Part shown: positions 1 to 49,175 of the stretch, one piece after another
How positions within the stretch are numbered: the first letter of the stretch is position 1
Layout of the letters: every line of letters starts with the position of its first letter
Source: Escherichia phage P818
Sequence record: ON062054.1
Reading direction: 5' to 3' (one strand)
DNA: 49,175 nt
The notes under the pieces: model-generated
Database searches by the model: none
The model's input: the letters and a program-made list of their open reading frames with translations, nothing else
Told to the model about the DNA's origin: nothing
Position numbers and translations under genes: made by a program

Positions 1-30
1 CAAAAACCCCGCTTCGGCGGGGTTATTTTT
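1..30 (-). terminator. Intrinsic terminator downstream of ssb
   Basis: GC hairpin CCCCGC-TTCG-GCGGGG flanked by A/T runs on both sides, immediately 3' of the minus-strand SSB ORF. Confidence 0.6.
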
Positions 31-34
31 ATCA

Positions 35-487
35 TCAAAAGGGAATATCGTCGTCGAATTGGCTTTTCTGCTGCGGTTGCTGACGTTGAGGTTGTTGCTG
101 TTGTTGTTGAGAATGCTGTCGCTGCTCGCCTTGACTATGCTGCTGCGCTGGCTCGCGCTGGCTGAATTGCAACTGAGGACGGATCATTTCAGCGGTGACG
201 TAAACGGTCCCATCATTACCCTGTCGTGAAGATAAGTGAAGTGTATCGGCAGAAATCGAGACAACCTTACCTTCCTGGAACGCTTCATCATACCACTGCA
301 TGACGTTTTCTTTTGCGAAGAACGTAGCGCGGTAGTTGCTGTAAACCGTTTCATCCTCTCCCTGCTGATTGCGAATCTTCATACGCTCTGACAGTTCGAC
401 GGCGTACATTTTCCAGCGACCATTATTGTTACTGCCTTCTTTGGTGAATGGTGCTTTGCGGATCTGTCCAGTGATTACGTGTGGCAT
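35..487 (-). CDS. ssb: Single-stranded DNA-binding protein
   Basis: 150 aa; OB-fold-like N-terminus, Q/P-rich linker, acidic C-terminal tail ending FDDDIPF (canonical SSB-Ct); RBS AAAGGAAAA upstream. Confidence 0.85.
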   Translation of the reverse strand: MPHVITGQIRKAPFTKEGSNNNGRWKMYAVELSERMKIRNQQGEDETVYSNYRATFFAKENVMQWYDEAFQEGKVVSISADTLHLSSRQGNDGTVYVTAEMIRPQLQFSQREPAQQHSQGEQRQHSQQQQQQPQRQQPQQKSQFDDDIPF

Positions 488-525
488 TATATTTTCCTTT
501 TTTGATGGGGCCGAAGCCCCGTTAA

Positions 526-1182
526 TTAGAATTGCTCGATGGATTCAGATTGTACAGGTTCAGAAGGTGCATTTGCAACCTTATCCTCAACCTTTTGATT
601 GTCAGCCTTTTTTGCTGGCTGGAATCCGCGAGCGTTACCAATGCTAAGCTCAGCCTTGCGCTTCTGCAAGTGGTCTTCTGCGATCTTCCATTCCGCCGCG
701 CCAAGTGAACCCTTTGCGCTCTTATAAATCACCTGTAGGTCTTCCAGCTTATCACAGTTGGTGATCAGCTTTTTGTAATCTGCTGCCGTACGCTTTGCGA
801 TCTCTGCGTCGTCATCGCTCTGAGTAATACCAAGTGCCGCGCATAATGCGTAACGGCGACCGTATGAGGTTGTTGAGCCGTAAGCCTGGGCGCTAATCTT
901 CTCGATCGGCATATTGTACTGGAACGCAAGCCACTCGCCAGAACTGTGAAGGATGAGCGTCTCAATATGCATAACCTTTTCGGTTGATGTATCAAGATTC
1001 GACTGAATTACCATTAAGTCATGCTCTTTCAATGCTGGCTCAATGGCCTCTAAGACGTCCGTCAGGTTTGAGTAGTGACTTTTTAGGTGAGTGTTATAGC
1101 CTGATTTTTTTGCGATAGCAAACTGCTTTTTAGCTGCAATTAGCGCTGATGAAACAGTAGAAAACTTCTCTGATGTACGCAT
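526..1182 (-). CDS. Erf-like single-strand annealing protein
   Basis: 218 aa; Erf-family-like core, adjacent to exonuclease and SSB (recombination module synteny). Confidence 0.6.
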   Translation of the reverse strand: MRTSEKFSTVSSALIAAKKQFAIAKKSGYNTHLKSHYSNLTDVLEAIEPALKEHDLMVIQSNLDTSTEKVMHIETLILHSSGEWLAFQYNMPIEKISAQAYGSTTSYGRRYALCAALGITQSDDDAEIAKRTAADYKKLITNCDKLEDLQVIYKSAKGSLGAAEWKIAEDHLQKRKAELSIGNARGFQPAKKADNQKVEDKVANAPSEPVQSESIEQF

Positions 1183-1244
1183 TATATATACCTTTGTTTA
1201 CTTCGTTTGATTTACGGTGATTATAGCAAATCACCGCGTTAGTG

Positions 1245-1261
1245 TTTAGCAAAAAGTGCTA
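1245..1261 (-). promoter_or_regulatory. Dyad motif copy 1 (TAGCA-N5-TGCTA family), upstream of erf/ssb
   Basis: Minus-sense TAGCACTTTTTGCTAAAC overlapping the exonuclease stop; 21 bp then TATAAT (1220-1225) inside a hairpin, then CAAACGAAG box and RBS. Confidence 0.6.
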
Positions 1262-2299
1262 CGCTTCCAGAATGTGCTTGAACTGCTTTTTAATCCAATC
1301 AGGAGTCTCAAGCTCAATCTCTGGTTCGCCGTTGCTGTATGAAGGCCATACGTCATTCGCTTCGCACATTGAGAAAGTATGAATAACGCTCATGTACTGC
1401 GCGCGACCAATCTTAAGCTGATCGCCACTCATCCGGTATGCCATCGGCAAGTAAGGCTCTTTCTTCTCCTGGGCCAGCAAGCGCACAACAACTGGACGCG
1501 TTTCTTCAAAGCACTTGACGAACAGGTCACGCTGCAATGCCATCTTGAGATAATAGCCAAGGTTGAACGCCAGGCGCGGGAACTCTGTCGGGTTAGCGCT
1601 CATTGTCGTTTTGTAATCAGTGATGACGACAATTTCAGGGTGAACCTCAGGATCGTAACCCATGCGGCGTATTGCTTCTGGATCTTTAATGATGTCAACG
1701 TGGTCAAGACGAACCTTGACTTTTACACCGCAAATCACGCCGAATAAAGAATACTCACGGAATGCAGTCTCACTGTTCATGCAAGCATTATGCTCAGGAA
1801 TCATTTCAAGAACCTGACGCATACTTACGCAAGCATCGTAGTCTTCCGCCTTAACCAGTTCCACGCCATCGGCCCATGCCTGACACTGTGCGATCATATC
1901 AATCAGCCACATCACGTTGAGTTCTTCGCCACAATCAACCATCATTTTGATCAGTTCTGGATATTGCTTTCCGCTTGTACCAGTCAGGCCAAATGATTTT
2001 AATTTCGTTGCCAATGCTGCCTGGCTTGTGATTACGTTCTTAATCTCGCTTTCTTTCGGTGCTCGGCGATACTGGCGCTCAAACAGTTCTTTACTCTCAA
2101 AGTTAGTGTGCGACTGCGTACCGAAGACCATCGCTTTAGTCGTCGAGTTCATTTCAAACTTCCACGCCGCAGGGCAAGTACTGTGGATCTTGCTGAGTGA
2201 CGAGCCTGATACATACTCGGCGGTCCACTCATCTTTGCTGTGGTAAAAGTCGTTGCTCATTTCTTCTGACGTGAAGTATTGAAACAGTGGCTTGGTCAT
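1259..2299 (-). CDS. Putative recombination exonuclease
   Basis: 346 aa; first gene of exo-erf-ssb operon; assignment mainly by synteny, weakly by sequence. Confidence 0.5.
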   Translation of the reverse strand: MTKPLFQYFTSEEMSNDFYHSKDEWTAEYVSGSSLSKIHSTCPAAWKFEMNSTTKAMVFGTQSHTNFESKELFERQYRRAPKESEIKNVITSQAALATKLKSFGLTGTSGKQYPELIKMMVDCGEELNVMWLIDMIAQCQAWADGVELVKAEDYDACVSMRQVLEMIPEHNACMNSETAFREYSLFGVICGVKVKVRLDHVDIIKDPEAIRRMGYDPEVHPEIVVITDYKTTMSANPTEFPRLAFNLGYYLKMALQRDLFVKCFEETRPVVVRLLAQEKKEPYLPMAYRMSGDQLKIGRAQYMSVIHTFSMCEANDVWPSYSNGEPEIELETPDWIKKQFKHILEA

Positions 2300-2332
2300 C
2301 TCTTTAATCCTCGTTCGTTGTTGATGTGGGTA

Positions 2333-2360
2333 ACTATACGCGCTTGGTTGCGTTAGTCAA
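2333..2360 (-). promoter_or_regulatory. Canonical sigma70-type promoter for the recombination operon
   Basis: Minus-sense TTGACT-16 bp-TATAGT followed by leader TACCCACATCAACAACGAACGAGG and RBS; no dyad motif here. Confidence 0.55.
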
Positions 2361-2585
2361 GTGGTTACATGTAGATATTTGTAATCACGTGTATGCAATG
2401 GCGTCAGTTACATAAAATGGCTATCCAGACCAGCTATAGCTTGATGTAAACAGCGTGTATATCGTGTATACCATTTTTCACGGAGGGTGCATTGGTATGC
2501 GGGTGATTAAGTACTGTATAAATGTACATATTATAATTTTATAACCGGAACACTCTATAGAAGTAGTTACATGATATACACAGTA

Positions 2586-2690
2586 ATATATATAATAATA
2601 ATAATAAGAGTAAAAGGTTGATATATATAGATATTTTAGTGTAACCATTGCGTAAATCGGCGTAAAAGCGCGTATATCATTTTCAGCGGA
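2586..2690. repeat. Control-region element, copy A
   Basis: (TA)n plus (ATA)n tract followed by GATATTTTAGTGTAACCATTGCGTAA; about 70% identical to 31889-32000. Confidence 0.6.
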
Positions 2691-2716
2691 AGAGATTGTA
2701 TACATCGATTTACATC

Positions 2717-2730
2717 GGTTACGCGTAACC
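2717..2730. promoter_or_regulatory. Perfect 14-bp palindrome GGTTACGCGTAACC
   Basis: Exact inverted repeat in the 2300-2910 noncoding region. Confidence 0.4.
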
Positions 2731-2755
2731 GTGATTTATGGTGGAATTGGCGATA

Positions 2756-2776
2756 AATGGCACGTTTTGCTAAAGA
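2756..2776 (+). promoter_or_regulatory. Dyad motif copy 2 (degenerate: AATGGCAC-N4-TTGCTAAAG)
   Basis: 22 bp downstream is TATATT (2795-2800); upstream of the 2911 gene. Confidence 0.45.
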
Positions 2777-2910
2777 CATCTGACTATCTTTAGGTATATT
2801 TAGGCGCATGGAGGCAATGGTGTCGTCATCTTTCCCTAAATTTCAGGAAAAGGTGGATTTTAATCAATCATTATCCAAATATGGATGATCCAAACTGAAG
2901 AGAGACGAAA

Positions 2911-3573
2911 ATGAATCTAGCATCACTTAATGAAGACGTAAAAATGAACAGTTATGATTTTTTGAATAATGTTGTCAACCCAGCCAGAGATGGGGCGGGA
3001 GAGTCAAAGCTGCGTCACAACTGGTTTCTTGAAAAAATTGAGGATGAGATTGGTGCTGAAAATTTGTGCTACCGAAAATCGGTAGCGCAAAATACGAGCA
3101 ACCCAATGGCAAGGAGTCAGAAAATTGATATTGTGGATTTAAACATGGAGCAAATGCTTCTTGTTGGAATGCGTGAGTCAAAGGTGGTTCGACTCGCGGT
3201 TCTTGATAAGCTTAAGCAGATGCAGGCCACCATCAACAAGCAAGCGGAAGTAATCAGCCAGATGGTTAGCATTGATGAGCTAAAAGAAGCACGCATGATG
3301 CTTGGTGTGGCTAATGCGCAGAACGCTCACCTTAGCCAGCGAATCATTGCTGAGCAGCGCATTAACGAAATCCTCCTTATGGATAAGAGCATCGATGAGA
3401 GGCTTGACCTTCTCGCTTGCGAGGCTCGTCAGTCCTGGGCATCACGTTCCGATGAAATGGAAGATAGGTTTAAGTATGAAGCGCAATGCTTTGCTCTTAA
3501 AGAAAAGACGGAAGCACTGACCGGATTGATCGAGAATAAACTTGGTATCGACATTAAGCCGTTACTGGAAAAG

Positions 3574-3579
<6 letters not shown>
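2911..3579 (+). CDS. Hypothetical protein (possible regulatory or DNA-binding)
   Basis: 222 aa ORF with RBS; coiled-coil-rich C-terminal half; no confident family assignment. Confidence 0.5.
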
Positions 3580-3891
<312 letters not shown>

Positions 3892-4826
3892 TGGCTCAAG
3901 GTATTTATATAGACCTCAATGACGGAAGAAAGCCAATGACAATAACCGCAGGGATGCGTGCTTTAAACTTTGCTGGTAACTTCAATGTCTCCAGTGGTGG
4001 ATTTAGAAAAAATTTTTCAATTCAGGGTAATGAAGGAGCGTCAAGGTTCCTTATCCCTAACAATGGCGCATACTCATTCGAACTTGATAGGGGAGTTGAG
4101 GTTTACTACATAAATGGATTCTCATCAACAGCATCAAGCGGAACAATATCGATTGGCTATGAGAATGGATATTCTGACCGTATAACTCAATTTTCTGGTA
4201 CTGTTGTTGAGGTACTAAGAGCATCGACGGGACAGGGTATTTATGTTGCTGATAGCACTGATTTTACTTCGATAACAACCACTGACAGGTTGCTGGTGTG
4301 CAAGTTTGCCCAGAGGATATCTTTCACCAATACATACACCCTTCCAATTTATGGGATACCATTTGGAAAGTGGAATAACTCAGGTGTATCAGTTGAATAC
4401 AATGGTAGTAACCAGCTGATATGTACAAACATAAATACTGAAGATACTGGTGATACACCAGGAAGTGTCACTATGGATTTGATTATCTTCCAGATGGTCG
4501 CTCCAACCCCTGGTCCTGGACTGAACATATTTAACTCAAATGGTGTTTGCACATTATCAACCGTTACGAGGCCATTGGTTGTTTCTGGATTCATAAACCT
4601 GTCAGGAAACAATCAATACATTGGAGAATCCTACTTCCCGATACTAAGATGTGGATTTAACACCAGGGCCATTCCTGCATACAAGGAGTTAAGGAACAAG
4701 GGAATTGTGATGAGCAATGGTTATGTTCGCTCAGGAACTGGTTCAAGGATTGTCAGATACGAGATAGGAAACAGACCTGACGTAACAATATCAACACCAC
4801 TTCCTTACCTTCCAGATATGTATTAA
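3892..4826 (+). CDS. Hypothetical beta-rich protein co-transcribed with cor
   Basis: 311 aa; ATG right after the cor stop (TAATG) with GGAG RBS; Gly/Ser/Thr/Asn-rich. Confidence 0.6.
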
Positions 4827-4830
4827 AGAT

Positions 4831-4856
4831 AAAGCCCCTTTCGGGGCTTTTGTTTT
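4831..4856. terminator. Bidirectional intrinsic terminator between convergent genes
   Basis: AAAGCCCCTTTCGGGGCTTT hairpin with T-runs on both strands. Confidence 0.7.
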
Positions 4857-7800
4857 AGAAAGTACCTACCACAACTCTTCCTCCTCCAGGCAAGTTAACC
4901 GTTATTCCGTTTCCGTTAATCTGTACCGTATTGTTTGTTCCGTTGAATGCGAATTCACCACTGTTGGCGTACAGTTTACCGCGAATCTCAGCGTTACCAG
5001 ACTTATCAATCCTCCAGCCTGTGCTTCCTGCTACGTAGTTGCTGGACTGAATAAAGTTACCAATCTTCGCGTTAGTAATTGAGCCATCGCCAATTACAGC
5101 GCTTTGGATGATTACGTTTCCGTTCTCTACAACGAAGGGGAGTTGCCATTGACCGGAACCAGAACCAATTCCGTTACTGATTGCGAATCTGTTTGCGTCA
5201 AAAATGAACTGACTGCGAACGTTTCCATCAGTGCCAACTAGCTCCATGCTCATCCCTGCGCTATACTCAACCCCATTATATTTTAGACCTAACTTAACGC
5301 CGTACTGAGCGCCAGCGGATTCTGCATCCACCCAGGAATCAAGTTTTTCATTCAGTGCTGCCTGAGTATCTCCAAGCTGAGCACTCAGAGCTGTATCCGC
5401 CGTGGTCCTTGCTTCCGTTTCGGTGGCTAGTGCCGTCTGAACTTCAGTTATGGAGGCTACGACCTCATCATCAATCTGCGCTTTAAGCTGAGTGAGAGCC
5501 TCTACGCGAGCCTGAGTTTCATCGGCAATAAGATTCACTGCCTGAACGTATTCAGCCTTTCTCTTGCCGTTCTCCTTGGTCATTCGTCGAACGTCAGTAT
5601 CGTTTGCAAGTGCGTTTTCAAGAATTGACTCCGCCTGCGCCTGAATAGCTCCGTTTGACTCAATGGCGTTCTGCTGTAGGTACTTAAACCCCTCGGAATT
5701 CTCGATATCAACCTTTATCTCTCCAATGATTGACTCAACGTCATCGCTTGCCATTCCGCGAACAATGTCAGACCAGTCAGAGGCGTTACCAATCCTGTCT
5801 ACCAATCTTGCCCTGTACCAGTTCACATATCCTGCCGGTAGTGTCGAGTGCCAGTACTCGTACTGAGGGTATGGAATCATTGTTAACAGGCTTGCGTTCT
5901 CCTCGCCTGTGTGACCTCCGGCGCCATTATCTGGTATCTGCTGCAACTCAGTGTAGGCAGTGTCGCCAGAACCTTCAGGGAAACCCCATTTAACCCGTAT
6001 CCCAAACACCTGGTCGTCAGATGCAGTTATGACTGTTGGTTTATCTGGCTTCCCAATCTTACCCGTCAATCCGACGCTGACAACTTCAGACCATGGAGAC
6101 GTGTTTCCACCGCTTGAGATACTCCTTACGCGTACGTGATAATTACCCGCATAAATACCTTCCACTTCAACCTCTGAGCTTGCTGTGCGCGGCACGTTCA
6201 TCCAGTTGCCGTTATCCTTTCGCCACTGCACGTCGTACTTGCTCGCGTACTGAACCTTGTCCCACCCTATCACCATTGTCTCAACGCTCATCCCCTGCAC
6301 AATTCGAGAGTATGATGAAACGATAATGTTTTTTGGTGGCTGCATGTTGTCAGGATCAACAATGCTTGTTGGTCGGTCATCAATATTTACGCCGTAGTCG
6401 ATCTCATCGTATTTGTTTGGATCGTATTCAACCGCCGTGATGCTGTACGTGAACTCATCGTCTCCGTCGCCCTTCGTGATTCCGGTTACAACGTATTGCT
6501 GCAAGGCCACATCAGTGCGGTCGATTGCGAACACTGTGTTGGGTTGAACATCAAAACCGAATCCAACGTTAAGCTCAATGGTTTTCCCGTCCGCAGAAAC
6601 TTTTGAAATCGTCCGGCGCACCGGATTTCCGTCAGCCTTGTTCACGATAATGAAATCACCAGCGCGCGCATCGACCTTAAAGTGTGTGAACACTTGCAGG
6701 CCAGAAACTTCCATCACACGACCTGATAACGAAAGCGTCAGGTTACTTGACCAGAAGTTATCAGCGATTGCTACCACGTCGCCAATCATCGGAATCATAC
6801 CCTCAAGGCCAGTAGCAAAACTCACCGTCGTGCTGCGAAGGTTTGTTTTGAGAACCCAACGGCCCCGTCGATTCGCTTCACTGCGTCGAGTACACCCGAT
6901 CGCCGTGATGCTTGTCGGATTATGACCGAAGCGTAATGAGGCGTTAAGGTCGAATACCCCCTCAATGTCCTGGCTGTACATGTTCTGCTCGTCGTCGAAC
7001 GTGACGTTGCAGGTTGTGTACATGCTTTTTTCACTTGCGAACGTATAGGCAAATGAGCCATCAACGACGTTGTCGTTAGTGAAAATATATGAAGCCTCTC
7101 TCGGTCGGTCGATGACAATTGAGAGGCTCTCACCGTTCCAGAAGCTCATCCCTCGGAAGATTGAGCAAATATCTCGAACCAGATTGTAAGCCTCAACCTG
7201 AGATTGGATTACCACATCGCAAAGGTAGCGAGGCTCCAACCCTCCGTGACCGTCAGGAACCTTCTGATCGCAGTATTGACCAGCATCATATAGCGACCAC
7301 TTATCAACGGCGATCCCCAACTCTCTTTGGTCGAGTCCGTAGCGCTGATTGGTGATCAAATCATAAAGCACCCACGCCGGATTATTTGACCATGCTTTTT
7401 TAAAACTCCCATCCCATGTGCCGCTATATTCACGTAGCTCTGGGTTGTAGTTGCTCGGAACGTTAATGAGCTTCCATTTCTTTTTCGTGCTAATGCTTGG
7501 GATTTGCGTGAATAGATCGCTGTTAAACTCGACGTAAACAAGACCAGTCAGAGGGTAACGGAATTTAGCATCAACCACTTCGGCATAAGACTGAATGTTT
7601 ATCGTGTCAACGACGCGCGAATCAGTTGAATCAGCCGTAACGCGTCGCACACGCAATAGAACCTGACTATTGAACTTTGGGAGGTCGATTCGTTTTGTTT
7701 TGTCATATCCGCTAATTGTCTTACCGTCGATTACGTCTGATAAAACTTCCTGGTAGTTCCCGCCATCAACCGCCATATCTACGGCCCACTTCACAACCAC

Positions 7801-8220
7801 GCCGACCATATCGCCGTTTTCTTTCGTGGTAACGCCGCGAGGCATCAGGATTTTTACGCGGACTGCTGATAGCTGCTTATTCGTTACCGAGATCACGTAA
7901 GGCGTCGTTGTTTTCAATTCACGACCTACAGTGAACTCAGCCGCCGTGTCGTTGAATCCTTTGATGTAATCCTGAGTCTGCGTTCCAGGGCGAAACTCAG
8001 CCGTTACGCCTTCATAGTTAACCTCGCCGGATGGTGCAATTACAGGAACATCATTAAGATATAAGTCCTTTAATGAGAAATTAGCATCAACCTCGCCATC
8101 ACTAACGGCGAGCAAAACCTTAATCTTGTTGATTGAGATCAGGTTATCTTCCATCTCCTGTGGGGTATGCGGCTTGCTGCTGCCACCCTTTCGGCCCGTC
8201 ACTACATTATTTTTAATCAT
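4855..8220 (-). CDS. Central tail fiber / host specificity protein (lambda J-like)
   Basis: 1121 aa, last gene of the tail operon after I/K/L/M homologs. Confidence 0.8.
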   Translation of the reverse strand: MIKNNVVTGRKGGSSKPHTPQEMEDNLISINKIKVLLAVSDGEVDANFSLKDLYLNDVPVIAPSGEVNYEGVTAEFRPGTQTQDYIKGFNDTAAEFTVGRELKTTTPYVISVTNKQLSAVRVKILMPRGVTTKENGDMVGVVVKWAVDMAVDGGNYQEVLSDVIDGKTISGYDKTKRIDLPKFNSQVLLRVRRVTADSTDSRVVDTINIQSYAEVVDAKFRYPLTGLVYVEFNSDLFTQIPSISTKKKWKLINVPSNYNPELREYSGTWDGSFKKAWSNNPAWVLYDLITNQRYGLDQRELGIAVDKWSLYDAGQYCDQKVPDGHGGLEPRYLCDVVIQSQVEAYNLVRDICSIFRGMSFWNGESLSIVIDRPREASYIFTNDNVVDGSFAYTFASEKSMYTTCNVTFDDEQNMYSQDIEGVFDLNASLRFGHNPTSITAIGCTRRSEANRRGRWVLKTNLRSTTVSFATGLEGMIPMIGDVVAIADNFWSSNLTLSLSGRVMEVSGLQVFTHFKVDARAGDFIIVNKADGNPVRRTISKVSADGKTIELNVGFGFDVQPNTVFAIDRTDVALQQYVVTGITKGDGDDEFTYSITAVEYDPNKYDEIDYGVNIDDRPTSIVDPDNMQPPKNIIVSSYSRIVQGMSVETMVIGWDKVQYASKYDVQWRKDNGNWMNVPRTASSEVEVEGIYAGNYHVRVRSISSGGNTSPWSEVVSVGLTGKIGKPDKPTVITASDDQVFGIRVKWGFPEGSGDTAYTELQQIPDNGAGGHTGEENASLLTMIPYPQYEYWHSTLPAGYVNWYRARLVDRIGNASDWSDIVRGMASDDVESIIGEIKVDIENSEGFKYLQQNAIESNGAIQAQAESILENALANDTDVRRMTKENGKRKAEYVQAVNLIADETQARVEALTQLKAQIDDEVVASITEVQTALATETEARTTADTALSAQLGDTQAALNEKLDSWVDAESAGAQYGVKLGLKYNGVEYSAGMSMELVGTDGNVRSQFIFDANRFAISNGIGSGSGQWQLPFVVENGNVIIQSAVIGDGSITNAKIGNFIQSSNYVAGSTGWRIDKSGNAEIRGKLYANSGEFAFNGTNNTVQINGNGITVNLPGGGRVVVGTF

Positions 8221-8256
8221 GATGTTTAGCCTTTCGTGCGATTTATCGAAGTTTCA

Positions 8257-8264
8257 TTATACAG
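8257..8264 (-). promoter_or_regulatory. Extended -10 element (TGTATAAT) upstream of J
   Basis: Minus-sense TGTATAAT just downstream of an internal terminator hairpin. Confidence 0.35.
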
Positions 8265-8265
8265 G

Positions 8266-8292
8266 CACAAAAAAACCCGCGCAAGGCGGGTT
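8266..8292 (-). terminator. Intrinsic terminator/attenuator between I and J
   Basis: Minus-sense ACCCGCCTTGCGCGGGT hairpin followed by TTTTTTT. Confidence 0.55.
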
Positions 8293-8296
8293 TAAC

Positions 8297-8890
8297 TTAG
8301 GCCATATCTTCCGCAACGCTGTAGGCTGAGAACGTTGCTCCGCCAACTGTTCGATACCCGTATGGCACAGGGATCGGGTTTCCTGCTGCGGTAGTGTTTA
8401 CTGCGCCGCCGAATGCGTATGATGGTTTGTTCTTGCTGCTTTGAACCTCCATCTTTGAGCCGCCTTGCTGCGGTGAAATCATCTGCATTACGCCGCCGAG
8501 AACCATCGCGCCGCCCATCATGAATGCTGATGTTGCGAATGTACCCATTAGCGCCAGCGATGCGCCGCCAGTGTAGAATGCCGCCACCATCATTACCGCG
8601 CCTACAACAATCTGGAACATCCCGCCGTTTTTTGAGCCTGTAGGGATCGGGATAATGCGAACCTCTTTAGCACAAACGAATGCGGCCTCGTCATGCTGAC
8701 CTACATTCTTTCCGTCAACGAATACTGCGAAGTGCATACGTGAGCCGATCTCACTCTGCATGAACTCCTTAAACCCTTCCACCTGGGATGATAACGCCCG
8801 AATTGCTTCGGGGTATGAGTCAACGTCGAACTTATGGAAAACACCGAATCGACGGCCCAACGAGCCGGATAGCTTGATCGTTTTTAACAT
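8297..8890 (-). CDS. Tail assembly protein (lambda I-like)
   Basis: 197 aa, Gly/Ala-rich hydrophobic C-terminus; 7-nt overlap with upstream K-like gene. Confidence 0.55.
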   Translation of the reverse strand: MLKTIKLSGSLGRRFGVFHKFDVDSYPEAIRALSSQVEGFKEFMQSEIGSRMHFAVFVDGKNVGQHDEAAFVCAKEVRIIPIPTGSKNGGMFQIVVGAVMMVAAFYTGGASLALMGTFATSAFMMGGAMVLGGVMQMISPQQGGSKMEVQSSKNKPSYAFGGAVNTTAAGNPIPVPYGYRTVGGATFSAYSVAEDMA

Positions 8891-9609
8891 TTCTCTAACT
8901 CCTTATGCCTACATACCATCACCGTGTGTTCCTGGAACCAGCCTGAGTAAATGTCTGTCTTTGACAGCTTGCCGAATGCATGGTGAAGGAGTTGATTGTT
9001 TCCAAGGTAAATGCCTGCATGATTCCACACCTCGGCCTGTAGTTTCATGATTACCATGTCGCCAGGTTCAGGATCTTTCCCTGTTTCAACGAATCCCTCT
9101 TTGATGTAGTTGTCCTGGTATAGATTCTCTCCATACTCAGGCTTCCACCATTCGTAAGGCTTTCGGAAGTCATTCAGGATTACGCCTTGCTCTTTGTGCC
9201 ACGCCATCACTAAGCCCCAGCAATCGAATGAGCCAAGCGACCAGGGGCGACCAATCAGAGGCATGACTTCTGGATGAACGATTCTCATGTCACCTTCTGG
9301 CAGACTTACAATCACCCATGGCAATTCCATCTCATTCAATACGCACAGGTCGTGAGCGCTTGGTAAAGTGGTCGCCCCGTCGCCAGTGTGACTATGGACG
9401 ATGGCGATCGTGGTTAGGTCGTCGTCATCCTCAATGCAGGAGTATTGAACAGGGTCAAGTTGGAATCCTTTTTCCGGCTCAGAGTGAACATTGTCAACGG
9501 GCCAGTATTTCTGAACCCGCCCCTTTTGAGTCACCACCCCGCAACATTCATTGGGGTATACTGATTTCGCATGTTCGAAGATTGCCATCTTAATTTTGCC
9601 ATTAATCAT
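8884..9609 (-). CDS. Tail assembly protein (lambda K-like): JAMM/MPN plus NlpC/P60 domains
   Basis: 241 aa; JAMM motif HSHTGDGATTLPSAHD; Cys and His consistent with NlpC/P60; ATGA overlap with L. Confidence 0.75.
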   Translation of the reverse strand: MINGKIKMAIFEHAKSVYPNECCGVVTQKGRVQKYWPVDNVHSEPEKGFQLDPVQYSCIEDDDDLTTIAIVHSHTGDGATTLPSAHDLCVLNEMELPWVIVSLPEGDMRIVHPEVMPLIGRPWSLGSFDCWGLVMAWHKEQGVILNDFRKPYEWWKPEYGENLYQDNYIKEGFVETGKDPEPGDMVIMKLQAEVWNHAGIYLGNNQLLHHAFGKLSKTDIYSGWFQEHTVMVCRHKELEKC

Positions 9610-10352
9610 TGGTTTTTCCTGTCAAGTGATGCGATCGCACAGCCGCCGAAATCTAATTCATTTTTGTCGCCGAATCGTAATTTGCAGGCAGTTACAGTTC
9701 CTGCGCATACGTCCTGTGACGGATCAGTTACTGGATTGTTGTCTTTGTCAAACATCCGGCTTCCATTGTAACCGCAACCGCGTCCGCTTCGATACCATCC
9801 ACGCTGTGCCCAAAAACAAACACTCTGAGTAACTCGCGGTGGAATCATGATTCCGTCCATGTCGTATGGTGAAGTCAGATCAAATCGCGCAACGTTCTGA
9901 TCCACAAAGTTCGGCCTCTCAACGTAGTAAACGTATTTTCTGAAGTCACCGGGGGAAACATCGCCGTTGCTGCCGAGCATTTCTCGTGATGTTATCCAGA
10001 TAGTCACCTTAGCCTGCATCATGCCATTGTAGGATCGGATAAGGGCCGATACTCTGCTGTCAAGGTTGGATAAGGTTAACTGTGGTTTTCCTGCCTTTCC
10101 GTTACCGTTTAGGTCAATGCCTGATATGCCGAAAGGACGAGCGCCATATTCATTTCCCTGAAAGGTGATTGTTTTTGGCTGAAGGCTACCGCCTGGCTGT
10201 GTGGCTGCGAGAATCTCCTCCGGCGTAAACTGGATGTTTTCGTTGTGCATCCTATATACTTGCGCTCCAAACTTTGTGCCATCTATGTCAATCAGCGTTA
10301 TAATCTCGCCAGGAAAAAGCCCCTGCAAGACGTTCTCAAACTTAGGTGTCAT
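9606..10352 (-). CDS. Minor tail protein (lambda L-like)
   Basis: 248 aa; C-terminal Cys cluster consistent with gpL Fe-S site; synteny. Confidence 0.65.
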   Translation of the reverse strand: MTPKFENVLQGLFPGEIITLIDIDGTKFGAQVYRMHNENIQFTPEEILAATQPGGSLQPKTITFQGNEYGARPFGISGIDLNGNGKAGKPQLTLSNLDSRVSALIRSYNGMMQAKVTIWITSREMLGSNGDVSPGDFRKYVYYVERPNFVDQNVARFDLTSPYDMDGIMIPPRVTQSVCFWAQRGWYRSGRGCGYNGSRMFDKDNNPVTDPSQDVCAGTVTACKLRFGDKNELDFGGCAIASLDRKNQ

Positions 10353-10396
10353 GGGATTACCTCCAATAAAAAAGCCCCCCGTTAGGAGGCTTTATT

Positions 10397-10744
10397 CTAC
10401 ACCGCTGTGAAGGCTTCTACAATGGTGCATTTTACGACAAGAAGGCCTCGACCGATTGGCTGAGTATTCAGCGTGTCAGGCTTCAATAGGAAGACGCCGA
10501 TCTTGTCCTCCGGTGGGGTAAAGGCAAAGGCTTTCAGTCTGTGCGATCGCAAAAATTCGCGCACTTCTTTCCAGTCCTTGCCAACGTAACTGATTGCGTA
10601 CTCTCGTCGCTCAGTGTTGTAGCCAGACGATGCAACCTGGCGGAATCCATTACCAAACTGCACCTGCCTGTCATTGTTGGTGACGGTCATCACGCCGCCA
10701 CCATCCTGAACCTGTACGCACCACTTGAAAACGTCTAGGGCCAT
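10397..10744 (-). CDS. Minor tail protein (lambda M-like)
   Basis: 115 aa directly downstream of the tape measure gene. Confidence 0.5.
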   Translation of the reverse strand: MALDVFKWCVQVQDGGGVMTVTNNDRQVQFGNGFRQVASSGYNTERREYAISYVGKDWKEVREFLRSHRLKAFAFTPPEDKIGVFLLKPDTLNTQPIGRGLLVVKCTIVEAFTAV

Positions 10745-10747
10745 TTA

Positions 10748-13654
10748 TTACGCTCCTGCTTTTCCGTTGATGTAATTGTAAACTTCGCCACCCTGGGAGC
10801 ATGATTCCTGAATCATTTGCTTGAAAATCATTTTCACGCCTTGCTCCATACCCTTCGGATCGCTACCGTTATTGATGCTAACAGGGATGCTACCAATTGT
10901 CACGCCGCCAGCCATGATTGCACCGCCACCGCCGCCACCGCTTGAAGTTCCACCAACCATCCCACCATTCGCATAACCGCGCATCATTCGATAAAGGTTA
11001 TCGACGCCAATTCGCTTGGTAGCTTCCTTGGTCATGACAAACTCACCTTTATGAACCGTGCCCGCTGGCTCATACTTACCGCCATCTCCGGTATAGCCGC
11101 CAGTGGCGAACCAACCTGAGTTGGCGAAGGAGAAACCCTTGCCGCCGCCGCCCATCATGCCTGACAGTGAGTTAAAGATTACCATCTGCGTGATCATCTT
11201 AATGATCTGGCTGATAATGCTCTTTGCAAAGTCAGCAAAGTTTGCTTGTCCAGTCATCAAAAACTCAGTCATCATATCTGACAAACCGTTCAGGGAGTTA
11301 GTTGCGATGTCATATACGTTTCCGTACATATCCGTTGCGCTATCTCCGTAGTCCGCAAATGCTTTCTGCGCACCAGCCAGCCAATCTCCACGAAGCTGAT
11401 CCTCTTGTGCATAATACTCCTTCTGCTTATCAAGCATATTATTCAGCGCCTGGTCATCCTCCCCGCCGCCTTTAGCCATGTAATCAGCTTTAATTCTCTC
11501 AAGCTGAAGCTGCCTTTCAGCTTCACGAGTACCCATGGACCTTGTCTCGTTCAGAGCCTTGCTGGCTGCGTCCATCTGCATGATGAACTTCATTGAATCA
11601 TCATTCAGCTTGTTTATTCTCTCCTGAGCAACAATCTGATCACCAAGTTCAGCCTTTTCCTTAGCTAGAGAGAGAACCTTCTGCTGACTGGCGAGCAATG
11701 CCTTTTCCTCATTTGTTAGCTTGCGCTTAGCCTGAGCATCCTGCAGGATTGCAATCTGTGCTTCTGTTGACCACAGTGCCTTCCTCTGACTTGAGATCTT
11801 GTCGTTAATAGACGTATGCTCTTGCAATGTTTTAAGCTGGGCCTTGAGAACGTAAAGCTCTTTATCAAGCTGCTCTGTTGCTCCTTTCGTTATCCTATCT
11901 TTCTTATTCCTCTTCCTGTTTTCCTCTTCAATCTTTTTAGCTTCTTCCGCTATTGCATCTTTTGTTTCCTTGCTGTATTGCTTCTCCATATCGCGTCGGT
12001 TCTTGAGAGCGTTGATGTAACCCATTTCGCCCTTTTCTACTCGCGCGTTAATCACGTCCAGATCTTTTGCTAATCCTTCATACGTCTCCTTTGAGCCTTT
12101 AGCAATCGACTCTTGCTGCGAGAGAATATCCTTACCGAAATCATCCAGCCCAGGAAGGCTCTGCGTTGCCTTTATTGCCGAAGCAATAAAGTTGGAGATG
12201 TATTCGTCACCTTTGGCGAGAATCATTTTAACCTGAATTACCGTTCCGCTAACCACGTCAATTATTAGGTTAAGAGCGCCAAGAGTGTGATCACCAACCC
12301 AACCCCAGGCATCGGATGCCCACTTCTTAATGTCATTCCACATCTTTTCAAGCGGCGTTGCTGTATCTGCAATCTTGCTCATTCTCTCCTCCATGACATC
12401 TGCAAATATCTTAGTTGCCTCCGTCACGGCTTCGGTTTCGCCTTTTGTTTTGACAATCCCGTTAATATAAGTCAGTTGGCCTTTTTCAAGGAAGTTGTAC
12501 TGCTCATTCAGCTTCGCCAGGCCTTTCACCGGATCATCTGCAATCTTGTCGAAGTCCTTAATAATATCGCTTGATGCTCGGCCTGTAGCGGCTGACCATT
12601 CAGCGGTGGTGCGGGTAATATTCCTGATTTGGTCTTGGGTATATTTCCCACTCTTAGCAAGTTCAGTAGCAATATCACGAACAGTTCCGATGGTGGCGTT
12701 ACCAGTTTCTGCAATCTTGGTAGCGATCCGGTCGAGTTCTGCGGCGCTAGATGCAGCGAATCCACCAGTTTCAATCAAGGCGTTTTTCATGTCACTGATA
12801 TTACGGTAGGAGTCGTAACCAGCTTTAGCCAGGCCAGCAAGTGCGATACCCATCGCAGTCATTCCAACAGTAACCGGATTCAGGTACGAAAGCAAAACCT
12901 TGAACGTGTTACCAACGCCGCCGAATGAGTCCTTGATCTGCCCACCTTGCTGAACTGCAACTAGCCATACTGGCATACCTGAGGCGAGCGATGTAACCAC
13001 GTCCGTGATCTGAGCCGGAAGCATTCGCATGGCGTTCTTGTACTCACCAGCGGAAAGGCCAGCCGCATTTGTCGCTACAGTCTGCTTGTTCATCGCTGCG
13101 ATTAAAGGCGCGGCCTGAGTCGAAACGCCAAGCTGTGCCGCCTTCAATTCGAGGAGTTCAGCCCTGGTCATTGTCGCAGCGTTAGCTTGTTCTTGCAGTG
13201 ATTTAAGGAACCTGTCAGCGTCCTTTGTTGCCGCCTCTTTGGCTTTTGAGTTAGCCATAGCCGCACGGCCTTCTTCGGTCAGCGCCATCTTGGATCGGTT
13301 AAGCGCATTGATCTGAGTTTCAATCATGCTTGACAGATTGAAGAACTCGGCGTCTGGAACTAGGCCTTTACTCCAGAGGTTATCCAGGTCAACGCTCGCC
13401 TTCTGCAACTGGCGCATTTTTCCGATTGTAGGATCAATGGCTTTCTCTACGTCGGCAAATTCTTTCTTCTGGCGCTTAACCTCGTTGTTGAACTCTTTCA
13501 TCTTCTGCTTTGCTACTTGCTCAGCATCAATGAAATTGTCAAAGCTCTTTCCGGCTGTGTTGTTCGCTCTGGATAAGTCATCCAGAGATTTAACCGCCGC
13601 ATCAACCTGGGATACGTCAACCCCAAGCGATAGCCCTGCAAATTTATCTGTCAT
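10748..13654 (-). CDS. Tail tape measure protein
   Basis: 968 aa; long coiled-coil regions, internal hydrophobic segment, Gly-rich C-terminus. Confidence 0.9.
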
Positions 13655-13665
13655 AAAACCCCCAT

Positions 13666-13690
13666 ACGAAAAAAGCGCCCGTAGGCGCTA
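13666..13690 (-). terminator. Hairpin/attenuator between chaperone and tape measure genes
   Basis: AGCGCCCGTAGGCGCT palindrome with flanking T/A runs. Confidence 0.45.
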
Positions 13691-14319
13691 TTATTTTTTG
13701 TGCATCTGCTTAAGCGCTTCCGCTTCCATCACACGCACATCATTTAAGGCCATTTCTTCACAATCTATTTTATAGATTCGAAATAGCATAGGCAAGACAT
13801 TATAATCAAGCCCGTAAGCTCCGGCTCCGGCAGATCTCCATTGCGTTTGCATCGCGGTGAATACTTCCCATGACTGGTATGTTTCCTCGTCGAACTGCAA
13901 TATCTCCGGCTCTTCGTTGTCGTAGTCTTCACGGGTTAATCCGTATGCCTCAAGCTCTGAGTCGGTGGGCGCTCGCCTGAATAATAGCTCGACCGCCCGT
14001 TTTAGTTTTTTACTCGGTAGCCAGCCAGCGCTTGAGTGTAGGTTGAGATCAGGCCACCAACAACGGCAGGGTAACTATCAACAAGCTTATTGATGTTTTC
14101 ATCATTGAACTCGTCCTCAAGTTCCCACCCGCTAGCCAGGGATTTTACAAACTGAGCGCCAGTCTGTTTTTCTGCATTTTTCAGCGTGGCGTTAAGTTCG
14201 GATGACGTTAGCGCCTTGACAGTGAATGAAAACGAAGCTTCAACGCCGTTCGGCAATACGAATTTAACCGGAAGCGGGAAGTCTGGCAGGCGTTCAGATA
14301 GGGTTACTTTAAAGCTCAT
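13691..14319 (-). CDS. Tail assembly chaperone fusion (G-T-like) by predicted -1 frameshift
   Basis: The -1 frame is open from the slip site at the 3' end of the 14002-14319 ORF through 13691. Confidence 0.5.
14002..14319 (-). CDS. Tail assembly chaperone (lambda G-like)
   Basis: 105 aa between major tail and tape measure genes; ends with slippery heptamer. Confidence 0.6.
   Translation of the reverse strand: MSFKVTLSERLPDFPLPVKFVLPNGVEASFSFTVKALTSSELNATLKNAEKQTGAQFVKSLASGWELEDEFNDENINKLVDSYPAVVGGLISTYTQALAGYRVKN
14005..14011 (-). other. Slippery heptamer A_AAA_AAC (programmed -1 frameshift site)
   Basis: Minus-sense GTA AAA AAC TAA; plus-strand GTTTTTT at 14005-14011. Confidence 0.5.
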
Positions 14320-14392
14320 GGTTTTTTCCTCTTTGTTTGAATTGGTGATATTAAATCACAAATAAAAAAAGGGGACAATAGCCCCCCTTGCA

Positions 14393-15064
14393 TTACTCAG
14401 ATTCTTTCATGTGCGTGTATTTGCCATCAAGCGAGATGGTCAGAATGGTCGTTTCATCTTCGTTCATCACCGTGTTAGGGATGTCATCGAAAGATGGCGT
14501 ACCGGAGAACGTGCGGATAGGATAGCTCGCTTTAGGTACAAACATTCGCATAGCGCGGGTCTTGCCGTCTTCGTCGTAACCAATCAGTAGCTGAGTGATT
14601 GGGTTGGAGTAGTCGAAGTCGAACGTATACGCGATGGACGTCGCAGATTTAAAGGTCGGGATCTGCTTTTCACGGTCATCTGAAAGACACTGCTTGGTAT
14701 AGAACTGCTGCTCGCCACCAGATTTTGCGATGTCGCTCACGCATGGAATCTCAATCCAGCTTTCGATCTTAACGAAGGTGGAGGCGCCGCCAGCGGGGAA
14801 CTTGTTAAGGTCAGCCGTGGAAGTGCTCTTATCGCCTTCAAGCGTGATTGATGTGTCGCTAACCACTTCTTTTACGCGCATTACGCGGTTTTTAAATGCA
14901 GCCCACACGCTTTCCAGCACCAGGACGTAATCGCCTTTCACAATGCCAGTGGTTGACGCAACAGTCGCCACCGGATTTTCTGCGTTGCTAACTGCCGTAG
15001 CTTCAATCTCGGTAGCGGATCGGGTCTGCTCAATAAAGATTTGGGAACCGTTAGGAAGTGCCAT
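14393..15064 (-). CDS. Major tail protein
   Basis: 223 aa; strong AAGGAG RBS; position upstream of chaperone/tape measure. Confidence 0.6.
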   Translation of the reverse strand: MALPNGSQIFIEQTRSATEIEATAVSNAENPVATVASTTGIVKGDYVLVLESVWAAFKNRVMRVKEVVSDTSITLEGDKSTSTADLNKFPAGGASTFVKIESWIEIPCVSDIAKSGGEQQFYTKQCLSDDREKQIPTFKSATSIAYTFDFDYSNPITQLLIGYDEDGKTRAMRMFVPKASYPIRTFSGTPSFDDIPNTVMNEDETTILTISLDGKYTHMKESE

Positions 15065-15077
15065 AGTTAATGCTCCT

Positions 15078-15479
15078 TTATTCGTCGTGTTGTACTGTGA
15101 AGCGGATTGGAATTAACCAGCCTCTTTGTGATTTCTGCACGGGCTTTTGGCTCGCGCCTTCAAAAATAAAACCTACAGAAAGGATTTTACCATCTTCGAA
15201 GAAATTAGCAATTTCTTTCGCCAGCTTGCGTGCGTCATCCATGCCAGTATCAGGCGAAAAAACAATGCCAATCTGTACAAGGCCACGAATCCTGATACAC
15301 TTCCGGCTCAGAGACTTATACGTCTTCTCTGCCGGAATGTAATCAAACTTCAACCACGTAGAGCCATCATCAGGCTCGGTGAATGACACGTTCTCATACA
15401 TGATCGGGAATCGACTACCAAACTCACCATAAAGCGCCTTGCGCGCCGCGACCGCCAGGTCATAATCGTCATAAACCAT
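15078..15479 (-). CDS. Tail/neck protein (possible tail terminator)
   Basis: 133 aa; start refined to ATG with AGGAAT RBS, 11-nt overlap with upstream gene. Confidence 0.4.
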   Translation of the reverse strand: MVYDDYDLAVAARKALYGEFGSRFPIMYENVSFTEPDDGSTWLKFDYIPAEKTYKSLSRKCIRIRGLVQIGIVFSPDTGMDDARKLAKEIANFFEDGKILSVGFIFEGASQKPVQKSQRGWLIPIRFTVQHDE

Positions 15480-15912
15480 TTTTATTCCTTGATTCAATAA
15501 TTGCTTCTGCCATGTAAGATCTCAACCGGATAGCCACTAGACCAAGAACACCAGCGGGAGCTTGCTGTGAATGTCCATACTCCAGAGCATTTGCATAGAT
15601 CAGCATGTTAGAAAAATAGATGGTAGTTACCGCGCCGCCACGACCTAACGGCAATGCGTTAGCTGTTCGTATGCCTGCTGCAATGGTAGCGTTACCGGAT
15701 TTATCATACTCATTCAGCGCGTACATTGGGATGTGATTATAGGTTATCTGCCAGTTAGCTCTAAAGCGACCTGTATCAACTGGTGAGCCTTTGACTAAAT
15801 CGGCGTGTACAGCCTTGACGAACTCACGAATAACGTCATCAAGGCCTGATTTTACCTGCTTAATCCACTTCTCTATATCTCCCTGGAATTTCCTGACGAT
15901 ATAGTTAGCCAT
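15469..15912 (-). CDS. Neck / tail completion protein
   Basis: 147 aa; 8-nt overlap (ATGGCTAA) with upstream gene. Confidence 0.4.
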   Translation of the reverse strand: MANYIVRKFQGDIEKWIKQVKSGLDDVIREFVKAVHADLVKGSPVDTGRFRANWQITYNHIPMYALNEYDKSGNATIAAGIRTANALPLGRGGAVTTIYFSNMLIYANALEYGHSQQAPAGVLGLVAIRLRSYMAEAIIESRNKNGL

Positions 15913-16285
15913 GCGCCGCTACCTTACGCAAAATAGGGCGGTATGCGATAACGTGAGATTGAGTCGGGTTAACTGGTCGATTGTCAACTACGCGCCAGTG
16001 CTGGCCCTCAAGGATGATAATCATCCCGTTCTCAATCGGTGTAACGTTAGAGAAGAATGCCCGCTTGTCGCCCAGCTTGATAGATTCGCCATCAATCATG
16101 TGATAGCTGATCGCTCGCACAGCGCCGAACACTTTACCTCGAACCTCCGGCACTTTCACCTCTTCGCCGTCAACCATTTGGACACCGCCACCAGAGATGA
16201 TGATGTCTAATCCGACCTCATCGTTTCCAGAGAAGGCATTAATCCCCTGATCGGTAAGTCTTTGGATTTCATTATAATCAATCAT
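15905..16285 (-). CDS. Head-tail joining protein
   Basis: 126 aa; start refined to ATGA overlap with upstream gene. Confidence 0.4.
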   Translation of the reverse strand: MIDYNEIQRLTDQGINAFSGNDEVGLDIIISGGGVQMVDGEEVKVPEVRGKVFGAVRAISYHMIDGESIKLGDKRAFFSNVTPIENGMIIILEGQHWRVVDNRPVNPTQSHVIAYRPILRKVAAHG

Positions 16286-16695
16286 CGCACGCACCCCCGC
16301 GTCCGTATGCCAGAGATAAGGCCGAAGCCACCGCCTTTCTTCTTGTTAAGAACGTCGAACATCTTACCCCATGGGGTTTGTGTAATCTGACGCCCGTCAG
16401 TGTTCTGAGTTACAGAGCCGTAGCCAGTGGAAAATTCACCGCTCAGGGAGAATGACGTTACTCGCCGTGAGTAGTTCTCCAGACTTTCATTCTCTCCCTT
16501 CATTGCACCATCCAAAAACATCAAGTGCATGGTGTACAGTGCCAGCGCTTTGTAATAATCCTTACCGAATTTATTCTTGCACACAAAGGATTCAGCCAGC
16601 ACCATCCACGCAAGAAATGTTGCAGGATCAACCTTCTTTAATGCTGGGGCTAGTTGGCACATAAACTCGAAAGCCTTAGTCTGATCTTCATTCAT
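16282..16695 (-). CDS. Head-tail adaptor / head completion protein
   Basis: 137 aa; start at MNEDQ with GGAGG RBS after a terminator hairpin. Confidence 0.4.
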   Translation of the reverse strand: MNEDQTKAFEFMCQLAPALKKVDPATFLAWMVLAESFVCKNKFGKDYYKALALYTMHLMFLDGAMKGENESLENYSRRVTSFSLSGEFSTGYGSVTQNTDGRQITQTPWGKMFDVLNKKKGGGFGLISGIRTRGCVR

Positions 16696-16711
16696 ATTTT
16701 GCCTCCACAAT

Positions 16712-16735
16712 CAAAAAAGGACCCATAAGGGTCCA
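16712..16735 (-). terminator. Intrinsic terminator
   Basis: Minus-sense GGACCCTTATGGGTCC followed by TTTTTT. Confidence 0.6.
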
Positions 16736-16740
16736 TTGAT

Positions 16741-16986
16741 TTAAACGGTCCCGCCGTTTTCAGCCTCAGGGATGCTCTTAGCCTCTTTCTTCCCTTTCTT
16801 CTTGCTATTAATTTCTTCGGCGATCTCTTTAGTCTTTGTTCGACTCTCTTCAACCTCAAGTCGACCTTCTGCGATCAGTCGCTTGTGAGAGTCATGAAGT
16901 TCTTCAACCTCAAAGAAATCACCAGGAAGAACCATTTTTTCAGGTGTAAAGATGATGCTTACGCTAATGTTTGTTAAACGAATCAT
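16741..16986 (-). CDS. Hypothetical small head-region protein
   Basis: 81 aa; AGAGGAG RBS. Confidence 0.4.
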   Translation of the reverse strand: MIRLTNISVSIIFTPEKMVLPGDFFEVEELHDSHKRLIAEGRLEVEESRTKTKEIAEEINSKKKGKKEAKSIPEAENGGTV

Positions 16987-17032
16987 TTACTAACTCCTCT
17001 TGTTTGAATTGATTAAATTCTACATTAACCAA

Positions 17033-17060
17033 AATAAAAAAGCCACCAATTAAGGTGGCC
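17033..17060 (-). terminator. Intrinsic terminator after major capsid gene
   Basis: Minus-sense GCCACCTTAATTGGTGGC followed by TTTTTTATTTT. Confidence 0.65.
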
Positions 17061-17066
17061 TTTATT

Positions 17067-18014
17067 TTAAGCGGCTGTGATACCCTTCATCACAGCAATG
17101 GTCAGCGGTCGGTAGATTACCAAGCCAGTAGTTTTGGATGTAACAGGCACTTTGAAGTGCAGATCTTTCGGCTGCATAGGCAGCGCGTTAGTTGCCTCAG
17201 GGATCTCAATGCTCATGTTCATCGGATCGTATTCGTAAGCCAGTGCAGCTTTGCCACCTGCGCCATCGTAATCATCAAGAAGCGCCAGATACTGTAGTTC
17301 AACGCCTGGGTTGTTCTTAGTGTACAGCTCTTGATAACTAACTGTGGTATTCGGTGCCAGTTGCTGCATCAGGCGACGCATTGAAGCAGGCAGAAGAATA
17401 CGGTTTGCGCGGTGGAATCCTTGAGTTGCAGTCTCGATACTGTCGATAAGACGAGTAATATCGTTGCTCGCAACTTCTGGGCTTGTCCATGCACCAGTAG
17501 GCGTTACCTGGTTTACGTTGGAAGCCTCGAACACGCTCTTAATGCCATGCGGAGCGGAACCTTTCCATACCAGCTTATCAAGCAGGTTATCGTGAGCCTC
17601 AAAGGCAACGTTTTGCTTGCGAGTCTGCAGGCTGCTACCGAGCGCCGCGCCAGCTTTGATTTCGTCAATGGAGATCAGGTAGGCGTTACCGAAACGGAAT
17701 ACTTTACCTTGCTTCTCTGTCATCAACGCATCAACCAGCGGCAGGTCGTCAGAGTAATCTGCGACAATCTGCGCCACACCTACTGCGTCCAGTTCAGGGT
17801 ACTCGAAATACTTAGCATGGCTAGGGATCTCGTTGCTAACAGGGAACAGGTTAACTACGGATGTAGTAGGGTAATCACGCTCGTAGACACGCTTCAACTG
17901 AGCGGTTAACTGCTTAACAGTCCAGATACCAACAGCGTCAGCCTTATCAACGCCGGAGCGGCGAAGGTGGCTAGTGATTTCGTTTAGTTCGAAAGAGTCT
18001 AATTTCATGGTCAT
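17067..18014 (-). CDS. Major capsid protein
   Basis: 315 aa; flanked by own promoter-like element and terminator. Confidence 0.7.
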   Translation of the reverse strand: MTMKLDSFELNEITSHLRRSGVDKADAVGIWTVKQLTAQLKRVYERDYPTTSVVNLFPVSNEIPSHAKYFEYPELDAVGVAQIVADYSDDLPLVDALMTEKQGKVFRFGNAYLISIDEIKAGAALGSSLQTRKQNVAFEAHDNLLDKLVWKGSAPHGIKSVFEASNVNQVTPTGAWTSPEVASNDITRLIDSIETATQGFHRANRILLPASMRRLMQQLAPNTTVSYQELYTKNNPGVELQYLALLDDYDGAGGKAALAYEYDPMNMSIEIPEATNALPMQPKDLHFKVPVTSKTTGLVIYRPLTIAVMKGITAA

Positions 18015-18048
18015 TTTAAATTTCCTTTTGGGTTAATGTACGTGATTG

Positions 18049-18078
18049 ATTATACATTGCTGAGCCTGAGGATTGCAA
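18049..18078 (-). promoter_or_regulatory. Sigma70-type promoter with extended -10 for the capsid gene
   Basis: Minus-sense TTGCAA-16 bp-TGTATAAT. Confidence 0.5.
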
Positions 18079-18112
18079 TAGTGGGTAGAATCTTTATTTT
18101 ATCTTAATTGAT

Positions 18113-18135
18113 CAAAAAAACCTCCCGAAGGAGGT
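18113..18135 (-). terminator. Intrinsic terminator
   Basis: Minus-sense CCTCCTTCGGGAGG followed by TTTTTTT. Confidence 0.65.
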
Positions 18136-18152
18136 CTTTGTTTTTATACCAA

Positions 18153-18629
18153 TTACTTCTGCAGTAACTGAACTTCAACAAGCGCTGGCTCGCCAGACAC
18201 TGCATCAGCCGCCTGGAACCCGCCAGCTGCAGTACCAAGTGCAAAGTTTGAAACGTCAGCGGCGGTTGAACTTGCAATACCAGCTGCGTTAACGGTGACG
18301 GCTGAACCAAATGCTGGGGCAGCGCCTAAGCTGGTTTGAACCCATATTCGACCATGTGTCATTACGTTTGCCACCTGGTAATCATCAATATCACCAGCTG
18401 CACCGCCATAAGTTCCTTTTGGTGATTCGTAGTGCGATTTAACCAGAACGCCGTATACACTTTCAGCTGACGGAGAGGACAGGACTTTGTGACCATCAAC
18501 AACGGAGCTAACCCCAACAGCCGTACCAACCTGACGAACCAAGCCGGATGACATTGCACAAGCACCATCAATGTTATAAAGGGAAGTATCTGCGATCATG
18601 CCCGCAGTGGCTTGACGACGAATTGCCAT
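18153..18629 (-). CDS. Putative head decoration / accessory capsid protein
   Basis: 158 aa, Ala/Gly-rich; between scaffold/protease and major capsid genes. Confidence 0.4.
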   Translation of the reverse strand: MAIRRQATAGMIADTSLYNIDGACAMSSGLVRQVGTAVGVSSVVDGHKVLSSPSAESVYGVLVKSHYESPKGTYGGAAGDIDDYQVANVMTHGRIWVQTSLGAAPAFGSAVTVNAAGIASSTAADVSNFALGTAAGGFQAADAVSGEPALVEVQLLQK

Positions 18630-18641
18630 GATATTTTATCC

Positions 18642-19778
18642 TTACTTTTTGTTAATTAATTTTTTCAGTCGATCTTGCGGATCAAATGATTCGTTTTCTT
18701 TGACGTCAGACTTGTCGGCAGTGCCGAAAACCTTAACACGCTGAGCGGCCATTTTATCAGACTCTTTAGCCAAATCAAAGGCAGCTTCGATGTAAGAGTC
18801 AGATTTCTCTGCGGCATCAATACCTGAAACCTCCTTGATGTAGGCAACCTTAATTTCTTTCGCGCCAAGCCCATCGCACTTAATGCCAATTTCACCAGCA
18901 ATAGCAACCAGGCCAGCTAGTTCATCAGCGTCAGCTTTTGCTTTAGCAACAGCAGCTTCGATCTGCGCTGGAATGCCATCCACTTTAACTTTCAGAGCGT
19001 CGCGCTCAGCTTCAATTTCGCTAACCTTTTTATTTTTTGCATCTGCATCGGCCTTGATGGATGCGATGTGATCGGCTACTTCTTTGGATACTTCCACTTC
19101 TGCGGAATCAATTTTGATTTTTGCGGTCATTTTACTTTCCTCTTTGGGTAATTGAACATGCTCATCATATTTAATTTCTTCCGAGCCGTCAAGGTTTAAT
19201 CTGGCGATACCTGCGCGCCCATGCTTTACCTTGGCAACGTGGTTAGGGACGATGTTCGTTTGCAGTACATCGAACTCCTCCCACTCATCAGTCATGGGCG
19301 TTCCGTTAGGGAATTGCGCCGCCATACCTTCCGCGTCATCCTTGAAAACATACTCGCCAGTATTGACGTTTCCCCAGCCTTCGCGGTGGATGTCATTGGT
19401 CTTGTAACCAACTGATAATTCTGCTGCGTCGCCACGCTTGGCGGATTCAATTGATTCCCTGTCATGGATTACGATCGGACACTTCAAGCCAATTCCATCA
19501 CGGCGACCAGCGCCAGATAGTGAGCCAACAACAATCTTTCGCGCGTTGTCTGTGCTTACTTCCTGGTGGCCTTCTACGATCGGCATACCGCGAAATAGCT
19601 CCATGGCCTCAGCCTTGAACACTTCGTTAGCCGGACGGAACTCACGCTGCATTGTTCCATCAGATCGCATATATTCCTGAATACCGATTCGTGCAATGAT
19701 TGGCTCATCGTGCATGAATCCGTTCGAGTCAAAGCGTGCTTTCAGTTGCACGCTATCGTATCGTTGCTTAGTTGTCAT
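18642..19778 (-). CDS. Prohead protease / scaffolding protein
   Basis: 378 aa; globular N-terminal half, Ala/Lys/Glu-rich coiled-coil C-terminal half. Confidence 0.5.
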   Translation of the reverse strand: MTTKQRYDSVQLKARFDSNGFMHDEPIIARIGIQEYMRSDGTMQREFRPANEVFKAEAMELFRGMPIVEGHQEVSTDNARKIVVGSLSGAGRRDGIGLKCPIVIHDRESIESAKRGDAAELSVGYKTNDIHREGWGNVNTGEYVFKDDAEGMAAQFPNGTPMTDEWEEFDVLQTNIVPNHVAKVKHGRAGIARLNLDGSEEIKYDEHVQLPKEESKMTAKIKIDSAEVEVSKEVADHIASIKADADAKNKKVSEIEAERDALKVKVDGIPAQIEAAVAKAKADADELAGLVAIAGEIGIKCDGLGAKEIKVAYIKEVSGIDAAEKSDSYIEAAFDLAKESDKMAAQRVKVFGTADKSDVKENESFDPQDRLKKLINKK

Positions 19779-19787
19779 ATATTACCC

Positions 19788-20567
19788 TTATGTAATTGAT
19801 TGTGATTGTTTGCTGGTTGAGAAATCCGGAATTGCCCAACAACGGCAACCGTAAGGCTCCCCAGGGAAAGGATGGTCACTTGAGATCTCAATACGTTTAC
19901 CTTCCCATTTGACGTGCTGTAATCGCTCGCGCTCGTCTAACTTGCCATGCCAAAAATAGTGTGTTACTCCGGCATCGTCAAGGCGCTGACGCATCAGTAC
20001 ACTGTTCCAAGTGGATACAATTCCACGTGAGCGATTCACGGTCCATCCAGTATACACCTTGTAGCGCTGCTTTAAAACTTCATCAATCTGCTGACTGGTT
20101 TTATTGCGCACGTTTTCGACGCGTAGGTTTTGCGACCAGTCAGAGATGATGTCTCTCGCTAACTTTAAAATACTCGCCTCAGCCGAACCGCGCCATTGCG
20201 ATGACTTCTCGCGATACCATGACTCATTGGCATTCGCCCCCAGCACCCCAAGCAAGATTACAGACTGGTTCTTTCCGCCACCTGCCTTCTTAGCCACGCT
20301 GAGGAATTGCTTTGAGTTGAACTTGTATATAGTCAGGGCCAGTGCCGGAAGTGTGGCGACAATTGCTGCGATCATTCCGGCAGCGTATTCCTCTAGCTCA
20401 TCCTCTGCATCATTGATTTCTTCGTCCGAAGCGTCGAATCTCATCCCGCCAGTAAGCGATCTGGCTTTCTTTGCCATCTCGCCTGCGAAGGTTGACAATG
20501 AGCGGCTAAGCTGCCGCTCGCTTGCTTCGGGGTAACTCCATTGGTTTACAATGCCGTTAACCTTCAT
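19788..20567 (-). CDS. Minor head / head morphogenesis protein (Mu F-like)
   Basis: 259 aa directly downstream of the portal gene. Confidence 0.5.
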   Translation of the reverse strand: MKVNGIVNQWSYPEASERQLSRSLSTFAGEMAKKARSLTGGMRFDASDEEINDAEDELEEYAAGMIAAIVATLPALALTIYKFNSKQFLSVAKKAGGGKNQSVILLGVLGANANESWYREKSSQWRGSAEASILKLARDIISDWSQNLRVENVRNKTSQQIDEVLKQRYKVYTGWTVNRSRGIVSTWNSVLMRQRLDDAGVTHYFWHGKLDERERLQHVKWEGKRIEISSDHPFPGEPYGCRCWAIPDFSTSKQSQSIT

Positions 20568-20569
20568 GA

Positions 20570-21832
20570 TTATTCCTCGTTGTTCACCTGCGGGTTAATT
20601 TGTTCGATTTCTTCAAGCTCCGGCGCTGGGCCTTGAATCTTGATAAAGTCTGCGATTGCCTCAAGTGTATCACGCGCTTCGTCACGGTCAATCACCTGAT
20701 CTGCAACCAGCTTAGAGATTGAATCGACGTTATTCTTCAGTGTCTCAGACTGCTCTTTCTCGCTTGGCATTGATAATGGCTCAAAGCGTACAGACCACTC
20801 TTCCTCGCTAATCATCATTGGGATTAACCACTCCAGAAGCGGCCTGTAATACTCGTTACGCTTACGATCAATCATCTTATAGAAAGTCTCAAGCGCTGTA
20901 TTCTGGCTCGCTGACACGCCGCCTACGTTCTTATTCTTGAGGATAATCTCGTGAATCTGAGAATAGTTGACGATGCGATCCATCTTTTTATCAAGGAAGG
21001 TATCCACTCCGCTGATGTCAGAGTTTAGAACATCATACTCCTCGTCGGTAGCGTCGATGCCAACTGTCCGCCCTACACCGCTATTGTCATCAACCTGAGC
21101 CAGTCTAAGTCGCGCCGCATAACGACCTTCGTCATCATCACACAAATCAGCCAGCCCCTTCGCTTTCCATACGCCTTGTTGCTTACGGCGCAATAGCTGA
21201 GTGGCCAGCTCCTCGCAGTAGTTGTAATCCAGGATTGCATCAATTAGACCTTTACTCAGTACCGAAGCGCCCCAATCGTTATTCTTAGATCGAATCATGC
21301 CGGGCACTCGCTCGCCGCCATTGATGTAAATTCGTGAGTAGTGAACATCGTACTCAGGAACGCTTCCGCCAGGGCTAATGGTGTAAATCTTAGGCATTCC
21401 GTAGCGAGGATTTCGCGCGTTCTTCTCGCGGTCCTTGATGCGAACCTGCTCTTTTTCGTATACGCGGATTGATTCAAGCTGCGCACCTTCCTTGATTGGT
21501 GAAGTCAGTAGGCGGTTGTCACGGACTACGGCGACGATGGCGGAGCCACCATAAAGCCGCTCCCATGAGAACGCCTCTACGATCTGCTTATTCAGCTTCA
21601 TTCCATCCCACAAAGATTTGAACGCTTTCTCATCCTTCACACCGTCAAGGCCGAATCCAGGGAAAACCATTTCTTCTGGGATTACATCAACAATTTTCTT
21701 AGCCATAGGATCATCAATGTAAAACTGCGTCACGTACATCTGATCGTATAGCGATGCAAGCGCGCCGCCTGCCGTACCTTCACCCTTAAACGTCTTGTTG
21801 TAAGAGTCGGTCTTTACGCTTTTTTTACTCAT
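20570..21832 (-). CDS. Portal protein
   Basis: 420 aa; between terminase/HNH and head morphogenesis genes. Confidence 0.75.
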   Translation of the reverse strand: MSKKSVKTDSYNKTFKGEGTAGGALASLYDQMYVTQFYIDDPMAKKIVDVIPEEMVFPGFGLDGVKDEKAFKSLWDGMKLNKQIVEAFSWERLYGGSAIVAVVRDNRLLTSPIKEGAQLESIRVYEKEQVRIKDREKNARNPRYGMPKIYTISPGGSVPEYDVHYSRIYINGGERVPGMIRSKNNDWGASVLSKGLIDAILDYNYCEELATQLLRRKQQGVWKAKGLADLCDDDEGRYAARLRLAQVDDNSGVGRTVGIDATDEEYDVLNSDISGVDTFLDKKMDRIVNYSQIHEIILKNKNVGGVSASQNTALETFYKMIDRKRNEYYRPLLEWLIPMMISEEEWSVRFEPLSMPSEKEQSETLKNNVDSISKLVADQVIDRDEARDTLEAIADFIKIQGPAPELEEIEQINPQVNNEE

Positions 21833-21844
21833 CTGCTTTTCTCC

Positions 21845-21877
21845 AAATAAAAATGGCTAGGTTGTTAGCCTAGCCAT
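21845..21877 (-). terminator. Hairpin/terminator between HNH and portal genes
   Basis: Minus-sense TGGCTAGGCTAACAACCTAGCCA followed by TTTTTATTT. Confidence 0.5.
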
Positions 21878-21883
21878 TATACA

Positions 21884-22408
21884 TTATTTGATGTCTATCT
21901 TACCATGGTTTTCATGGTATCCAAGCCTGAACTCGGCTGATTTCCTGGCGCAAACCGCGTCAAACCAATCAGAGAAGTAGCCTAGTGATTTCCTCTCTCC
22001 CTTTCCTGAGTTTCCAATGAAAGCCCACCACTTAGACCTTGACTCATACCAATAAACACCTACACATCCACTCCTATTTCTGACAGATCTTTTCGTGTTC
22101 CTACCGTTATCCTTATGGGTAACAACCCTTAGATTCTCCCTCCTATTATCGTTCCTTACGTGATTTTTGTGGTCTATCTGCATTCCCTCTGGTATGTCTC
22201 CATTATCGAATTCCCACGCAAACCTATGAGCAAGAAGAGACACTCCACCTATCGTTATCCTCACATAACCATCAGCATCAATGGTTCCAGCTATATCACC
22301 TGGGTAGAATTTACTTTTCTTAACCTTAATCATCCATCTAACATGAGTTCCGTCATATGTTAGATAACCTTTGGCAATGTCATATATTTCACTTCTTGAG
22401 CCCTGCAT
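21884..22408 (-). CDS. HNH endonuclease with AP2-like domain (copy 1)
   Basis: 174 aa; DHKNHVRNDNRRENLRVVTHKDNGRN motif; TAATG overlap with large terminase gene. Confidence 0.8.
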   Translation of the reverse strand: MQGSRSEIYDIAKGYLTYDGTHVRWMIKVKKSKFYPGDIAGTIDADGYVRITIGGVSLLAHRFAWEFDNGDIPEGMQIDHKNHVRNDNRRENLRVVTHKDNGRNTKRSVRNRSGCVGVYWYESRSKWWAFIGNSGKGERKSLGYFSDWFDAVCARKSAEFRLGYHENHGKIDIK

Positions 22409-23997
22409 TACATCCCCTTACTTAATCCGGCTAAACGCTTCATTCTAGATACTGGATCATCCAACATGTTCATCTCAAAGTTTACAGCATCAAAGACGTT
22501 ATCGCAAATGTCATCGTGAGGAGATGAATCATCAAACGTGAATGAAACCAACTCAACCTCCATGTCACTTAACATTTCGTGAGACTCGGGAAAAACACAG
22601 CGCCCCGCTTTCATGATTGGCGCCGCGTCCATTGCGCGAGTTACCTTATCCGTATTTCGCTGAACTGGCGTAATGTCAATCGGTAGTTTCTTGTTGATTG
22701 ACTGGATCAGGCCAGTACCGCTCGCCTTGTCTTCAATGTAAACCTTGCGCAGTGAAGTCTTGTTATCCTTCGCCCATTTGAAGCAGTTGCCATAAAAGTT
22801 AAGGGCCATCTTTTCAAGTTCCGGCGCTTCCCACTTACCGCGAATGCCGTCGATGAAATATACGCGGTCCTTATACTTACCCCACAAAACAAATACGCTG
22901 TAGTCGTGTATTTCCTCTGCTTTCTGCGCTGTATCCGCAGTAGTGAACAGGTATTCGAAGCGTTCCGGTTTTGGCATGTTGGCTTTTTCGCCGTCGCCGT
23001 AATACTGGAACCAGTCCGACTTAAACGCGTTACCGCCAAGCGCGATTGGCTTCTGCTGATACTGAGACTCAAATGTGTACAGGTCAGCTTCGCGCAACGC
23101 CAGTAGGCTTTCTGCGCTCTCCTTCGCGGGCCAGAAAGAGAAGTGCTCAACCCCGTCAATCATTACCGATGGGGACGATAGCACGTCTTTATCAAATTCC
23201 TCTTTCAACCAGTCAGGAAGCGTGTCTCTGTATTCCTCAGTTACCAGCGCCGGAATGATTACCTGCTCAAACTTCATGCCACCCATACCGCCATTCATCA
23301 GGAACCAAGTCGCATCGTTTACGTGTAGCCGCTGCTGGACAACAACGCATGGTGTCTTGTCATTCATTCTTCGCGATCGAACGGTGTTCTTTAACAGCGT
23401 ATGACCAGCCTTTCTCTTTACTGCTGAGTATAGGTCTTTCGGCTTCTCAGGGTCATCAAGCGTCAGCATTCCGGTGAAGCCATCATCCATATAACCGCCA
23501 CGCTTACCAGTTACCTGACCACCGATCGCACGTGAAGTTAGAGTTAACCATGCCTTTTCCTTTGAGTTTAGAGCGGTAATGTCACCACCTGAAGCCTTTG
23601 CTAGTTTGCAGGGCCAAAGCTCCTGGAACTCATCAGAGCCGATAATCTCACGCGTCCTGATCCCGTTATCCTTAACGAGACTATCAGAGAATGAGAGGTT
23701 AAGATTCCTTATCTTCTCGCTCCTGAACATACAATACACTGGCATGTGAATGGAGAAGATCTCAGTCTTGCCAGAGCCTGGGGTAATGTTGAATATGATG
23801 TTTTGTATCTCACCTTTGATTATCTGCTCAACCTTCCAGCAAAGGTAGTTGAAGTGCCAATTAGACCTAAACTTTTGAGCCTGTATCAAAGCGAACCATA
23901 TGCGCATAAAATCACTAAAAGACCTCTCGCTCATCACCTTTATTACCGCCTTTTCCTTTGGTGTCAGATCTTCCCAAATCAATATCTTGTTAGACAT
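22408..23997 (-). CDS. Terminase large subunit
   Basis: 529 aa; Walker A-like TPGSGKTE near the N-terminus. Confidence 0.85.
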   Translation of the reverse strand: MSNKILIWEDLTPKEKAVIKVMSERSFSDFMRIWFALIQAQKFRSNWHFNYLCWKVEQIIKGEIQNIIFNITPGSGKTEIFSIHMPVYCMFRSEKIRNLNLSFSDSLVKDNGIRTREIIGSDEFQELWPCKLAKASGGDITALNSKEKAWLTLTSRAIGGQVTGKRGGYMDDGFTGMLTLDDPEKPKDLYSAVKRKAGHTLLKNTVRSRRMNDKTPCVVVQQRLHVNDATWFLMNGGMGGMKFEQVIIPALVTEEYRDTLPDWLKEEFDKDVLSSPSVMIDGVEHFSFWPAKESAESLLALREADLYTFESQYQQKPIALGGNAFKSDWFQYYGDGEKANMPKPERFEYLFTTADTAQKAEEIHDYSVFVLWGKYKDRVYFIDGIRGKWEAPELEKMALNFYGNCFKWAKDNKTSLRKVYIEDKASGTGLIQSINKKLPIDITPVQRNTDKVTRAMDAAPIMKAGRCVFPESHEMLSDMEVELVSFTFDDSSPHDDICDNVFDAVNFEMNMLDDPVSRMKRLAGLSKGM

Positions 23998-24056
23998 AGC
24001 AAAAACCCCTAAACATTAATTGTCAGGGGTTATTTTATCCACATAGTCAGATTTTA

Positions 24057-24575
24057 TCAAATCTTATCAAGTACGCTTTTCACGGCATCCTCAATCGTTT
24101 GAGTGTCATTCACTACATTGCTTACGTTGACCTCAGCCGCCTTGTCGATACCAATGTCTTTGCCTACGAATCCGGCGTTGATAAGGTTGGACGCAGCTAA
24201 CTGATATTTCTGTTCAATAATTACTGAGTCGATGAACTCCATTACCTCAGAGAATCCAGGCGACGCGCGCCAGCTTTGGATCGCACCGGAGGTAACGCCG
24301 CAATAAAGCTGGAAGCCGTTGAGCGTGAACACTCGCGGCTTGTGCACTAAGTTCTCGGTGACAACACCCTGGAAGCTCGCCGTTTCGATTGCCTTGATTG
24401 CCTGGTCCTCGGCCCATGAGAAATACTTAACCGCCAGGTTGAATACAGTCTCAGGTGTCATTGGATGGCGATGGTTCAGATTGGCAATGTCGCCATACTT
24501 TTTATTGTATAGCTCTTTGAAGTTACCGATTCGAACCTTCTCGTTAGCGTGACTGGTGAAGTTTTCGTCTTTCAT
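24057..24575 (-). CDS. Putative terminase small subunit
   Basis: 172 aa immediately upstream of large terminase; GGGGG RBS. Confidence 0.5.
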   Translation of the reverse strand: MKDENFTSHANEKVRIGNFKELYNKKYGDIANLNHRHPMTPETVFNLAVKYFSWAEDQAIKAIETASFQGVVTENLVHKPRVFTLNGFQLYCGVTSGAIQSWRASPGFSEVMEFIDSVIIEQKYQLAASNLINAGFVGKDIGIDKAAEVNVSNVVNDTQTIEDAVKSVLDKI

Positions 24576-24604
24576 AGTTGTTCCCCCTTGTTGAATAGGA
24601 ATGA

Positions 24605-24613
24605 ATTATACCA
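24605..24613 (-). promoter_or_regulatory. Extended -10 element (TGGTATAAT) upstream of the packaging operon
   Basis: Minus-sense TGGTATAAT following a terminator hairpin. Confidence 0.4.
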
Positions 24614-24624
24614 GATTGCAGGCA

Positions 24625-24650
24625 TAAAAAAAGCACCCCGAAGGATGCTT
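24625..24650 (-). terminator. Intrinsic terminator
   Basis: Minus-sense AGCATCCTTCGGGGTGCT followed by TTTTTTT. Confidence 0.55.
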
Positions 24651-24657
24651 AAATGAA

Positions 24658-24879
24658 TCAGTCAACGTATTTGATGGCCCCAGGCTTCCGCCCCGATCGA
24701 ATGTCGTTAATCTCGTTGAACACAGAGATAAAATTGCCGGATACGCGCCACTGCTTTTTCTTCTCATCGTATCGAGCTTGAGCGAACTGACCTCGCTTAA
24801 TTAGCTTGGCTACCAATGAGCAAGATAACGAAATGATCAGGACTAAAGCGAAAATAAAACCATAAATAAACGTCAGCAT
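24658..24879 (-). CDS. Small membrane protein
   Basis: 73 aa; N-terminal hydrophobic helix. Confidence 0.4.
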   Translation of the reverse strand: MLTFIYGFIFALVLIISLSCSLVAKLIKRGQFAQARYDEKKKQWRVSGNFISVFNEINDIRSGRKPGAIKYVD

Positions 24880-25058
24880 GAAATACCCCTTACATAATTA
24901 ACTAAAAATTTATGAGTCGTTGTATCGACTCCGCTCATTTTCTTCACCTTTGAAACGGCTTCTTCGGCGCTGCTGGCCTCAACCTTTGCTTCAAAGTTTT
25001 GCTTACAAGATGCGCATGTGCGACCCATTAGCAAAATAGTTAGCTTGACCTCAAACAT
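24873..25058 (-). CDS. Hypothetical small protein
   Basis: 61 aa; start chosen at ATG 6 nt after GAGG; start uncertain. Confidence 0.3.
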   Translation of the reverse strand: MFEVKLTILLMGRTCASCKQNFEAKVEASSAEEAVSKVKKMSGVDTTTHKFLVNYVRGISC

Positions 25059-25243
25059 ATCAAACCTCATTGTTATGTCCGGTTACGGAGTCCGGAAGGC
25101 TTTCACAATGCCTCGATTGTATTGCGACTTACACTTTGCTTTTGGCGATGCGCTATTTCAATTTGCGGCTTACGAACCGCTCGTTGCCACTTGGCGGCCT
25201 CTTCTGTTTACGAGATTAAAGATACCAGTCAGCGAGATTTCTG

Positions 25244-25438
25244 TCAATCGACTTTTTTAAAAGTTCCATACGTCGGGCAAACAGGGTAGTCGATCGCGAC
25301 CTTGTTCCCCTCGTCACTGTAGACGTAAACGTATCCCTGGGAATCAACTTTTTCCACTGTGTACTCGCAGCCAGTAAAGAACTCATAACCGCGCGCGCCG
25401 ATACACTTGATCACGTCACCCTTCTTGATCTTACTCAT
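25244..25438 (-). CDS. Hypothetical small protein
   Basis: 64 aa; start refined to MSKIKKG with GGAGAAAG RBS and 8-nt overlap (ATGAGTAA). Confidence 0.45.
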   Translation of the reverse strand: MSKIKKGDVIKCIGARGYEFFTGCEYTVEKVDSQGYVYVYSDEGNKVAIDYPVCPTYGTFKKVD

Positions 25439-25670
25439 AGATACTTTCTCCGTTTTCACGTTTTCCAACCAGCCCCTTAAGATAACCAGCAATCCAAATA
25501 AAACGAGAGCGCGATATAATGGTCGCCACGGCCTCGTGGTGCTTGGTAATAATTGAGGCAACCAGTTTATCATCCTTTCGCTCTTTCTTATCTAGAGCGT
25601 CATACGCTGCGTTTAATTGCTTGGCCTTGGCCTTTACTGCGTTCATCTGCGGATCAGTTAATCCAAACAT
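25431..25670 (-). CDS. Hypothetical small protein
   Basis: 79 aa; GAGGTGAAAGAG RBS. Confidence 0.5.
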   Translation of the reverse strand: MFGLTDPQMNAVKAKAKQLNAAYDALDKKERKDDKLVASIITKHHEAVATIISRSRFIWIAGYLKGLVGKRENGESIYE

Positions 25671-25810
25671 TTCTCTTTCACCTCTTTGTATTGTTTAACC
25701 GCACCGCCGAGAACATTACGCGCTGCCTCGGCTGATTCCTTCGTATCGTGAACGGTGCGATGAATCTCTTTTCCGAACTTGCCTACTCCGTATGTGTGAA
25801 TGTAAATCAT
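25658..25810 (-). CDS. Hypothetical small protein (50 aa)
   Basis: Not in the ORF track (under 60 aa); ATGA overlap with upstream gene, open frame to TAA. Confidence 0.35.
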   Translation of the reverse strand: MIYIHTYGVGKFGKEIHRTVHDTKESAEAARNVLGGAVKQYKEVKEKCLD

Positions 25811-26019
25811 TCTTCAATCACCTTATATTCATTTTCGCTAATGCTGATTTCGTCGCCAACATTCACAAACTCTGTTTCACGGATAGCCTGGATTGAAAGG
25901 TCGCCGTCCTTGTATTTACCTGACACCTCTACCACGTCGCCAACCTTAAAGCCACACTCTTCCAGTGTAAGCGCGTCGTCATCAGTAACATAGTCAACGT
26001 CGATAATTTCAATTTTCAT
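25807..26019 (-). CDS. Highly acidic small protein (DNA-mimic candidate)
   Basis: 70 aa with about 20 Asp/Glu versus 6 Lys/Arg; GAGGAAG RBS; downstream of motif copy 4. Confidence 0.55.
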   Translation of the reverse strand: MKIEIIDVDYVTDDDALTLEECGFKVGDVVEVSGKYKDGDLSIQAIRETEFVNVGDEISISENEYKVIEE

Positions 26020-26074
26020 TTCTGCTTCCTCGTTCGTTTCGATGGGGTAACTATACAGCTACCCCGATTATGAG

Positions 26075-26093
26075 TTTTAACAAAAAGTGCTAT
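26075..26093 (-). promoter_or_regulatory. Dyad motif copy 4
   Basis: Minus-sense TAGCACTTTTTGTTAAAA overlapping upstream stop; 22 bp then TATAGT inside a hairpin, then TACCCCATCGAAACGAA box. Confidence 0.6.
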
Positions 26094-26485
26094 CGCTTAT
26101 AATTTCGCGCAATATCTTTCATTGCTCGCCATGCGATAAAGCAGAACATGCCAGGCTCGGTAAAGCGAAGTTTTCCGTACTGGCGGCAAAGTCTGCGGTG
26201 TCGGCGCTTATCACTAATGCGATCTACTTTCTTTTCAGTGACAACCAGGCGTCGTGGGCCTTCGAATAACTCAAATGTAACGGCTACACCACTCGCAAGG
26301 CTTATATTAAACTTGTTTGCTTTTTGCACTGCTTTCCATGTCACACCCGCGACGCTATCCTTAACATCAACCACATTTAAGTAGCGATTTGGTACTCGCT
26401 TAGCATCGTATACCTGACCGACCTGAAAGTAACCCTTTAACACCGGAGCCAGATGTGGCTTAATTTTGATGCAGCGTAATTTCAT
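26090..26485 (-). CDS. Hypothetical protein
   Basis: 131 aa; GAAGGGGAA RBS. Confidence 0.55.
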   Translation of the reverse strand: MKLRCIKIKPHLAPVLKGYFQVGQVYDAKRVPNRYLNVVDVKDSVAGVTWKAVQKANKFNISLASGVAVTFELFEGPRRLVVTEKKVDRISDKRRHRRLCRQYGKLRFTEPGMFCFIAWRAMKDIARNYKR

Positions 26486-26487
26486 GA

Positions 26488-26646
26488 CTATTCCCCTTCG
26501 TTTTCGTCGAATTGTTGATTGTTGATCTGTTTAATTACTTCCCTCATAACTTCCTGGCGATCGTGCTGGCCGTATCGAATTTTCTTTATAGACATCGCCT
26601 CTTTAAGCTCTGCTGCTTGCTTATCTGACAGGTTAATTGTAATCAT
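26488..26646 (-). CDS. Hypothetical small protein
   Basis: 52 aa; start refined to MITINL. Confidence 0.4.
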   Translation of the reverse strand: MITINLSDKQAAELKEAMSIKKIRYGQHDRQEVMREVIKQINNQQFDENEGE

Positions 26647-26647
26647 C

Positions 26648-26818
26648 TTAAATACCCTCTTTAATCTTCTCAACCGCAGATGTGAAAGCATCCAGGTTTA
26701 CATATTCATCAAACAATTCCCACGCGTAAACTTGTGACTCTGGTGTTTGCACCTCATCCCCAAGTAACTCATGAAGACCAATTATCGCCTTGCATTCTTC
26801 TTCTGTTAGGTTAATCAT
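26648..26818 (-). CDS. Hypothetical small acidic protein (56 aa)
   Basis: Not in the ORF track; AGGAAAG RBS; directly downstream of motif copy 5. Confidence 0.4.
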   Translation of the reverse strand: MINLTEEECKAIIGLHELLGDEVQTPESQVYAWELFDEYVNLDAFTSAVEKIKEGI

Positions 26819-26874
26819 CTTTCTTTCCTCTCGTTTGGTATGAGCTAACTATAACAAAACCCGCCGGGGCGGGT

Positions 26875-26894
26875 TTAGCAATTCGTGCTATTTA
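26875..26894 (-). promoter_or_regulatory. Dyad motif copy 5
   Basis: Minus-sense TAA-ATAGCACGAATTGCTAAA, then terminator-like hairpin CCCGCCCCGGCGGG plus T-run in the 22-bp spacer, then TATAGT. Confidence 0.6.
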
Positions 26895-27509
26895 CCATGG
26901 AATATCATCGGCCCATTCGTCAATCTGAGGCCGCAGGCCGCAGGAAATAGCCACCGCCAAAACACCACCTTCAACATCACCATTTACCAGATGCACATCA
27001 TGCTCGTTATATTTCTTGTAATCAGGAAAATGAGATTCCTTGATGCGGATGTAATTACGGCTATCGCCTGCGAAGGTCTTGCCATCCATAAATAGGCGCA
27101 CAACTGTAACGTCGTGACCATCTTCCACTAGCTGAATAACCTCATCAGGGAAACCGCCATCAGTGCAAACAAAGCTAAATCCATCGTCACACAGTCGGAT
27201 ATGTTCACTCATCAGCTTACCGAACTGCTGATTGCCAAAGAGTGGCTTAACTACCGTCTCGCTAATCCAGATCATGAACTCACGGCAGGTCTTGCCACCG
27301 AGAAAGTCATGAGGCATCTCTTTCTGATCGCGGTCGTCGTATGCAGTGATGAACTTTGAGAAAGCTCTTGCACCAAGGATGGATGCTGCAATCTCAAACA
27401 TCGGACGCTTGAAGCTGGTCGGGATGCAATTGTAATCTGCTGCCAGTGCATTGCCGATCGTGTCTTTACCTACGCCAGCAGGGCCGTTGAGAATGATAAT
27501 CTTTGACAT
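26892..27509 (-). CDS. P-loop kinase (polynucleotide or nucleotide kinase-like)
   Basis: 205 aa from MSKIIILNGPAGVGKDT (Walker A) with AGGAAT RBS; C-terminus ends ADDIPW. Confidence 0.55.
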   Translation of the reverse strand: MSKIIILNGPAGVGKDTIGNALAADYNCIPTSFKRPMFEIAASILGARAFSKFITAYDDRDQKEMPHDFLGGKTCREFMIWISETVVKPLFGNQQFGKLMSEHIRLCDDGFSFVCTDGGFPDEVIQLVEDGHDVTVVRLFMDGKTFAGDSRNYIRIKESHFPDYKKYNEHDVHLVNGDVEGGVLAVAISCGLRPQIDEWADDIPW

Positions 27510-27558
27510 TTTGATATTCCTGAGTAGTGGGCGCAATGTGCGCCCGTTAAGTTTAGTT

Positions 27559-28176
27559 TTATTTACCGCTTACGAGATTGCATTTTTTGCACTGGCGAAC
27601 ACCAAACGGAGGTAGCGGATCGCTAAATTCGTGCTCGCAAACTTTCTCTACGCCGTGAGACTTAAGGCCGGAGTGCACGTTGTCGCCATAGTCACACACC
27701 TGATAGGTTGTGATGCCCAGGCTTCGGAAGTGCGCAATAACATTCGGACTATCATCCCACGCTGCGGTGATGCGGTGCAATCCAATGTATCGTAAAAACT
27801 CTTCCTTGATGATCGTATCCTTGCGGTTATCATCAGCATGGCGCATGACCAGAACGTTATATTTAGCGCCAGCATCATACAGCCATTGCGTTGATTCCTC
27901 AACAACAGCATCAGATCGACCAGTGAGTACGATGATGAAAGCGCCGGAAGCGAATAGGCTATTCATTACGTCAATCGTTTCCTGGAATGGCTGATCGAAC
28001 TTGCTCAACGAGTTAAATTCAAGCCATGACTCAGTGAGGTGCAAATCCTTGGTCGGCAGCTTATGCAGGCGGTGAGTCCCGTCCGACAGAGTACCATCGA
28101 AATCAAATATGTAAACTTTCTTGTTTACCGCTTCCGTTTGAAGGTGATGCTTAATCATGGTGTAAAGCTGATTCAT
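27559..28176 (-). CDS. HAD-superfamily phosphatase
   Basis: 205 aa; DxDGT motif (FDFDGTL) near the N-terminus; C-terminal Cys/His cluster. Confidence 0.65.
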   Translation of the reverse strand: MNQLYTMIKHHLQTEAVNKKVYIFDFDGTLSDGTHRLHKLPTKDLHLTESWLEFNSLSKFDQPFQETIDVMNSLFASGAFIIVLTGRSDAVVEESTQWLYDAGAKYNVLVMRHADDNRKDTIIKEEFLRYIGLHRITAAWDDSPNVIAHFRSLGITTYQVCDYGDNVHSGLKSHGVEKVCEHEFSDPLPPFGVRQCKKCNLVSGK

Positions 28177-28232
28177 TTTAACTTCCTTTCGTGTAGTTGA
28201 TGTGGGGATTATACCAGTCAGGATGAATCCCC

Positions 28233-28253
28233 TTTTAATAAATCGTGCTATTT
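28233..28253 (-). promoter_or_regulatory. Dyad motif copy 6
   Basis: Minus-sense AAATAGCACGATTTATTAAAA overlapping stop; 23 bp then TATAAT. Confidence 0.55.
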
Positions 28254-28592
28254 GACGCAGCCATTGGACACTTTCGTCAACTCACTTACGAATTCATCGA
28301 CCGTATTGTGACAAGGATCGCCATTGTATTTAGGATTGCTATCCATCATGCCATCAATAACCTTTTGGATAACCTCGCCAATCGACTTACGGATGGCATC
28401 TTCAACATAGCCAGAGATGATTGTATTAATTGCATCTTTTTGCTTAGACTCTAAATCCTTTAAACGCGACTGCAACGACTCAATTTCATTCTTATGCGAT
28501 CCGTAGGTGACGTACGCTCCGCTATCGTCACGCTCCATTATGTCGACGGTACCGTTTAGTGTCGTGTAGCTGCGTGGTGTGTACCTGTTCAT
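28248..28592 (-). CDS. Hypothetical protein
   Basis: 114 aa; GAGGATG RBS. Confidence 0.55.
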   Translation of the reverse strand: MNRYTPRSYTTLNGTVDIMERDDSGAYVTYGSHKNEIESLQSRLKDLESKQKDAINTIISGYVEDAIRKSIGEVIQKVIDGMMDSNPKYNGDPCHNTVDEFVSELTKVSNGCVK

Positions 28593-28657
28593 GGTGACAT
28601 CCTCAGTTGTTTGTGTTCACTTGACAGGAGACACTATAGCTAATGTCTCCGAGCAAG

Positions 28658-28676
28658 TTTTAACAAAAAGTGCTAT
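28658..28676 (-). promoter_or_regulatory. Dyad motif copy 7
   Basis: Minus-sense AATAGCACTTTTTGTTAAA overlapping stop; 22 bp then TATAGT inside hairpin GGAGAC...GTCTCC. Confidence 0.6.
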
Positions 28677-28891
28677 TCGATGAACCCAACGCGAACCGCA
28701 GCATCAAGTGTGATGTAATCATCAGCCGTCAGCGTTGAGTGAAAGGTGAAGATTCCTGCCTGAATGCCCTTTACCAACTGATCCCGCGTGATTCCGGAAA
28801 TATTGATGATGCCGCGACCGCCTCCAGTGCGCAGAACCACATCACCGATTGCACAAAATTCGACGCCTTTACTGTTAGTGTAGACTTGCAT
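28673..28891 (-). CDS. Hypothetical small protein
   Basis: 72 aa; start refined to MQVYTNS with AAGGAG RBS. Confidence 0.5.
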   Translation of the reverse strand: MQVYTNSKGVEFCAIGDVVLRTGGGRGIINISGITRDQLVKGIQAGIFTFHSTLTADDYITLDAAVRVGFIE

Positions 28892-28893
28892 GA

Positions 28894-29073
28894 TTATTGC
28901 TCCTTCAACTTTTGGCAGATGCCTTTGATTGCTCCGAACGAAATGGCAATGGGCCAGATAGCAGCAACGATCACCATGTCGTACCACTTGTTATCACTAT
29001 TGCTAACGTCTTTTGCAATTGCGTAAACCGGAAACGCGCCCAAGATGTAAAGCACGATGCATAAAATAATCAT
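28894..29073 (-). CDS. Small membrane protein (59 aa)
   Basis: Not in the ORF track; two hydrophobic segments; ATGA overlap with upstream gene. Confidence 0.4.
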   Translation of the reverse strand: MIILCIVLYILGAFPVYAIAKDVSNSDNKWYDMVIVAAIWPIAISFGAIKGICQKLKEQ

Positions 29074-29459
29074 AAGTAACCCTTCCCTACTGTTTCACCA
29101 ATTTCGCGTGATGCCTTTAATTTGTTCCAGAAATCGAACGGGCCGACTGGCTCCCATGCTTTCGGTTTTCCTGGCTCATTCCACCAACCGAGAACTGCCG
29201 CACTGCCGTAGCATGGGTCCATCGGGCGACCGTCGCTGAAATAGCTTTTGAATACGCGATTCAGTTCATCACTGCCAACCATGATTGAGTTAGCTGGAGA
29301 CTCAATTCCATATTTCTTCTCAAATTCAGTCTGATCAACAATAAACCCTTCCACAACGATCGGGTAAGAACCAGGATCGCTTGGGCTAGTCTCTTTCGGG
29401 TGGAGCTTGCGATAGTTAGGATAGTCATAGATGTTAGGGTTAAGTAAACGCACTTTCAT
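29070..29459 (-). CDS. Hypothetical protein
   Basis: 129 aa; AGAGGA RBS. Confidence 0.55.
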   Translation of the reverse strand: MKVRLLNPNIYDYPNYRKLHPKETSPSDPGSYPIVVEGFIVDQTEFEKKYGIESPANSIMVGSDELNRVFKSYFSDGRPMDPCYGSAAVLGWWNEPGKPKAWEPVGPFDFWNKLKASREIGETVGKGYL

Positions 29460-29527
29460 TTGTTAATCCTCTGTGATTGGTTGCCTCTGCTTCAATAAGG
29501 CAACTATATCAAATGGCCTTGCGGAAG

Positions 29528-29548
29528 GTTTAGCAAAAAGTGCTATTT
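29528..29548 (-). promoter_or_regulatory. Dyad motif copy 8
   Basis: Minus-sense AAATAGCACTTTTTGCTAAAC; 22 bp then TATAGT. Confidence 0.6.
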
Positions 29549-29647
29549 AACAAACACCAGAAAAATAATCACCAGGAACAGGGTAGCCAATGATAATCCA
29601 AGCGTCAACAGTGTCATCAACAGTTTAATAACGTCATAGAGTTTCAT
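29543..29647 (-). CDS. 34-aa hydrophobic single-TM peptide
   Basis: MKLYDVIKLLMTLLTLGLSLATLFLVIIFLVFVK; ATGA overlap with upstream gene. Confidence 0.3.
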   Translation of the reverse strand: MKLYDVIKLLMTLLTLGLSLATLFLVIIFLVFVK

Positions 29648-29862
29648 AAAACTTCCACCTCATCCTCTGCAAATGGCCAGTCGCCAGGTAGCATACCTTT
29701 CTTGCTGAGCGCCGGAATGAAATCTGCGTCAACCATGTATATCGTACCCTCATCACCTTCTTCATATTTCCAGGCCATCGCCACTACTGGCAGCTTGCTT
29801 TTATCAACGCCCTGATACGGAGACTTGATAATACGGATCTTAATCATTTCTTCATTGTTCAT
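29644..29862 (-). CDS. Hypothetical small protein
   Basis: 72 aa; GGAGAA RBS. Confidence 0.5.
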   Translation of the reverse strand: MNNEEMIKIRIIKSPYQGVDKSKLPVVAMAWKYEEGDEGTIYMVDADFIPALSKKGMLPGDWPFAEDEVEVL

Positions 29863-30010
29863 TCTGATTCTCCATGCAGTGAGCCATTTTCATGCTCACG
29901 TAGTGCCTCTAAATGGGCATACAACGGCCCGTTATTTTACTTACCCAACCGACCAAGTGACTTGAGATTATGTCTGTATAGCTGCATTACGTGCTCATTA
30001 TGGTGACTAC

Positions 30011-30217
30011 TCATTGCTTCTCCGCCTCGTCAGCCGCCAGGATTAACGCCGCCGCTAACTTGCGGGCCGCGTCAGGTGAATATTGCATAAGTGTTTGGCC
30101 GTCGCCGTAGTCGTCAGGATCGAAGTCCAGGTTTACAATATGCCCGCGAACGGTTCCCATCGTGACACTGACCTCAGCTTGGTCAAAGTGAACATCGTCA
30201 ATACGTACAGTTTCCAT
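30011..30217 (-). CDS. Acidic small protein
   Basis: 68 aa (start at METVRIDD, 7 nt after GAGGAA); about 14 Asp/Glu versus 5 basic. Confidence 0.5.
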   Translation of the reverse strand: METVRIDDVHFDQAEVSVTMGTVRGHIVNLDFDPDDYGDGQTLMQYSPDAARKLAAALILAADEAEKQ

Positions 30218-30272
30218 AATCATTTCCTCTTCGTTGTTGATAGGGTAATCATAGCTGACTACCCGATTTATT

Positions 30273-30292
30273 GTTTAGCAATTCGTGCTATT
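30273..30292 (-). promoter_or_regulatory. Dyad motif copy 9
   Basis: Minus-sense AATAGCACGAATTGCTAAAC overlapping stop; 22 bp then TATGAT then TACCCTATCAACAACGAAG box. Confidence 0.6.
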
Positions 30293-30512
30293 GCGAACGA
30301 TTGCGAACGATTTCGAATTTAGCCATTATGACGCCAAGGCTTTTTATCATAAGAGCTTCACCTATCGTCTTCACTATGTACTCATTGCCATCAACCTTGA
30401 TGTAGTATGAGCCATTAAAACAAGGTATTGGCTTAGCCACGTATATCCCGCCATTTACAACTGAAAGGTTGTGGTGATTTGCTTGCCTTACATACACACA
30501 TTTTATAAGCAT
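30288..30512 (-). CDS. Hypothetical small protein
   Basis: 74 aa; 1-nt overlap with upstream gene; 3' end contains a tandem 10-bp duplication. Confidence 0.5.
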   Translation of the reverse strand: MLIKCVYVRQANHHNLSVVNGGIYVAKPIPCFNGSYYIKVDGNEYIVKTIGEALMIKSLGVIMAKFEIVRNRSQ

Positions 30513-31078
30513 TAATATTCACCGTTCAGGAGAGATTTCGCTTTCCGGTAGAACTGGATGGCCTTCTCCACCTCATCGGCATCATAGCCATGAATCATGT
30601 CTGAGCTTGCCTGCAATTTGCTATGAGATTTGCGCTCAACCGATCTCCATGAGTCGCACCACTTGTGAATGTCTCTCCCATACATGCCCACCAGGTATGG
30701 GTGTGCATATATCTTGTCACCAATAAGGCAAATGATTCCCGCGTCCTGTAGTGATGGTAGGATATTGTCAATCAGGTTATTCATTACTCCATTACGCTCG
30801 ACGAACGGCTGGACCTTTCTGATCGCCTCATATGTTGAGCGAACTCCCACAACGCCTTTTCCATTTATCGTTTGCTTCCAGATCTTTTCAACCACGACGC
30901 ATTGTTCACGACTTAGGTTTGCGCGACGCATAACTTCCACTTCGCACCAGTACTTTTGTGACTGTCGGTATCCGTTAGCATTGATTGCTACTCGTAGTGG
31001 TGGAAGCCCATCTTCCGTAGCAATCTTCATAATCTGCTCATCTGTCAGCTTCTCTTCGTTAAAATCAAACATCCCCAT
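30512..31078 (-). CDS. Internally deleted paralog of the 34720-36303 replication ATPase
   Basis: 188 aa; N-terminus and a later block nearly identical in protein to the 527-aa protein; central Walker A/B region absent. Confidence 0.6.
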   Translation of the reverse strand: MGMFDFNEEKLTDEQIMKIATEDGLPPLRVAINANGYRQSQKYWCEVEVMRRANLSREQCVVVEKIWKQTINGKGVVGVRSTYEAIRKVQPFVERNGVMNNLIDNILPSLQDAGIICLIGDKIYAHPYLVGMYGRDIHKWCDSWRSVERKSHSKLQASSDMIHGYDADEVEKAIQFYRKAKSLLNGEY

Positions 31079-31605
31079 TATTTTGTCTCCTTAATCATTT
31101 CCTGGTACATTTTGATTGCCTTGATGGCCCCTGTAATCTCATCGCCTTCAAACTCAGTCACGGATGGCATCAGCTTGAGTATTTTGACCTTAAAGTCGCT
31201 CACGGCCTTCTCTGCAATCTGGCAGTTTGCCTTCACTCGCTTTCCTGTCTGGATTGCGCCATCAACCAAAGACAGATAAGCACACCGAACCTCGACGTCA
31301 TCACCGAAATCACCATCCTTAATTGAAAGTTTTGCACGAACGTTTGCCGCCTGTATCTCTGGCATCCTGGCTACCGTATTGGAGACATATGACGCCTTCA
31401 GCTTTGCCATACTGTACTTGCCACCTACATCCAGATCCTCACGACTTATGCCTCCCATATCACTAGATGTGAGGCCGTAAACCTGGCGAGCTATTAGGTG
31501 GATTGGGACGTGGTAGCTGCGGTTCTCGGACTTGAGCGCTTGCTCCGCCATGTAGCGGATAACGTCACCAAGGCTTACTGCTTCTTTGTGTTCTGACATA
31601 CTCAT
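31078..31605 (-). CDS. Hypothetical early protein
   Basis: 175 aa; GGAG RBS; downstream of a sigma70-type promoter in control region B. Confidence 0.55.
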   Translation of the reverse strand: MSMSEHKEAVSLGDVIRYMAEQALKSENRSYHVPIHLIARQVYGLTSSDMGGISREDLDVGGKYSMAKLKASYVSNTVARMPEIQAANVRAKLSIKDGDFGDDVEVRCAYLSLVDGAIQTGKRVKANCQIAEKAVSDFKVKILKLMPSVTEFEGDEITGAIKAIKMYQEMIKETK

Positions 31606-31641
31606 TACTCCTGATTGGTTGGTCTTCGTTAAGATGACTCC

Positions 31642-31669
31642 ACAGTATCACATATCTACGCGTTATCAA
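31642..31669 (-). promoter_or_regulatory. Sigma70-type early promoter (leftward) in control region B
   Basis: Minus-sense TTGATA-16 bp-TACTGT followed by CATCTTAACGAAG box and RBS. Confidence 0.45.
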
Positions 31670-31888
31670 GTGTTATCAGTGCAAATTTTCTGAATAGTTA
31701 CAGATTTATGCCAATTTCGCCATATATAGCTAAATGTAAAGTCTGCGTACAGTTTGTAGATAAAGATTTTTAGCAAATTGGCCCCTACATGCCTTTTTAT
31801 TCCTACAATGTCGTCATATTCCTACAAGTGTAGGAAAATATCATAGAAAACTATCGCAATATCACATATCAACCATCTACATTATCTA

Positions 31889-32000
31889 CATATATATATA
31901 TTAATAATAATAATATAGATAAATGGTTATTATATAAGGATATTTTAATGTAACCATGGCGTAATTAAGCGTGATGTGCGTACATGATTCCCACGGAGTG
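31889..32000. repeat. Control-region element, copy B
   Basis: (TA)n plus (ATA)n tract followed by GATATTTTAATGTAACCATGGCGTAA; about 70% identical to 2586-2690. Confidence 0.6.
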
Positions 32001-32116
32001 ATGGCGTGTCTACATGGCATAACATAAATAACGCGTATGCGATGAAATCGTGTGGCGGAAAATCCTACCAGGCGATCAGGGGATCAGATCTCACCCCATC
32101 ATTCCCCCCATAAATG

Positions 32117-32215
32117 AATCATTGCTCAATTCGCAACAATCGAAAACATCATTGCAATAGATGCAATATTGCTATATGTGCAATAGTCATGAGAATCATT
32201 GCAATAGCTGCAACA
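32117..32215. repeat. Iteron-like cluster (ATCATTGCAATAG-type repeats)
   Basis: At least four direct copies of TCATTGC(A/T)(A/C)A(A/T)T(A/C)G within about 100 bp, just upstream of motif copy 10. Confidence 0.55.
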
Positions 32216-32231
32216 ATCCATAAATCGAACG

Positions 32232-32249
32232 AATAGCACTTTTTGCTAA
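32232..32249 (+). promoter_or_regulatory. Dyad motif copy 10
   Basis: AATAGCACTTTTTGCTAA; 23 bp then TATTGT then TACCTCATCGAAACGAAGGAG and ATG at 32301. Confidence 0.55.
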
Positions 32250-32300
32250 TGACCGATCAGGTGTGATTCGCTATTGTTACCTCATCGAAACGAAGGAGAT

Positions 32301-32735
32301 ATGAAGATGAAGAACGGCGTAATTTACAAGCACAGTGACGGAACTACTCGGTTCGTCACGACCTCAGGCCGGATGTATATTTGGGCTTACGGAGCCTGGC
32401 GGTTCAAGGTACAGATGCATGAGGCGACGTATAATATGTTCCTCCGCGCTGCACGACTCAAAGATAACAAGGTGTTCGTTGCGAAGAGTCGCAAGGTATT
32501 CATGGATAATCGCGTCGCGTTCGATCCTATTGACTACCAGGCGGTTGAGTTCACTGGTCTAAGGTTGAGTAAAATTCGGTTGTTGCGCAGCGAACAGATT
32601 GCAATGATTCAGCAAAATTCGGCTATTGCGCACGCCACGGAAGCACGACATCGCCTCCTGACTGGTTATCAGCCCATCATCACGCCGACGCCGTTTTACG
32701 TGCATAAGCAACGACCACCGAAAATCCATAAATAG
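32301..32735 (+). CDS. Hypothetical early protein
   Basis: 144 aa; start refined to ATG after AAGGAG RBS. Confidence 0.55.
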   Translation: MKMKNGVIYKHSDGTTRFVTTSGRMYIWAYGAWRFKVQMHEATYNMFLRAARLKDNKVFVAKSRKVFMDNRVAFDPIDYQAVEFTGLRLSKIRLLRSEQIAMIQQNSAIAHATEARHRLLTGYQPIITPTPFYVHKQRPPKIHK

Positions 32736-32749
32736 CACTAATTGCTAAA
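32730..32749 (+). promoter_or_regulatory. Dyad motif copy 11
   Basis: AAATAGCACTAATTGCTAAA overlapping stop TAG; hairpin in spacer; CATAAT; CATCGAAACGAAG box. Confidence 0.6.
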
Positions 32750-32813
32750 CGAAGCCTCACGGATTGAGGCATAATCATTTCATCGAAACGAAGTACACAA
32801 AGAGGAAGTAAAA

Positions 32814-33038
32814 ATGTCAGTTAAAGCTCAGAACGTAGTGGCACACATCGAAGCAAAAGGCCGTGCAATCGTCAAGCTGGACCGCGCCGCAGGCGTAAGC
32901 CAAATTACCATCACGCGCCGTGAGTTCGACCGCTACGTTGTTGGAACACATCCAGGCTCAATCATCCGTAGCCTCACCCGCGCCGAGATGGTCAACCTGT
33001 TAAACGATAACTCACTTTACATCAATTCCTGGAGCTAA
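32814..33038 (+). CDS. Hypothetical small protein
   Basis: 74 aa; AGAGGAAG RBS. Confidence 0.55.
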   Translation: MSVKAQNVVAHIEAKGRAIVKLDRAAGVSQITITRREFDRYVVGTHPGSIIRSLTRAEMVNLLNDNSLYINSWS

Positions 33039-33040
33039 CA

Positions 33041-33256
33041 GTGAATCAAGATAATTTCTGGAGCCGCCACCGCGCGGCACTTGAAGCCGGACTAAATGAA
33101 GAGTGGGCGCTCAAGGTTGCTTACGGATGCATCGAACTCGATGACGCATTGGGCGTCATGGATATGGATCTGGAAAGCGAAAGCAACCAGTCAGTGTACG
33201 GGATCGGGGATGATTTCGACTACCGCTTAAAATTTGATGACGGAATACCGTTCTAA
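33041..33256 (+). CDS. Small acidic protein with SSB C-terminal-tail mimic (ends FDDGIPF)
   Basis: 71 aa; GTG start 6 nt after GGAG; acidic; last residues KFDDGIPF versus SSB FDDDIPF. Confidence 0.55.
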   Translation: MNQDNFWSRHRAALEAGLNEEWALKVAYGCIELDDALGVMDMDLESESNQSVYGIGDDFDYRLKFDDGIPF

Positions 33257-33265
33257 GGAATCATG

Positions 33266-33505
33266 ATGAAAATTCGCTGCAAAAACGTAATCACTAGCAC
33301 AGACAAGAAGGTTTTAACACCATTCGTAAAAGGCTCTGTATACGACGCTGAGCCGCTAATCATTAACGGCAAGACAATCCCGAACGAATGGGTTATTAAT
33401 GGCGCTGAGCGACCGCACAAGCACGATTCTGGCTGGATTGCTATCGCAGGCTGGGAGGTCGGAATGTTTATCCCTGGTATTGCAACTTTTGACAAGGTGA
33501 AATAA
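33266..33505 (+). CDS. Hypothetical small protein
   Basis: 79 aa; start at second ATG (5 nt after AAGGAA). Confidence 0.5.
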   Translation: MKIRCKNVITSTDKKVLTPFVKGSVYDAEPLIINGKTIPNEWVINGAERPHKHDSGWIAIAGWEVGMFIPGIATFDKVK

Positions 33506-33663
33506 TGCTCAAGCCATCCGATTTGAACTACTACGACAACGACACGATCGCGAAGCTCTCAGGTCAAGGATGGTATCCATGGAGCACCAGCGCTCAGGTT
33601 GAAGACTTGCAAAGCAGTTACGAAATCACACAGAAAGCAATTGAGAAGGCTAAGAAGAAATGA
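33505..33663 (+). CDS. Hypothetical small protein (52 aa)
   Basis: Not in the ORF track; TAATG coupling upstream, ATGA coupling downstream; AAGGTGA RBS. Confidence 0.35.
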   Translation: MLKPSDLNYYDNDTIAKLSGQGWYPWSTSAQVEDLQSSYEITQKAIEKAKKK

Positions 33664-34229
33664 ATAGAAAAAGAAGTCCAGACGGAAAATTTTCTGGTGA
33701 TCCGCTACTACCTGGAGGTTTTCATAATTGCAACTCATGCGGAATTAAAAAGGAGGCTGACGATAAAAACTTTAGAACAATAAATAAAGGAAAAACATGC
33801 GAGAGCCTAAGCAAAACTTGCAGAAAATGCGAGTATCAAAAAGGAAAGGATAAACACGCAAGGAACATGAAAAACCCTGAATTTGCAGATGCTAGAAGGG
33901 AAAGGTGCAGGAACTGGAGGAGCAACAACAGAAGTAAGGTGGCGCTTAAAAATTATCAAGCAATAGATAAAAAGAAAGGACTTACATGCACCATGACAAT
34001 TGATGATGTTGAGGAGTTGCAGTCAATGCCATGCTACTATTGCGGAGATACGGATCGGGTTGGTGCTGACAGGATTGACAACTCACTTGCTCACACGCGC
34101 AAAAACTGCCTTCCATGTTGCCCTGATTGTAATATCTGTAGGAGTAACACTTTTTCAGTTGATGAGATGATGGTGATAGGCAAAGCGATAAGACTCGTAA
34201 AGAAATCAAGAAATAGCACGAATTGCTAA
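33660..34229 (+). CDS. HNH-type endonuclease / zinc-finger protein
   Basis: 189 aa; multiple CxxC pairs and RIDNSLAHTRKNCLPCCPDCN motif. Confidence 0.6.
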   Translation: MNRKRSPDGKFSGDPLLPGGFHNCNSCGIKKEADDKNFRTINKGKTCESLSKTCRKCEYQKGKDKHARNMKNPEFADARRERCRNWRSNNRSKVALKNYQAIDKKKGLTCTMTIDDVEELQSMPCYYCGDTDRVGADRIDNSLAHTRKNCLPCCPDCNICRSNTFSVDEMMVIGKAIRLVKKSRNSTNC

Positions 34230-34230
34230 A
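34211..34230 (+). promoter_or_regulatory. Dyad motif copy 12
   Basis: AAATAGCACGAATTGCTAAA (translated as NSTNC-stop); terminator hairpin in 22-bp spacer; TATATT; CATCCCATCGAAACGAA box. Confidence 0.6.
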
Positions 34231-34294
34231 GCCCTTCGGGGCTTTTCCTGTATATTCATCCCATCGAAACGAAACACACTAAAGGAAAATAATC

Positions 34295-34648
34295 ATGGCT
34301 ACCACACTGACAAAGAACTTCGTGAGTTCAGACAATAAACTCTTTAAAGCTCGAGTGAAAGATGATGTAGAGCAAATCAAGGTAAGTGGCAAGTGGGTTA
34401 ACCTGGATATCAAAGGTCGTTACATCAAGACTAAAACCCTTTACGTTACGAAGGTGAATCATAAATCTGCCGTTAAAAAATACTTCACGCAAGGTAAACG
34501 CTATCAGGTTGACATGCGCGCAGGACTCGGTAGTAACGCTGGTTACATCTTTGATAATGATGGAGTGGCCTGGCAGTTGTACCGCTCGGATGACGTCGGA
34601 TTCGAAACGTTATGCGGAACCTACCGATTTGAGGCGGCGTATAAATAA
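34295..34648 (+). CDS. Hypothetical protein
   Basis: 117 aa; AAGGAAAA RBS. Confidence 0.55.
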   Translation: MATTLTKNFVSSDNKLFKARVKDDVEQIKVSGKWVNLDIKGRYIKTKTLYVTKVNHKSAVKKYFTQGKRYQVDMRAGLGSNAGYIFDNDGVAWQLYRSDDVGFETLCGTYRFEAAYK

Positions 34649-34719
34649 GTAGCATTTTCTGGCAAGCGGTTTTACCATAGGTGCGTTAACATTAGCGCAC
34701 CAACTAAGGAGTTATTTTA

Positions 34720-36303
34720 ATGTTTGATTTCAACGAAGATAAATTGTCAATCGATCAGGTAATGGCTGTAGCCGCTGCCGACAACCTGCCGCCTTTGCGC
34801 GTTGCCATTAATGCGAATGGGTACAGGCAGAGCCAGTCGTTCTGGAAAGCTCCAACAGAAATCGACTCGGGCGGTGACAAATATCCGGTTATCTCACTTG
34901 GTAACGATTATGATGTCGTTGGCAAGCTGTCAAGCAATGCCGCCCGCTCTGTCCAGTTCCCTGAGTCGTCAGCATACATGCATTTCCTCGGATGCATATC
35001 AGCCGCCATGCTGGGCCGCTTTACGGTTGAGTATCACGGAACACAACAGCCGACCGCTCTGTATGTCGTAACCAGTCAGCCACCATCGACAGGTAAATCA
35101 GCCATCAACTCACTTTCGCTGGCCCCGATGATCGCAGAGACTGAACGACTCAACGAGATCCGAAAGCGCGACCGCAAGAAGATTATGGCTAAGCTTTCCG
35201 CTCTATCCAAGGAGATGAAGCAGGAGAAATCACCATCTGACATGGCGGCGCTGTTTGAGGAAAAAGAAGAACTGGAAGAAAAACTGGAACGCCTTTGTGA
35301 CATCGTATTCCCCGTATCCGACACCACGCCGGAAGGTCTTGCGCGAATCAACAACCGCCAGGGCAACTTTGCAGTAATCTCGGATGAAGCAACGAGCGTG
35401 AACTCACTGTTAGGCATGACCTATGGTGACGGCTCAAAGAAAACGAACAGCGAGCTTGTGCTTAAGGCTTGGGATGCTGGTAACGTATCTATCGCCCGTG
35501 CGAACGCAGACAATAACATGAGCTTCATTGCGATGGGCTGCATATCTGTAATTGCACAGGATGAAACAATAAACGCGATCATGAATGCTGGTGCGCGTGG
35601 TATCGGTGTGTCAGAACGTTTCTTGCTTGTGCGTGAGAAGTCATTCCTTGGCGAGCGTGTATTCGTTGACGAAAAAGGCGAATCAACATACGAGCCGATT
35701 GATGGCGGACTCAAGGCGGACTACTTCCGTCTGGTCCATGAGATCATGAGCGAACACGAAGTCAATCTGACAGTGAGCACATCGGCGATGAAATATCTCA
35801 ACCGTGCGCGTCAGGATATGGAACCTCACCTTGCGGACGGCGGGAAGTATTCACACACAATGCTTCGCGGCGCGCTGGGTAAGTTCGATAAGCAGGCCAT
35901 CAGGATCGCAGCTGTTCTTCACACTGTGCGTAACTGGTTTAATCCCAATGGCGGGAGTCCGCAGAAGTCCAGAGAGATTGAGCTTGACACAATGCAGGAA
36001 GCGGTAATTATGTTCCAGGAACTGAGTAAGACTTATCTGTCATCTGCAAACGCTGCTGGTCATGCTGGCGACCATGCGGAGATGAATAAGCTGATCGATA
36101 TTCTGATCAAGCAAGGTAAGAACGGGAAAGGCGTTGTAGGTGTACGATCCCTATATGAAGCGGCTCGCAAGGTTAAACCCTTTGAAGGGCAAAGTGGTGT
36201 AATGACTCGCATCAAAGATCACCTGATCCCTATGCTTGATGAGAAGAACTATACGTGCCTGATTGGTGATAAAATTTACATTAATCCGCGACTGCTGGGG
36301 TAA
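34720..36303 (+). CDS. P-loop NTPase, putative replication initiation/helicase-loader-type protein
   Basis: 527 aa; Walker A PSTGKS and Walker B VISDEA; N- and C-terminal blocks shared with the 30512-31078 paralog. Confidence 0.6.
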   Translation: MFDFNEDKLSIDQVMAVAAADNLPPLRVAINANGYRQSQSFWKAPTEIDSGGDKYPVISLGNDYDVVGKLSSNAARSVQFPESSAYMHFLGCISAAMLGRFTVEYHGTQQPTALYVVTSQPPSTGKSAINSLSLAPMIAETERLNEIRKRDRKKIMAKLSALSKEMKQEKSPSDMAALFEEKEELEEKLERLCDIVFPVSDTTPEGLARINNRQGNFAVISDEATSVNSLLGMTYGDGSKKTNSELVLKAWDAGNVSIARANADNNMSFIAMGCISVIAQDETINAIMNAGARGIGVSERFLLVREKSFLGERVFVDEKGESTYEPIDGGLKADYFRLVHEIMSEHEVNLTVSTSAMKYLNRARQDMEPHLADGGKYSHTMLRGALGKFDKQAIRIAAVLHTVRNWFNPNGGSPQKSREIELDTMQEAVIMFQELSKTYLSSANAAGHAGDHAEMNKLIDILIKQGKNGKGVVGVRSLYEAARKVKPFEGQSGVMTRIKDHLIPMLDEKNYTCLIGDKIYINPRLLG

Positions 36304-36306
36304 ACA

Positions 36307-36669
36307 ATGTTCCTGCTCGACGTGTACAGGTTTTGTGAAGGCTATGAAAAGTTCAACCGTCAGCACCTGGCGGTATTCATATACAAGCATAGGGAGTGCG
36401 AGCGTCTTGCGAAGGCCGCAGGCGTGACTCCTCGCTATTTCGCATCATCATCATCAAAGGAGTTTATTGCAAGATGTATGGCAGAAGGATACCTTGACGG
36501 CGTGAATAACTGGTACTGGTCCAAGGGCGCGCAAAAAAGGCCATTTGAATTTCATTTCAAGTGCTATGGCGGTGAGGGTGATCGCTATACATGGGAGATG
36601 ATGAACATAGAGAAGATGAGCGATGGAGAGTTATTTGGAAAGTCAGGTCGTAATCGACGCGATAATTAG
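36307..36669 (+). CDS. Hypothetical protein
   Basis: 120 aa; ATG 4 nt after upstream stop. Confidence 0.5.
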   Translation: MFLLDVYRFCEGYEKFNRQHLAVFIYKHRECERLAKAAGVTPRYFASSSSKEFIARCMAEGYLDGVNNWYWSKGAQKRPFEFHFKCYGGEGDRYTWEMMNIEKMSDGELFGKSGRNRRDN

Positions 36670-36820
36670 ATGCAGCTCTGAGAATGCTATCAGTGAGGAT
36701 GGTCTTAACCAAGCCCTTCTTTCAATGCTTAACTCATCCATGCGCGCAGGGCGACGTGATGAGCATACATTGTGCAATAATGAAGGTGAATTGTTGCTAC
36801 TGGTGCAAAGATTTGGATAA
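36623..36820 (+). CDS. Hypothetical small protein (uncertain)
   Basis: 65 aa ORF overlapping the 3' end of the previous gene in another frame; weak RBS. Confidence 0.25.
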   Translation: MESYLESQVVIDAIIRCSSENAISEDGLNQALLSMLNSSMRAGRRDEHTLCNNEGELLLLVQRFG

Positions 36821-36853
36821 AAAAAGGGAGCCTTTCGGCTCCTTTTATTTTTT
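36820..36853. terminator. Bidirectional intrinsic terminator
   Basis: GGGAGCCTTTCGGCTCC hairpin with A-run upstream and T-run downstream. Confidence 0.65.
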
Positions 36854-37234
36854 TCGAAAAAAGGTCCATATTGTAAATGAGAAAAGCAATAGGCTAATTA
36901 GAATTAAAGCAAGACCAAATGCAATCCTTCCACCTCCTTCCTCATTCCTGATCTCAATCTTATCAGCGATGATGTTGTCAGCCTTGATGCTTGATGTGCT
37001 GACGGATTTCCCGTTGGAAGTATCAACCTTCCCAACCTTTGAATCTTTGATAGTGGTGTCATTTTCGTTTGACTTATCCACCTTTCCGGTAACGCCTACC
37101 GCTTGCTTCACGTTCTCGGCCCCAGCCTGTGCTGTAACTTCCGGCTTGCTGCCAATTAATCCGGTCAGCGCAGATGTTGCTGAGCACCCAGATAAAGCCA
37201 TGCACATTACTAACGCTGCAATCCACTTAAACAT
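36845..37234 (-). CDS. Unimolecular spanin (u-spanin)
   Basis: 129 aa; N-terminal lipoprotein signal with lipobox LSGC and C-terminal TM helix; start embedded in 3' end of endolysin gene. Confidence 0.65.
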   Translation of the reverse strand: MFKWIAALVMCMALSGCSATSALTGLIGSKPEVTAQAGAENVKQAVGVTGKVDKSNENDTTIKDSKVGKVDTSNGKSVSTSSIKADNIIADKIEIRNEEGGGRIAFGLALILISLLLFSFTIWTFFRKK

Positions 37235-37695
37235 AACTTAATCTCCTCATTCCTGCGATTCACTAACCCCTTAACGACAACCTTCTTGCCATTAACGGTA
37301 GCCTTTGTCCACATCCCGAGAGCCTTGCAACCCTGCTCAATCTTACCCTGGTTAATTAACTTAACGGCAGTAGATTTCCTCATAGCTGAGCCGCCAACAT
37401 TGTAGCTAAAGCTGATTAAAGCCGCCCTTGTTTGCGGTGAGATTGGGTAGGTGACTGCATTCTGAACATACTTAGCATGAATCTGAATGTGTTTCTCCAG
37501 CAGGTTCCGGCACTCCCTGTTACTGTAAGTTTTACCCAAAACTACGTCGGGGCCAGTAATACCGGAACACACCGTAGGGATTCCGGCAATGTCCATGTAA
37601 GGCTTGTTCTCCACACCCTCAACGAGCTCAATAAGCGGTGCCGCGATGTATATTGCCGCAGCTGTCGCCGCACTAATTATCAGCTTCTGCTTCAT
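37210..37695 (-). CDS. SAR endolysin (T4-lysozyme-type muramidase)
   Basis: 161 aa; weakly hydrophobic N-terminal signal-anchor-release segment then E-x8-D-x5-T catalytic triad spacing. Confidence 0.75.
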   Translation of the reverse strand: MKQKLIISAATAAAIYIAAPLIELVEGVENKPYMDIAGIPTVCSGITGPDVVLGKTYSNRECRNLLEKHIQIHAKYVQNAVTYPISPQTRAALISFSYNVGGSAMRKSTAVKLINQGKIEQGCKALGMWTKATVNGKKVVVKGLVNRRNEEIKLCLSGLQR

Positions 37696-37911
37696 TTACT
37701 TGCTCCTTATCTTGATTGCTGTTTTTAAGTCTCCTGATTCAAGAGCGCGCCTAATGGCCTGGCTATCCTTAAACTTCCAGTAAGCCCCCCAAGCTCCAAA
37801 AATTATCAGAGCGATAAGGCTGATTATTGCTATGGTCATTTGACCAGTCGCTGCGCCAGTCACCGCAGCCCCGCCAGTTGATGCTGTAGCAGCGTTAATT
37901 ACTTCTCTCAT
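37696..37911 (-). CDS. Holin (pinholin candidate)
   Basis: 71 aa; Ala/Gly-rich segment plus TM helix, charged C-terminus; stop and endolysin start adjacent (TAAATG). Confidence 0.55.
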   Translation of the reverse strand: MREVINAATASTGGAAVTGAATGQMTIAIISLIALIIFGAWGAYWKFKDSQAIRRALESGDLKTAIKIRSK

Positions 37912-37990
37912 GTGATCCGCCTTTTATTTATTTGTCAATGTTTCAGTTAGTAAAAACATGATACATTAGCGACGCTCGTAAAAGAAGCAT

Positions 37991-38016
37991 AAAAAAAGGG
38001 AGCCTAAAGGCTCCCC
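37991..38016 (-). terminator. Intrinsic terminator upstream of lysis cassette
   Basis: Minus-sense GGGGAGCCTTTAGGCTCCC followed by TTTTTTT. Confidence 0.6.
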
Positions 38017-38042
38017 GTTCGTAACGTTATGTTTTTAATGCG

Positions 38043-38216
38043 CTAGTCAGCGATAATAAATTCAACCAGCGCACCATCAATAGGCGCAAAAATCCACGTC
38101 ATATCGTCGCCGTAAATCTTGTAGTTACCGTCACCTTGATACTCGGCGCTGTAAGGATTGTTAACAGTGAAAGGAAGGGTTTTAGATGTGTTCTTAACGC
38201 AAAATAATTTAACCAT
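38043..38216 (-). CDS. Hypothetical small protein (57 aa)
   Basis: Not in the ORF track; AGAGGA RBS; directly downstream of motif copy 13. Confidence 0.4.
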   Translation of the reverse strand: MVKLFCVKNTSKTLPFTVNNPYSAEYQGDGNYKIYGDDMTWIFAPIDGALVEFIIAD

Positions 38217-38267
38217 GATTGAATCCTCTGTAAGTGAGATATGAATATAGCGCCATATAGGCGCTAT

Positions 38268-38289
38268 GTTTTAACAAAAAGTGCTATTT
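38268..38289 (-). promoter_or_regulatory. Dyad motif copy 13
   Basis: Minus-sense TAA-ATAGCACTTTTTGTTAAAAC; hairpin AGCGCC...GGCGCT in 22-bp spacer; TATATT. Confidence 0.6.
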
Positions 38290-39418
38290 ACATACCAGGG
38301 CGATAAATGTGTCGACCAACCTCTCCGAACTCCTTGTGGTAAACAATTGCAGCCGCTTGGCGGTATGATCGCCACCCTCCGCGAGCGGCATATGCATCCT
38401 TGCTAGCCAGCGCTGGGTGAACCTCGTCAATCCCAAGAGTGCACTCTGTAACAGTTGCATGATGGAAATGGCCGGAGTGGCAGTAAACAAACTCACATTC
38501 ACCAAAGTCTTTGCGGTAGTCGGTCGCCATTGCTGCGAGTCGACCCTCAGCTTTCTTCATCGTGTGACCGTGCGTGTAACCAAGTAGTGTTGAACCAAAT
38601 CTTGTTTTGTGCATGATTGCCGGACTGGTATCAACAAACACTCGACTCTCGTCTTCATAAAATGCAGCCATTGCCGCGCGAAGCCAAATCATACCACTTT
38701 GGTCATGATTTCCCTCTATAATCTGAATCTCGACATTTTTATGCTTTTTAAGCATCTTCTCTACTGCACCACGAATTGAGCGAATCGCAACATAAACTAA
38801 CTTAGCATATCGGCTATCCTGATCAAGGCAGTGTCCGCTTGCTGGAGTTACCGCCTCCAACCCATCAGAGTGGAGGAAGTCTCCACCAACTAAAATCACG
38901 GCTTTCTCTGAGGCTGGTGATACAGAGATTGCGTGGTCAAAATATGACCCCATTAATTTCTCTGCCGTTTTAGTGTCATAATTCTCACCAGATTCATGGC
39001 GATGTGCCATCATGCCGATATGGATATCGAAAATAGGGTAAAGAGTCATTAATTCAGACTTGACCTCATTGCCTGAGTGGATTACCACATCTGCCTTCGG
39101 CAACTCCGAACAAAAAGCCTCACGCGCCTGTTCCATCAGAACCTCAAGGCGCTCATTATCAATTGAGGTCTTAACCCACCGGATCTTCTCGTTACCTTCC
39201 GCATCAATCATGGTTGACGTGCCTTTTACAGCGAATCCATCAGGAACATATTTAGCAACAGCTTTGTTACCGTGTCCGTGACCTTTCTTGGCCAGGTTGC
39301 TTGAGCGTTGCTCAACAGTTCTAATGTTCATCCCATATTCCTGGGCGATCTGACGCAGTGTTTTACCAGCTTCGCGCTCGGCAATGAATTGTTCGTCGCT
39401 AATTTTCTTAATTGACAT
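38288..39418 (-). CDS. Metallophosphoesterase (protein phosphatase-like) with N-terminal HTH
   Basis: 376 aa; N-terminal sigma-70-region-4-like HTH; calcineurin-like motifs GDFLHSDG, GNHD, GHTHGH, GHFH. Confidence 0.7.
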   Translation of the reverse strand: MSIKKISDEQFIAEREAGKTLRQIAQEYGMNIRTVEQRSSNLAKKGHGHGNKAVAKYVPDGFAVKGTSTMIDAEGNEKIRWVKTSIDNERLEVLMEQAREAFCSELPKADVVIHSGNEVKSELMTLYPIFDIHIGMMAHRHESGENYDTKTAEKLMGSYFDHAISVSPASEKAVILVGGDFLHSDGLEAVTPASGHCLDQDSRYAKLVYVAIRSIRGAVEKMLKKHKNVEIQIIEGNHDQSGMIWLRAAMAAFYEDESRVFVDTSPAIMHKTRFGSTLLGYTHGHTMKKAEGRLAAMATDYRKDFGECEFVYCHSGHFHHATVTECTLGIDEVHPALASKDAYAARGGWRSYRQAAAIVYHKEFGEVGRHIYRPGM

Positions 39419-39421
39419 CTT

Positions 39422-39907
39422 TTATTCTCCGTGATTCTTGTGAAATTTAAATTTTCTTTGAAATTGCATTCTACACAATTTAGCTTCCTCTATCGAGCCA
39501 AAGTAACCAAGGTGCATTAACTTTCCATCTACCTTTATCCTGGCGACATACTTTGATAGAGGTTTATGCCATGAAACACCAGTAACTCCGGTTGAGTTGT
39601 CAGATCGCATAGACTGGTTTCTTCCATTCTCCGTCCTTGTAACAAGTCTCAAATTCGATATGTTATTGTTGCTCCTGTCATGGTCTATGTGGTCTATCTC
39701 CATCCCTTCAGGTATATCTCCGTTATGGAGATACCAAACGACAATATGAACCCTGTAATTTTTTTTGTTAAACATCATTTGCCAGTATCCAGTTACTTTA
39801 CTGACGCAACCGCACTTACTGCCAACTTTTATCTTCTTGCTTTTTGATCTCTTCCAGACCAAATGAAGATCATCATCATACTCAACAAAATCAATAAGCT
39901 CTTTCAC
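39422..39907 (-). CDS. HNH endonuclease with AP2-like domain (copy 2)
   Basis: 161 aa; EIDHIDHDRSNNNISNLRLVTRTENGRN motif; paralog of copies 1 and 3. Confidence 0.8.
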   Translation of the reverse strand: MKELIDFVEYDDDLHLVWKRSKSKKIKVGSKCGCVSKVTGYWQMMFNKKNYRVHIVVWYLHNGDIPEGMEIDHIDHDRSNNNISNLRLVTRTENGRNQSMRSDNSTGVTGVSWHKPLSKYVARIKVDGKLMHLGYFGSIEEAKLCRMQFQRKFKFHKNHGE

Positions 39908-39988
39908 ATTTAAATCCTTATCGTGTTAGTAAGTAGATGATAATAAAACCAATTATCGGCGGTAATAATACAGGAATTAAGCAGCGCA

Positions 39989-40240
39989 TCAAATCTTTTT
40001 CAACCATGTTGTCAAAGTATTTGGCTCAACGGCTTCGCCTGCATTTTCTGATTCGCTTGGAACCATCATACCAGTTGAAGGGCTAAAATACATCAGGCGA
40101 TAACCGCCACCGCGCGAGCATGGCACATCTTCGAAGTCCGAAGGCAACCAGTCAGCAAAAGGGATAATTGCGAACGTCTCATTGTTGTTGCTGCAAGTCG
40201 GGTATTTGTCAGCGTCAAAATCAAGGCCTGGTAAGTTCAT
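39989..40240 (-). CDS. Hypothetical small acidic protein
   Basis: 83 aa ORF. Confidence 0.45.
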   Translation of the reverse strand: MNLPGLDFDADKYPTCSNNNETFAIIPFADWLPSDFEDVPCSRGGGYRLMYFSPSTGMMVPSESENAGEAVEPNTLTTWLKKI

Positions 40241-40482
40241 TTATATCTTCTCGCTGCGTCTTTCGTTGCTTGAATGCAGGCCTTGTAATCAATCTTCACC
40301 GGAGTTGCCGGAACTCTGATCAGCTTACGCGGCCTTTCGTGTATATACGTCATCTTTCCGTTGAATATGACGCATATATCTTTAATATCGAAATGCTTGG
40401 CTATAAGCGCAATATCATCACTTATTCCTGCCTCCTTGCAGTGATCCCAAACAGCATGACGGCCTACCTCAACAGTTACCAT
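40237..40482 (-). CDS. Hypothetical small protein (start uncertain)
   Basis: ORF track gives 40237-40563; shortened to limit overlap with 40469-40702. Confidence 0.3.
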   Translation of the reverse strand: MVTVEVGRHAVWDHCKEAGISDDIALIAKHFDIKDICVIFNGKMTYIHERPRKLIRVPATPVKIDYKACIQATKDAARRYK

Positions 40483-40702
40483 AAATGTCAAAGCCCCCTG
40501 ACATGGCTTGATAATCTGCGATAGGCAAGTGACCATAAGCGCCCTTGAGATAAGTAACGGCAATCACTTCGTCAAGACCGCCGTCCTTACCAAGCGACAG
40601 CGCTTCACTTGCACACTCATTAGCCAGGCGAAGCAGGTGCGGCAGTAAAATATTTTTACGGTATGCCTGCTGGTTGTAAGTGCTAAAAGGTTGCTTCTTC
40701 AT
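40469..40702 (-). CDS. Hypothetical small protein
   Basis: 77 aa; GAGGAA RBS; directly downstream of motif copy 14. Confidence 0.5.
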   Translation of the reverse strand: MKKQPFSTYNQQAYRKNILLPHLLRLANECASEALSLGKDGGLDEVIAVTYLKGAYGHLPIADYQAMSGGFDIYGNC

Positions 40703-40757
40703 GATGATTCCTCGTCTCGTTGGTATGAAAGAAGTATACCCGCGCGGTGGCGGGTAT

Positions 40758-40777
40758 GTTTAGCAATTCGTGCTATT
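40758..40777 (-). promoter_or_regulatory. Dyad motif copy 14
   Basis: Minus-sense TAA-TAGCACGAATTGCTAAAC; hairpin CCCGCCACCGCGCGGG in 22-bp spacer; TATACT. Confidence 0.6.
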
Positions 40778-41012
40778 ACGCAAAATCTTCGGGGCAAGCA
40801 AGCATATAGTCTTCAAGGTCTTTCCGTATTGCACGGCTCCAGCTATTAAGTGGCTTATCTCTAATCTCTTCAAATGACATATCCAGATCTGAGAACTCCC
40901 AAGCGTCACCATTAAACCCCGCTTTAGTTAGCTCCTTGCAGACGATCGCGCGGAATAAAAGATACTGACCATTGTGGTTTAGATTAATTTTCATACCGCT
41001 CATTTTAAACAC
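40776..41012 (-). CDS. Hypothetical small protein
   Basis: 78 aa; 8-nt overlap with methylase gene. Confidence 0.4.
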   Translation of the reverse strand: MFKMSGMKINLNHNGQYLLFRAIVCKELTKAGFNGDAWEFSDLDMSFEEIRDKPLNSWSRAIRKDLEDYMLACPEDFA

Positions 41013-41733
41013 TCCGTTTACGTGGTTTCTTACGGCTTACGCCAGGGCAAATATCAGCGACGCTAACATATGTAGTCTTCTGCGTCTCGCCTTCTTTCAG
41101 TTTTCGCATTACAAAAATAACAGAGCCTTTATTATTACCATCGACAGGCTTTCCGGTCAGGCCTGATATGAATGCCAGCCTTCCGGTTCGGCAGTATTCC
41201 TGCTGGTCAATTTCTGTTATCTCCGCCTCAATCCAGATGATTTCAGCCGCGTTGCGTCTGGCTTCTGCAAACCACGCCGTTGAGTTATCACCAGGAAGCA
41301 ACATATCAATCTGATTGTTGTGTTCCATCTGCTCAATCGCTTTCTTCACGAAAGGATCTGGATGTGAGTATGGCGGGTTAAGCCATATGTGCTTATTGCT
41401 ACCCCAACAAATTTTGAGACAGTTCACTTGCTCGCTGTAGAACTTTTCGCAAACAGCATTGTTAGCGCTGGCGGCGGCGTCAATGTCATACTTCCCATAA
41501 CGCGACTCCATCCATGAGATCACTTCTCTGTCAGTGGCCCATAGGTCACGAACTGCGTCAGGCGTCTTGCTTCCGGCGTATCTGTTTCCAGTTACCTGAT
41601 AGAAGGTGTCTGGCTTAACCGCCTGGTAATGACCATTTCCAGGAACAAGCGCATTAGTAACAAAATTTTCACGCTCGATCTGCTCAAAGATAACGAATGC
41701 GTCATGAGTATCCTTGTCGTTTGAGTCGATCAT
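41005..41733 (-). CDS. DNA N6-adenine methyltransferase (phage Dam-like)
   Basis: 242 aa; NPPY catalytic motif. Confidence 0.75.
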   Translation of the reverse strand: MIDSNDKDTHDAFVIFEQIERENFVTNALVPGNGHYQAVKPDTFYQVTGNRYAGSKTPDAVRDLWATDREVISWMESRYGKYDIDAAASANNAVCEKFYSEQVNCLKICWGSNKHIWLNPPYSHPDPFVKKAIEQMEHNNQIDMLLPGDNSTAWFAEARRNAAEIIWIEAEITEIDQQEYCRTGRLAFISGLTGKPVDGNNKGSVIFVMRKLKEGETQKTTYVSVADICPGVSRKKPRKRSV

Positions 41734-41734
41734 C

Positions 41735-42007
41735 TTATTTAACCTCGGTAACTTTGCAGTTATTAACAGCGACGAACCCGCCGACGCTAACTTTGACCTG
41801 ACTTTCAGTCACGTTGTAAACTGCCTTACCCAAGAAAGTTTGCAGTTCGTAGTGATCGCCTTCACGCTCAATAACAACGCCCTTGTCTGAAACAATCTGC
41901 GACTTGGTTACTGTGAAGGATTCCTTACCGCAATCGTAAAACTTGGTATCTTCTGCACAGCCTGCCATTGCCACAACTGCTAGTAAAGCGATGATTGACT
42001 TTTTCAT
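41735..42007 (-). CDS. Putative lipoprotein
   Basis: 90 aa; signal peptide MKKSIIALLAVVAMAGC with lipobox Cys; AAGGAAAA RBS. Confidence 0.5.
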   Translation of the reverse strand: MKKSIIALLAVVAMAGCAEDTKFYDCGKESFTVTKSQIVSDKGVVIEREGDHYELQTFLGKAVYNVTESQVKVSVGGFVAVNNCKVTEVK

Positions 42008-42071
42008 TTTGTTTTCCTTGGTTGGTTACTTCGTTTCGATGAGGTGATAATACACAACCTCACCGATTCGC

Positions 42072-42092
42072 CTTTAGCAATTAGTGCTATTT
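42072..42092 (-). promoter_or_regulatory. Dyad motif copy 15
   Basis: Minus-sense AAATAGCACTAATTGCTAAAG overlapping stop; 22 bp then TATTAT in hairpin; CACCTCATCGAAACGAAG box. Confidence 0.6.
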
Positions 42093-42515
42093 TGAAATCA
42101 TTTCTTTGAATGCTGCAAGAAAACCCTCGCGACCGTAGGCTACAGCTGCGAAGCCTCCTGATTCTCTTACGCTTTTTAGGAAAGACTTCTGTTCATCACT
42201 TACGTGTTTTGCTTGTTTTTTACCAGCTCTCTTTAGTTCTATGGCACCAAACGGATAACTACCGCGCAATGAATCAGGTATTAAAAACATACAGTCTGAT
42301 ACCCCTTTAAGTAGTCCTTTAGCTTGGTCTTTCCTTGCTTGCCCAAATGTTTTCTTGTTCTCGTTAACTACATGAAAGAATACCATTTCTGGATAGTTGT
42401 ATTTAACCCAATCAGAGCAAAAGATTTGTTCGTCATCCTCCTTAGGGCATGACTTAACCGGGCCAGGGTAAAACTCAATGTAATCAACTTTGTCTGTAAT
42501 TTTCATATCAATCAT
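42087..42515 (-). CDS. VRR-NUC domain nuclease
   Basis: 142 aa; PD-(D/E)xK-like D...ELK pattern; 8-nt overlap with helicase gene. Confidence 0.55.
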   Translation of the reverse strand: MIDMKITDKVDYIEFYPGPVKSCPKEDDEQIFCSDWVKYNYPEMVFFHVVNENKKTFGQARKDQAKGLLKGVSDCMFLIPDSLRGSYPFGAIELKRAGKKQAKHVSDEQKSFLKSVRESGGFAAVAYGREGFLAAFKEMISK

Positions 42516-44502
42516 CCATAGTAAAAGATTTGTTTGCGATAATATCTTGAGACTTCTGGTTCTTACGGTGTGTAATCCTTAATGGAGCTCGGAAAAGGTG
42601 AGCATTAGTCATAATCATTTTAGCATTACGCAATCTGCCAATTCTAAAAGCCTCGGTCCTGTTCTCTATGTGAGCCGAGCAAAATGCTTTCCATTTTACA
42701 GAGCAAACTCGATGGTCTGACTCTGGGAAAAACGTCTCATATGCTCGGAACCTATCCCCACTGTGAGCCATGACCTCATATGAAGCAACAATACCTGACT
42801 GGTTCTTTGTTAAACAAATCTTGAAATCATAAACTCGCAACCAGTCCCCTTTGCGGTACATTTTCCCAGATAACTTAGCGTTTGGGTCTATTAGCATCTC
42901 TCCGCAGCATCGACAGTTTTTAGCTGCAACATCATTCTTCTCTCTACAACCTTTCTTAATAATAACTTTTGTCTGTTGGTCCTCTATATCTTCACACAAG
43001 CGAAACTGAAAGAAGTGCTCACAACGCTTCCCGTCAATTACGTTATTGCAACGACGAGCAAAAGGAGAGTTCTCATAACTACAGGCCGGACATATTCTTG
43101 GCCCATCACCGCCTTTGCGTGAAGACTTAAATTTCTGGTCCTGAACTTCCTCTATGATTGGGTCAAAGTATAATTCTGCCATGTCATCAAGGGTGCCAGC
43201 GAAGTCTAGTACCACGTGATCATCCTTAACCATCCCCATCTCCTTGTGCTTCTTCTTTAGGATACGCATACCTCGACCAAGCAACTGAATAAGCAGGGTG
43301 ATGCTTCCAACCTTGCGAAGAATTATTGAAGTATCCCACGGCGGGACGTTCACGCCGGTTGTGAGGCAACCAATCTGAAAGATGAATTTATACTTACCTT
43401 CAGCTGCGTCAGAAAGAATCTCACGACGCTTTTTCTCACCAGTAGAGTCAGTTACTATAGCCCAGGTTACACCCTCAGGAAGCGCCGCGGCTGCTTCCTC
43501 GCAATGCCGCTTGCCTGAGCAAGTTACTAGTGCTGCGTTACGATTTTCCATAAACTTGGCTGCGAACTGCATAATCTTTTGAGTCATGGACTGGTTTTGG
43601 TGAATTTTTTCCTGCATCGCATCCATTTCTTTCTTGCTAAAGTCTTTCACTCCATCACTTCCATCTGGAGCAAACTCGCTAAGGTCATAACCTAAATCGC
43701 CAACCTCGCCGTAAACAGTTGGCACAACAAACCGCAAATCAACCAGGTAATTGGTTGGCACCTGAATCACTGTTTTGCGCCAAAATCCACGGATATTTGG
43801 ATTGCTAACAACGATATGATCATTGTTGCGATACGGGCTACCAGTTAGGCCAAAGATACGAAGCTCTCGACCATACTTCTCACGACAACGACGTTTCATT
43901 TCAGTAATGATTAGCGTGTACTGCGCACGACCCGTGCCAAGCAATCCAGTATTAACGCCTTCCTTAAAAACCTTCTCACCTTTCTTTGTGCTCATTTGCT
44001 CAAATGTTTCTTCGTTCTCCTCGGCTTCAACGATATCCATGTGATCGACCATGTGGCACTCATCTATAGCTATAACGGCAGGAACATAGTCACCAAGCCC
44101 CTTAAATAAGCCGTTAGCCGCAGTTCCTTCGCTAGCAACTATGGTTGGGTAATAAACTGATTTAACGTTAAGGCCAGCGCAATAGACGCTATTACGAATG
44201 CCAAAATTGCGAAGCTCTTCGCTGTCCTGGCTCACGATCTCAGACTGGCGAGATAGCACCATATAAGGAAGCCCTAACTGTTCCATTCTCTTACCGATCA
44301 TGGCGAGAATGATAGTTTTACCAGCAGAAACCGACAGGTCTGCTATGAATGGGCTTTCATACTTCCCGATAGCCTTACCGATCGCATCAAATGTAACGCA
44401 CTGGAAATCGTAAGGAGTTATCTCTCCAAACGAGAATTCTCTCTTAATCTCTTCCATGCGATTTTTATCAAAGTTGGCGACCATTTTTTCAACGGGTAAC
44501 AT
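42508..44502 (-). CDS. SF2 ATP-dependent DNA helicase with C-terminal zinc-ribbon region
   Basis: 664 aa from ATG with AAGGTG RBS (ORF track start is upstream TTG); Walker A GKT, DECH box, Cys-rich C-terminus. Confidence 0.8.
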   Translation of the reverse strand: MLPVEKMVANFDKNRMEEIKREFSFGEITPYDFQCVTFDAIGKAIGKYESPFIADLSVSAGKTIILAMIGKRMEQLGLPYMVLSRQSEIVSQDSEELRNFGIRNSVYCAGLNVKSVYYPTIVASEGTAANGLFKGLGDYVPAVIAIDECHMVDHMDIVEAEENEETFEQMSTKKGEKVFKEGVNTGLLGTGRAQYTLIITEMKRRCREKYGRELRIFGLTGSPYRNNDHIVVSNPNIRGFWRKTVIQVPTNYLVDLRFVVPTVYGEVGDLGYDLSEFAPDGSDGVKDFSKKEMDAMQEKIHQNQSMTQKIMQFAAKFMENRNAALVTCSGKRHCEEAAAALPEGVTWAIVTDSTGEKKRREILSDAAEGKYKFIFQIGCLTTGVNVPPWDTSIILRKVGSITLLIQLLGRGMRILKKKHKEMGMVKDDHVVLDFAGTLDDMAELYFDPIIEEVQDQKFKSSRKGGDGPRICPACSYENSPFARRCNNVIDGKRCEHFFQFRLCEDIEDQQTKVIIKKGCREKNDVAAKNCRCCGEMLIDPNAKLSGKMYRKGDWLRVYDFKICLTKNQSGIVASYEVMAHSGDRFRAYETFFPESDHRVCSVKWKAFCSAHIENRTEAFRIGRLRNAKMIMTNAHLFRAPLRITHRKNQKSQDIIANKSFTMDD

Positions 44503-44521
44503 ATATAAACACCTTATAAAT

Positions 44522-44550
44522 TTGGATTTGTTGCGTTTCATTGGTATAAT
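44522..44550 (+). promoter_or_regulatory. Sigma70-type promoter for the 44601 HTH gene, overlapping the helicase promoter -10
   Basis: TTGGAT-17 bp-TATAAT with TGG extension; leader CCATCGAAACCAA then motif copy 16 then RBS GAGGTG. Confidence 0.5.
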
Positions 44551-44569
44551 AACAGCCATCGAAACCAAT

Positions 44570-44589
44570 GTTTAACAAAAAGTGCTATT
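44570..44589 (-). promoter_or_regulatory. Dyad motif copy 16 (shared by divergent helicase and HTH promoters)
   Basis: Minus-sense AATAGCACTTTTTGTTAAAC; 21 bp then TATTAT (44546-44551), 44-nt leader to helicase ATG; same site lies after the predicted start of the plus-strand promoter. Confidence 0.6.
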
Positions 44590-44600
44590 GAGGTGATAAA

Positions 44601-45074
44601 ATGAATGCAACTGATAAGCGTACTCTTAACGGCAATAACGGAACTATCCGCACAGAAGATAAGAAGCAGCGTAAGCGACCGTCAGGTTACTATGTTCTCA
44701 AGGATGAAGTAAAGGCCGGATTAAGAGCGCGACTTGATATTGTATTTGAGTTCTACGGCAGCAAGGCGAACATGGCTAAGCAATTAAAGGTTACTCGACA
44801 GGCCGTTGAAGAATGGTTTAAGCGTGGAATGATGTCGGCACGCGGCGCTCAACTGGCGCACAACAGATATAAGCGAACTGGCGAAGGGTTCCGCGCTACA
44901 TTCTGCCGCCCTGATCTGCAATTCGACGGGAACGGCAAGCCGCTAACGCTGCGTTGCAAAAAGCGTCACATGCTGCGCGTCGTCACCGAGGCTGAACTAG
45001 CCACTAAGCCTGAATGTCGCTCATGGCGAAAAATTAAAGCAGCAAACGAAGCAGCACGGAAAGCTAAAGAATGA
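44601..45074 (+). CDS. HTH DNA-binding protein (Cro/YdaS-like), candidate regulator
   Basis: 157 aa; HTH-like segment SKANMAKQLKVTRQAVEEWFKRG; basic C-terminal half. Confidence 0.55.
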   Translation: MNATDKRTLNGNNGTIRTEDKKQRKRPSGYYVLKDEVKAGLRARLDIVFEFYGSKANMAKQLKVTRQAVEEWFKRGMMSARGAQLAHNRYKRTGEGFRATFCRPDLQFDGNGKPLTLRCKKRHMLRVVTEAELATKPECRSWRKIKAANEAARKAKE

Positions 45075-45080
45075 CAATCA

Positions 45081-45096
45081 AGGGGCGCTAGCCCCT
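45081..45096. terminator. Hairpin between convergent genes (weak terminator)
   Basis: AGGGGCGCTAGCCCCT palindrome; no strong T-run. Confidence 0.35.
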
Positions 45097-45105
45097 TCAT
45101 CTGAT

Positions 45106-45654
45106 CTATCTATCTCCGTCACACCCAAACTCACCATGATAATAATTACTGGCTTTTAAGTACGCTTCACGCGCCGACTCCTTTGTGGTATGCCTTCCTA
45201 GCCATATTTTTTTATTATTAACCCATATCCACGCCGTGTACTTCCCTGTTTGCTTGCAGAATCCAACGCCTTTTACTCCTGATGTATTGTGAGATGGTTT
45301 TTTCATATTTCTATTGTTCTCAGATGATGACGCTTCCCTTAGGTTTTCTATCCTATTGTCAGTCCTGATCCCGTTTTTATGATCTATATACTTAGAAGGC
45401 CATTCACCTTTACAAAGCGCCCATGAAACCCTATGGCATTTAACGTCGAATCCGAAAAATCTGAAAACCTTATAACCAGATTTATGGACCGTTCCGGCCT
45501 CATCTCCAGATTTAACCCTATTAGATGTGCTTTTTACCCAAATTATAACTCCGTTGTCGTATTTAAGGTAATTCCTAAGCATATCAATACTAATCAATGA
45601 CTCTTTTGCCTTCATTAAATCAAAGTCTTTGCTCATTTCATTTTCCTCATTCAT
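45106..45654 (-). CDS. HNH endonuclease with AP2-like domain (copy 3)
   Basis: 182 aa; YIDHKNGIRTDNRIENLREASSSENNRN motif. Confidence 0.8.
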   Translation of the reverse strand: MNEENEMSKDFDLMKAKESLISIDMLRNYLKYDNGVIIWVKSTSNRVKSGDEAGTVHKSGYKVFRFFGFDVKCHRVSWALCKGEWPSKYIDHKNGIRTDNRIENLREASSSENNRNMKKPSHNTSGVKGVGFCKQTGKYTAWIWVNNKKIWLGRHTTKESAREAYLKASNYYHGEFGCDGDR

Positions 45655-45697
45655 GTGTTATGCTTTTAATCATACCAACCGTAACATGAGATAGTCA

Positions 45698-46639
45698 ATG
45701 ATGGATATGTATCAAAAAGAGGAAGTTATACCTTACATGAAGGGTCTTTGGAGGGAAGCTCTGCAATCAATATGTGGCCTTGATAACTCATACTTCACGA
45801 AGCGACATGGGCCATGCCCGCATTGCTTTGGAAAGGACCGTTTCCGGTGGACTGACGAACTAGAATCCCCTGGTGACGGCGGCGCGATCTGTAACGGATG
45901 TGGTAACGATAAAGGCGTCGGCTGGATGATGAAACTGACTGGTGAGCCTTACAGTGAAGTGATTAACATCCTTGGTAGATTCCTTGGTAAAGTTCCGCAG
46001 GATTACAAAGCTAAGGCTTACCGCAGGGCGTCTCGCGTACCGGAGAAAGGCCTTGGCAGGATGGCGGATCATGAGTCGTGCGTATCTGTAATGGAGCGCA
46101 CAGAAAAGCGCGAGAGCACCGATTTAAGCGTGTATGAGTGCCTAACCGAAGATTCATATGATGTTGGCGTAAAAGTGCGTCAGAATGGCACTGAGGAGCT
46201 AATACACGCACTACCGTGCTACATGGTCCACCATGACGGAATTGATGAGGATATGTGTAACGTCATGTTTGCTTATGATAATGGCGAATACACTTTCCTT
46301 GCGCGTGATTATTCTCGCGGCTCAGTGGTTAAGCTGGGGAGTGGTGAGGATGATGCAGCTATATATATGACAAGCGATCTGATTGATGGTTATCGTGTGA
46401 AGATGGCGACCAGTCAGGAAGTGTGGGTGACTTTCTCCCCTGAGAATCTTGAGATTGTTGCTTATCGTTATCGTGGCGATCGAGAGTTGCGAGTTGCTTG
46501 TGCGGCTGACGATTTGAGAACGCTTTACATGGCTGATGAGAGAGATTTGAAGGTCGTCGTGCCGAACGGTGGAAACTTCAAGATGGGCCTTGAGCGAAAG
46601 CTATATACGCCGCAGGATCTGATAGATAAGTATTCATGA
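45698..46639 (+). CDS. Putative DNA primase (zinc-binding N-terminal domain)
   Basis: 313 aa; CPHC...CNGC zinc-ribbon-like motif near N-terminus; adjacent to helicase. Confidence 0.55.
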   Translation: MMDMYQKEEVIPYMKGLWREALQSICGLDNSYFTKRHGPCPHCFGKDRFRWTDELESPGDGGAICNGCGNDKGVGWMMKLTGEPYSEVINILGRFLGKVPQDYKAKAYRRASRVPEKGLGRMADHESCVSVMERTEKRESTDLSVYECLTEDSYDVGVKVRQNGTEELIHALPCYMVHHDGIDEDMCNVMFAYDNGEYTFLARDYSRGSVVKLGSGEDDAAIYMTSDLIDGYRVKMATSQEVWVTFSPENLEIVAYRYRGDRELRVACAADDLRTLYMADERDLKVVVPNGGNFKMGLERKLYTPQDLIDKYS

Positions 46640-46644
46640 CAATT

Positions 46645-46668
46645 ACCCGCTACGGCGGGTTTTTTTAT
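46645..46668 (+). terminator. Intrinsic terminator after primase gene
   Basis: ACCCGCTACGGCGGGT hairpin followed by TTTTTTT. Confidence 0.75.
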
Positions 46669-46692
46669 TCCTTTGTTATGATACAATGCTCT

Positions 46693-46710
46693 TTAGCAAT
46701 TCGTGCTAAA
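46693..46710. promoter_or_regulatory. Dyad motif copy 17 (perfect palindrome TTTAGCA-ATTCG-TGCTAAA)
   Basis: Only perfect copy; lies between an extended -10-like TGATACAAT (46679-46687) and the tail fiber RBS. Confidence 0.6.
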
Positions 46711-46733
46711 CAACAATATAGGAGTTGATTATT

Positions 46734-49175
46734 ATGGCAATTTATGACTTAGGAGCTGCATCTCTAGCCGCAAATGGCGAGGTAGCTGGTGTTGGGACAA
46801 CGTGGAAAGCGCCGCTTACACTGATTCGTGTAGGTGCTACAATTGTGTTTAAAACTGAACCTGTACAGATTTACACAATCTCAGAAATTATCAGCGACAC
46901 TCGGATTAATGTTTACAACCCTAATGGTGAAACAGTTCCTGCTGGCACTGGTTACGCGATTCTTGCTCACGATGGGATTACTGTTCAGGGGTTAGCTCAG
47001 GATGTTGCGGAGACTTTGCGTTACTATCAGTCACGCGAAACTGAGGTTGCAGATGCTGTTGATGCTTTTAACAATTTTGACTCTGCGGATTTTGAATCAA
47101 AAGTAGCTCAGGTAAACACACAGCATGGCGACGTTGTTACTATTGGAGTCCAGGTTGCAAATGATGCCGTTCAGGTTTCAAATAATGCTTCATCAGCACA
47201 AATTAACGCTACCAATGCATCATCTGCCGCCGATAGAGCAGAAGCAGCCGCAAACTCCGTGTCTGGATCCTTAACCTTAAACTTCTCAGATGGAGGGACA
47301 GTAGAGTCTACAAATCAGCAGGTTTTATACATCAATGGAAGTGATGTTAGGTCTTATGTCTGGACTGGGTCATTTCCAAAGACGATTACAGCCGGTTCAA
47401 CTCCTGAAACGTCTGGTGGCGTTGACTTAGGCGCGTGGGTTAGTGTTGGTGATGCATCATTAAGGAGTGAGCTACTTACGCCATCATCAGGTATAAAAGT
47501 TGATTCAACCAATATTAATATAGCCGCCCAGCATCCTGCTACTAAAGACATCCCGTTAAACGCATTTGCGAGCCAGATGGTTAGTTTACTTAATTTTCAG
47601 GGGGTGGTAGCAGATGGCATAACCGATACACGAGCCGGGGTACAAGCCGCGATAGACGCGTGTGCCCTCGCTGGGGTTACGTTATATATCCCAGACGGTG
47701 TGTATGCTTTCGGAAACTTCTTCACCCAACCTTCTAATTCCAAGCTAGTTTTCGGTGAAAATGCGTGGTTTAAACTACTAAATAACACCACCTGGCCGGG
47801 ACTTGGTGGTATAGGTCACTTCCACAACACTGGAACTAACTATAATGATTTCCTTAATACGGACGGTGAAACTATTAAGTATGTAGAAGCTACCAATGTA
47901 GTCACTGTAGGAATGAAGCTAGACTGTAACAATATTGAGGGTGAAAACGGCATTTCATCGTCATGTGGTTCTAACATCCGCCATATCCGCCCTATAGTTA
48001 AGAATACAGTGCACACAAACACCGCTCTTGGCGGTAGGGCGTTTCAGATAGAAGGTGAGCTAAACCAAGATATTATAGTATCAGATGCCACTATTATTGA
48101 TTGCTCTATTGGGTGCAATAGTCAAGGTTTAGCAGGCAGCACAACTGCCAATACCCGCGCGGTAACTTACGACGGTATTTTCATGAAAAATGTTGGAGTA
48201 CCATTTAACATCGACGGGCAGGTATCAAACCCAGAAAACGCAGACGGCAGAGTGCATTCAGTAACCGCATACAATGTAACATTGCATAATTGCGGGGGGC
48301 CGAGAGCACCATTTGCGTCCCAATTAGACGGCGGCATCATTTGTGGGGATAGGGGGGCTGGTTTAGCCGTATATGGTCTTCGCTTGGTAAATGATGATTC
48401 TTATGGTGGTATAGGTGCGGTGTTTAGAGGGGTTATTTATAACGTAGCTATACACGACGCGGATTTAACAGCCCCTTATATTAGTGCCATTGTCGACCAC
48501 ACTCCGCCGGGGTTTGGCTCACCATCGCCGGCAGCATTAGGTGGTTTTGTGTCGACAAGGAACGTTAAAGTAAACGCGAATATTGACTACATAGCTAATG
48601 GGCCTAACAACAGTATAGGTCCTCACAGCCTTAGATTAGATATAGATATGGCTAAGGCATCTATTACAACATTGTTTGGTTCGAGCATAGCCACGGACAA
48701 TACCACGTACGCTATGGTGGAAATACTGGATACCAACACCGGAACAAGTAGCGGGTATCGGTCCTTTGGAGACATATACCGTGAGGGTAATTCACCGGAT
48801 GTTTGTATAAAAAGAAAGGATTCAATCGGTCCTATAGTCCCGATTGATGCGTCCGGCGCGAGTCTAACCTTTACCCCTAATGGGACCCAACGTTTTGTTA
48901 AAAATGGAAATACCGTCACAATATCTATCAATGTAACTTACCCAACCACAGGGGACTCTCGCTCTGCGACCATAGCAGGTATTCCGGTTCCTGGAGTAGC
49001 AGGAGTAAATTATTGTGGCATTGGTACTGTTCTTAACGGTGCCGCTGTTGGTACTATTGCGGTGGTTAAAGGCGGGGAAAATTTTATAAGACTTTTAACT
49101 CCAACCGGCACCAATACCCTAAACAGCGATTTATCTGGTAAAGATATTTCTATAACACTTACGTATATGTTCTGA
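46734..49175 (+). CDS. Tail fiber protein
   Basis: 813 aa from ATG 9 nt after AGGAG; Gly/Thr/Asn-rich repetitive central and C-terminal region; stop is the last codon of the window. Confidence 0.65.
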   Translation: MAIYDLGAASLAANGEVAGVGTTWKAPLTLIRVGATIVFKTEPVQIYTISEIISDTRINVYNPNGETVPAGTGYAILAHDGITVQGLAQDVAETLRYYQSRETEVADAVDAFNNFDSADFESKVAQVNTQHGDVVTIGVQVANDAVQVSNNASSAQINATNASSAADRAEAAANSVSGSLTLNFSDGGTVESTNQQVLYINGSDVRSYVWTGSFPKTITAGSTPETSGGVDLGAWVSVGDASLRSELLTPSSGIKVDSTNINIAAQHPATKDIPLNAFASQMVSLLNFQGVVADGITDTRAGVQAAIDACALAGVTLYIPDGVYAFGNFFTQPSNSKLVFGENAWFKLLNNTTWPGLGGIGHFHNTGTNYNDFLNTDGETIKYVEATNVVTVGMKLDCNNIEGENGISSSCGSNIRHIRPIVKNTVHTNTALGGRAFQIEGELNQDIIVSDATIIDCSIGCNSQGLAGSTTANTRAVTYDGIFMKNVGVPFNIDGQVSNPENADGRVHSVTAYNVTLHNCGGPRAPFASQLDGGIICGDRGAGLAVYGLRLVNDDSYGGIGAVFRGVIYNVAIHDADLTAPYISAIVDHTPPGFGSPSPAALGGFVSTRNVKVNANIDYIANGPNNSIGPHSLRLDIDMAKASITTLFGSSIATDNTTYAMVEILDTNTGTSSGYRSFGDIYREGNSPDVCIKRKDSIGPIVPIDASGASLTFTPNGTQRFVKNGNTVTISINVTYPTTGDSRSATIAGIPVPGVAGVNYCGIGTVLNGAAVGTIAVVKGGENFIRLLTPTGTNTLNSDLSGKDISITLTYMF

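Follow-up and report, generated by a model that had tools for sequence, protein, structure and literature searches.

A marbox-like intergenic repeat in the T1-like Escherichia phage P818 and its probable reading by host activators

Escherichia phage P818 (ON062054.1), a virulent T1-like phage, repeats a short element between its genes, which raises the question of what this element is and which protein reads it. The original prediction described it as a dyad-symmetric motif at a fixed distance from −10 elements and proposed early HTH proteins of the phage as candidate readers. We followed this up in the whole stretch of 49,175 nucleotides (the window) and in related phages.

The repeat and its promoters

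The element is 20 bases long. A scan with a 20-column matrix built from its copies gave a bimodal result: exactly 17 sites scored 24.9-31.4 bits, the next match reached 16.2 bits (8223-8242, minus strand), and noise below 14 bits followed. Shuffled sequence yielded about four matches at 8 bits or more with the same matrix, and the 17 copies stand clear of it, indicating that the repeat is real. The core TAGCA-N5-TGCTA occurs exactly 11 times against 0.20 expected. All 17 strong copies are intergenic, as predicted. The claimed orientation with the flanking genes holds for the other copies but not for 46690-46709, which is antisense to both neighbors. The late block, described as free of the motif, has no strong copy but does contain the degenerate one at 8223-8242, abutting the start codon of the tail-tip gene. 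Overlap with the upstream stop codon had been claimed for 15 copies. By our own ORF calls, the stop lies within the motif in 11 copies, as TAG at motif positions 2-4 in nine of them, and abuts it in two more, which comes near that number.

A TAnnnT-type hexamer (TATAGT, TATAAT, TATATT and similar, with one CATAAT) follows 16 of the 17 copies, 17-19 bp after the 20-mer and 21-23 bp after TTGCTA, so the proposed rigid link to the −10 is confirmed. Twelve of the 16 have a spacing of 18 bp from the 20-mer, and an A is located 7 nt past the hexamer (counted also as 6 nt, then A) in 12 copies. The leader box (C)ATCGAAACGAA, predicted as conserved, is present, but it begins at this proposed start A in only about half of the copies. 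The −10 hexamers are near consensus, some have a TGn extension, and they often lie in the loop of a spacer hairpin. There is no −35 element, the mean match to TTGACA being 1.1-2.4 of 6. The center of the upstream element was calculated at about −40.5 to −42, in agreement with the predicted class II activator position. Of 487 unique related sites, 62% have TAnnnT exactly 18 bp downstream of the 20-mer, and 75% have it within 17-19 bp. The 16 copies are thus supported as promoters whose upstream element would substitute for the −35 hexamer. Ordinary sigma-70 promoters were found, as expected, at 2360-2333 and in the late block. The 16 predicted promoters head nearly all non-structural operons, with roles in replication and recombination, nucleotide metabolism, superinfection exclusion and lysis, besides dam. 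The lysis cassette is part of this candidate regulon, and no feature of the sequence marks the set as early. The copies are as follows.

1213-1262, minus strand: putative marbox promoter; 20-mer 1243-1262 GTAGCACTTTTTGCTAAACA, 17 bp spacer, −10 TATAAT 1220-1225, predicted start near 1213, upstream stop TAG inside the motif; heads erf (526-1182; ERF domain) and an SSB-like gene (35-487)
2757-2807, plus strand: putative marbox promoter; 20-mer 2757-2776 ATGGCACGTTTTGCTAAAGA, 18 bp spacer, −10 TATATT 2795-2800; heads an anti-repressor-like gene (2911-3579)
3576-3627, plus strand: putative marbox promoter; 20-mer 3576-3595, 19 bp spacer, −10 TATAGT 3615-3620, leader CATCGAAACGAA; heads a phage lipoprotein gene (3661-3891) and a DUF6453 gene (3882-4826)
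26043-26093, minus strand: putative marbox promoter; 20-mer 26074-26093, 18 bp spacer, −10 TATAGT 26050-26055 in the loop of hairpin GGGGTAGCT/TACCCC (z −4.2), leader box; heads small ORFs from 26019 downward
26841-26891, minus strand: putative marbox promoter; 20-mer 26872-26891 ATAGCACGAATTGCTAAACC, −10 TATAGT 26848-26853; spacer holds the intrinsic-terminator hairpin CCCGCCCCGGCGGGTTTT
28201-28251, minus strand: putative marbox promoter; ATAGCACGATTTATTAAAAG, the most divergent copy (24.9 bits), −10 TATAAT 28208-28213; heads a polynucleotide-kinase phosphatase gene (27559-28176)
28626-28676, minus strand: putative marbox promoter; 20-mer 28657-28676, −10 TATAGT 28633-28638 within the strong hairpin GGAGACA/TGTCTCC (z −5.4)
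29496-29546, minus strand: putative marbox promoter; 20-mer 29527-29546 ATAGCACTTTTTGCTAAACC, −10 TATAGT 29503-29508
30241-30291, minus strand: putative marbox promoter; 20-mer 30272-30291 ATAGCACGAATTGCTAAACA, −10 TATGAT 30248-30253 within hairpin GGGTAGTC/TACCC (z −5.2)
32233-32284, plus strand: putative marbox promoter, first rightward; 20-mer 32233-32252, 19 bp spacer, −10 TATTGT 32272-32277, leader box
32732-32782, plus strand: putative marbox promoter; core 32735-32749 equals GCACTAATTGCTAAA (published MarA ChIP-seq consensus), −10 CATAAT 32770-32775, leader box
34213-34263, plus strand: putative marbox promoter; 20-mer 34213-34232, spacer terminator AAGCCCTTCGGGGCTTTT, −10 TATATT 34251-34256, leader box; heads 34295-34648 and a DUF3987 helicase gene (34720-36303)
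38237-38287, minus strand: putative marbox promoter; 20-mer 38268-38287, hairpin ATAGCGCC/GGCGCTAT (z −4.6), −10 TATATT 38244-38249; heads a DUF7244 gene, a holin-position gene (37696-37911) and an endolysin gene (37210-37695)
40726-40776, minus strand: putative marbox promoter; 20-mer 40757-40776 ATAGCACGAATTGCTAAACA, −10 TATACT 40733-40738, overlapped by terminator-like hairpin ATACCCGC/GCGGGTAT
42040-42090, minus strand: putative marbox promoter; core 42073-42087 equals GCACTAATTGCTAAA (published consensus), −10 TATTAT 42047-42052, leader box; heads 41735-42007 and dam (41005-41733)
44539-44588, minus strand: putative marbox promoter; 20-mer 44569-44588, 17 bp spacer, −10 TATTAT 44546-44551; heads a helicase gene (42508-44568) and a VRR-NUC gene, back to back with the conserved HTH regulator gene 44601-45074
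46690-46709, minus strand: orphan strong copy TTAGCACGAATTGCTAAAGA, 27.8 bits, without a −10 hexamer at 17-19 bp; antisense to primase and tail-fibre genes and facing the primase terminator; T1 counterpart 34902-34921
8223-8242, minus strand: degenerate copy ATCGCACGAAAGGCTAAACA, 16.2 bits, abutting ATG 8220 of the 1121-aa tail-tip gene, whose ribosome-binding site is its AAGG; T1 counterpart 25021-25040

Identity of the site

The symmetry of the motif had been taken as its conserved feature, and this does not survive. A T occupies position 14 in 29% of sites, while its dyad partner G4 is invariant; the five dyad pairs show no compensatory change across the 487 sites, and the deviations are one-sided. 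Conservation peaks in GCAC and TAAA blocks, 7 bp apart, and the only variation at positions 8-10 and 14 is within W and Y. A dyad with a dimeric early HTH protein as its phage reader is not supported, since it would predict dyad conservation, the site fits a host marbox, and the phage has no AraC-family protein.

The repeat appears to be an asymmetric consensus marbox, the site type of E. coli MarA, SoxS, and Rob. These proteins are Enterobacterial AraC-family activators of stress and antibiotic-resistance genes that bind as monomers, with RamA in Klebsiella. A MarA-type monomer reads GCAC and TAAA as two half-sites with its two helix-turn-helix units. The marbox consensus reportedly given by Martin and colleagues in 1999, AYnGCACnnWnnRYYAAAY, has seven exact matches in the phage against 0.07 expected. 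The phage-built matrix, run on E. coli K-12, returned the known marboxes of micF, marRAB, and fumC as the top match of each region, in the correct orientation. Copy 2757-2776 and the E. coli mar marbox ATGCCACGTTTTGCTAAATC are alike at 17 of 20 positions and at all but one of the core 15. The ChIP-seq consensus gcactaattgctaaa (PMC5684230) matches exactly twice and with one mismatch five times, and has 17 matches at up to three mismatches against 1.9 expected. For GCAHWWWWTGYYAAA (PMC6900184), there are 16 matches at up to one mismatch against 1.36 expected, 15 of them motif copies.

Class II promoters of MarA, SoxS, and Rob (RamA), such as micF, fumC, and lpxC P2, share with the phage the asymmetric 20-bp marbox with GCAC and (Y)AAA. 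The literature describes their sites as forward-oriented at about −41 with a canonical −10 and no −35 match, as in the phage, where the site likewise covers the −35 region 18 bp from the −10. The micF layout runs 20-mer, 18 bp, TAGAAT, 7 nt, and annotated 5′ end. The differences are that the phage sites are consensus-perfect and nearly uniform whereas host sites are degenerate, and that a virulent phage carries sixteen of them per 49 kb, fused to stop codons and hairpins and known here from sequence. At A3, T11, and T12, for example, host marboxes vary far more than the phage copies do. This uniformity could reflect a more specific reader or, equally, cassette homogenization or the use of TAG as a stop codon.

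An earlier report on phage TLS already describes the repeat itself and also mentions T1, Rtp, and Rogue1 (PMC11447400). The "21-nt direct repeats" aaATAGCACnnnTTGnTAAAA of that report, which are the same element as our 20-mer, are intergenic, point along transcription, precede start codons by about 76 nt, and form AAA, TTT, and GAA subgroups. Their function was left as a question, with stoperators, enhancer sites, or UP elements offered. The fixed-distance −10 link and the marbox identity are not noted there, and the marbox identity is new.

The site stays unchanged across phages that have diverged: T1 (21 copies) and Klebsiella phage KP36 (15 copies) have the same consensus and spacing. In addition, the T1 late block has three antisense copies without a −10 hexamer. 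Podovirus IME_EC2 has six canonical copies, despite just 43% identity in its helicase and no more than six enzymes in common with P818 (helicase, VRR-NUC, exonuclease, Erf, Dam, and primase). The T4-like phage Lw1 (first 50 kb covered) also has T1-type cassettes, located in its hyperplastic region. Vibrio phage K223 has the homologous replication module and no marbox. Phage Motto keeps 18 copies and is reported to grow on Pseudomonas aeruginosa but not on the E. coli strains tested. A correct host label would mean that the sites do not require an Enterobacterial activator. It is doubtful, however, given Motto's G+C content of 45% and the improbable hosts (Campylobacter, Stenotrophomonas) on other T1-like records.

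Candidate readers and alternative explanations

The tblastn searches with MarA, SoxS, and Rob gave no match in the phage, and Pfam found no HTH_18, AraC, MotA, or AsiA domain in its 54 non-structural ORFs. Because the phage has no AraC/MarA-like protein, the readers are likely host proteins, and the marbox match in sequence, orientation, and position makes host-protein control of the non-structural genes probable. In the literature on T1-like phages, we found no binding, start-site, or host-mutant data. The rapid growth of T1-like phages in laboratory strains that are not stressed also counts against host activators, since such cells have little MarA and SoxS, and their Rob is described as mostly sequestered.

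A phage activator from outside the AraC family, with the marbox likeness incidental or mimicry, is a rather unlikely reader. The candidates would be an unrecognized small early protein or the conserved HTH regulator 44601-45074 (phrog_2856; equivalents T1 ST23, KP36 gp55, and Motto_30). The repeat and this regulator occur together in all Drexlerviridae examined, and the uniformity of the copies, the Pseudomonas report for Motto, and the quick growth in unstressed cells would fit as well. However, IME_EC2 has its six canonical copies with no homologue of the T1-like regulator in a profile search up to an E-value of 10, and no common regulator was detected by sequence similarity among T1, KP36, IME_EC2, and the T4-like phage Lw1 (first 50 kb). 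Chance is a very unlikely source of a 15 of 15 match to the host consensus that also has the spacing and orientation of micF. The palindromes at 32150-32215 are better candidate operators for the regulator than the motif, and the dyad conservation expected of a dimeric HTH protein is absent. T4 middle promoters, with a MotA box and sigma appropriation by AsiA, also combine a sigma-70 −10 with a factor site in place of the −35, and the MotA box TGCTTtA superficially resembles TTGCTAAA of the phage. The center of the MotA box is −30, against about −36 here, the GCAC block is without a counterpart, and the phage has no MotA or AsiA homologue.

It is improbable that the promoters are factor-free and the repeat is kept mainly as a homology patch for cassette shuffling or as an UP-element-like contact with the alpha subunit of RNA polymerase. 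The PeSLs of T4-like phages (PMC2839356, PMC4122927) are similar short intergenic units by small ORFs, joining a promoter to a terminator-like stem-loop (often GGGG...CCCC). The Lw1 cassettes, 82-88% identical over 60-72 bp in an unrelated phage, suggest PeSL-like mobility. The near-consensus −10 hexamers, TGn extensions in some copies, and the UP elements suggested by the TLS authors also favor such promoters. PeSL promoters, in contrast, have a full sigma-70 consensus and A/T-rich upstream sequence where the phage has the putative marbox. A homology patch would require neither a constant 18-bp distance to the −10 nor GCAC and TAAA blocks that never vary around free positions. UP elements consist of A/T tracts, while the invariant positions here are G and C, and without a −35 and mostly without a TG extension, the promoters are expected to be weak alone.

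Still less probable is that the sites act mainly as a sponge, titrating MarA, SoxS, and Rob off host defense genes when phage DNA replicates, or as oriented, stoperator-like roadblocks with a bound protein. Seventeen consensus-strength sites per genome times many genome copies would suit a sponge, the orphans without a −10 (46690 and the three antisense copies in the T1 late block) would suit either, and stoperators were proposed for TLS. The stoperators of mycobacteriophage L5 are likewise many asymmetric intergenic sites in one orientation relative to transcription, but those act in a prophage, where a repressor bound to them halts elongation, whereas P818 is virulent with its sites locked to −10 hexamers. 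That lock, at activating distance in 16 of 17 copies (75% of the 487 sites), is needless for a sponge or a roadblock, and either is also compatible with host activation as a side effect. An RNA role, in which the upstream message would end in a UAGCA/UGCUA hairpin for its stability, processing, or termination, is hardly credible: the motif overlaps stop codons, would be transcribed by read-through, and could form a 5-bp stem, but this stem is weak (−3.7 to −1.3 kcal/mol), deviations in the 487 sites are one-sided and never compensatory, the conserved AAA tail and fixed −10 distance are left unexplained, and Rfam has no match across the window.

Proposed control by host activators

With the marbox in forward orientation 18 bp upstream of the −10, its center falls near −41. 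A host monomer of the MarA/SoxS/Rob family bound there would occupy the −35 region, touch RNA polymerase as at E. coli micF, and take the place of the sigma region 4 contact with a −35. Rob, which is constitutive, would be a likely reader, joined by MarA and SoxS once induced. The hairpin between marbox and start site would be present only in read-through RNA, where it may stop or trim the upstream transcript. The order of stop codon, marbox, hairpin, −10, and leader would then make each cassette a compact joint terminator and promoter. Binding, activation, the acting host protein, and the hairpin function are what we infer from the sequence features. The phage thus probably drives most of its non-structural genes through the host activators MarA, SoxS, or Rob.

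Anatomy and promoter geometry of the repeated element

The window is the genome of a T1-like siphophage (Drexlerviridae), whose nearest records are Escherichia phages p111, P817, and GaoY1-9D. Non-structural genes flank both sides of its structural block (4855-24575, minus strand); this late region (4800-24700) holds 33 intrinsic terminators against 17.8 expected. Aligned in gene sense, the copies of the repeated element read ATAGCAC-(G/T)(A/T)(A/T)-TTG(C/T)TAAA(A/C)n over 20 bp, and the 16 promoter-linked copies give the consensus AAATAGCACtatTTGcTAAA. A matrix scan of the window returned 17 sites at 24.9-31.4 bits, all of them intergenic, with the next site at 16.2 bits and noise below 14 bits. 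The TAGCA-N5-TGCTA core occurs exactly 11 times, whereas 0.2 occurrences are expected. Sixteen of the 17 copies read 5'-GCAC...AAA-3' toward a downstream gene and a -10 hexamer (TATAGT, TATAAT, TATATT, or a close variant), which lies 17-19 bp past the 20-mer and exactly 18 bp past it in 12 of the 16. An A stands 7 nt beyond the hexamer in 12 copies. In nine copies, motif positions 2-4 supply the TAG stop codon of the upstream gene; in four others this stop codon overlaps or adjoins the motif, and the start codon follows 48-67 nt after the 20-mer in 13. About half of the copies have a (C)ATCGAAACGAA leader from the predicted transcript start, which is kept in T1-like phages and the T4-like phage Lw1 but not in the podovirus IME_EC2.

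Promoters and particular motif copies in the window (single numbers are the lower coordinates of the 20-mers)
2360-2333: ordinary sigma-70 promoter
24060-24032: ordinary sigma-70-like promoter before terL
18078-18049: ordinary sigma-70-like promoter before the major capsid gene
3576, 26074, 32233, 32732, 34213, 42071, and others: promoters with the leader box (C)ATCGAAACGAA at the predicted +1
26872, 34213, 40757, 38268: copies with a terminator-like stem inside the spacer
26074, 28657, 30272, 42071: copies in which the -10 hexamer sits in the loop of a stem ending at -1
46690-46709, minus strand: strong antisense copy without a -10 hexamer, lying between the primase terminator and the tail-fibre gene
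8223-8242, minus strand: degenerate marbox-like copy abutting the tail-tip ATG, its AAGG being the ribosome-binding site

The matrix, spacing, stop-codon, and leader data bear out the anatomy described in the original prediction, with two exceptions. The motif was said to be always oriented with the flanking genes, but 46690-46709 is antisense to both neighbours and lacks a -10. It was also said to be absent from the whole late block, in which the degenerate copy at 8223-8242 lies. Both arrangements have T1 counterparts (34902-34921, plus strand, and 25021-25040, respectively). The former copy might act as a decoy or a roadblock or be left over as a remnant; the latter may be relict or functional. 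In T1, three further strong copies (15067-15086, 18831-18850, and 101-120) lie antisense to the late operons, whereas the late block of the window has no strong copy.

The same spacing is found in a comparison set of 487 unique copies, collected across about 40 related viral contigs. TAnnnT lies exactly 18 bp past the 20-mer in 62% of these copies and at 17-19 bp in 75%, while any other offset accounts for 0-5%. No -35-like hexamer was found at the motif sites, where the mean match to TTGACA is 1.1-2.4 of 6. A generic sigma-70 scan of the early region gave no promoter excess (38 versus 36 expected), although it does detect the ordinary promoter at 2360-2333 and others ahead of late genes. This result agrees with the re-annotation of phage TLS, which reported just three sigma-70-like promoters (PMC11447400). 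Judged by these sequence features, the motif is a promoter element. The TTGCTA half-site does not qualify as its -35 hexamer; as originally predicted, the resulting spacer of 21-23 bp exceeds the working range. Since the hairpins differ in place and size, their extrusion cannot bring it back to 17 bp.

The TLS study, from 2024, listed 18 intergenic "21-nt direct repeats" (aaATAGCACnnnTTGnTAAAA), which follow the direction of transcription, precede start codons by about 76 nt, and occur in T1, Rtp, and Rogue1 as well (PMC11447400). The window motif agrees with them in consensus, intergenic location, orientation, and distance before start codons, so the observation itself is not new. Its authors suggested stoperators, enhancer sites, or UP elements and listed the function as open (PMC11447400).

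Resemblance to the host marbox

Conservation of the motif is asymmetric. GCAC (positions 4-7) and TAAA (15-18) are near-invariant, and positions 8-10 are limited to G/T, A/T, and A/T. At position 14, 69% of sites have C and 29% have T, whereas its dyad partner G4 never varies, and no compensatory change was found at any of the five dyad pairs among the 487 sites. The asymmetry and the missing compensation argue against the dyad bound by a phage dimer that had been proposed; the dyad is incidental. Asymmetric conservation is consistent with monomer binding. MarA-type proteins bind the marbox, the host site of MarA, SoxS, and Rob, as monomers whose helix-turn-helix (HTH) units read CAC(G/T) and AAA, 7 bases apart. 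The motif has the marbox pattern.

Match tests used published consensuses from host papers, not phage-derived ones. A 19-nt marbox consensus reportedly given by Martin et al. in 1999 has seven exact matches in the window against 0.07 expected. The host description GCAHWWWWTGYYAAA (PMC6900184) has 16 matches with at most one mismatch against 1.36 expected, of which 15 are motif copies, 8 of them exact. The MarA ChIP-seq consensus gcactaattgctaaa (PMC5684230) fits two stretches exactly (32735-32749 and 42073-42087) and five further copies with a single mismatch. Conversely, the phage matrix applied to E. coli K-12 placed the known micF, marRAB, and fumC marboxes as the top match of their regions in the known orientation. 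Only weak matches were obtained in the inaA, nfo, sodA, and fpr regions; the test is informative only for micF, mar, and fumC because the other host sites are too degenerate for a narrow matrix. Copy 2757 (ATGGCACGTTTTGCTAAAGA) and the mar site (ATGCCACGTTTTGCTAAATC) share 17 of 20 positions.

The promoter layout also resembles that of the host regulon. In its class II promoters, a forward site clustered around -41 covers the -35 region, and a canonical -10 occurs with no -35 match; cryo-EM indicates that the activator stands in for sigma region 4. The phage copies share the marbox consensus (GCAC ... TGYYAAA), the forward orientation, the centring near -41 (for which the 20-mer stands about 18-19 bp from the -10), and the -10 without a -35. 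E. coli micF consists of ACAGCACTGAATGTCAAAAC, 18 bp, TAGAAT, 7 nt, and the annotated 5' end, and the phage layout is the same, with predicted start sites. The class II geometry of the original prediction was right. The most likely explanation, which we favor with some reserve, is that the 16 copies would be marbox promoters of the class II type, activated by MarA, SoxS, or Rob from the host.

Most copies also have a stable inverted repeat between the marbox and the predicted start (mean z -2.4; -2.9 to -5.4 in eight copies), followed by a U tract in some copies only. As the hairpin would be present only in read-through RNA, the unit may be a fused terminator and promoter. Such a cassette is analogous to the PeSL of T4-like phages, but the marbox replaces the -35 hexamer; the PeSL promoter has a full sigma-70 consensus (-35 and -10), and the window cassettes have no -35.

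Candidate readers and other readings of the motif

Regulators, operator-like sites, and related cassettes
2911-3579: anti-repressor-like protein, an annotated regulator
44601-45074: conserved HTH "transcriptional regulator", equivalent to T1 ST23, KP36 gp55, and Motto_30
32150-32215: operator-like palindromes ATTGCAATAGATGCAAT, TTGCTATATGTGCAAT, and ATTGCAATAGCTGCAA in the non-coding control region 31606-32230
38288-39418, minus strand: "DNA repair exonuclease" (phosphoesterase) of 376 aa with an HTH-like segment at its start
Lw1 10276-10295 and 10892-10911, also sequences L054 and L067: T1-type cassettes (marbox, hairpin, -10, leader) in the Pseudotevenvirus hyperplastic region

The main rival to a host activator is a reader encoded by the phage itself, which we regard as unlikely. 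PHROGs annotates only one "anti-repressor" and one "transcriptional regulator" in the window. Homologues of MarA, SoxS, and Rob were not found in the phage by tblastn, and Pfam gave no AraC-type, MotA, or AsiA domains in the 54 non-structural ORFs; with no such protein among the PHROGs annotations either, a phage MarA/AraC homologue was rejected as the reader. Against any phage-encoded reader, the motif and its spacing are the same in T1 (21 copies of at least 20 bits), in Klebsiella phage KP36 (15 copies), and in IME_EC2 (genus Murrayvirus; six copies), and the last has no counterpart of the 44601-45074 regulator even at a profile E-value of 10. The structural genes of IME_EC2 are unrelated to those of the window, and the two have in common only a helicase (43% identity), VRR-NUC, exonuclease, Erf, Dam, and primase. 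In Lw1 and its relatives RB16 and RB43, too, the small ORFs near dexA and dda are interspersed with T1-type cassettes, 82-88% identical over 60-72 bp. Such cassettes apparently move from one phage family to another. One small ORF of the Lw1 hyperplastic region, gp016, has T1-like homologues. A site frozen while proteins diverge to 40% identity, and equal to the host consensus, is as a host-imposed constraint predicts.

For a dimeric phage HTH regulator, the palindromes at 32150-32215 are better candidates than the marbox; they sit just upstream of the first rightward marbox promoter. The exonuclease at 38288-39418 had no Pfam match at an E-value of 0.01 or better, and the annotation of its KP36 homologue notes a sigma-70 region-4-like motif. 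The marbox was not found in Vibrio phage K223, which has a homologous T1-like replication module, although this myovirus (37% helicase identity) is too distant to weigh much. K223 has a repeat of its own, ATGACACGGAT, clustered in two control regions (9526-9866 and 46876-47226).

Other readings fared worse. MotA/AsiA-type appropriation was rejected, as the 54 ORFs hold no homologues and the box position is wrong: the MotA box of middle promoters lies at -30, whereas TTGCTAAA in the window is centred at about -36. UP elements are A/T tracts at about -40 to -60 with no conserved G or C, whereas the motif has an invariant or near-invariant G4, C5, and G13 and a C7 conserved at 95%. The stoperator reading was also rejected, as was an RNA motif (weak stem, no covariation, no Rfam match, no tRNA).

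Some points weigh against a host activator. Phage Motto (ON843697) has 18 marbox copies and was reported to form plaques on P. aeruginosa and not on the E. coli strains tested; if this host label is correct, an Enterobacterial activator cannot be essential. The label is doubtful because Motto has 45% G+C and T1-like sequences also stand under Campylobacter and Stenotrophomonas names. Such T1-like genomes of about 45% G+C under non-enteric host names reflect either real host jumps or T1-like coliphage contamination. T1-like phages grow fast in unstressed cells. Such cells contain little MarA and SoxS, and their Rob is described as sequestered (PMC5684230). Consensus-strength sites might compensate for scarce activators, or infection might release Rob. 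Our literature search turned up neither a paper that connects T1-like phages with marboxes, MarA, SoxS, or Rob nor transcript-start data for these phages; the sole paper pairing Drexlerviridae with RNA-seq applied it to a T5-like phage.

Implications for T1-like phages

We consider it about evenly balanced whether Drexlerviridae, joined by Murrayvirus podoviruses and a few T4-like cassettes, wire nearly all their non-structural operons to host MarA, SoxS, Rob, and RamA. If so, the question left open by the TLS authors would be answered, and marbox promoters would explain the near-empty conventional promoter searches in early regions. A class II marbox identity makes the function of the TLS repeat (PMC11447400) directly testable with existing reagents, namely purified MarA, SoxS, and Rob, the marA soxS rob triple mutant, and inducers, among them salicylate, paraquat, dipyridyl, and bile salts. 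As compact, putatively activator-dependent promoters of consensus strength, the cassettes could serve as parts.

Klebsiella weberviruses and coliphages are used in phage therapy, and over-production of these regulators causes clinical multidrug resistance. If the host activators do serve these promoters, bile salts, salicylate, oxidants, and antibiotics would influence phage development, resistance mutants in marR, soxR, or ramR would enhance it, and replicating phage DNA would titrate MarA, SoxS, Rob, and RamA. Multidrug-resistance regulators would then be linked with the growth of common coliphages and Klebsiella weberviruses, predicting phage-antibiotic interactions, better growth on mar, ram, or sox mutants, and possibly a titration of the host efflux response.

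Follow-up and report, generated by a model that had tools for sequence, protein, structure and literature searches.

Paired AT-rich intergenic modules of T1-like phages as candidate replication origins

Two intergenic regions of Escherichia phage P818 carry co-oriented copies, A and B, of a single AT-rich module with short flanking repeats, and pairs of the same architecture occupy the same two positions in other members of the Drexlerviridae. The two copies may be paired cis-acting replication modules, acting either as two origins or as an origin and a helper region. This is a real possibility, although somewhat short of a probable one, and it is held here tentatively, from the sequence and its relatives. 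Phage T1 belongs to the seven classic T phages and is notorious as a contaminant of laboratories and fermentations. No replication origin has so far been found in the T1-like phages (PMC7718038; PMC11447400). The literature on T1-like origins, transcription start sites and replication profiling contained nothing on the element; an earlier remark in the Rtp genome paper is possible.

The window, meaning the whole stretch of 49,175 nt that was analysed (ON062054.1), is the nearly complete genome of a T1-like siphophage of the Drexlerviridae (Nouzillyvirus/Rtp-like). The records nearest to it are phage p111, ESCO41 (Nouzillyvirus), GaoY1-9D and the Rtp-like phages, and its gene order is the same as that of Rtp. 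A preliminary description of the sequence had picked out region A (2300-2910) and region B (31606-32300) as the two largest noncoding regions, situated at strand switches, and the ORF map agrees, since these are the largest ORF-free gaps and are flanked by divergent genes. To the left of region A is the leftward exonuclease/Erf/SSB operon, and to its right are rightward genes for an anti-repressor, then cor and membrane proteins. Region B has on its left a long leftward operon (a DUF7174 gene, small early genes, terminase and structural genes) and on its right an early operon that runs rightward to a DUF3987 helicase. Helicases and a primase are encoded by the phage, including the DUF3987 helicase (34720-36303) and the primase (45698-46639), and a gene for a Cro-like HTH protein is found at 44601-45074. 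Copy B precedes the DUF3987 helicase gene by 2.4 kb; copy A adjoins exo/Erf/SSB, at a distance of over 10 kb from the genes for helicase and primase.

Both regions had been described as containing a (TA)n tract followed by GATATTTTA(G/A)TGTAACCAT(T/G)GCGTAA in the same orientation, and this is confirmed by the sequence, in which the tract is (TA)n/(AAT)n. The size and strength of the shared element, originally put at about 100 bp and about 70% identity, were understated: it extends over approximately 2562-2735 and 31875-32040, and a gapped MAFFT alignment of A with B, about 180 columns long, has a mean column identity of 82%. An ungapped 71-nt repeat (2593-2663 and 31902-31972) is 80% identical. 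A 26-nt core, GATATTTTARTGTAACCATKGCGTAA, is present only at 2630 and 31939 in the window, and 100 shuffles yielded no matches to it even with three mismatches allowed. The element shared by A and B is genuine and far above chance.

Alignment of 11 copy A and nine copy B orthologues from Nouzillyvirus, Rtpvirus, Guelphvirus, Veterinaerplatzvirus and Rogunavirus defines the anatomy of the module. From left to right, it consists of two 9-mers with a TAYACA core; (TA)n and AATAATAATAATA; TAAAWGGTTGWTATATATAGATATT; TGTAAC (GGTTACA in inverted form); a set of three GCGTA repeats; a stretch of variable sequence containing TACAY motifs; and ACGYGTA. In P818, the module and its surroundings contain the following features:

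2436-2512, plus strand: third, incomplete copy of the iteron half, on the upstream side (GTAAACAGCGTGTATATCGTGTATACCATTTTTCACGGAG), which aligns with 2646-2722 and 31955-32030
2553-2731, plus strand: copy A, the conserved island (CTATAGAAGTAGTTACA ... GGTTACGCGTAACC), near-invariant in 10 phages of five genera
2565-2582, plus strand: adjacent 9-mers of copy A, AGTTACATG / ATATACACA, with TAYACA core, to the left of the AT tract; conserved in every A copy and in most B copies
2584-2644, no strand: AT tract of copy A, (TA)n(AAT)n...TATATATAGATATTTTA, a candidate DNA-unwinding element; second least stable 60-mer, z = 4.96
2611-2623, minus strand: match to the IHF core consensus, TATCAACCTTTTA (WATCAANNNNTTR), one of four matches on both strands of the 49-kb window
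2640-2647, minus strand: inverted GGTTACA (TGTAACCA) at the right edge of the copy A AT tract; TGTAAC is kept in A and in most B copies
2650-2674, plus strand: three direct GCGTA repeats spaced 10 + 10 bp, iteron-like, kept in A and B copies
2716-2731, no strand: palindrome CGGTTACGCGTAACCG, of which GGTTACGYGTA is the sole conserved part
31865-32045, plus strand: copy B of the shared element, in the same orientation as copy A, located by alignment, repeat and 26-mer
31875-31903, plus strand: tandem 9-mers of copy B, ATCTACATT, 3.1 copies, TAYACA-type, left of the AT tract (Tandem Repeats Finder, alignment)
31881-31949, no strand: AT tract of copy B, a candidate DNA-unwinding element; least stable stretch of the window at every window size
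31959-31982, plus strand: GCGTAA / GCGTGA / GCGTAC repeats of copy B, spaced 10 + 9 bp
32031-32037, plus strand: ACGCGTA motif at the right end of copy B

The AATAATAATAATA element is unchanged in 20 of the 20 aligned A and B copies. The 9-mer pair of copy A has an inverted copy at 2455-2468 that is 93% complementary, and the counterpart of these 9-mers in T1, found at the same place, is GTTACACGATATACA. GGTTACA-type motifs are distributed in both orientations across region A, inverted on either side of the AT tract, and the TGTAACCA at 2640-2647 forms an inverted pair with GGTTACAT at 2363; at the equivalent place, TLS has TGTTC. The pattern GCGTRN5GCGTRN5GCGTA has a single match in the window, in copy A, where 0.01 would be expected. 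The GCGTA repeats are only 5-6 bp long (5-7 bp for the repeats of the module overall), and the repeat pattern in the B copies is untidy. The core of the block at 2436-2512 is kept among the Rtp-like A orthologues, on the opposite side of the AT tract from the GCGTA triplet. ACGCGTA occurs at eight sites in the window, four of which are in the two regions.

Between the AT tract and the iteron-like repeats, copy A has a predicted IHF site: the core at 2611-2623 on the minus strand matches the IHF core consensus perfectly (WATCAANNNNTTR). The reverse complement of TAAAWGGTTGWTATATATAGATATT, which is TATCAACCWTTTA, fits this consensus in every A copy and in roughly half of those of B, and the window's own copy B has two mismatches to it. 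DnaA boxes were considered as well, as ATATACACA in A and TTATCTACA in B are each one mismatch from TTATNCACA, but they were dropped because the position is not a DnaA box in other B copies.

Two smaller elements to which attention had been drawn are not meaningful features. The supposed CACGGAG-containing repeats amount to one heptamer in each region (2479 and 31992), and its five occurrences in the window against four expected are chance frequency; it falls inside the weakly similar block that is present three times, at 2436-2512, 2646-2722 and 31955-32030. The perfect palindrome GGTTACGCGTAACC, reported at 2717-2730, does exist and is actually 16 nt long (2716-2731), but it is not conserved. 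Orthologues read GGTTACGTGTAACC or GGTTACGCGTATAC, and only GGTTACGYGTA is kept.

The AT tracts are the most conspicuous part of the module in physical terms. Duplex stability was calculated from nearest-neighbour stacking energies in windows of 40, 60 and 100 bp over the whole 49-kb window. This unwinding prediction, which the preliminary description had proposed as a check, identifies the two AT tracts as the two least stable duplex stretches of the window. With all three window sizes, the B tract (31881-31949) ranks first (z = 5.1-5.5) and the A tract (2584-2644) second (z = 4.4-5.0), and the next independent site of low stability has a z of about 3. In 13 of 13 further region A loci from T1-like and TLS-like Drexlerviridae, the stability minimum is also found there (z = 4.1-4.9). 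GC and AT skew, taken as an origin indicator, gave no replication signal, as their sign changes coincide only with switches in the direction of transcription.

Absence of conservation in related phages had been named beforehand as the result that would speak against a shared function, and the opposite was found, with very strong conservation. Matches to copy A were obtained in 134 phage records, at 78-99% identity, which is higher than for its flanks. In a ten-genome alignment, it forms an island with sharp borders at about 2553 and 2731, outside of which the flanks diverge or are unalignable, and these borders hold in AHS24, whose left flank cannot be aligned, and in genomes with different neighbouring genes. 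The genes beside copy A vary by genus, with either the exonuclease directly or an rtp46-like gene on the left and cor, an anti-repressor or KilA on the right. When all 170-nt windows of the genome are ranked by mean identity to five genomes from other genera, 2554-2723 shares the top place (0.916) with one small early gene, and the helicase gene ranks lower. Against five other genomes, the mean identity of 2555-2730 is 0.903, which is the 99.9th percentile. Comparison with plasmid and E. coli sequences found nothing similar to the element. An exact search with the 26-mer returned ESCO41 only, and a scan of IMG/VR for TGTAACCATNGCGTA returned 109 stretches, nearly all of which are chance matches in unrelated contigs.

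Orthologues of copy B are found in Rtp, Msk, TH30, ETEP102, IME542, AHS24 and Veterinaerplatzvirus. Mean identity among the A copies is 0.91, and among the B copies 0.68. A and B are 0.697 identical within a genome versus 0.694 between genomes, both close to the B-B value; concerted evolution or gene conversion is therefore rejected as a general rule, and A and B are taken to be old paralogues that have not been homogenised. The features common to the two point to selection on a shared set of binding sites or positions. The copy B of Rtp is the sole B copy that looks A-like.

The pairing extends to more distant members of the family. T1, like seven further Tunavirinae, carries a pair of its own at these positions, with A and B again in one orientation and ACACGMTATACAAC..TRTTACA followed by an AT tract of 60-90 nt. 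The flanking repeats in T1 are GTTACAC/TATACA, and its region B retains GGCGTAATTTGGCGTAA. TLS, from the Tempevirinae, likewise has its own A/B pair, with GAACA/AAACA repeats on the left, inverted TGTTC on the right and GTGAAC/GGAACA further to the right. When a profile built from the Rtp-like copies was searched against 296 kb of family loci, it found region B of T1 (E = 6e-4) and region A of TLS (E = 4e-3), both in the right place and orientation. The GCGTA triplet was looked for in region A of T1 and in TLS and is absent there, so the universal part is only the AT tract plus some flanking repeat. Judging from these comparisons, what is constant across the family are the two copies, their fixed orientation, the AT tract and the short flanking repeats, and what is lineage-specific is the sequence of the repeats. 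Such a pattern is as expected of iterons that co-evolve with their initiator.

The proposed mechanism would start from this architecture. Each module offers an AT tract of about 60 bp, the DNA of the genome predicted to be easiest to melt, bracketed by TAYACA/GGTTACA motifs, both direct and inverted, and by three GCGTA on one helical face. A phage initiator would occupy the repeats, possibly aided by IHF bending at TATCAACC(W)TTTA. Negative supercoiling between the flanking divergent transcription units would, according to the twin-domain model, favour melting of the AT tract, whereupon the DUF3987 helicase and the primase would load. The DUF3987 helicase and the Cro-like HTH protein are the candidates for the initiator.

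Several lines of evidence argue for the origin reading. In duplex stability, the AT tract of B is the lowest in the window and that of A the next lowest, and both are flanked by short phased repeats. Copy A combines extreme conservation with sharp borders and divergent flanks, and the same motifs are kept in A and B even though these evolve independently. T1 with the other Tunavirinae, and TLS, hold A/B pairs of their own with lineage-specific repeats. The phage encodes its own helicases and primase, and no T1-like origin has been reported (PMC7718038; PMC11447400). Readings of the element as an RNA, an ORF or a promoter fail, as discussed below, and the repeats associated with packaging are specific to region B. 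Finally, two distant cis regions with shared phased repeats are documented in the ori and crr of P4.

The P4 regions resemble A and B in being two distant noncoding regions of one genome with common short repeats. In the P4 record, ori and crr have 8-bp type-1 repeats, GGTGAACA, spaced by 10-11 bp and in both orientations around AT-rich DNA, and the primase of the window has an N-terminal zinc ribbon in common with the P4 alpha protein (E = 3e-9). However, the repeat sequence differs, and the P4 crr is a 120-bp tandem duplication. The DUF3987 helicase of the window has no similarity to alpha by BLASTP (E = 0.5), its Pfam domains differ, an alpha-type C-terminal iteron-binding domain was not found in it, and it has no relative among solved structures. 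Membership in a P4-type system fails for want of an alpha-type primase-helicase. Another parallel is SPP1, a virulent pac-type Bacillus siphophage in which a separate oriL and oriR have the same initiator-binding boxes beside AT-rich DNA. The oriL of SPP1 lies inside the initiator gene (gene 38), whereas neither A nor B is inside a gene, and there is no sequence relationship between the two systems. In lambda and in plasmid origins such as that of pSC101, direct repeats on one helical face lie beside an AT-rich tract, and pSC101 has an IHF site between the AT-rich DNA and the iterons. The candidate IHF site of copy A has the same placement. Known iterons, such as those of lambda and the plasmids, are 17-22 bp long, compared to 5-7 bp for the repeats in the window.

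This shortness of the repeats counts against the origin reading, as do the untidiness of the B pattern and the missing GCGTA triplet in region A of T1 and in TLS. Many phage origins are in or beside the initiator gene, but over 10 kb separate copy A from the genes for helicase and primase. The DUF3987 helicase is similar neither to alpha nor to a protein of solved structure, and GC skew tracks transcription only. AT-rich repeats between divergent promoters are also typical of a regulatory region, and the near-invariance of copy A over 170 contiguous bp exceeds what separate binding sites would need.

The name of early control region, which had been given to A and B, is only partly apt. The genes are indeed divergent, but the recognisable promoters sit outside the shared element. 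Two of these belong to region A:

2333-2360, minus strand: leftward sigma-70-like promoter of the exonuclease operon, TTGACT-16-TATAGT, 10/12 consensus positions; outside the element
2757-2800, plus strand: rightward promoter, ATGGCACGTTTTGCTAAAGACA-N16-TATATT, of the 21-nt direct-repeat (DR) type specific to the family; beside the element and outside it

The 21-nt DR motif has been described for TLS (PMC11447400). Like the shared element, DR (aaATAGCACnnnTTGnTAAAA) is a family-specific intergenic repeat of the T1-like phages with no assigned function, and it is found directly beside the element in many genomes, abutting copy A in most relatives. Unlike the element, it is present in 18 co-directional copies before operons throughout the genome, and it is no part of the A/B module. 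A sigma-70 promoter inside the element was rejected, as the only matches are weak ones (9/12) in the AT tract, not above those in shuffled controls, and there is no conserved -35/-10 pair. A mobile element was likewise rejected: the borders have no terminal inverted repeats, and the genomes examined contain exactly two syntenic copies in fixed orientation.

The main rival to the origin reading, and a serious alternative, is that A and B are a regulatory or architectural hub for the divergent early promoters, even if on balance this is itself rather unlikely. An HTH regulator, for example the Cro-like protein (44601-45074), together with host IHF, Fis or H-NS, would bind GCGTA/ACGCGTA and GGTTACA, and the AT tract would serve as a flexible segment that lets the complex loop to the flanking promoters and activate them or shut them off. 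Both copies lie between divergently transcribed operons, copy A has the IHF core consensus, and the DR promoter directly abuts copy A in most relatives and copy B in T1. The leftward promoter of region A has CGCGTA directly next to its -10, and ACGCGTA at 31657-31663 is inside a putative leftward promoter of region B, TTGATA-N16-TACTGT, which was read by eye and not reported by the scan. However, no conserved promoter stands out inside the element by the measures given above, about 230 bp lie between it and the leftward promoter of region A, and 16 other DR promoters in the genome operate without such an element. Direct repeats spaced by 10 bp would be uncommon operators for a dimeric HTH repressor, and a hub leaves unexplained why the AT tract is invariant and why the two tracts are the two least stable sites. 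A quite different possibility is that the element has no site-specific protein function at all and is a recombination linker, a patch of shared homology that allows co-infecting T1-like phages to exchange modules. The sharp conservation borders, with different genes on either side depending on the genus, are what such a linker might produce, and copy A adjoins the exo/Erf/SSB recombination genes. The proposal is nevertheless improbable, given that copy B is not unusually conserved (B-B 0.68) and still shares motifs with A, that position and orientation are fixed throughout the family, and that T1 and TLS retain the architecture with a different sequence, which argues for function over mere homology.

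Packaging has to be considered because copy B is close to the place where the genome ends of these phages map. The repeats at these ends are the following:

32116-32223, plus strand: B-specific repeats GCAACAATC (two copies) and a palindromic 17-mer ATTGCAATAGATGCAAT (three copies), absent from region A; the probable pac cleavage zone

The GCAACAATC copies are at 32133 and 32210. Position 1 of the T1 record opens a single annotated terminal repeat of 2800 bp in region B and is located, in the orientation of the window, inside the second copy of a GCAAC|AATC repeat that is homologous to GCAACAATC. The record starts of XT34, Rtp and OzMSK correspond to 32173-32213 in the window, and the terminus of Msk, a single PhageTerm peak at 36,862 (PMC8421802), corresponds to about 32080. 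Genome ends thus fall at window-equivalents of about 32080-32214, to the right of copy B, and none is mapped near copy A. From these positions, the pac cleavage zone is probably directly to the right of copy B, in which case the shared element adjoins pac and is not pac itself. The P1 pac site is made up of hexamer repeats plus an IHF site, and the module has some resemblance to it. Moreover, copy B is only 35-170 bp from all of the mapped or adopted ends (T1, Rtp, OzMSK, XT34 and Msk; PMC8421802). It is nonetheless very unlikely that the shared element is a recognition site for the small terminase, whether pac or an accessory site: GCAACAATC and ATTGCAATAGATGCAAT, the repeats found at the mapped ends, occur in region B and not in A, the better conserved copy is A, which has no mapped end beside it, and the single PhageTerm peak of Msk (PMC8421802) is matched by one terminal repeat in the T1 record, starting in region B. 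Least credible of all is that the element encodes a small gene or a noncoding RNA. A 75-codon ORF (2478-2705, minus strand) does span copy A, and a hypothetical protein, such as gp28 of AHS24, is annotated at this place in several database records. But this frame reads (ATA)n through as poly-Tyr and is shifted by 1-nt indels in three orthologues (ETEP102, T145P1 and AHS24), and the annotated hypothetical protein is spurious. As for a structured RNA, there is no Rfam match at gathering thresholds, and RNAalifold gave no shared fold for either strand (-2.9 and -0.4 kcal/mol).

The original reading of the shared elements, as having a common protein-binding or replication function, appears partly supported by these comparisons. 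The origin reading can be taken further, to a model that is more doubtful than the basic proposal though by no means far-fetched: all Drexlerviridae would have a two-locus origin, in which A is the primary loading site of the DUF3987 helicase, with its AT tract bracketed by inverted lineage-specific repeats, and B, which adjoins the pac zone, is a second origin or an enhancer that links replication to the start of packaging.

Two precisely bounded, family-wide origin candidates with defined motifs are now available. Should they prove to be a regulatory hub instead, they would still be among the most strongly conserved sequences of these genomes and merit annotation. If the origin is confirmed, the origin or origins of a whole phage family would have been identified, and the lineage-specific repeats would point to the initiator. 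The module would then also provide a small cis element for engineering and rebooting T1-like phages and for their ori-based detection.

The motif ATAGCAC-N4-TKNTAAA, which contains a TAGCA-N5-TGCTA dyad, occurs 18 times across the window against an expected 0.19, and is the 21-nt direct repeat (DR) already reported for phage TLS (PMC11447400). Nearly all copies lie upstream of an operon and point in the same direction as that operon, with a TATAnT about 22 nt downstream of the motif; an exception is the copy at 46692-46709, which is oriented opposite to its flanking genes. Examples of the motif are:

26076-26093, minus strand
28659-28676, minus strand
32732-32749, plus strand
34213-34230, plus strand
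44571-44588, minus strand

Between the DR-type promoters and the start codons of several rightward genes is a conserved leader, CCCATCGAAACGAAAC... (repeat families D6 and D13), and this leader is also found ahead of cor in related phages. The leader is found ahead of rightward genes at:

3608-3650
32265-32307
32771-32816
34244-34297

Besides copy A of the element shared by the two control regions, the stretches most conserved in comparison with other genera are:

33323-33492, small early ORF (33263-33505)
5058-5227, part of a large tail-fibre-like gene (4855-8220)
35438-36174, DUF3987 helicase gene

Copy A itself is annotated as encoding a hypothetical protein in the records of AHS24 (gp28), TR3, IMM-001, PsgS01F and Phagiculus:

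2478-2705, minus strand, ORF across copy A, annotated in databases as a hypothetical protein
22307-22513 in the locus of a relative (L162), corresponding ORF

This is probably a mis-annotation, since the ORF reads the (ATA)n tract as poly-Tyr or poly-Leu and its frame is not conserved. Elsewhere, the genes for the Cro-like regulator and the primase are separated by an HNH-AP2 homing-endonuclease-like gene of opposite orientation (45106-45654, minus strand), which is probably a mobile insertion into the replication module.

The repeats flanking the element in TLS regions A (L044) and B (L177/L178) include TGTTCACG / GTGAACA, which has its 7-nt core in common with the type-1 iteron of satellite phage P4, GGTGAACA, a match that may be a coincidence. 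The two TLS regions also have a second block in common, which begins the shared sequence anew some 100 bp leftward. In P818, tandem 19-mers, ATGCCTTTTTATTCCTACA / ATGTCGTCATATTCCTACA, lead into the palindrome TTCCTACAAGTGTAGGAA on the left side of copy B (31789-31840).

To the right of copy B, at 32116-32223, are repeats specific to region B: two copies of GCAACAATC and three of a palindromic 17-mer, ATTGCAATAGATGCAAT. Position 1 of the T1 record, where the terminal repeat of T1 begins, lies in the homologous sequence, and so do the first positions of the Rtp, OzMSK and XT34 records. These repeats, some 7 kb away from the terminase genes, are probably where pac is recognised and cleaved. Between them and copy B, three GATC sites are clustered within 17 bp (32074-32090, GATCAGGGGATCAGATC), roughly where the PhageTerm terminus of Msk maps. 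Packaging of phage P1 is controlled by methylation. P818 encodes a Dam methylase (41005-41733). Together with the GATC cluster, this hints that packaging might here, too, be under methylation control.

Follow-up and report, generated by a model that had tools for sequence, protein, structure and literature searches.

HNH_3 genes with an AP2-like end, probably free-standing homing endonuclease genes, in Escherichia phage P818, including one between the large terminase and portal genes

Nuclease genes of the phage and their family

The stretch of DNA analysed (hereafter the window; 49,175 nucleotides of Escherichia phage P818, record ON062054.1) was assigned by its best DNA matches to a Nouzillyvirus coliphage (Drexlerviridae, T1-like). 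Its closest DNA relatives were Escherichia phages XT34, p111, CJ19, ESCO41, PH1062, 50EP, GaoY1-9D, BUCT-XGG-1, TH21, TH27, and TH30, with 84-93% identity across 72-84% of the window. Three HNH genes were identified on the minus strand, namely HNH-1 (21884-22408, 174 aa), HNH-2 (39422-39907, 161 aa, GTG start), and HNH-3 (45106-45654, 182 aa), together with a fourth nuclease gene on the plus strand (33660-34229, 189 aa). All four open reading frames had been listed in an initial annotation made from the sequence alone, and the HNH core that it attributed to the first three was confirmed by matches to Pfam HNH_3 (PF13392; 67.1, 80.7, and 54.3 bits for HNH-1, HNH-2, and HNH-3 against a cut-off of 24.8, with E-values of 1e-18, 5.9e-23, and 1e-14) and to phrog_99 "HNH endonuclease," which covered the three proteins end to end (E 4.5e-56 for HNH-1 to 8.5e-66). 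The DH..N...NL..N..N catalytic motif was complete in 3/3 proteins, in which DHKNHVRNDNRRENLRVVTHKDNGRN and its equivalents, including the catalytic Asp-His and the metal-binding or structural Asn residues, aligned with vvDHKD...NLRwvTqkiN of I-HmuI. Pairwise identity among the three proteins was 33-37% and each was nearer to genes occupying the same slot in other phages, and recent duplication was therefore rejected; the earlier description of the genes as paralogous stands in the sense that they are, as judged from their sequences, distant members of one family, but not in the sense of recent copies.

The C-terminal region was less readily assigned by profile than by fold. Pfam AP2 (cut-off 33.3) scored below threshold in HNH-2 (23.9 bits) and HNH-3 (28.1 bits), and HNH-1 gave no AP2 match even at E<=10. 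The structure predicted for HNH-1 by AlphaFold2 (pLDDT 90.3, 45 sequences) ended in a three-strand sheet plus helix (beta3-alpha), and Foldseek placed I-HmuI (1u3e) first among its matches (probability 1.00, 98 columns, rmsd 3.1, with a weak E of 0.011), followed by the AP2 domains of WRINKLED1 (7wq5) and AtERF1 (1gcc), both with a probability of 1.00 and the latter with a TM of 0.60 on the target. Across the AP2 matches 7wq5, 1gcc, and 7et5 the probabilities were 0.99-1.00 with weak E-values of 0.05-0.17. The sole PDB match of HNH-1 by sequence was again I-HmuI (E 0.0066, residues 42-105). HNH-1 would thus begin with an I-HmuI-like N-terminal part, continue with the HNH_3 core, and end in an AP2-like C-terminal domain, and the AP2-like end that had been proposed for all three proteins is upheld by the fold of the HNH-1 model, but by profile it is sub-threshold in two of them and absent from HNH-1.

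The HNH open reading frames were separate from the neighboring open reading frames, giving no intron or intein context. Scanning the whole window with Rfam at gathering thresholds revealed no intron RNA family, which ruled out that any HNH gene lies within a group I or II intron, and no tRNAs were found. The dN/dS ratio was 0.055 both for HNH-1 (window versus CJ19) and for HNH-2 (window versus TH30) and the proteins have therefore been kept functional, a value equally compatible with an active homing enzyme and with other roles. Near-identical or identical proteins in GenBank are already labeled homing endonucleases, including p111 UGV21801.1, which is 100% identical to HNH-1. A literature search found no paper studying these HNH genes, and in the CJ19 genome paper such genes appear in a table only.

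A census of the family was carried out in 12 Nouzillyvirus genomes (the window and 11 whole genomes, a small and non-independent set) by searching every open reading frame with a profile made from the three HNH proteins of the window and mapping the flanks of each match onto window coordinates. It identified 35 family genes in ~15 slots with 1-6 per genome, the fewest in 50EP and GaoY1 (one each) and the most in XT34 (six). Protein identity was 89-100% inside a slot versus 28-49% across slots, and each slot therefore has a lineage to itself, the pattern that site-specific homing endonucleases would be expected to show. Broken or shortened copies were present in BUCT-XGG-1 (9599-9913 plus 9938-10081), GaoY1, and TH27, and together with the ATG to ACG change at the start of the XT34 copy of HNH-1 they could indicate that the genes are the decaying, now inactive remains of earlier invasions. 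This is barely credible for the window, where all three open reading frames have their full length, the motifs are intact, the starts are plausible, and dN/dS is 0.055.

The slot between the large terminase and portal genes

The genes of this region lie on the minus strand in the order TerS (24057-24575, P22-gp3-type), TerL (large terminase subunit; 22408-23997, Terminase_6C 2e-10), HNH-1 (21884-22408), and portal (20570-21832, Phage_portal_3 6.6e-68). HNH-1 is carried by 4/12 genomes, i.e., the window, p111 (100% aa identity), XT34 (99%), and CJ19 (89%), and its lineage is referred to as HEG-A. ESCO41 and PH1062 (2/12) have another HNH gene in the slot, 46% identical to HNH-1 at the amino acid level, with its own GTG start and ribosome-binding site, preceded by a longer TerL tail. 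The remaining 6/12 genomes (50EP, BUCT-XGG-1, GaoY1, TH21, TH27, and TH30) have an empty slot. An IMG/VR search with TerL yielded six close relatives, one of them probably ESCO41, and the five further T1-like contigs also had an empty slot; the other 36 loci, with a TerL just 30-39% identical, were informative solely for the closeness of TerL and portal. Among relatives with a TerL 31-38% identical in which both genes were located, the TerL-portal gap was -4 to 208 nt with the exception of L061 (1229 nt), and none of these loci gave an HNH match there. The empty slots and short gaps indicate that direct TerL-portal adjacency is likely the ancestral state and that the HNH gene is likely an insertion. 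Orthologues 57-73% identical to HNH-1 occupy the same TerL/portal position in other Drexlerviridae with different junctions.

The empty junction was identical in 6/6 genomes, reading ..GGAATGCG/CAAATAATGTATAATGG with the slash at the insertion point (short form GGAATGCG/CAAATAA; longer ...GGAATGCG/CAAATAATGTATAATGGCTAGG...), and that of the window read ...GGATTAAGTAAGGGGATGTAATG...(HNH-1)...GACAT/CAAATAATGTATAATGG. BLAST breakpoints against 50EP and the junction alignment of the 12 genomes delimited an inserted segment of ~530-535 bp at 21891-22425 on the minus strand, its left edge being ambiguous by ~5 nt. The insert swaps the last three TerL codons, replacing MRK-stop by LSKGM-stop, and in addition to this new tail and stop codon it supplies the ribosome-binding site AAGGGG and the HNH-1 open reading frame, the end of which re-uses the former last codon and stop of TerL (AAA TAA). 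A hairpin with a T-run detected by a terminator scan (21852-21878, minus strand) between the slot and the portal start, with TGTATAAT just upstream, is unchanged in 6/6 empty genomes and therefore belongs to the backbone outside the insert.

As reported in the initial annotation, the HNH-1 start overlaps the terminase stop. In the overlap sequence GGGGATGTAATGCAG, the TerL stop TAA (22410-22408) and the HNH-1 ATG (22408-22406) share one A (TAATG), with AAGGGG 5 nt ahead of the ATG. Co-transcription and TAATG coupling of HNH-1 to TerL are plausible from this arrangement. The further claim of co-translation with the packaging genes holds to this extent for the window, but the coupling is lost in the carrier XT34, where the ATG is changed to ACG and starting at the next in-frame ATG would cut off conserved N-terminal strands, and it is absent from the L021 and IME542 orthologues (57% identical), in which the HNH gene follows a 60-nt spacer with a ribosome-binding site of its own. 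The junction of the L020 orthologue is TAAATG without overlap. The coupling looks like an expression trick of the insert rather than evidence for a function in common with TerL.

The location of HNH-1 had been taken to suggest assistance to terminase cleavage, i.e., that HNH-1 is a packaging accessory subunit made with TerL and acting like HK97 gp74 or Skunavirus HrdP. Its position between TerL and portal with overlapping start, the 57-73% identical orthologues that hold this position in other Drexlerviridae, and the strong purifying selection on HNH-1 (dN/dS 0.055) would all suit such a subunit. The explanation is nevertheless highly improbable when set against a slot that is empty in 6/12 genomes and in the five further T1-like contigs and occupied by another lineage in 2/12, 50EP and GaoY1 without any HNH gene near the terminase genes, and a coupling that is not kept (XT34 without the coupled ATG; L021 and IME542 uncoupled). 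The proteins of the gp74 type, which we take to belong to Pfam HNH (PF01844), find no counterpart in HNH-1 because the general HNH profile was unmatched and HNH_3 was the only such profile detected even at E<=10; a packaging-type HNH among the fold matches was limited to a weak and irrelevant Gme HNH (E 5.5). T1-like phages package by the headful mechanism, and gp74-type proteins serve cos phages. TerS of the window matches P22 gp3 (GP3_package) and the relatives were deposited as circular records with permuted starts, which suggest headful packaging here as well. In HK97, gp74 is encoded at the cos site, ahead of the terminase genes (PMC10448857), and packaging HNHs are described as highly conserved in their genus, HrdP being essential (PMC12967558). 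HNH-1 resembles both as an HNH-superfamily nuclease encoded adjoining the terminase genes and differs in being optional, located between TerL and portal, of the HNH_3 plus AP2 type, and accompanied by a P22-gp3-type TerS. Barth et al. (PMC10448857) regard homing and packaging as not mutually exclusive, and HNH-1 may have a minor accessory effect on packaging; from the optional slot, the lineage swap, and the uncoupled orthologues it follows that a packaging-cofactor role is unsupported, and the packaging machine does not require HNH-1.

Sequence divergence beside the slot was consistent with homing. Within the last 20 TerL codons (22429-22467, minus strand), seven fixed differences separated the four carriers from the six empty genomes, at 22429, 22435, 22446, 22449, 22453, 22462, and 22467, 4-42 nt upstream of the insertion. 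Seven fixed differences thus fell in the 74 columns beside the insert versus seven in the 3881 others between 20100 and 25000 (Fisher p=1.9e-9). By codon reading 5/7 are silent, and the two replacements (S517A and M511L) are conservative. A flanking haplotype linked to the homing endonuclease gene (HEG) is what gene conversion predicts, and we infer from the linkage that 22429-22467 is the region of the target site and of immunity changes. Divergence from 50EP rose from 1-7 differences per 75 nt in mid TerL to 18-22 beside the TerL/portal slot, and reached 25-35 per 75 nt at the TerS/TerL end, where p111 has another HNH gene; the portal side of the slot was 96-100% identical to all relatives. 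GaoY1 is without HNH-1 yet has carrier-type TerL sequence from 22500 upward and looks like a recombinant, and the target can therefore be placed no more precisely than in the last ~300 bp of TerL. The fixed-difference test gave no signal at the HNH-2 and HNH-3 sites, where it is limited by carriers that differ in the allele of the downstream gene (HNH-2) and by junction columns that are unalignable (HNH-3).

The linked haplotype also bears on whether the genes have been domesticated and have ceased homing, either cutting the DNA of competitors without gene conversion or acting as AP2-based regulators or in counter-defence. Endonuclease domains have been repeatedly domesticated (Barth et al., PMC10448857) and AP2 domains derived from homing endonucleases are transcriptional silencers in phage CasPR proteins (bioRxiv 10.64898/2026.02.23.707548), and the purifying selection seen here would suit this fate too. 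Domestication is nonetheless quite unlikely given that the catalytic HNH motif is intact in 3/3 proteins while CasPRs are without an HNH domain, that each lineage keeps to one slot with clean empty alleles in close relatives, and that the flanking haplotype is as gene conversion predicts.

The remaining slots and mosaic junctions

HNH-2 was identified in the window and TH30 only (92% aa identity), 10/12 genomes being empty at this site. It separates the ATG of a gene for a 376-aa protein from the ribosome-binding site of that gene (AAGGA), such that HNH-2 with its GTG start takes AAGGA and its last codons give GGAG to the 376-aa gene. In TH30, HNH-2 adjoins the other allele of the 376-aa gene. 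HNH-3 is shared by the window, p111, and PH1062 (99% aa identity) as an antisense cassette between a regulator gene and a primase gene. Across the 12 genomes its slot comprised three carriers, one genome with another lineage, one with another insert, six that were empty by alignment, and CJ19, empty by annotation; in BUCT-XGG-1 it holds a different HNH gene on the opposite strand. The cassette has a promoter-like site (TTGACT, 18 nt, TG-n-TATGAT; 45669-45698, minus strand) that is missing from the empty alleles, and a GC-rich hairpin follows HNH-3 (45080-45097, minus strand) where the empty alleles have a different hairpin.

The initial annotation further proposed that the HNH genes mark likely mosaic junctions, and identity in the 600 nt on each side of a gene was compared with that at all genome positions. 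At 39422-39907, identity to 8/11 relatives dropped from ~94% to ~68% exactly at the gene (at least the 98th percentile), these same relatives being ~94% identical upstream of the HNH-2 site and 58-77% across the 376-aa gene. The proposal is borne out by this sharp step at HNH-2 but not at the other three sites, since the step at the TerL/portal site was not significant (42nd-75th percentile) and the results for 45106-45654 and 33660-34229 were inconsistent and not significant.

The fourth gene (33660-34229) had been called a different, Cys-rich HNH protein. The open reading frame and its Cys-richness were evident, and an HNH-like nature is reasonable though weakly supported: the protein matched phrog_1035 "endonuclease VII" (6.8e-17), its last 45 residues gave a short and weak alignment with the HNH-type restriction enzyme PacI (3ldy, phmmer E 1.7e-3) suggesting a PacI-like beta-beta-alpha-metal C-terminus, and Pfam yielded no match in this gene. 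The likeness to PacI (PDB 3LDY) lies in the C-terminal vGaDRiDn...C..CN..kSN stretch and the Cys-richness, whereas the gene differs from PacI in occupying a polymorphic phage slot with no methylase partner in the window. It is common to the window and BUCT-XGG-1 only (98% aa identity). Elsewhere the slot is filled by a DNA methylase gene in five genomes, by a methylase gene together with an HNH_3 gene in 50EP, and by ~225 bp in p111 and TH27, and distant copies (30-36% identical) occur in other slots of ESCO41 and TH27. This distribution fits a second family of mobile nuclease genes, a suggestion that carries a weak family assignment.

Homing endonuclease interpretation and comparison with known systems

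The alignment of related genomes revealed HNH genes that are present or absent by genome and not at identical positions in all relatives. All four nuclease genes show presence/absence with clean junctions inside the genus and no intron RNA family, in agreement with the earlier reading of free-standing homing endonucleases. We consider HNH-1, HNH-2, and HNH-3 to be site-specific free-standing homing endonuclease genes of the HNH_3 plus AP2 type with one slot per lineage, with a probability of about 0.85. Cleavage, its position, and homing itself are what we infer by analogy. During co-infection with a relative lacking the gene, the enzyme would nick or cut the DNA of the relative near the empty slot, as modeled on I-HmuI and T4 Seg/Mob. 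Recognition of the target site, which for HNH-1 would lie in the last ~60-300 bp of TerL, would be the task of the N-terminal part together with the AP2 domain, and repair off the carrier genome would copy the endonuclease gene plus a short flanking tract into the relative. The carrier would be protected by the insertion and by the linked, mostly silent substitutions at 22429-22467. Each gene appears to have its own arrangement with its neighbors. HNH-1 would be expressed behind a rewritten TerL tail, with translation probably by termination-reinitiation at TAATG on the late packaging transcript; HNH-2 would take the ribosome-binding site of the next gene and donate a new one; and HNH-3 would form an antisense cassette with its own promoter-like site and hairpin.

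The presence/absence pattern could partly reflect deletion instead of gain. That one lineage has been maintained at TerL/portal across genera, under strong purifying selection, would likewise be compatible with a useful accessory role. In some other phages the portal is contacted by the very end of the TerL C-terminal tail. It is conceivable, if improbable, that HNH-1 is more than a parasite, being either a weapon co-produced with TerL, which would cut the terminase gene of co-infecting relatives devoid of HNH-1 and thereby exclude them from packaging, or a modulator of TerL-portal docking via the changed tail.

Homing as the preferred interpretation has several implications. A nuclease gene beside terminase should not be equated with a packaging factor until relatives have been checked. 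The TerL/portal site yields a defined empty-site sequence and a 40-nt linked haplotype in or next to which the recognition site should lie, and the three insertions would represent three distinct ways for selfish inserts to keep neighbor genes expressed. Nouzillyvirus would lend itself well, as a natural system, to studies of how homing endonucleases turn over in T1-like phages, and the genes with their flanks are expected recombination hot spots when engineering or typing therapeutic-candidate coliphages.

The structural archetype of HNH_3 is I-HmuI of Bacillus phage SPO1 (1U3E), with which the proteins share the DH...N...N motif and an HNH core preceded by an N-terminal beta region; at 174 aa HNH-1 is monomer-sized as is I-HmuI, an enzyme that nicks one strand. 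I-HmuI differs in sitting in a group I intron and having a helix-turn-helix C-terminus, whereas the genes described here are free-standing with an AP2-like end. The Seg and Mob genes of T4 are located between essential genes, differ in their presence from one close relative to the next, and have their flanking markers co-converted; they are expressed at low levels riding on host operons, their cleavage sites have been mapped, and the Seg proteins are GIY-YIG enzymes. The genes of the window are alike in their placement between essential genes and in their presence/absence, while their targets are deduced from linked polymorphism.

The elements are of a known kind and belong to a described family (HNH_3 with AP2), HNH plus AP2 having been presented as a homing-endonuclease family by Magnani et al. 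(2004), as cited in PMC10448857. Homing endonuclease genes cluster by terminase and other essential genes (PMC10448857). The "IPA-HNH" proteins of Vibrio phage ICP1 likewise combine an N-terminal HNH with a C-terminal AP2 domain, although the ICP1 copies are too divergent for the HNH_3 profile that the copies described here match strongly. As in Nouzillyvirus, several "IPA-HNH" copies per genome are found beside essential genes including terminase, and they also mark boundaries of genetic exchange (PMC10448857).

Endonuclease slots at the ends of the terminase gene

HNH-1, the HNH_3 gene with an AP2-like region between TerL and portal (21884-22408, minus strand), has an orthologue in XT34 (OR767160.1, 10720-11244) where the overlap site equivalent to window 22406-22408 is altered. 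The TAATG overlap reads TAACG in that genome, so the orthologue lacks the coupled start, and the XT34 record enters it as a shorter ORF misnamed "histidinol-phosphate aminotransferase". Loss of the coupled start may represent an early stage of decay of the gene.

A further HNH_3 gene was identified in p111 (20154-20666) at the TerS/TerL junction, corresponding to window 23884-24123, with its ORF overlapping the TerL start; this gene is absent from the window. The 5' end of TerL and the 3' end of TerS in the window gave no alignment to 50EP, and TerL divergence between the window and 50EP was highest at the 5' end (25-35 differences per 75 nt). The junction data therefore place endonuclease slots, i.e., sites filled in some genomes and empty in others, at both ends of TerL with a divergence peak at each. 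ARAGORN found no tRNA across the entire window; in ESCO41 the packaging genes are preceded by a tRNA-Arg(tct) (7289-7366), at a position approximating window 25100-25300.

Slots among the head genes and at a nuclease/methylase locus

The slot occupied most often in the genus lies at the junction of the head-morphogenesis and scaffold/protease genes (window 19772-19834), being empty in the window and filled in BUCT-XGG-1, CJ19, ESCO41, TH21, and TH30 by an HNH/AP2 gene annotated as "AP2 domain protein". At the variable slot spanning 33506-34294, the window carries the PacI-like nuclease, TH30, TH21, XT34, CJ19, and ESCO41 each carry a DNA methyltransferase, and 50EP has an HNH_3 gene alongside a methylase; the slot is nearly empty in p111 and TH27. 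Nuclease and methylase thus alternate at this single locus.

Records named for Campylobacter phages (including A110b and A134) and Pseudomonas phage PsgS01F shared 83-88% DNA identity with the coliphage group of the window, and these labels may reflect wrong host names or contaminants in the records.

Alleles of the 376-aa gene beside HNH-2

The 376-aa gene downstream of HNH-2 (window 38288-39418) is annotated as "DNA repair exonuclease" in relatives, and a Pfam search with the window gene returned no match. In TH27 and TH30 an HNH gene was identified next to the opposite end (near window 38288), such that endonuclease genes lie on both sides of the 376-aa gene in TH30. The gene occurs as two alleles approximately 60-75% identical to each other, the XT34 comparison being partial due to a run of N within the gene (equivalent to window about 39200-39330). 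The window-type allele is common to p111, ESCO41, and GaoY1 and was also found in the other-genus phages BEK6, JulesPiccard, and RobRod40 at 85-88% identity.

Follow-up and report, generated by a model that had tools for sequence, protein, structure and literature searches.

T1-like phages are frequent contaminants and candidates for therapy, and for about half of their genes no function is known. Phages often encode small acidic proteins, many of which do not act as inhibitors. DNA-mimic proteins with an anti-defence role have been reported as broadly acting (bioRxiv 10.1101/2025.06.06.658234). An acidic protein of SH3 topology is known from Myxococcus xanthus, in which the antirepressor CarS mimics operator DNA and docks onto the DNA-recognition helix (PMC2926617). 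In the Drexlerviridae, a stand-alone SH3 protein, DUF7244, was recently described beside the lysis genes (PMC13164509). The present analysis concerns two small acidic genes of Escherichia phage P818, here termed ORF A and ORF B, which an earlier note made from the sequence alone had put forward as candidates for DNA mimics or anti-defence proteins.

The window analysed is the whole 49,175-nucleotide stretch of record ON062054.1, and among annotated relatives those nearest to P818 are T1-like siphoviruses of the Drexlerviridae, for example vB-EcoS-XT34 (genus Nouzillyvirus), p111 and PH1062. Gene calling by codon usage, with the long ORFs of the window as the training set, gave approximately 74 genes. 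ORF A (25807..26019, minus strand) encodes a 70-aa protein of the phrog_5684 family with a net charge of -14 and a predicted SH3-like small beta-barrel fold. ORF B (30011..30217, minus strand) encodes a 68-aa protein of the phrog_13316 family with a net charge of -9, for which four beta-strands and a C-terminal helix are predicted. Both lie within a minus-strand block of small genes that runs from ~31.6 kb to 24.6 kb and ends at the small terminase gene (24057..24575); the only genes in this block that could be named are a polynucleotide kinase and a dNMP kinase/P-loop NTPase. Codon-usage scores on the minus strand were good for both ORFs (33.1 for ORF A and 18.6 for ORF B), and the longer opposite-strand ORFs that cover them were rejected as artefacts by the same gene calling. 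ORF A and ORF B are genuine, conserved and uncharacterised genes, and their families already exist as PHROGs, also uncharacterised.

The residue counts given in the earlier note, about 20 Asp/Glu against 6 Lys/Arg for ORF A and 14 against 5 for ORF B, proved to be exact, and the strand, which it had left unstated, is the minus strand. ORF A contains D9, E11, K5 and R1 (29% acidic residues, pI 4.05), and ORF B contains D10, E4, K2 and R3 (21%, pI 4.18). None of the other proteins among the 74 scored by codon usage is as acidic per residue as ORF A (-0.200, z = -3.24), and the probability that a random 70-mer of proteome composition has a net charge of -14 or lower is 7e-4. A high density of acidic residues together with a low pI is among the criteria used for DNA mimics, and ORF A shows both (within-proteome z = -3.2). 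The acidity of ORF B is lower (z = -2.1, P about 0.02); about 0.6 such proteins are expected among the 26 small genes, and its charge alone is unexceptional. Two further small acidic ORFs were observed in the window. One (26648..26818, minus strand, 56 aa, net -10) is the first ORF after a motif promoter at 26874-26891 and has no PHROG or Pfam match; the other (33041..33256, plus strand, 71 aa, net -11) belongs to phrog_9085, and its T1 homologue lies at positions 47118-47327 of NC_005833, annotated ST6.

Full-length homologues of ORF A were found by tblastn in 453 phage records, at identities down to ~43%. The hosts are mainly Klebsiella (271 records) and Escherichia (133 records), and phages of Shigella, Salmonella and Citrobacter are also represented; the family is found in most sequenced Drexlerviridae records. 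Pairwise dN/dS values of 0.03-0.19 demonstrate that ORF A evolves under strong purifying selection. When 1.84 billion representative proteins were searched exhaustively by profile, 13 clusters and no more reached E < 1e-10, every one of 55-84 aa, and members show neither a larger domain context nor enzyme motifs; phrog_5684 is therefore a phage-restricted family of single-domain proteins. Proteins of 286-2269 aa that emerged from this search of representative proteins match only short V/G/D-rich repeats and were discarded as compositional matches, not homologues. All examined members of the family are acidic, with net charges from -3 to -14, and some reach just -3 to -5, so the extreme charge is a trait of one lineage and not of the whole family. 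The invariant acidic positions are few (E21, D28 and E64), and the conserved positions are mainly hydrophobic core residues and glycines. Across the 17 loci compared, no neighbouring gene is conserved beside ORF A. The possibility that ORF A neutralises the basic product of its upstream neighbour (26090..26485, net +20) was dismissed, as among the 17 loci only P818 and XT34 have this gene.

Structure prediction gave, with moderate confidence only, an SH3-like beta-barrel for the single-domain protein of ORF A; residues 36-40 and 47-55 have pLDDT values below 50. Neither ORF A nor ORF B has a significant sequence match in Pfam, NCBIfam or the PDB. A PDB match to BURRH (E 7e-14) was rejected because no single stretch passes the threshold, and the value is a sum of weak hits across a repeat protein. 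Three annotations of homologues were likewise set aside. The label ‘AbrB-like’, given to the homologue in phage JLBYU38, is unsupported: ORF A has no Pfam hit at E <= 1, SpoVT-AbrB included, and is strongly acidic. A SAM-dependent methyltransferase domain is well over 100 aa in length, and the label ‘Methyltransferase type 11’, given to the homologue in phage FZ10, is a mis-annotation, the protein having 70 aa and no methyltransferase Pfam hit. The label ‘Eaa-like’ belongs to a neighbouring gene and is unsupported for homologues of ORF A. The DUF7244 protein (ST14 in T1) resembles the predicted ORF A product in being a stand-alone SH3-like protein, of ~57 aa, in Drexlerviridae (PMC13164509). 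P818 has its own DUF7244 gene (38043..38216, Pfam E 4e-30), which differs from ORF A in adjoining the holin gene and in being weakly acidic (net -3); the two also form separate families (hhalign probability 0.3%; no PF23896 hit for ORF A).

Both ORFs were said to sit directly downstream of motif promoters, and this holds: the motif copies lie at 26076-26093 for ORF A and 30274-30291 for ORF B, and each ORF is the first behind its motif, 60-75 nt downstream. The repeated element reads ATAGCAC-N3-TTGYTAAA, followed after ~18-19 nt by TATAGT or TATGAT. It occurs 20 times in the window at up to three mismatches (12 perfect copies), compared with 3.55 +/- 1.8 in shuffled sequences, and is nearly absent from the head and tail genes, where only one match with three mismatches was found (at 8225). 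The copy upstream of ORF A (26076..26093, minus strand) is ATAGCACTTTTTGTTAAA; it holds the inverted repeat TAGCA-N5-TGTTA, the second arm being TGCTA in most other copies. A second inverted repeat, GGGGTAGCT-GTAT-AGTTACCCC (26044..26065, minus strand), encloses the -10-like TATAGT (26050-26055). The arrangement is the same for ORF B, with the promoter-like motif ATAGCACGAATTGCTAAA (30274..30291, minus strand) and the inverted repeat GGGTAGTCA-GCTA-TGATTACCC (30243..30264, minus strand) enclosing TATGAT (30248-30253). Close to the ORF A start, a Shine-Dalgarno-like GAGGAAG (26025..26031, minus strand) can be read from the sequence 5 nt ahead of the ATG.

The 75-nt leader of ORF A can be described as AATAGCAC-N3-TTGYTAAAAC, 6-8 nt, GGGGTA, 4-6 nt, TATAGT, TACCCC and ATCGAAACGAA. 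These 75 nt are better conserved than the ORF A protein itself; in Klebsiella phage FZ10 the leader is kept, though the ORF A homologue is only ~49% identical over its full length. Between phages, the two arms on either side of the -10 hexamer, six bases each, covary (GGGGTA/TACCCC, AGGGCA/TGCCCT and GAGGAC/GTCCTC). Covariation was scanned for with a rough custom method, because P818 and XT34 are out of register in the MAFFT alignment of the leaders. From the position of the genes and the promoter type we infer that ORF A and ORF B are expressed early. Expression data for Drexlerviridae were looked for in the literature, and none were found.

ORF A takes the same place in all phages examined: a gap of ~72 nt lies before it, with ORF A as the first gene behind the gap, and the small terminase gene follows roughly 1-2 kb downstream. 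The stop codon of ORF A shares an ATGA with the start codon of the gene behind it (25807-25810 in P818), but this next gene differs from phage to phage. In phages that lack ORF A, the same cassette of promoter, hairpin and leader precedes small acidic proteins that are not homologous to it: T1 ST61 and Bas13_0077 (69 aa, net -14, phrog_10456), and Bas01_0072 and Bas02_0071 (59 and 81 aa, net -4 and -7, phrog_7411). ST61 and the phrog_7411 proteins are unlike ORF A in sequence (hmmsearch E about 0.6-1.4). A T1 orthologue of ORF A or ORF B was sought by tblastn with negative result, and ST61 is a positional analogue only. Like ORF A, ST61, Bas01_0072 and Bas02_0071 are acidic proteins of 59-81 aa that stand first behind the cassette, some 1-2 kb ahead of the small terminase gene, and ST61 and the phrog_7411 proteins are also uncharacterised. 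That one slot holds three families which are unrelated to each other but alike in size and in the sign of their charge suggests functional convergence, in which selection would act on a small acidic product and not on a fold; an inhibitor that works through its charge would be expected to show such replacement. This slot is the most useful lead of the analysis, as it makes the function of ORF A testable by swapping the genes for ST61, ORF A and the phrog_7411 protein.

For ORF B, a start at 30217 is favoured over the in-frame ATG at 30223, because GAGGAA lies 7 nt before the former and 1 nt before the latter and because the homologues have 67-68 aa. Homologues of ORF B were found in 71 phage records and 162 protein clusters, and they are also carried by unrelated myoviruses of 137-143 kb; ORF B is thus mobile in the way of an accessory gene. 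The best-conserved stretch is the C-terminal helix, ARKLAAALILAA(D/E)EAE. ORF B was modelled confidently as four strands plus a helix, a predicted fold of the PUR/PC4/Whirly-like class with the charge reversed. In PUR repeats, PC4, Sub1, YdbC and the PC4-like proteins of phage T5, all of them basic, it is the aromatic and basic residues of the sheet that hold ssDNA or RNA, whereas ORF B, with a similar fold, has a net charge of -9. It gave no Pfam hit to PC4 or PurA, and acidic residues occur throughout its strands in place of a basic aromatic sheet. Judged from the model, ORF B itself probably does not bind nucleic acid.

The reading that we prefer, tentatively and at somewhat short of an even chance, is that ORF A and ORF B encode stoichiometric acidic decoys for a basic DNA-binding protein. 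Both would be accessory genes of the pre-terminase block, each the first cistron behind a conserved phage promoter and transcribed by the host RNA polymerase. The ORF A product would be non-catalytic, the acidic surface of its barrel covering the basic nucleic-acid-binding surface of a single partner, which would thereby be kept off DNA. This partner may be a host factor conserved across the Enterobacteriaceae or a basic DNA-binding protein of the phage, and would not be a classical restriction enzyme of type I, II or III. ORF B would act likewise, probably as a dimer, with the ssDNA-binding face of a PUR/PC4-type fold turned acidic. The proposal is favoured by the charge of ORF A, which lies outside that of the rest of the proteome, by its small size, purifying selection and position first behind a promoter, and by the acidic slot; the absence of a conserved gene partner, the mobility of ORF B and the precedent of CarS add to it. 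The broad distribution of ORF A and its tight conservation suggest a target that probably matters for the infection of Enterobacteriaceae, and its slow evolution points to a target found throughout this family or to a phage protein, and not to a strain-specific defence. Against a decoy function stand the lack of conservation of the extreme charge, the scarcity of invariant acidic positions, the moderate confidence of the ORF A model and the very broad conservation of ORF A, which is more like that of a core accessory function. Functional models for such a decoy are CarS, gp5.9, Arn and Ocr.

The earlier note had proposed inhibition of restriction enzymes as a function and plating efficiency as a check. 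Suitable data are available for natural carriers of homologues in the BASEL collection (PMC8594841, S1 Data and S5 Table), which reports the plating of 13 Drexlerviridae on six restriction-modification (RM) and five abortive-infection systems along with recognition site counts. ORF A and ORF B were mapped by tblastn in the region upstream of the terminase genes of these 13 genomes; for Bas10 the complete record was covered, and for each of the other 12 the final 5-8 kb. Homologues of ORF A are present in Bas03 to Bas11 and absent from Bas01, Bas02, Bas12 and Bas13 (in the stretch searched) and from T1; within the same stretch, ORF B homologues are present in Bas01 (72% identity) and Bas03 (76%) and partially in Bas02. 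These proteins are 43-64% (ORF A) and 72-76% (ORF B) identical to those of P818, and among them the homologues of ORF A carry less negative charge (-7 to -12).

No protection by either homologue was seen on the RM systems. With EcoKI, the efficiency of plating (EOP) was 1.0e-4 for Bas10 and 5.5e-5 for Bas11, which both carry ORF A and have seven sites, compared with 2.2e-5 for Bas02 (no ORF A, seven sites) and 1.3e-4 for Bas01 (no ORF A, ORF B present, three sites). Resistance to EcoKI occurred in this set only with 0-1 sites, and thus tracks the number of sites and not the presence of ORF A. Carriers of ORF A with several EcoRI or EcoRV sites were restricted to between 1e-5 and below 1e-13, every carrier plated less well on at least one of the type III systems (EOP about 1e-1 to 1e-5), and Bas01 with its ORF B homologue was restricted by all six RM systems. 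Escape from type I restriction despite recognition sites, by which an Ocr-type protein is recognised, was not seen in carriers of either homologue. Carriers are therefore restricted as strongly as non-carriers by type I, II and III systems, which disfavours the proposed inhibition of restriction enzymes, and on these homologue plating data an Ocr-type anti-restriction role for ORF A or ORF B is unlikely. Small size and acidity alone fail to predict anti-restriction, as the natural carriers are fully restricted. A literature search on the PHROG identifiers and on anti-restriction proteins of T1-like phages found nothing specific. Sensitivity to P2 Old, a marker of RecBCD inhibition, was considered as an effect of the two genes and no inference was drawn: among ORF A carriers, Bas03, Bas08, Bas11 and partly Bas10 are sensitive and Bas04-07 insensitive, while the ORF B carriers Bas01-03, which form one clade, are all sensitive, as are Bas08 and Bas11, which have no ORF B in the last 5-8 kb.

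Among the alternatives to a decoy, the one that survives best, although unlikely, is counter-defence, by direct binding with or without mimicry, against an immunity system other than RM that E. coli K-12 lacks, for example one based on DNA sensing or a nuclease. Non-orthologous replacement is typical of counter-defence hot spots, and the slot of ORF A shows such replacement among related phages; the movement of ORF B between phage families fits as well. However, counter-defence genes are usually patchy and fast-evolving, whereas ORF A is slow-evolving and occurs in most Drexlerviridae records, in phages of Escherichia, Klebsiella, Salmonella and Citrobacter, a breadth of conservation that resembles a core accessory function more than a strain-specific counter-defence gene. 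Searches of general databases gave no match to solved structures, by sequence or by fold, or to named families, and in the BASEL set sensitivity to RexAB, PifA, Fun/Z, Old or Tin does not follow the presence of ORF A or ORF B.

It is less probable still that the acidity is incidental and that the two genes encode ordinary small accessory proteins, such as adaptors or chaperones in DNA metabolism or packaging. Their location between nucleotide kinases and the terminase would suit such a role, as would the ORF B charge within chance expectation among the small genes, the wide charge range of the ORF A family and the conservation of its hydrophobic and glycine positions in preference to acidic ones. 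What weighs against it is that every family member examined is acidic, that the unrelated proteins of the slot are acidic too, with T1 ST61 matching ORF A in both size and net charge, and that the charge of ORF A is improbable under the composition of the proteome.

We also consider it improbable that ORF A is an anti-regulator internal to the phage, similar to CarS, which would bind the basic Cro-like regulator encoded at 44601..45074 or another basic phage protein and so modulate the promoters with the TAGCA-N5-TGCTA repeat. The 5-bp inverted repeat of the promoter motif, with a spacing of one helical turn, looks like the operator of a dimer, and the phage does encode a very basic protein (44601..45074, net +21) with sub-threshold helix-turn-helix similarity to Cro/YdaS; that this product could bind the repeat is speculative. 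Sequestration of a DNA-recognition helix by an acidic SH3-like protein has its precedent in CarS (PMC2926617), and the broad conservation of ORF A fits a role intrinsic to the phage. This support is circumstantial throughout, PDB sequence searches show no similarity to CarS, and T1, Bas01, Bas02, Bas12 and Bas13 keep the motif without ORF A (the regulator being checked in the annotations of T1 and Bas10 only). Least probable by far is a B-form DNA mimic of the Ocr/ArdA kind that blocks type I RM and BREX-type systems at genome entry: ORF A is small and promoter-proximal and its charge of -0.20 per residue is within the range of Ocr and gp5.9, but the near-equal EcoKI plating of Bas10, Bas11, Bas01 and Bas02, the type II and type III restriction of carriers, the restriction of Bas01 and the lack of similarity to solved mimics largely refute this reading for the homologues.

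Returning to the preferred decoy reading, its boldest extension is that the Drexlerviridae keep a dedicated slot, the highly conserved cassette about 2 kb ahead of the terminase genes, that has recruited at least three unrelated families of acidic ~70-aa proteins, and that ORF A founds a phage class of SH3-fold DNA mimics or decoys directed at one conserved basic DNA-binding protein, be it a host nucleoid or repair factor or, as with CarS, the Cro-like regulator of the phage. We regard this as a long shot; if the slot does hold decoys for one DNA-binding protein, an SH3-fold class would be added to the few DNA mimics. As for the DNA-mimic profile claimed at the outset, the part that stands is that ORF A is acidic beyond the rest of the proteome, conserved, promoter-proximal and placed in an acidic slot; a relation to known mimics fell away. 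No sequence or fold homology of ORF A or ORF B was found to Ocr, ArdA, Arn, gp5.9, Gam, Ugi, p56, the Acr mimics or CarS, and comparison with KlcA, any solved mimic or any named family likewise gave no similarity. CarS is a precedent by SH3 topology.

Ocr (T7 gp0.3), gp5.9, Arn, Ugi/p56 and AcrIIA4/AcrIF2 are small, strongly acidic proteins that act stoichiometrically and are encoded by promoter-proximal, non-structural genes. ORF A and ORF B differ from them in their folds, in the lack of homology and in the lack of RM protection in carriers of homologues. If they are inhibitors, they would be small acidic phage decoys with folds so far unseen among phage mimics. CarS is a small, single-domain, acidic and non-catalytic protein built as a five-stranded antiparallel SH3-like barrel; ORF A likewise encodes a small, acidic single-domain protein, for which an SH3-like barrel is predicted with moderate confidence and a non-catalytic action is proposed.

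ATAGCAC-N3-TTGYTAAA, the 18-nt repeated promoter-like motif that stands upstream of the acidic protein genes ORF A (25807-26019, minus strand) and ORF B (30011-30217, minus strand), occurs in about 17 copies in the P818 window. The copies lie on the minus strand (starts 1245, 26076, 26874, 28234, 28659, 29529, 30274, 38270, 40759, 42073, 44571 and 46692) and on the plus strand (starts 2757, 3576, 32233, 32732 and 34213). The copy at 46692-46710 is palindromic and can be read on either strand. The head and tail gene region (~4.8-24 kb) is devoid of copies, except for one match with three mismatches at 8225. A good -10 hexamer follows 18-19 nt after the motif copies, and is itself followed by the conserved leader (C)ATCGAAACGA(A). 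The distance from TTGYTA to the -10 hexamer is 22 nt, which is not the canonical sigma-70 spacing. The motif includes an inverted repeat, TAGCA-N5-TGCTA, with 10 bp between the centres of its arms, and so resembles an operator, overlapping the -35 region, to which a dimeric protein would bind.

A second inverted repeat was found at most of the motif promoters, with arms that bracket or abut the -10 hexamer (26044-26065, 30243-30264, ~28625-28650, 26857-26876, 40735-40760 and others), and such repeats were also present upstream of ORF A homologues in loci from related phages (L001-L017). Their position is fixed, while their sequence differs from promoter to promoter and from phage to phage, the arms covarying (GGGGTA/TACCCC, AGGGCA/TGCCCT, GAGGAC/GTCCTC). 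As the 5' arm is upstream of where transcription is expected to start, read-through RNA and single-stranded DNA are the only forms in which a hairpin at the -10 hexamer could arise. Two of the copies, at 26857-26876 and near 40750, look like true terminators.

Homologues of ORF A from Tempevirinae and Webervirus (L003, L004, L005, L008, L011-L014 and L016) share the conserved residues C22, H35, C42 and C65 (within ..ECG.., DGHF, SYCV and DECEVVEE), of which the P818-type version keeps only C22. The conserved set may represent a metal site or a disulfide in this one branch of the family. Two database labels of ORF A homologues, “methyltransferase type 11” in MK521904 (FZ10_1) and “AbrB family transcriptional regulator-like” in OK272481 (JLBYU38_44), were supported by no profile match.

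Uncharacterised acidic proteins of another kind are encoded in or near the same slot in other phages. ST61 of T1 (L002, 6607-6816) and its orthologue in Bas13 (L017, 6326-6535), both of 69 aa with a net charge of -14, occupy the ORF A slot behind the same promoter cassette, and a relative in Bas12 (L009, 3102-3326; 74 aa, net charge -7) is located two genes downstream of the cassette. No similarity to ORF A was found for any of the three.

ORF A is translationally coupled to a gene for a 50-aa protein of phrog_3955 (25658-25810, minus strand), the counterpart of an N-terminal module with homologues in L001-L016. Elsewhere in the Drexlerviridae it is found fused to differing C-terminal extensions (e.g. 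108 aa in XT34), and the genes for these fusions are usually one or two positions downstream from the ORF A slot.

The motif promoter at 38270 directly precedes the gene for a stand-alone SH3 protein, DUF7244 (38043-38216, minus strand; Pfam E 4e-30). Proteins of this type were recently reported adjoining the Drexlerviridae lysis module, and P818 has one.

P818 also encodes four very basic proteins without a significant family match, at 26090-26485 (minus strand, net charge +20), 32274-32735 (plus, +15), 33660-34229 (plus, +16) and 44601-45074 (plus, +21). The last of these alone gave sub-threshold matches to Cro/YdaS helix-turn-helix domains. A homing endonuclease gene with HNH_3 and AP2 domains (45106-45654, minus strand) forms an insertion that separates the gene of this Cro-like regulator from the primase gene. 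The Cro-like gene itself has the helicase gene on one side and the primase gene on the other, as does ST23, the “transcriptional regulator” of T1.

Follow-up and report, generated by a model that had tools for sequence, protein, structure and literature searches.

The gene pair considered here, which encodes a HAD phosphatase and a P-loop kinase, is already known, its members being annotated as "polynucleotide kinase" and "dNMP kinase" in many T1-like genomes. The biochemistry of a homologue of the kinase and its role as an immune trigger are likewise published, as is the co-occurrence of Dmp-type phosphatases with deoxynucleoside monophosphate kinases (DNKs). This homologue, R1DNK, is the product of gp58 of the T1-like phage Rao1; it phosphorylates dAMP, dGMP and dCMP efficiently, and dTMP too, in vitro, and it sets off the Kongming (KomABC) defence (bioRxiv 10.1101/2024.12.20.629578). 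Its K15A version no longer triggers Kongming toxicity, from which the authors infer that enzymatic activity is required, and when phages were put in competition, Rao1 deleted for dnk showed no evident loss of fitness (bioRxiv 10.1101/2024.12.20.629578); the latter result implies that any role of the kinase in nucleotide supply may be minor. Rao1 is sensitive to Kongming, dAMP rises in the course of its infection, and T5 Dmp has to be supplied in trans for rescue; Dmp itself, a tested 5'-dNMPase whose D22 was mutated in the same study, blocks Kongming via removal of dAMP and is reported to have homologues that are often accompanied by DNKs (bioRxiv 10.1101/2024.12.20.629578). A relative of the phosphatase is T4 Pnkp, for which the roles of the catalytic residues D165, D167, S211, K258 and D278 have been described, and which hydrolyses the mononucleotide 3'-dTMP too (PMC3592404).

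The window analysed here, a stretch of 49,175 nucleotides from Escherichia phage P818 (ON062054.1), covers nearly the whole genome of a T1-like siphovirus (Drexlerviridae). The 3-kb stretch around the gene pair is matched by 94 phage records, the best of them being vB_EcoM-p111 (Nouzillyvirus) at 92.8% identity. An earlier reading made from the letters alone (the sequence-only reading) had described a HAD ORF and a P-loop kinase ORF at 26892-28176, and both are present there on the minus strand. The HAD phosphatase gene (27559-28176) encodes 205 aa from an ATG start preceded by GGAAG, and the kinase gene (26892-27509) encodes 205 aa from the ATG at 27509. A mechanical call places the start of the kinase ORF at an upstream TTG (26892-27536); translation almost certainly begins at the ATG instead, since homologues are 204-206 aa long and begin with MSK or MAK. 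The same two genes occur in the same order in Rao1, where gp57, a HAD protein labelled "polynucleotide kinase" and 73% identical to that of P818, lies directly upstream of gp58. The Rao1 pair is located between metallophosphoesterase and holin genes, whereas that of P818 belongs to the block of early genes, upstream of those for terminase; further differences are an additional Cys/His tail in the P818 HAD protein (residues 180-200, at its C terminus) and the divergence of the last ~50 residues of the two kinases. The Kongming preprint (bioRxiv 10.1101/2024.12.20.629578) makes no mention of gp57.

The signals around the P818 pair suggest that it is expressed as a unit. Upstream of the HAD gene is a promoter-like element (28208-28252, minus strand), in which the motif AATAGCACGATTT (with the dyad TAGCA-N5-TATTA) is separated by 22 nt from TGGTATAAT; this conserved element occurs in eight copies in the genome, a motif count of 8 against 0.16 expected. 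Following the kinase gene, a predicted intrinsic terminator on the same strand (26857-26876; AAACCCGCC-CCGG-CGGGTTT and then a T-run) closes the two-gene unit. Thus, with a predicted promoter before the HAD gene and a terminator after the kinase gene, the two look like one promoter-to-terminator transcription unit. The 49-nt spacer between the genes contains a GC-rich hairpin, GGGCGC-ACATT-GCGCCC (27529-27545, minus strand), which is without a T-run on the coding strand and was flagged by the terminator scan on the opposite strand only; this predicted structure could act in transcription attenuation or in mRNA stabilisation. Another copy of the promoter-like element starts directly after the stop codon of the kinase gene, and the terminator sits within the spacer of this next element.

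The family matches of both proteins are far beyond chance. The Walker A motif of the kinase, GPAGVGKDT (G9-P-A-G-V-G-K15-D-T17), has the GxxGxGKDT form typical of the phage dNMP kinases, a large family, with 3663 cluster representatives recovered by an exhaustive profile search and 1443 phage records by tblastn; across 40 diverse members G14, K15 and D16 are invariant, and T17 is conserved in at least 90%. A PHROG scan assigns the protein to phrog_139, "deoxynucleoside monophosphate kinase" (E 1.4e-44), and it is 50% identical to Rao1 gp58 (R1DNK) over residues 1-154, the catalytic K15 included (E 4e-53). T5 Dnk is found in phrog_139 as well (E 1.4e-51) and is matched by the kinase-family profile with 96% probability in hhalign; this link to T5 rests on profile methods, as tblastn with R1DNK reaches T5 dnk at E = 10 only. 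No model in Pfam or NCBIfam captures the kinase beyond its P-loop, and the NCBIfam search yielded nothing useful for the HAD protein either. Sequence searches of the PDB with the kinase, whether as a single sequence or as a profile, returned P-loop noise only, and a fold search was needed; the fold matched is the two-domain one of T4 gp1, in which a P-loop core is combined with a helical NMP-binding domain.

The comparison with T4 gp1 (PDB 1dek) supports the same assignment. The kinase profile aligns with T4 gp1 over 73 columns at 88% probability, whereas its match to T4 Pnk is confined to 25 P-loop columns. Relative to T4 gp1 and the Pseudomonas putida PP_1964 dNMPK, the P818 kinase is shorter by ~36 residues in the helical domain, with 16% identity. 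When the published substrate-site residues of T4 gp1 (PMC10653934) are mapped by full-length hhalign and manual alignment, a mapping of low confidence throughout, R60, R76, M79, D117, E123 and D149 of the kinase correspond to R68, R132, M135, D175, E181 and D204 of T4 gp1 (a manual placement backed in part by hhalign). Counting against the assignment, in the same low-confidence and partly manual alignment the phosphate-binding R177 of T4 gp1 is replaced by G119, and K37 is unmatched by position, the invariant K34 of the family lying three residues earlier. A further point against it is that the clade of the window's kinase has a Met where most of the family, R1DNK included, has an Arg (RLHRxG to RLFMDG). 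Since the 50%-identical R1DNK has been established biochemically as a dNMP kinase, the P818 protein is very probably an ATP-dependent dNMP kinase that would convert 5'-dNMPs to dNDPs.

The HAD protein contains the DxDGT motif as F24-D25-F26-D27-G28-T29 and matches the Pfam family PF25109 (HAD_PNKP) with E 7.4e-18 and 65.5 bits (gathering threshold 27.6) over profile positions 2-139 of 143. Its only significant sequence matches in the PDB are Pnkp1 (4xrp) and T4 Pnk (5uj0, 1ltq); it is 27% identical to T4 Pnk in BLASTP (E 2e-12), a profile of 22 of its homologues aligns with T4 Pnk residues 157-297 at 97% probability (hhalign), and in structure it is a close relative of the phosphatase domains of T4 Pnkp and Pnkp1. 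The DxDxT acylphosphatase domain of T4-type Pnk, with its nucleophile Asp, acid-base Asp, Ser/Thr and Lys, and Mg-binding Asp, is present in the protein. Its catalytic set comprises D25, D27, T85, R87, K124 and D141/D142, of which D25, D27, T85, K124 and D141/D142 are invariant across the HAD family and align with T4 D165, D167, S211, K258 and D277/D278. T4 Pnk R176 has no confident equivalent, being placed by hhalign two residues off the invariant R36 of the HAD family. Homology identifies the protein as a DxDxT phosphomonoesterase of the Pnk-phosphatase/T5-Dmp family, predicted to be catalytically intact. A PHROG scan places it in phrog_415 (E 1.3e-63), the family that also holds T5 Dmp, itself a DxDGT HAD protein (IWDLDGT; E 3.6e-57 over its full length). 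The protein thereby groups with Pnk-type and T5-Dmp-type nucleotide phosphatases and not with the sugar-phosphatases that the sequence-only reading had offered as the alternative. The membership of Dmp, together with the homology to T4 Pnk, indicates that the family includes both 3'- and 5'-specific nucleotide phosphatases, and the substrate of the HAD protein is not fixed by sequence alone.

That reading had interpreted the two genes as a split polynucleotide kinase/phosphatase of the kind that repairs tRNA. In its full form, phosphate groups (3' or 2',3'-cyclic) would be removed by the HAD protein, the 5'-OH ends of broken tRNA or DNA would be phosphorylated by the P-loop protein, and a host ligase would seal the product. 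The phosphatase half of the idea is sound at the level of homology: the HAD_PNKP match, the alignment with T4 Pnk and the invariant catalytic residues all bear it out, as do the structural closeness to the T4 Pnkp and Pnkp1 domains and the full catalytic set. The genes are, moreover, linked and sometimes fused, in the order phosphatase then kinase, and mammalian PNKP has its domains in this same order. The kinase half fails, however. The likeness of the Walker-A protein to the kinase domain of T4 Pnk extends to the P-loop only, its fold and motifs are those of dNMP kinases, and its 50%-identical homologue R1DNK is a proven dNMP kinase; by this identity and by its placement in phrog_139 it clusters with the dNMP kinases, the very grouping that had been named as speaking against a polynucleotide activity. 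Compared with T4 Pnkp (PseT; 1ltq, 5uj0) and Capnocytophaga Pnkp1 (4xrp), the P818 pair is without a Pnk-type kinase domain and without a partner ligase, and the fused relatives of the pair have the reverse of the T4 Pnkp domain order.

The sequence-only reading had also remarked on the lack of a recognised RNA ligase, and this holds: PHROG scans of those non-structural ORFs of the window that reach 100 aa turned up neither an RNA nor a DNA ligase, and none is listed in the fully annotated relative JulesPiccard. A 376-aa protein of a size like that of T4 Rnl1 was considered as an RNA ligase and rejected, for it is a metallophosphoesterase-type "DNA repair exonuclease" (phrog_704). ARAGORN found no tRNA genes in the window. 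Given that the scanned ORFs and JulesPiccard offer no ligase and the window no tRNA gene, the genome cannot provide a complete healing-and-sealing pathway of the T4 kind. As for sealing by the host, E. coli RtcB joins 3'-phosphate or 2',3'-cyclic-phosphate ends directly to 5'-OH ends, so a 3'-phosphatase would oppose host-mediated RNA sealing. Taken together, we regard a split Pnk as highly improbable, and the fallback that the same reading had offered, a role in nucleotide metabolism, as the better one. A paper on the retron Eco2 was set aside as a source on polynucleotide kinase in Drexlerviridae, since the T4 PNK in it is a reagent only.

The association of the two genes was examined in the 80 viral contigs or loci closest to the kinase, a phylogenetically non-independent sample. 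In 66 of these 80 loci the kinase gene is preceded on its own strand by that of a HAD homologue, which abuts it in 31 and is separated from it by 0.6-2 kb of other genes in 35; order and strand are identical in all 66 loci that have both genes. The remaining 14 kinase loci have no HAD gene in the available flank, which in one of them (L066) amounts to only ~470 bp of upstream sequence. The same adjacency is seen in annotated Klebsiella Drexlerviridae and, outside this family, in K1G-like phages and in the Aeromonas phages Ahp1 and Tola. Fused HAD-DNK polypeptides also exist: P0261 (403 aa) and P0268 (461 aa) both have HAD_PNKP at the N terminus and the kinase at the C terminus, and, although they are <50% identical to each other, a conserved linker is common to both. 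P0261 occurs on three contigs, two of which are 50-200 kb in length; two of its locations, which come from two samples, lie in phage context. It could be argued that the adjacency has no functional meaning, the two being independent early genes that have become chance neighbours in a mosaic genome, and the 14 loci with no HAD gene in the available flank, the 35 with intervening genes and the ~21-kb distance between dmp and dnk in T5 are in keeping with this. Yet such an origin is difficult to reconcile with the uniform order and strand in 66 of 66 loci, the recurrence in K1G, Ahp1 and Tola, and two fusions so divergent that nonetheless retain a conserved linker, and we consider it very improbable.

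We favor, with a probability of roughly 65%, the proposal that the pair is a single transcription unit acting on the infected cell's deoxynucleotide pool and not in the healing of nucleic-acid ends. The host chromosome is broken down by T1 and TLS, which recycle the nucleotides (PMC11447400). In such a setting the kinase would convert 5'-dNMPs to dNDPs at the expense of ATP, and the host NDK would complete the route from dNDP to dNTP (bioRxiv 10.1101/2024.12.20.629578). The HAD phosphatase would act on the same pool, either stripping 3'-phosphates from mono- and oligo-deoxynucleotides or dephosphorylating unwanted dNMPs, and would in this way make the material reaching the kinase usable. That its putative substrates are deoxynucleotides or products of DNA breakdown, and not the ends of tRNA under repair, is itself probable.

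Within this reading of the pair as acting on deoxynucleotides, the specificity of the phosphatase can be proposed more tentatively. The somewhat better candidate, falling short of an even chance, is a 3'-specific enzyme. P818 HAD is closer to T4 Pnk than to T5 Dmp in sequence and structure, and this closeness to Pnk-type 3'-phosphatases favors the removal of 3'-phosphates. So does our inference that a broad 5'-dNMPase tied to a dNMP kinase would be futile, as do the sensitivity of Rao1, which has an orthologue of the HAD protein, to Kongming, and the rise of dAMP in Rao1 infection with its need for T5 Dmp in trans. A Dmp-like 5'-dNMPase, perhaps of narrow specificity, is less likely; it nevertheless stays a serious rival because of the shared phrog_415 and the reported co-occurrence of Dmp with DNKs. 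The P818 HAD protein and Dmp share an N-terminal region and, following motif I, an insertion with an HR motif and a conserved Asp (D61), which in P818 comprises 16 residues and is absent in T4 Pnk. Beyond the first ~80 residues the similarity is weak, as hhalign aligns 81 N-terminal columns (76%, E 2e-5) and BLASTP only 37 residues. In T5, unlike in P818, dmp and dnk are ~21 kb apart, dmp being in the first-step-transfer DNA, which enters the cell first. T5 is not known to reuse the breakdown products of host DNA, whereas T1-like phages reuse them.

These relationships raise the alternative of counter-defence, in which the HAD protein would, as a 5'-dNMP phosphatase of broad range, deplete dAMP or modified dNMPs and so starve Kongming-type sensing, with its dITP signal, of the output of the phage DNK. 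Dmp, which blocks Kongming by just such a removal of dAMP, lies in the same phrog_415 with the same N-terminal region and HR motif, and is of a type often reported alongside DNKs; a further host system senses m6-dAMP from chromosome degradation (PUA-Cal-HAD preprint). The behavior of Rao1 argues against it, since this phage, with its 73%-identical gp57, is still Kongming-sensitive, shows rising dAMP and needs T5 Dmp in trans. Moreover, a broad 5'-dNMPase co-transcribed with or fused to a dNMP kinase would, we infer, trap a nucleotide-reusing phage in a futile cycle, and the similarity to Dmp fades after the first ~80 residues. On balance counter-defence appears unlikely, and we return to the preference for a phosphatase working with the kinase on the deoxynucleotide pool. 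The PUA-Cal-HAD preprint is silent on the HAD-DNK pair.

A more speculative version of the pool-directed reading, to which we also give a low probability, is that the HAD-DNK cassette, often with a metallophosphoesterase (MPE) and including its fused form, constitutes a coupled pathway with undescribed chemistry, in which the specificity of the HAD protein is unlike that of both T4 Pnkp and T5 Dmp. In one form of it, 3'-phosphorylated or 3',5'-bisphosphorylated deoxynucleotides from the breakdown of host DNA would be converted to dNDPs. In another, a "sanitising" phosphatase would clear modified or non-canonical dNMPs, such as dIMP and m6-dAMP, from the salvage stream; if this were so, the phosphatase would shape what dNMP-sensing immune systems detect. 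More generally, the substrate of the HAD protein and its tight linkage or fusion to a dNMP kinase are relevant to the way in which T1-like phages put host DNA to new use and to their visibility to nucleotide-sensing defences such as Kongming. As a discovery the locus has little weight, given that the pair is annotated, the kinase homologue is characterised and the co-occurrence is published. It serves to correct an annotation: calling the HAD gene a "polynucleotide kinase" misleads, because its product has a phosphatase domain only, and the P-loop gene beside it does not supply the kinase half that a Pnk would need.

The MPE mentioned above is a further candidate component of this system. In P818 it is the 376-aa MPE-like "DNA repair exonuclease" (38288-39418, minus strand; phrog_704, E 3.9e-150), which is non-contiguous with the HAD-DNK pair, lying 10 kb from it in the window. 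The contiguous order MPE-HAD-DNK is found in 27 of the 80 viral loci, as well as in Rao1 gp56-57-58. Since its gene abuts HAD-DNK in many relatives, the MPE is likely to be a functional partner of the pair and, where adjacent, as it frequently is, may supply the products of DNA breakdown on which the other two would act. The KanT1 paper had already pointed out that the gene for this exonuclease is often followed by those for PNK and dNMP kinase, with an enhanced nucleotide supply as the proposed effect (PMC13164509). A T7-like locus (L073) with the order metallophosphoesterase-DNK-DNA ligase was considered as support for end healing and rejected, its MPE being not detectably related to that of Drexlerviridae; in T7-like early regions a ligase and a nucleotide kinase are ordinary neighbours. 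A homologue of the P818 MPE, 44% identical, is encoded directly after the fused HAD-DNK gene in the locus L085.

The phosphatase and dNMP kinase genes of the HAD-DNK unit are flanked, one on either side, by copies of a repeated element that contains the 13-nt motif AATAGCACGAWTT. A motif count recovered eight copies of this motif in the window against an expectation of 0.16, with three on the plus strand (3575-3587, 32731-32743, and 34212-34224) and five on the minus strand (26880-26892, 28240-28252, 30280-30292, 40765-40777, and 42079-42091). All eight sit at gene ends and point the way that the surrounding genes are transcribed. Alignment of the copies places the motif within an element of about 75 nt, which comprises, in order, a dyad (TAGCA-N5-TGCTA), a stretch of 22 nt, a TATAAT-like hexamer, and CATCGAAACGAA. 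At 26892 and 34212 at least, the 22-nt stretch contains a GC hairpin resembling a terminator for the gene before it. These elements look like a promoter family that has terminators embedded in its spacers and is governed by a dimeric DNA-binding regulator.

A 376-aa metallophosphoesterase-like protein ("DNA repair exonuclease" in PHROGs) is encoded at 38288-39418 on the minus strand; among the 80 viral loci closest to the window kinase, 27 have such a gene in synteny with HAD-DNK. Its counterparts include gp56 of the T1-like phage Rao1 (L084:3192-4325) and a protein of the viral contig L085 (L085:9340-10500), where a gene of this type adjoins one coding for a fused HAD-DNK protein. A Pfam search with the 376-aa protein returned no match; it combines an N-terminal HTH-like segment with the metallophosphoesterase motifs DxH, GD, GNHD, GH, and GHxH. 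This protein may be the host-DNA-degrading nuclease of T1-like phages.

The kinase clade of the window displays the signature V-R-L-F-M-D-G in the region of residues 138-141 (27087-27098), whereas the majority of family members, among them the characterised Rao1 kinase R1DNK, have V-R-L-H-R-x-G. In a low-confidence hhalign alignment, the lost arginine aligns with R197 of T4 gp1, which contacts the ATP base. At L073:4735-7523, in a T7-like contig some 44 kb long, a member of the family lies between an ATP-dependent DNA ligase and a calcineurin-like phosphoesterase not detectably related to the 376-aa Drexlerviridae protein; no HAD gene was found in this neighborhood.

The window HAD ends in a C-x-H...C-x2-C tail (residues 180-205; 27559-27639), whose sequence looks like a small zinc knuckle, and over which the AlphaFold model is of low confidence. 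Among 22 aligned homologues, about half possess this tail. The versions from Rtp, Rao1, and Klebsiella phages lack it, and P0166 and P0177 have it doubled.

Reciprocal matches to phrog_7327 and phrog_2373 reveal a domain common to a 188-aa ORF (30512-31078, minus strand) and the C-terminal part of a 527-aa helicase (34720-36303, plus strand); the ORF seems to be a helicase C-terminal domain duplicated as a gene of its own. The replication region also contains, as insertions, a pair of paralogous HNH endonuclease genes (39422-39907 and 45106-45654, both minus strand and phrog_99), whose products are probably homing endonucleases.

Follow-up and report, generated by a model that had tools for sequence, protein, structure and literature searches.

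The window analysed here is a stretch of 49,175 nucleotides from Escherichia phage P818 (sequence record ON062054.1), a T1-like siphophage of the Drexlerviridae whose nearest relatives are the Nouzillyvirus phages p111, P817, PH1062 and TH21. The phage collection holds no near-identical genome, and the best match, to p111, is 94% over 72% of the query. On the minus strand lies a small gene (30288..30512) with a product of 74 aa ending in ...AKFEIVRNRSQ*, the start of which overlaps the stop codon of the gene upstream (TAATG). An exact-sequence look-up finds this product at NCBI as UOX38516.1, a hypothetical protein of Escherichia phage P818, and searches of Pfam and PHROG assigned the 74-aa protein to no family. 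Variable sites in the gene number 10/7/26 by codon position, an excess at the third position that marks 30288..30512 as a real coding gene, and the gene itself is under purifying selection. Its position makes the suggested role as an early gene plausible. It closes within a recurrent box, ATAGCACGAATTGCTAAAC (30273..30291, minus strand; copy 9 of the motif), that points along transcription and holds two stop codons, the TAG used by the window gene (30288..30290, minus strand) in its ATAGCAC half and a TAA (30275-30277, minus strand) in its GCTAAAC half. Exactly 19 nt downstream of the box is a -10-like hexamer, TATGAT (30248..30253, minus strand), which a promoter scan pairs with TAAACA at an 18-nt spacer, and the promoter-like unit made up of box and hexamer serves a second small gene, phrog_13316 (30011..30223, minus strand). 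This downstream gene has two in-frame ATGs (ATGATTATG, 30215-30229), the second of which (30215-30217) is the likelier start because a GAGGAA ribosome-binding site touches the first ATG directly.

At the junction of the 74-aa gene with the box, direct reading of the plus strand gives two perfect head-to-tail units of 10 nt, ATTGCGAACG twice, at 30290-30309. The unit closest to the box (30290..30299, minus strand; CGTTCGCAAT in gene orientation) shares its last two bases with the box and its first base with the TAG stop, and the second, identical unit (30300..30309, minus strand) is found alike by direct reading, Tandem Repeats Finder and allele comparison. An imperfect third copy, ATTTCGAA, directly follows the two perfect units and reaches 30317 (30310..30317, minus strand); in gene orientation it reads TTCGAAAT, which matches TTCGCAAT at 7/8 positions, and it encodes the conserved residues F-E-I and predates the duplication. 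Across the locus the plus strand is therefore ...GTGCT ATTGCGAACG ATTGCGAACG ATTTCGAA TTTAGCCAT..., and Tandem Repeats Finder describes the array as 30290-30317 with a period of 10, 2.8 copies, 94% matches and the consensus ATTGCGAACG. Direct reading and the program together confirm the original prediction of a 10-bp tandem duplication at the 3' end of a small gene. The repeat is indeed present at 30291-30312, where it had been placed, although the string quoted for it extends to 30317, a minor slip; the codons for the C-terminal RNRSQ that it was said to encode are 30291-30305; and the description of it as abutting motif copy 9 is correct, the repeat in fact overlapping the box (30273-30291, minus strand) by 2 nt.

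Perfect tandem duplications with a period of at least 10 are expected at 0.055 per window, and 5% of dinucleotide-preserving shuffles (n=200) contain any such duplication; from the statistics alone chance is only modestly unlikely, and they do not exclude it. The decisive evidence for a duplication is comparative and comes from relatives whose sequence is the same less exactly one unit. The gene is carried by 51 phage records, and the locus was read in 23 distinct sequences from phage records, IMG/VR and metagenome contigs, and Logan and ENA assemblies, with allele length taken as the stretch from ATGGCTAAATTCGAA (conserved TTCGAA) to the box in gene orientation. This stretch measures 10 nt at 10/23 loci (ATCGTTCGCA in PH1062 and in L016-L023, ATCGTTAGAA in p111), 11 nt at 9/23 (for example ATCGTTCGTGA, ATAGTTCGCAA and ATCGTTCGTTA) and 20 nt at 4/23, where the window and the contigs L013-L015 have ATCGTTCGCA twice. 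The expectation that copy number could vary between isolates, for which a comparison with related genomes had been proposed, has thus proved right: relatives differ, with 10, 11 or 20 nt among the 23 loci, and the locus is not identical in all of them.

Several of the one-unit loci are close enough to the window for the event itself to be read. PH1062 has the window's sequence less exactly one unit; L016 and L022 have one unit ahead of the same downstream module as the window; and in L017 and L018, compared with the window over 263 nt (30272..30534), one 10-nt gap is the sole difference. The window and L017 or L018 form a clean before-and-after pair, in which these two contigs show the state preceding the duplication. 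In one-unit alleles one of the units 30290..30299 and 30300..30309 is missing, the phase being arbitrary within the AAT microhomology. The doubled allele beyond the window was located only through an exact-protein look-up in assemblies, which placed the 74-aa product on three Logan contigs, one from each of the runs SRR31021180, SRR27143230 and SRR31021036, all with identical doubled DNA. Since it is present on three independent assemblies besides the window, the doubled allele is not an artefact. SRR31021175 has one unit, and SRR31021180 and SRR31021036, runs with neighbouring accession numbers, have two.

The duplication also has a direction. Lengths of one unit (10 or 11 nt) are seen in several genera and on gene bodies with as many as 26/207 nt different; every doubled allele has one and the same gene body, is nested among alleles of the 10-nt type that are 0-2 nt away, and shows as yet no difference between its two units. 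The nesting on identical bodies, the wide spread of one-unit lengths and the identity of the two units make doubling the derived state. The contigs that carry it share with the window only short tracts (30177..30534, 30239..30568 and 30273..30534), outside which the flanks are diverged or unrelated, and the tract shared with L015 ends exactly at the box edge. With no linked SNP in these sequences, the doubled allele may have had a single origin and been moved by recombination, or the same slip may have recurred; either would account for its distribution.

The locus very probably carries a derived 10-bp tandem duplication of slippage type, or of the equivalent short-homology recombination, that is at least nearly neutral. 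The progenitor sequence is TTCGAAAT-CG-TTCGCAAT|AGCAC, an 8-mer repeated at a 10-nt period with 7/8 bases matching, and has AAT on either side of CGTTCGC as microhomology. In the starting allele 10 nt separated the conserved ...AAATTCGAA from the box, and the third copy at 30310..30317 is the likely mispairing partner. During replication, the nascent end at the second 8-mer would mispair one period back, and the mispaired strand would recopy CGTTCGCAAT, leaving one extra ATCGTTCGCA in gene orientation, which is exactly the product observed. Recombination between the same short repeats would be an alternative route to an identical product, and it is equally possible because the phage encodes an ERF-family annealing protein. 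The view of the repeat as a footprint of replication slippage is accordingly upheld by the length polymorphism, the period-10 repeat and the AAT..AAT arrangement, in so far as slippage stands for either process, the two being inseparable by sequence. Folding of the one- and two-unit alleles as DNA, on both strands, gave no distinguishing hairpin (z of -0.4 and -0.8 for the doubled allele). In its essentials the locus does not differ from the slipped-strand duplications bounded by microhomology that occur in phage and bacterial genomes, which have the same perfect head-to-tail copies, the same near-identical relatives with one copy, the same pre-existing short direct repeat at the junction and the same small frameshift at a gene end; what is particular here is that the repeat straddles both the stop codon and the upstream edge of the next promoter's box, so that the reading frame decides which of the two stops in the box is used.

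The added 10 nt shift the frame by one base, and the gene product changes from ...EIVRNSTNC* (75 aa) to ...EIVRNRSQ* (74 aa). The stop is relocated within the box, from the TAA of its 3' half (GCTAAAC), which 10-nt alleles reach by read-through, to the TAG in its 5' half (ATAGCAC), which doubled and 11-nt alleles share because 20 = 11 mod 3. The box offers stops in two of the three reading frames, TAG and TAA, and as the three natural spacer lengths use just those two frames the open reading frame still ends within the box. Natural tails beyond the conserved ...EIVR consist of nothing, K, E, NSTNC or NRSQ (0 to 5 residues), a variation from which it follows that the C-terminus is unconstrained. 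On the regulatory side, a tandem duplication reproduces its own flank, and some 60 bp upstream of the next promoter's presumed start are for that reason unchanged; DNA upstream of about -60 has been moved by about one helical turn relative to the promoter-like element. Because the tail varies freely in nature and the promoter-proximal 60 bp are the same in both alleles, the duplication is probably neutral or nearly so. It is an ordinary slippage-type length polymorphism of 10 bp with a trivial coding effect. Taken alone it has little significance, but it can usefully mark strains of the P818 lineage, and it illustrates on a small scale how frameshifts are tolerated at a gene end that lies within the next promoter.

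A more consequential reading would make the duplication a selected, compensatory restoration of frame, in which a loss from 11 to 10 nt was followed by a gain of 10 that led back to TAG, and which may at the same time tune the next promoter. The congruence of the two lengths (both 20 and 11 leave 2 on division by 3) and the common TAG stop of both allele types agree with such a history, the persistence of the doubled allele beside two or more distinct downstream modules and diverged flanks agrees with a selected role, and an insert of about one helical turn at about -51 to -70 of the box/-10 unit is placed where tuning might be expected. However, the 10-nt read-through allele is widespread (10/23 loci) and hence not visibly harmful, its products are found on 10-18 contigs each as against 3 for the doubled allele, and the proximal 60 bp of the promoter are unaltered by construction. 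It is unlikely, then, that the duplication has any importance for the output of the promoter or that selection for a return to the TAG stop brought it about.

The resemblance to phase-variable simple-sequence contingency loci, in which the unit number of a coding tandem repeat likewise alters the frame, raises the idea of a hypermutable locus whose frequent changes in unit number toggle the C-terminus. One gene body does occur in both states, runs that adjoin in accession number differ in state, and recurrent slippage is compatible with data in which no SNP is linked to the doubled allele. The scale is nevertheless different: there are two 10-nt units and two states, which alter only the last 4-5 residues, already free to vary, and do not switch a protein on or off. 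Among the 23 loci the copy-number states are one unit and two units only. When the distance between the box and TTCGAAYTTAGCCAT was allowed to range from 0 to 30 nt, scans returned 3 matches in viral sequences and 1 in metagenome contigs, all of 11 nt and none doubled, and the same anchors gave 0 matches in bacterial genomes, so that no other length emerged from any of the three. The hypothetical products with 0, 3 or 4 units are absent from a collection of 15 billion proteins, which is weak evidence as the look-up finds exact matches only. With the one- and two-unit states alone seen, the locus does not appear to be hypervariable, and a contingency function is very improbable.

It has also to be considered whether the repeat forms a functional array for protein binding, such as an operator, an iteron or a UP-like element, upstream of the promoter. 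A 10-nt period would set the copies on one face of the helix beside a regulatory box, and the window contains the unit 10 times at up to 1 mismatch, compared with 4.6 expected. Against this, the repeat itself accounts for 2 of the 10 matches, the others are scattered inside genes, and 2/100 shuffles also reach 10. A single unit is what most relatives have, it varies in sequence (ATCGTTCGTGA, ATAGTTCGCAA and ATCGTTAGAA among other forms) in the way expected of coding DNA, and the other box copies are without such a repeat upstream. An iteron or operator array was rejected on the grounds that neither the number nor the sequence of the repeats is conserved among relatives, and the probability left to a binding array of any kind is slight. 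An error of sequencing or assembly, or a likeness that arose by chance and not by duplication, has a negligible probability whatever the frequency of such repeats in shuffled windows (about 5% for perfect tandem duplications with a period of at least 10), being refuted by the same doubled DNA in three independent assemblies from different runs and by one-unit counterparts that are otherwise identical in sequence.

The box that the duplication touches is the more noteworthy element of the locus. The box has the general form ATAGCAC-N5-G(C/T)TAAA(N), and its copies in the window lie at 1244-1262(-), 2757-2775(+), 3576-3594(+), 26075-26093(-), 26873-26891(-), 28233-28251(-), 28658-28676(-), 29528-29546(-), 30273-30291(-), 32233-32251(+), 32732-32750(+), 34213-34231(+), 38269-38287(-), 40758-40776(-), 42072-42090(-) and 44570-44588(-). 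These approximately 16 copies have one architecture, in which the box is followed after 19 nt (18-20) by a -10-like hexamer, a leader often containing CATCGAAACGAA, a ribosome-binding site and an ATG, and the promoter-associated copies are all co-oriented with the downstream gene. The same sequence has been described in phage TLS as a 21-nt direct repeat, aaATAGCACnnnTTGnTAAAA, which occurs in T1, Rtp and Rogue1 as well and for which a stoperator, an enhancer site and a UP element were left as candidate functions (PMC11447400). The repeat of TLS and the box of the window correspond in sequence, in their co-orientation with transcription and in their position upstream of start codons; what goes beyond the TLS description is that the window box sits at a fixed 19 nt before the -10 hexamer and fits the consensus for mar/sox/rob sites. 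This consensus is AYnGCACnnWnnRYYAAAY (PMC3709825), to which the copy at 30273..30291 has 0 mismatches, and the window contains 18 matches to it at up to 1 mismatch where 1.05 would be expected.

Class II promoters of MarA, SoxS and Rob follow a set of rules that includes forward orientation of the site, overlap with the -35 region, a position near -41 and a poor -35 hexamer (PMC6900184, PMC12052159, PMC10268841). The window box agrees with them in orientation, in -35 overlap and in a centre near -41, as judged from inferred phage start sites, and it shares with micF, a promoter of this class, the consensus, the forward orientation, the centre near -41, the 19-nt gap and the weak -35. At E. 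coli K-12 micF the box occupies -51..-33 and is followed by 19 nt and TAGAAT, so that its gap equals that of the phage, and the box of the mar operator, ATGCCACGTTTTGCTAAAT, matches the window copy at 2757 at 17/19 positions. The candidate phage sites differ from the chromosomal mar/sox/rob sites in being far closer to the consensus and far more uniform, and from class II promoters in that some copies hold a terminator-like hairpin within the 19-nt gap. A Pfam search found no phage-encoded regulator of the AraC type or resembling MarA, the only DNA-binding match being a weak one of Cro/YdaS-like type, and literature searches found nothing linking MarA, SoxS or Rob with T1-like phages. We tentatively propose that the box may be a class II mar/sox/rob site and that T1-like phages may use the host's Rob, MarA or SoxS to drive about 17 transcription units per genome, a reading of the sequence to which we would give slightly less than an even chance. 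Were it true, it would explain a repeat whose function stayed open in the only description found, it would tie gene expression in T1-like phages to the host's sensing of stress and bile salts, and the 10-bp duplication would become a natural variant in spacing, by one helical turn, just upstream of such a promoter.

The gap between box and -10 hexamer contains a GC-rich hairpin in several copies (26853-26877, 29518-29535, 38250-38268 and 40738-40757), and in one of them the hairpin, CCCGCCCCGGCGGG, is followed by a T run, TTTTGT (about 26855-26872). In these copies the next promoter appears to enclose a terminator-like element of the upstream gene. Leaders 3' of the -10 hexamers have in common, a little ahead of the ribosome-binding site, a conserved CCCATCGAAACGAA-like sequence (26040-26050, 3615-3640, 32280-32295, 32775-32795, 34255-34275 and 42035-42050), which could be the region of transcript start or a common element of the 5' UTR.

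In L002, L005, L010, L011, L015 and L017, homology among relatives is lost precisely at the box's 3' edge (30273); no fewer than four unrelated downstream modules come after an identical box, and numerous BLAST matches go no further than about 30292. The box seems, from these alignments, to be a boundary or junction for the exchange of modules among T1-like phages. Phages of the T4 type have promoter/stem-loop cassettes that are comparable to the box as a junction for exchange.

Farther along the window, the gene-poor divergent region at 31700-32300, between the leftward and rightward gene blocks, contains tandem repeats at 31875-31903 and 32151-32186, ATTGCAATAGATGCAAT in 2.1 copies, and GAATCATTGC...CAACAATC twice, and it could be a control or origin region. 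A direct repeat of 71 nt that begins with (TAA)n is found at 2593-2663 and at 31902-31972 with 80% identity, and both of its copies adjoin divergent or intergenic regions.
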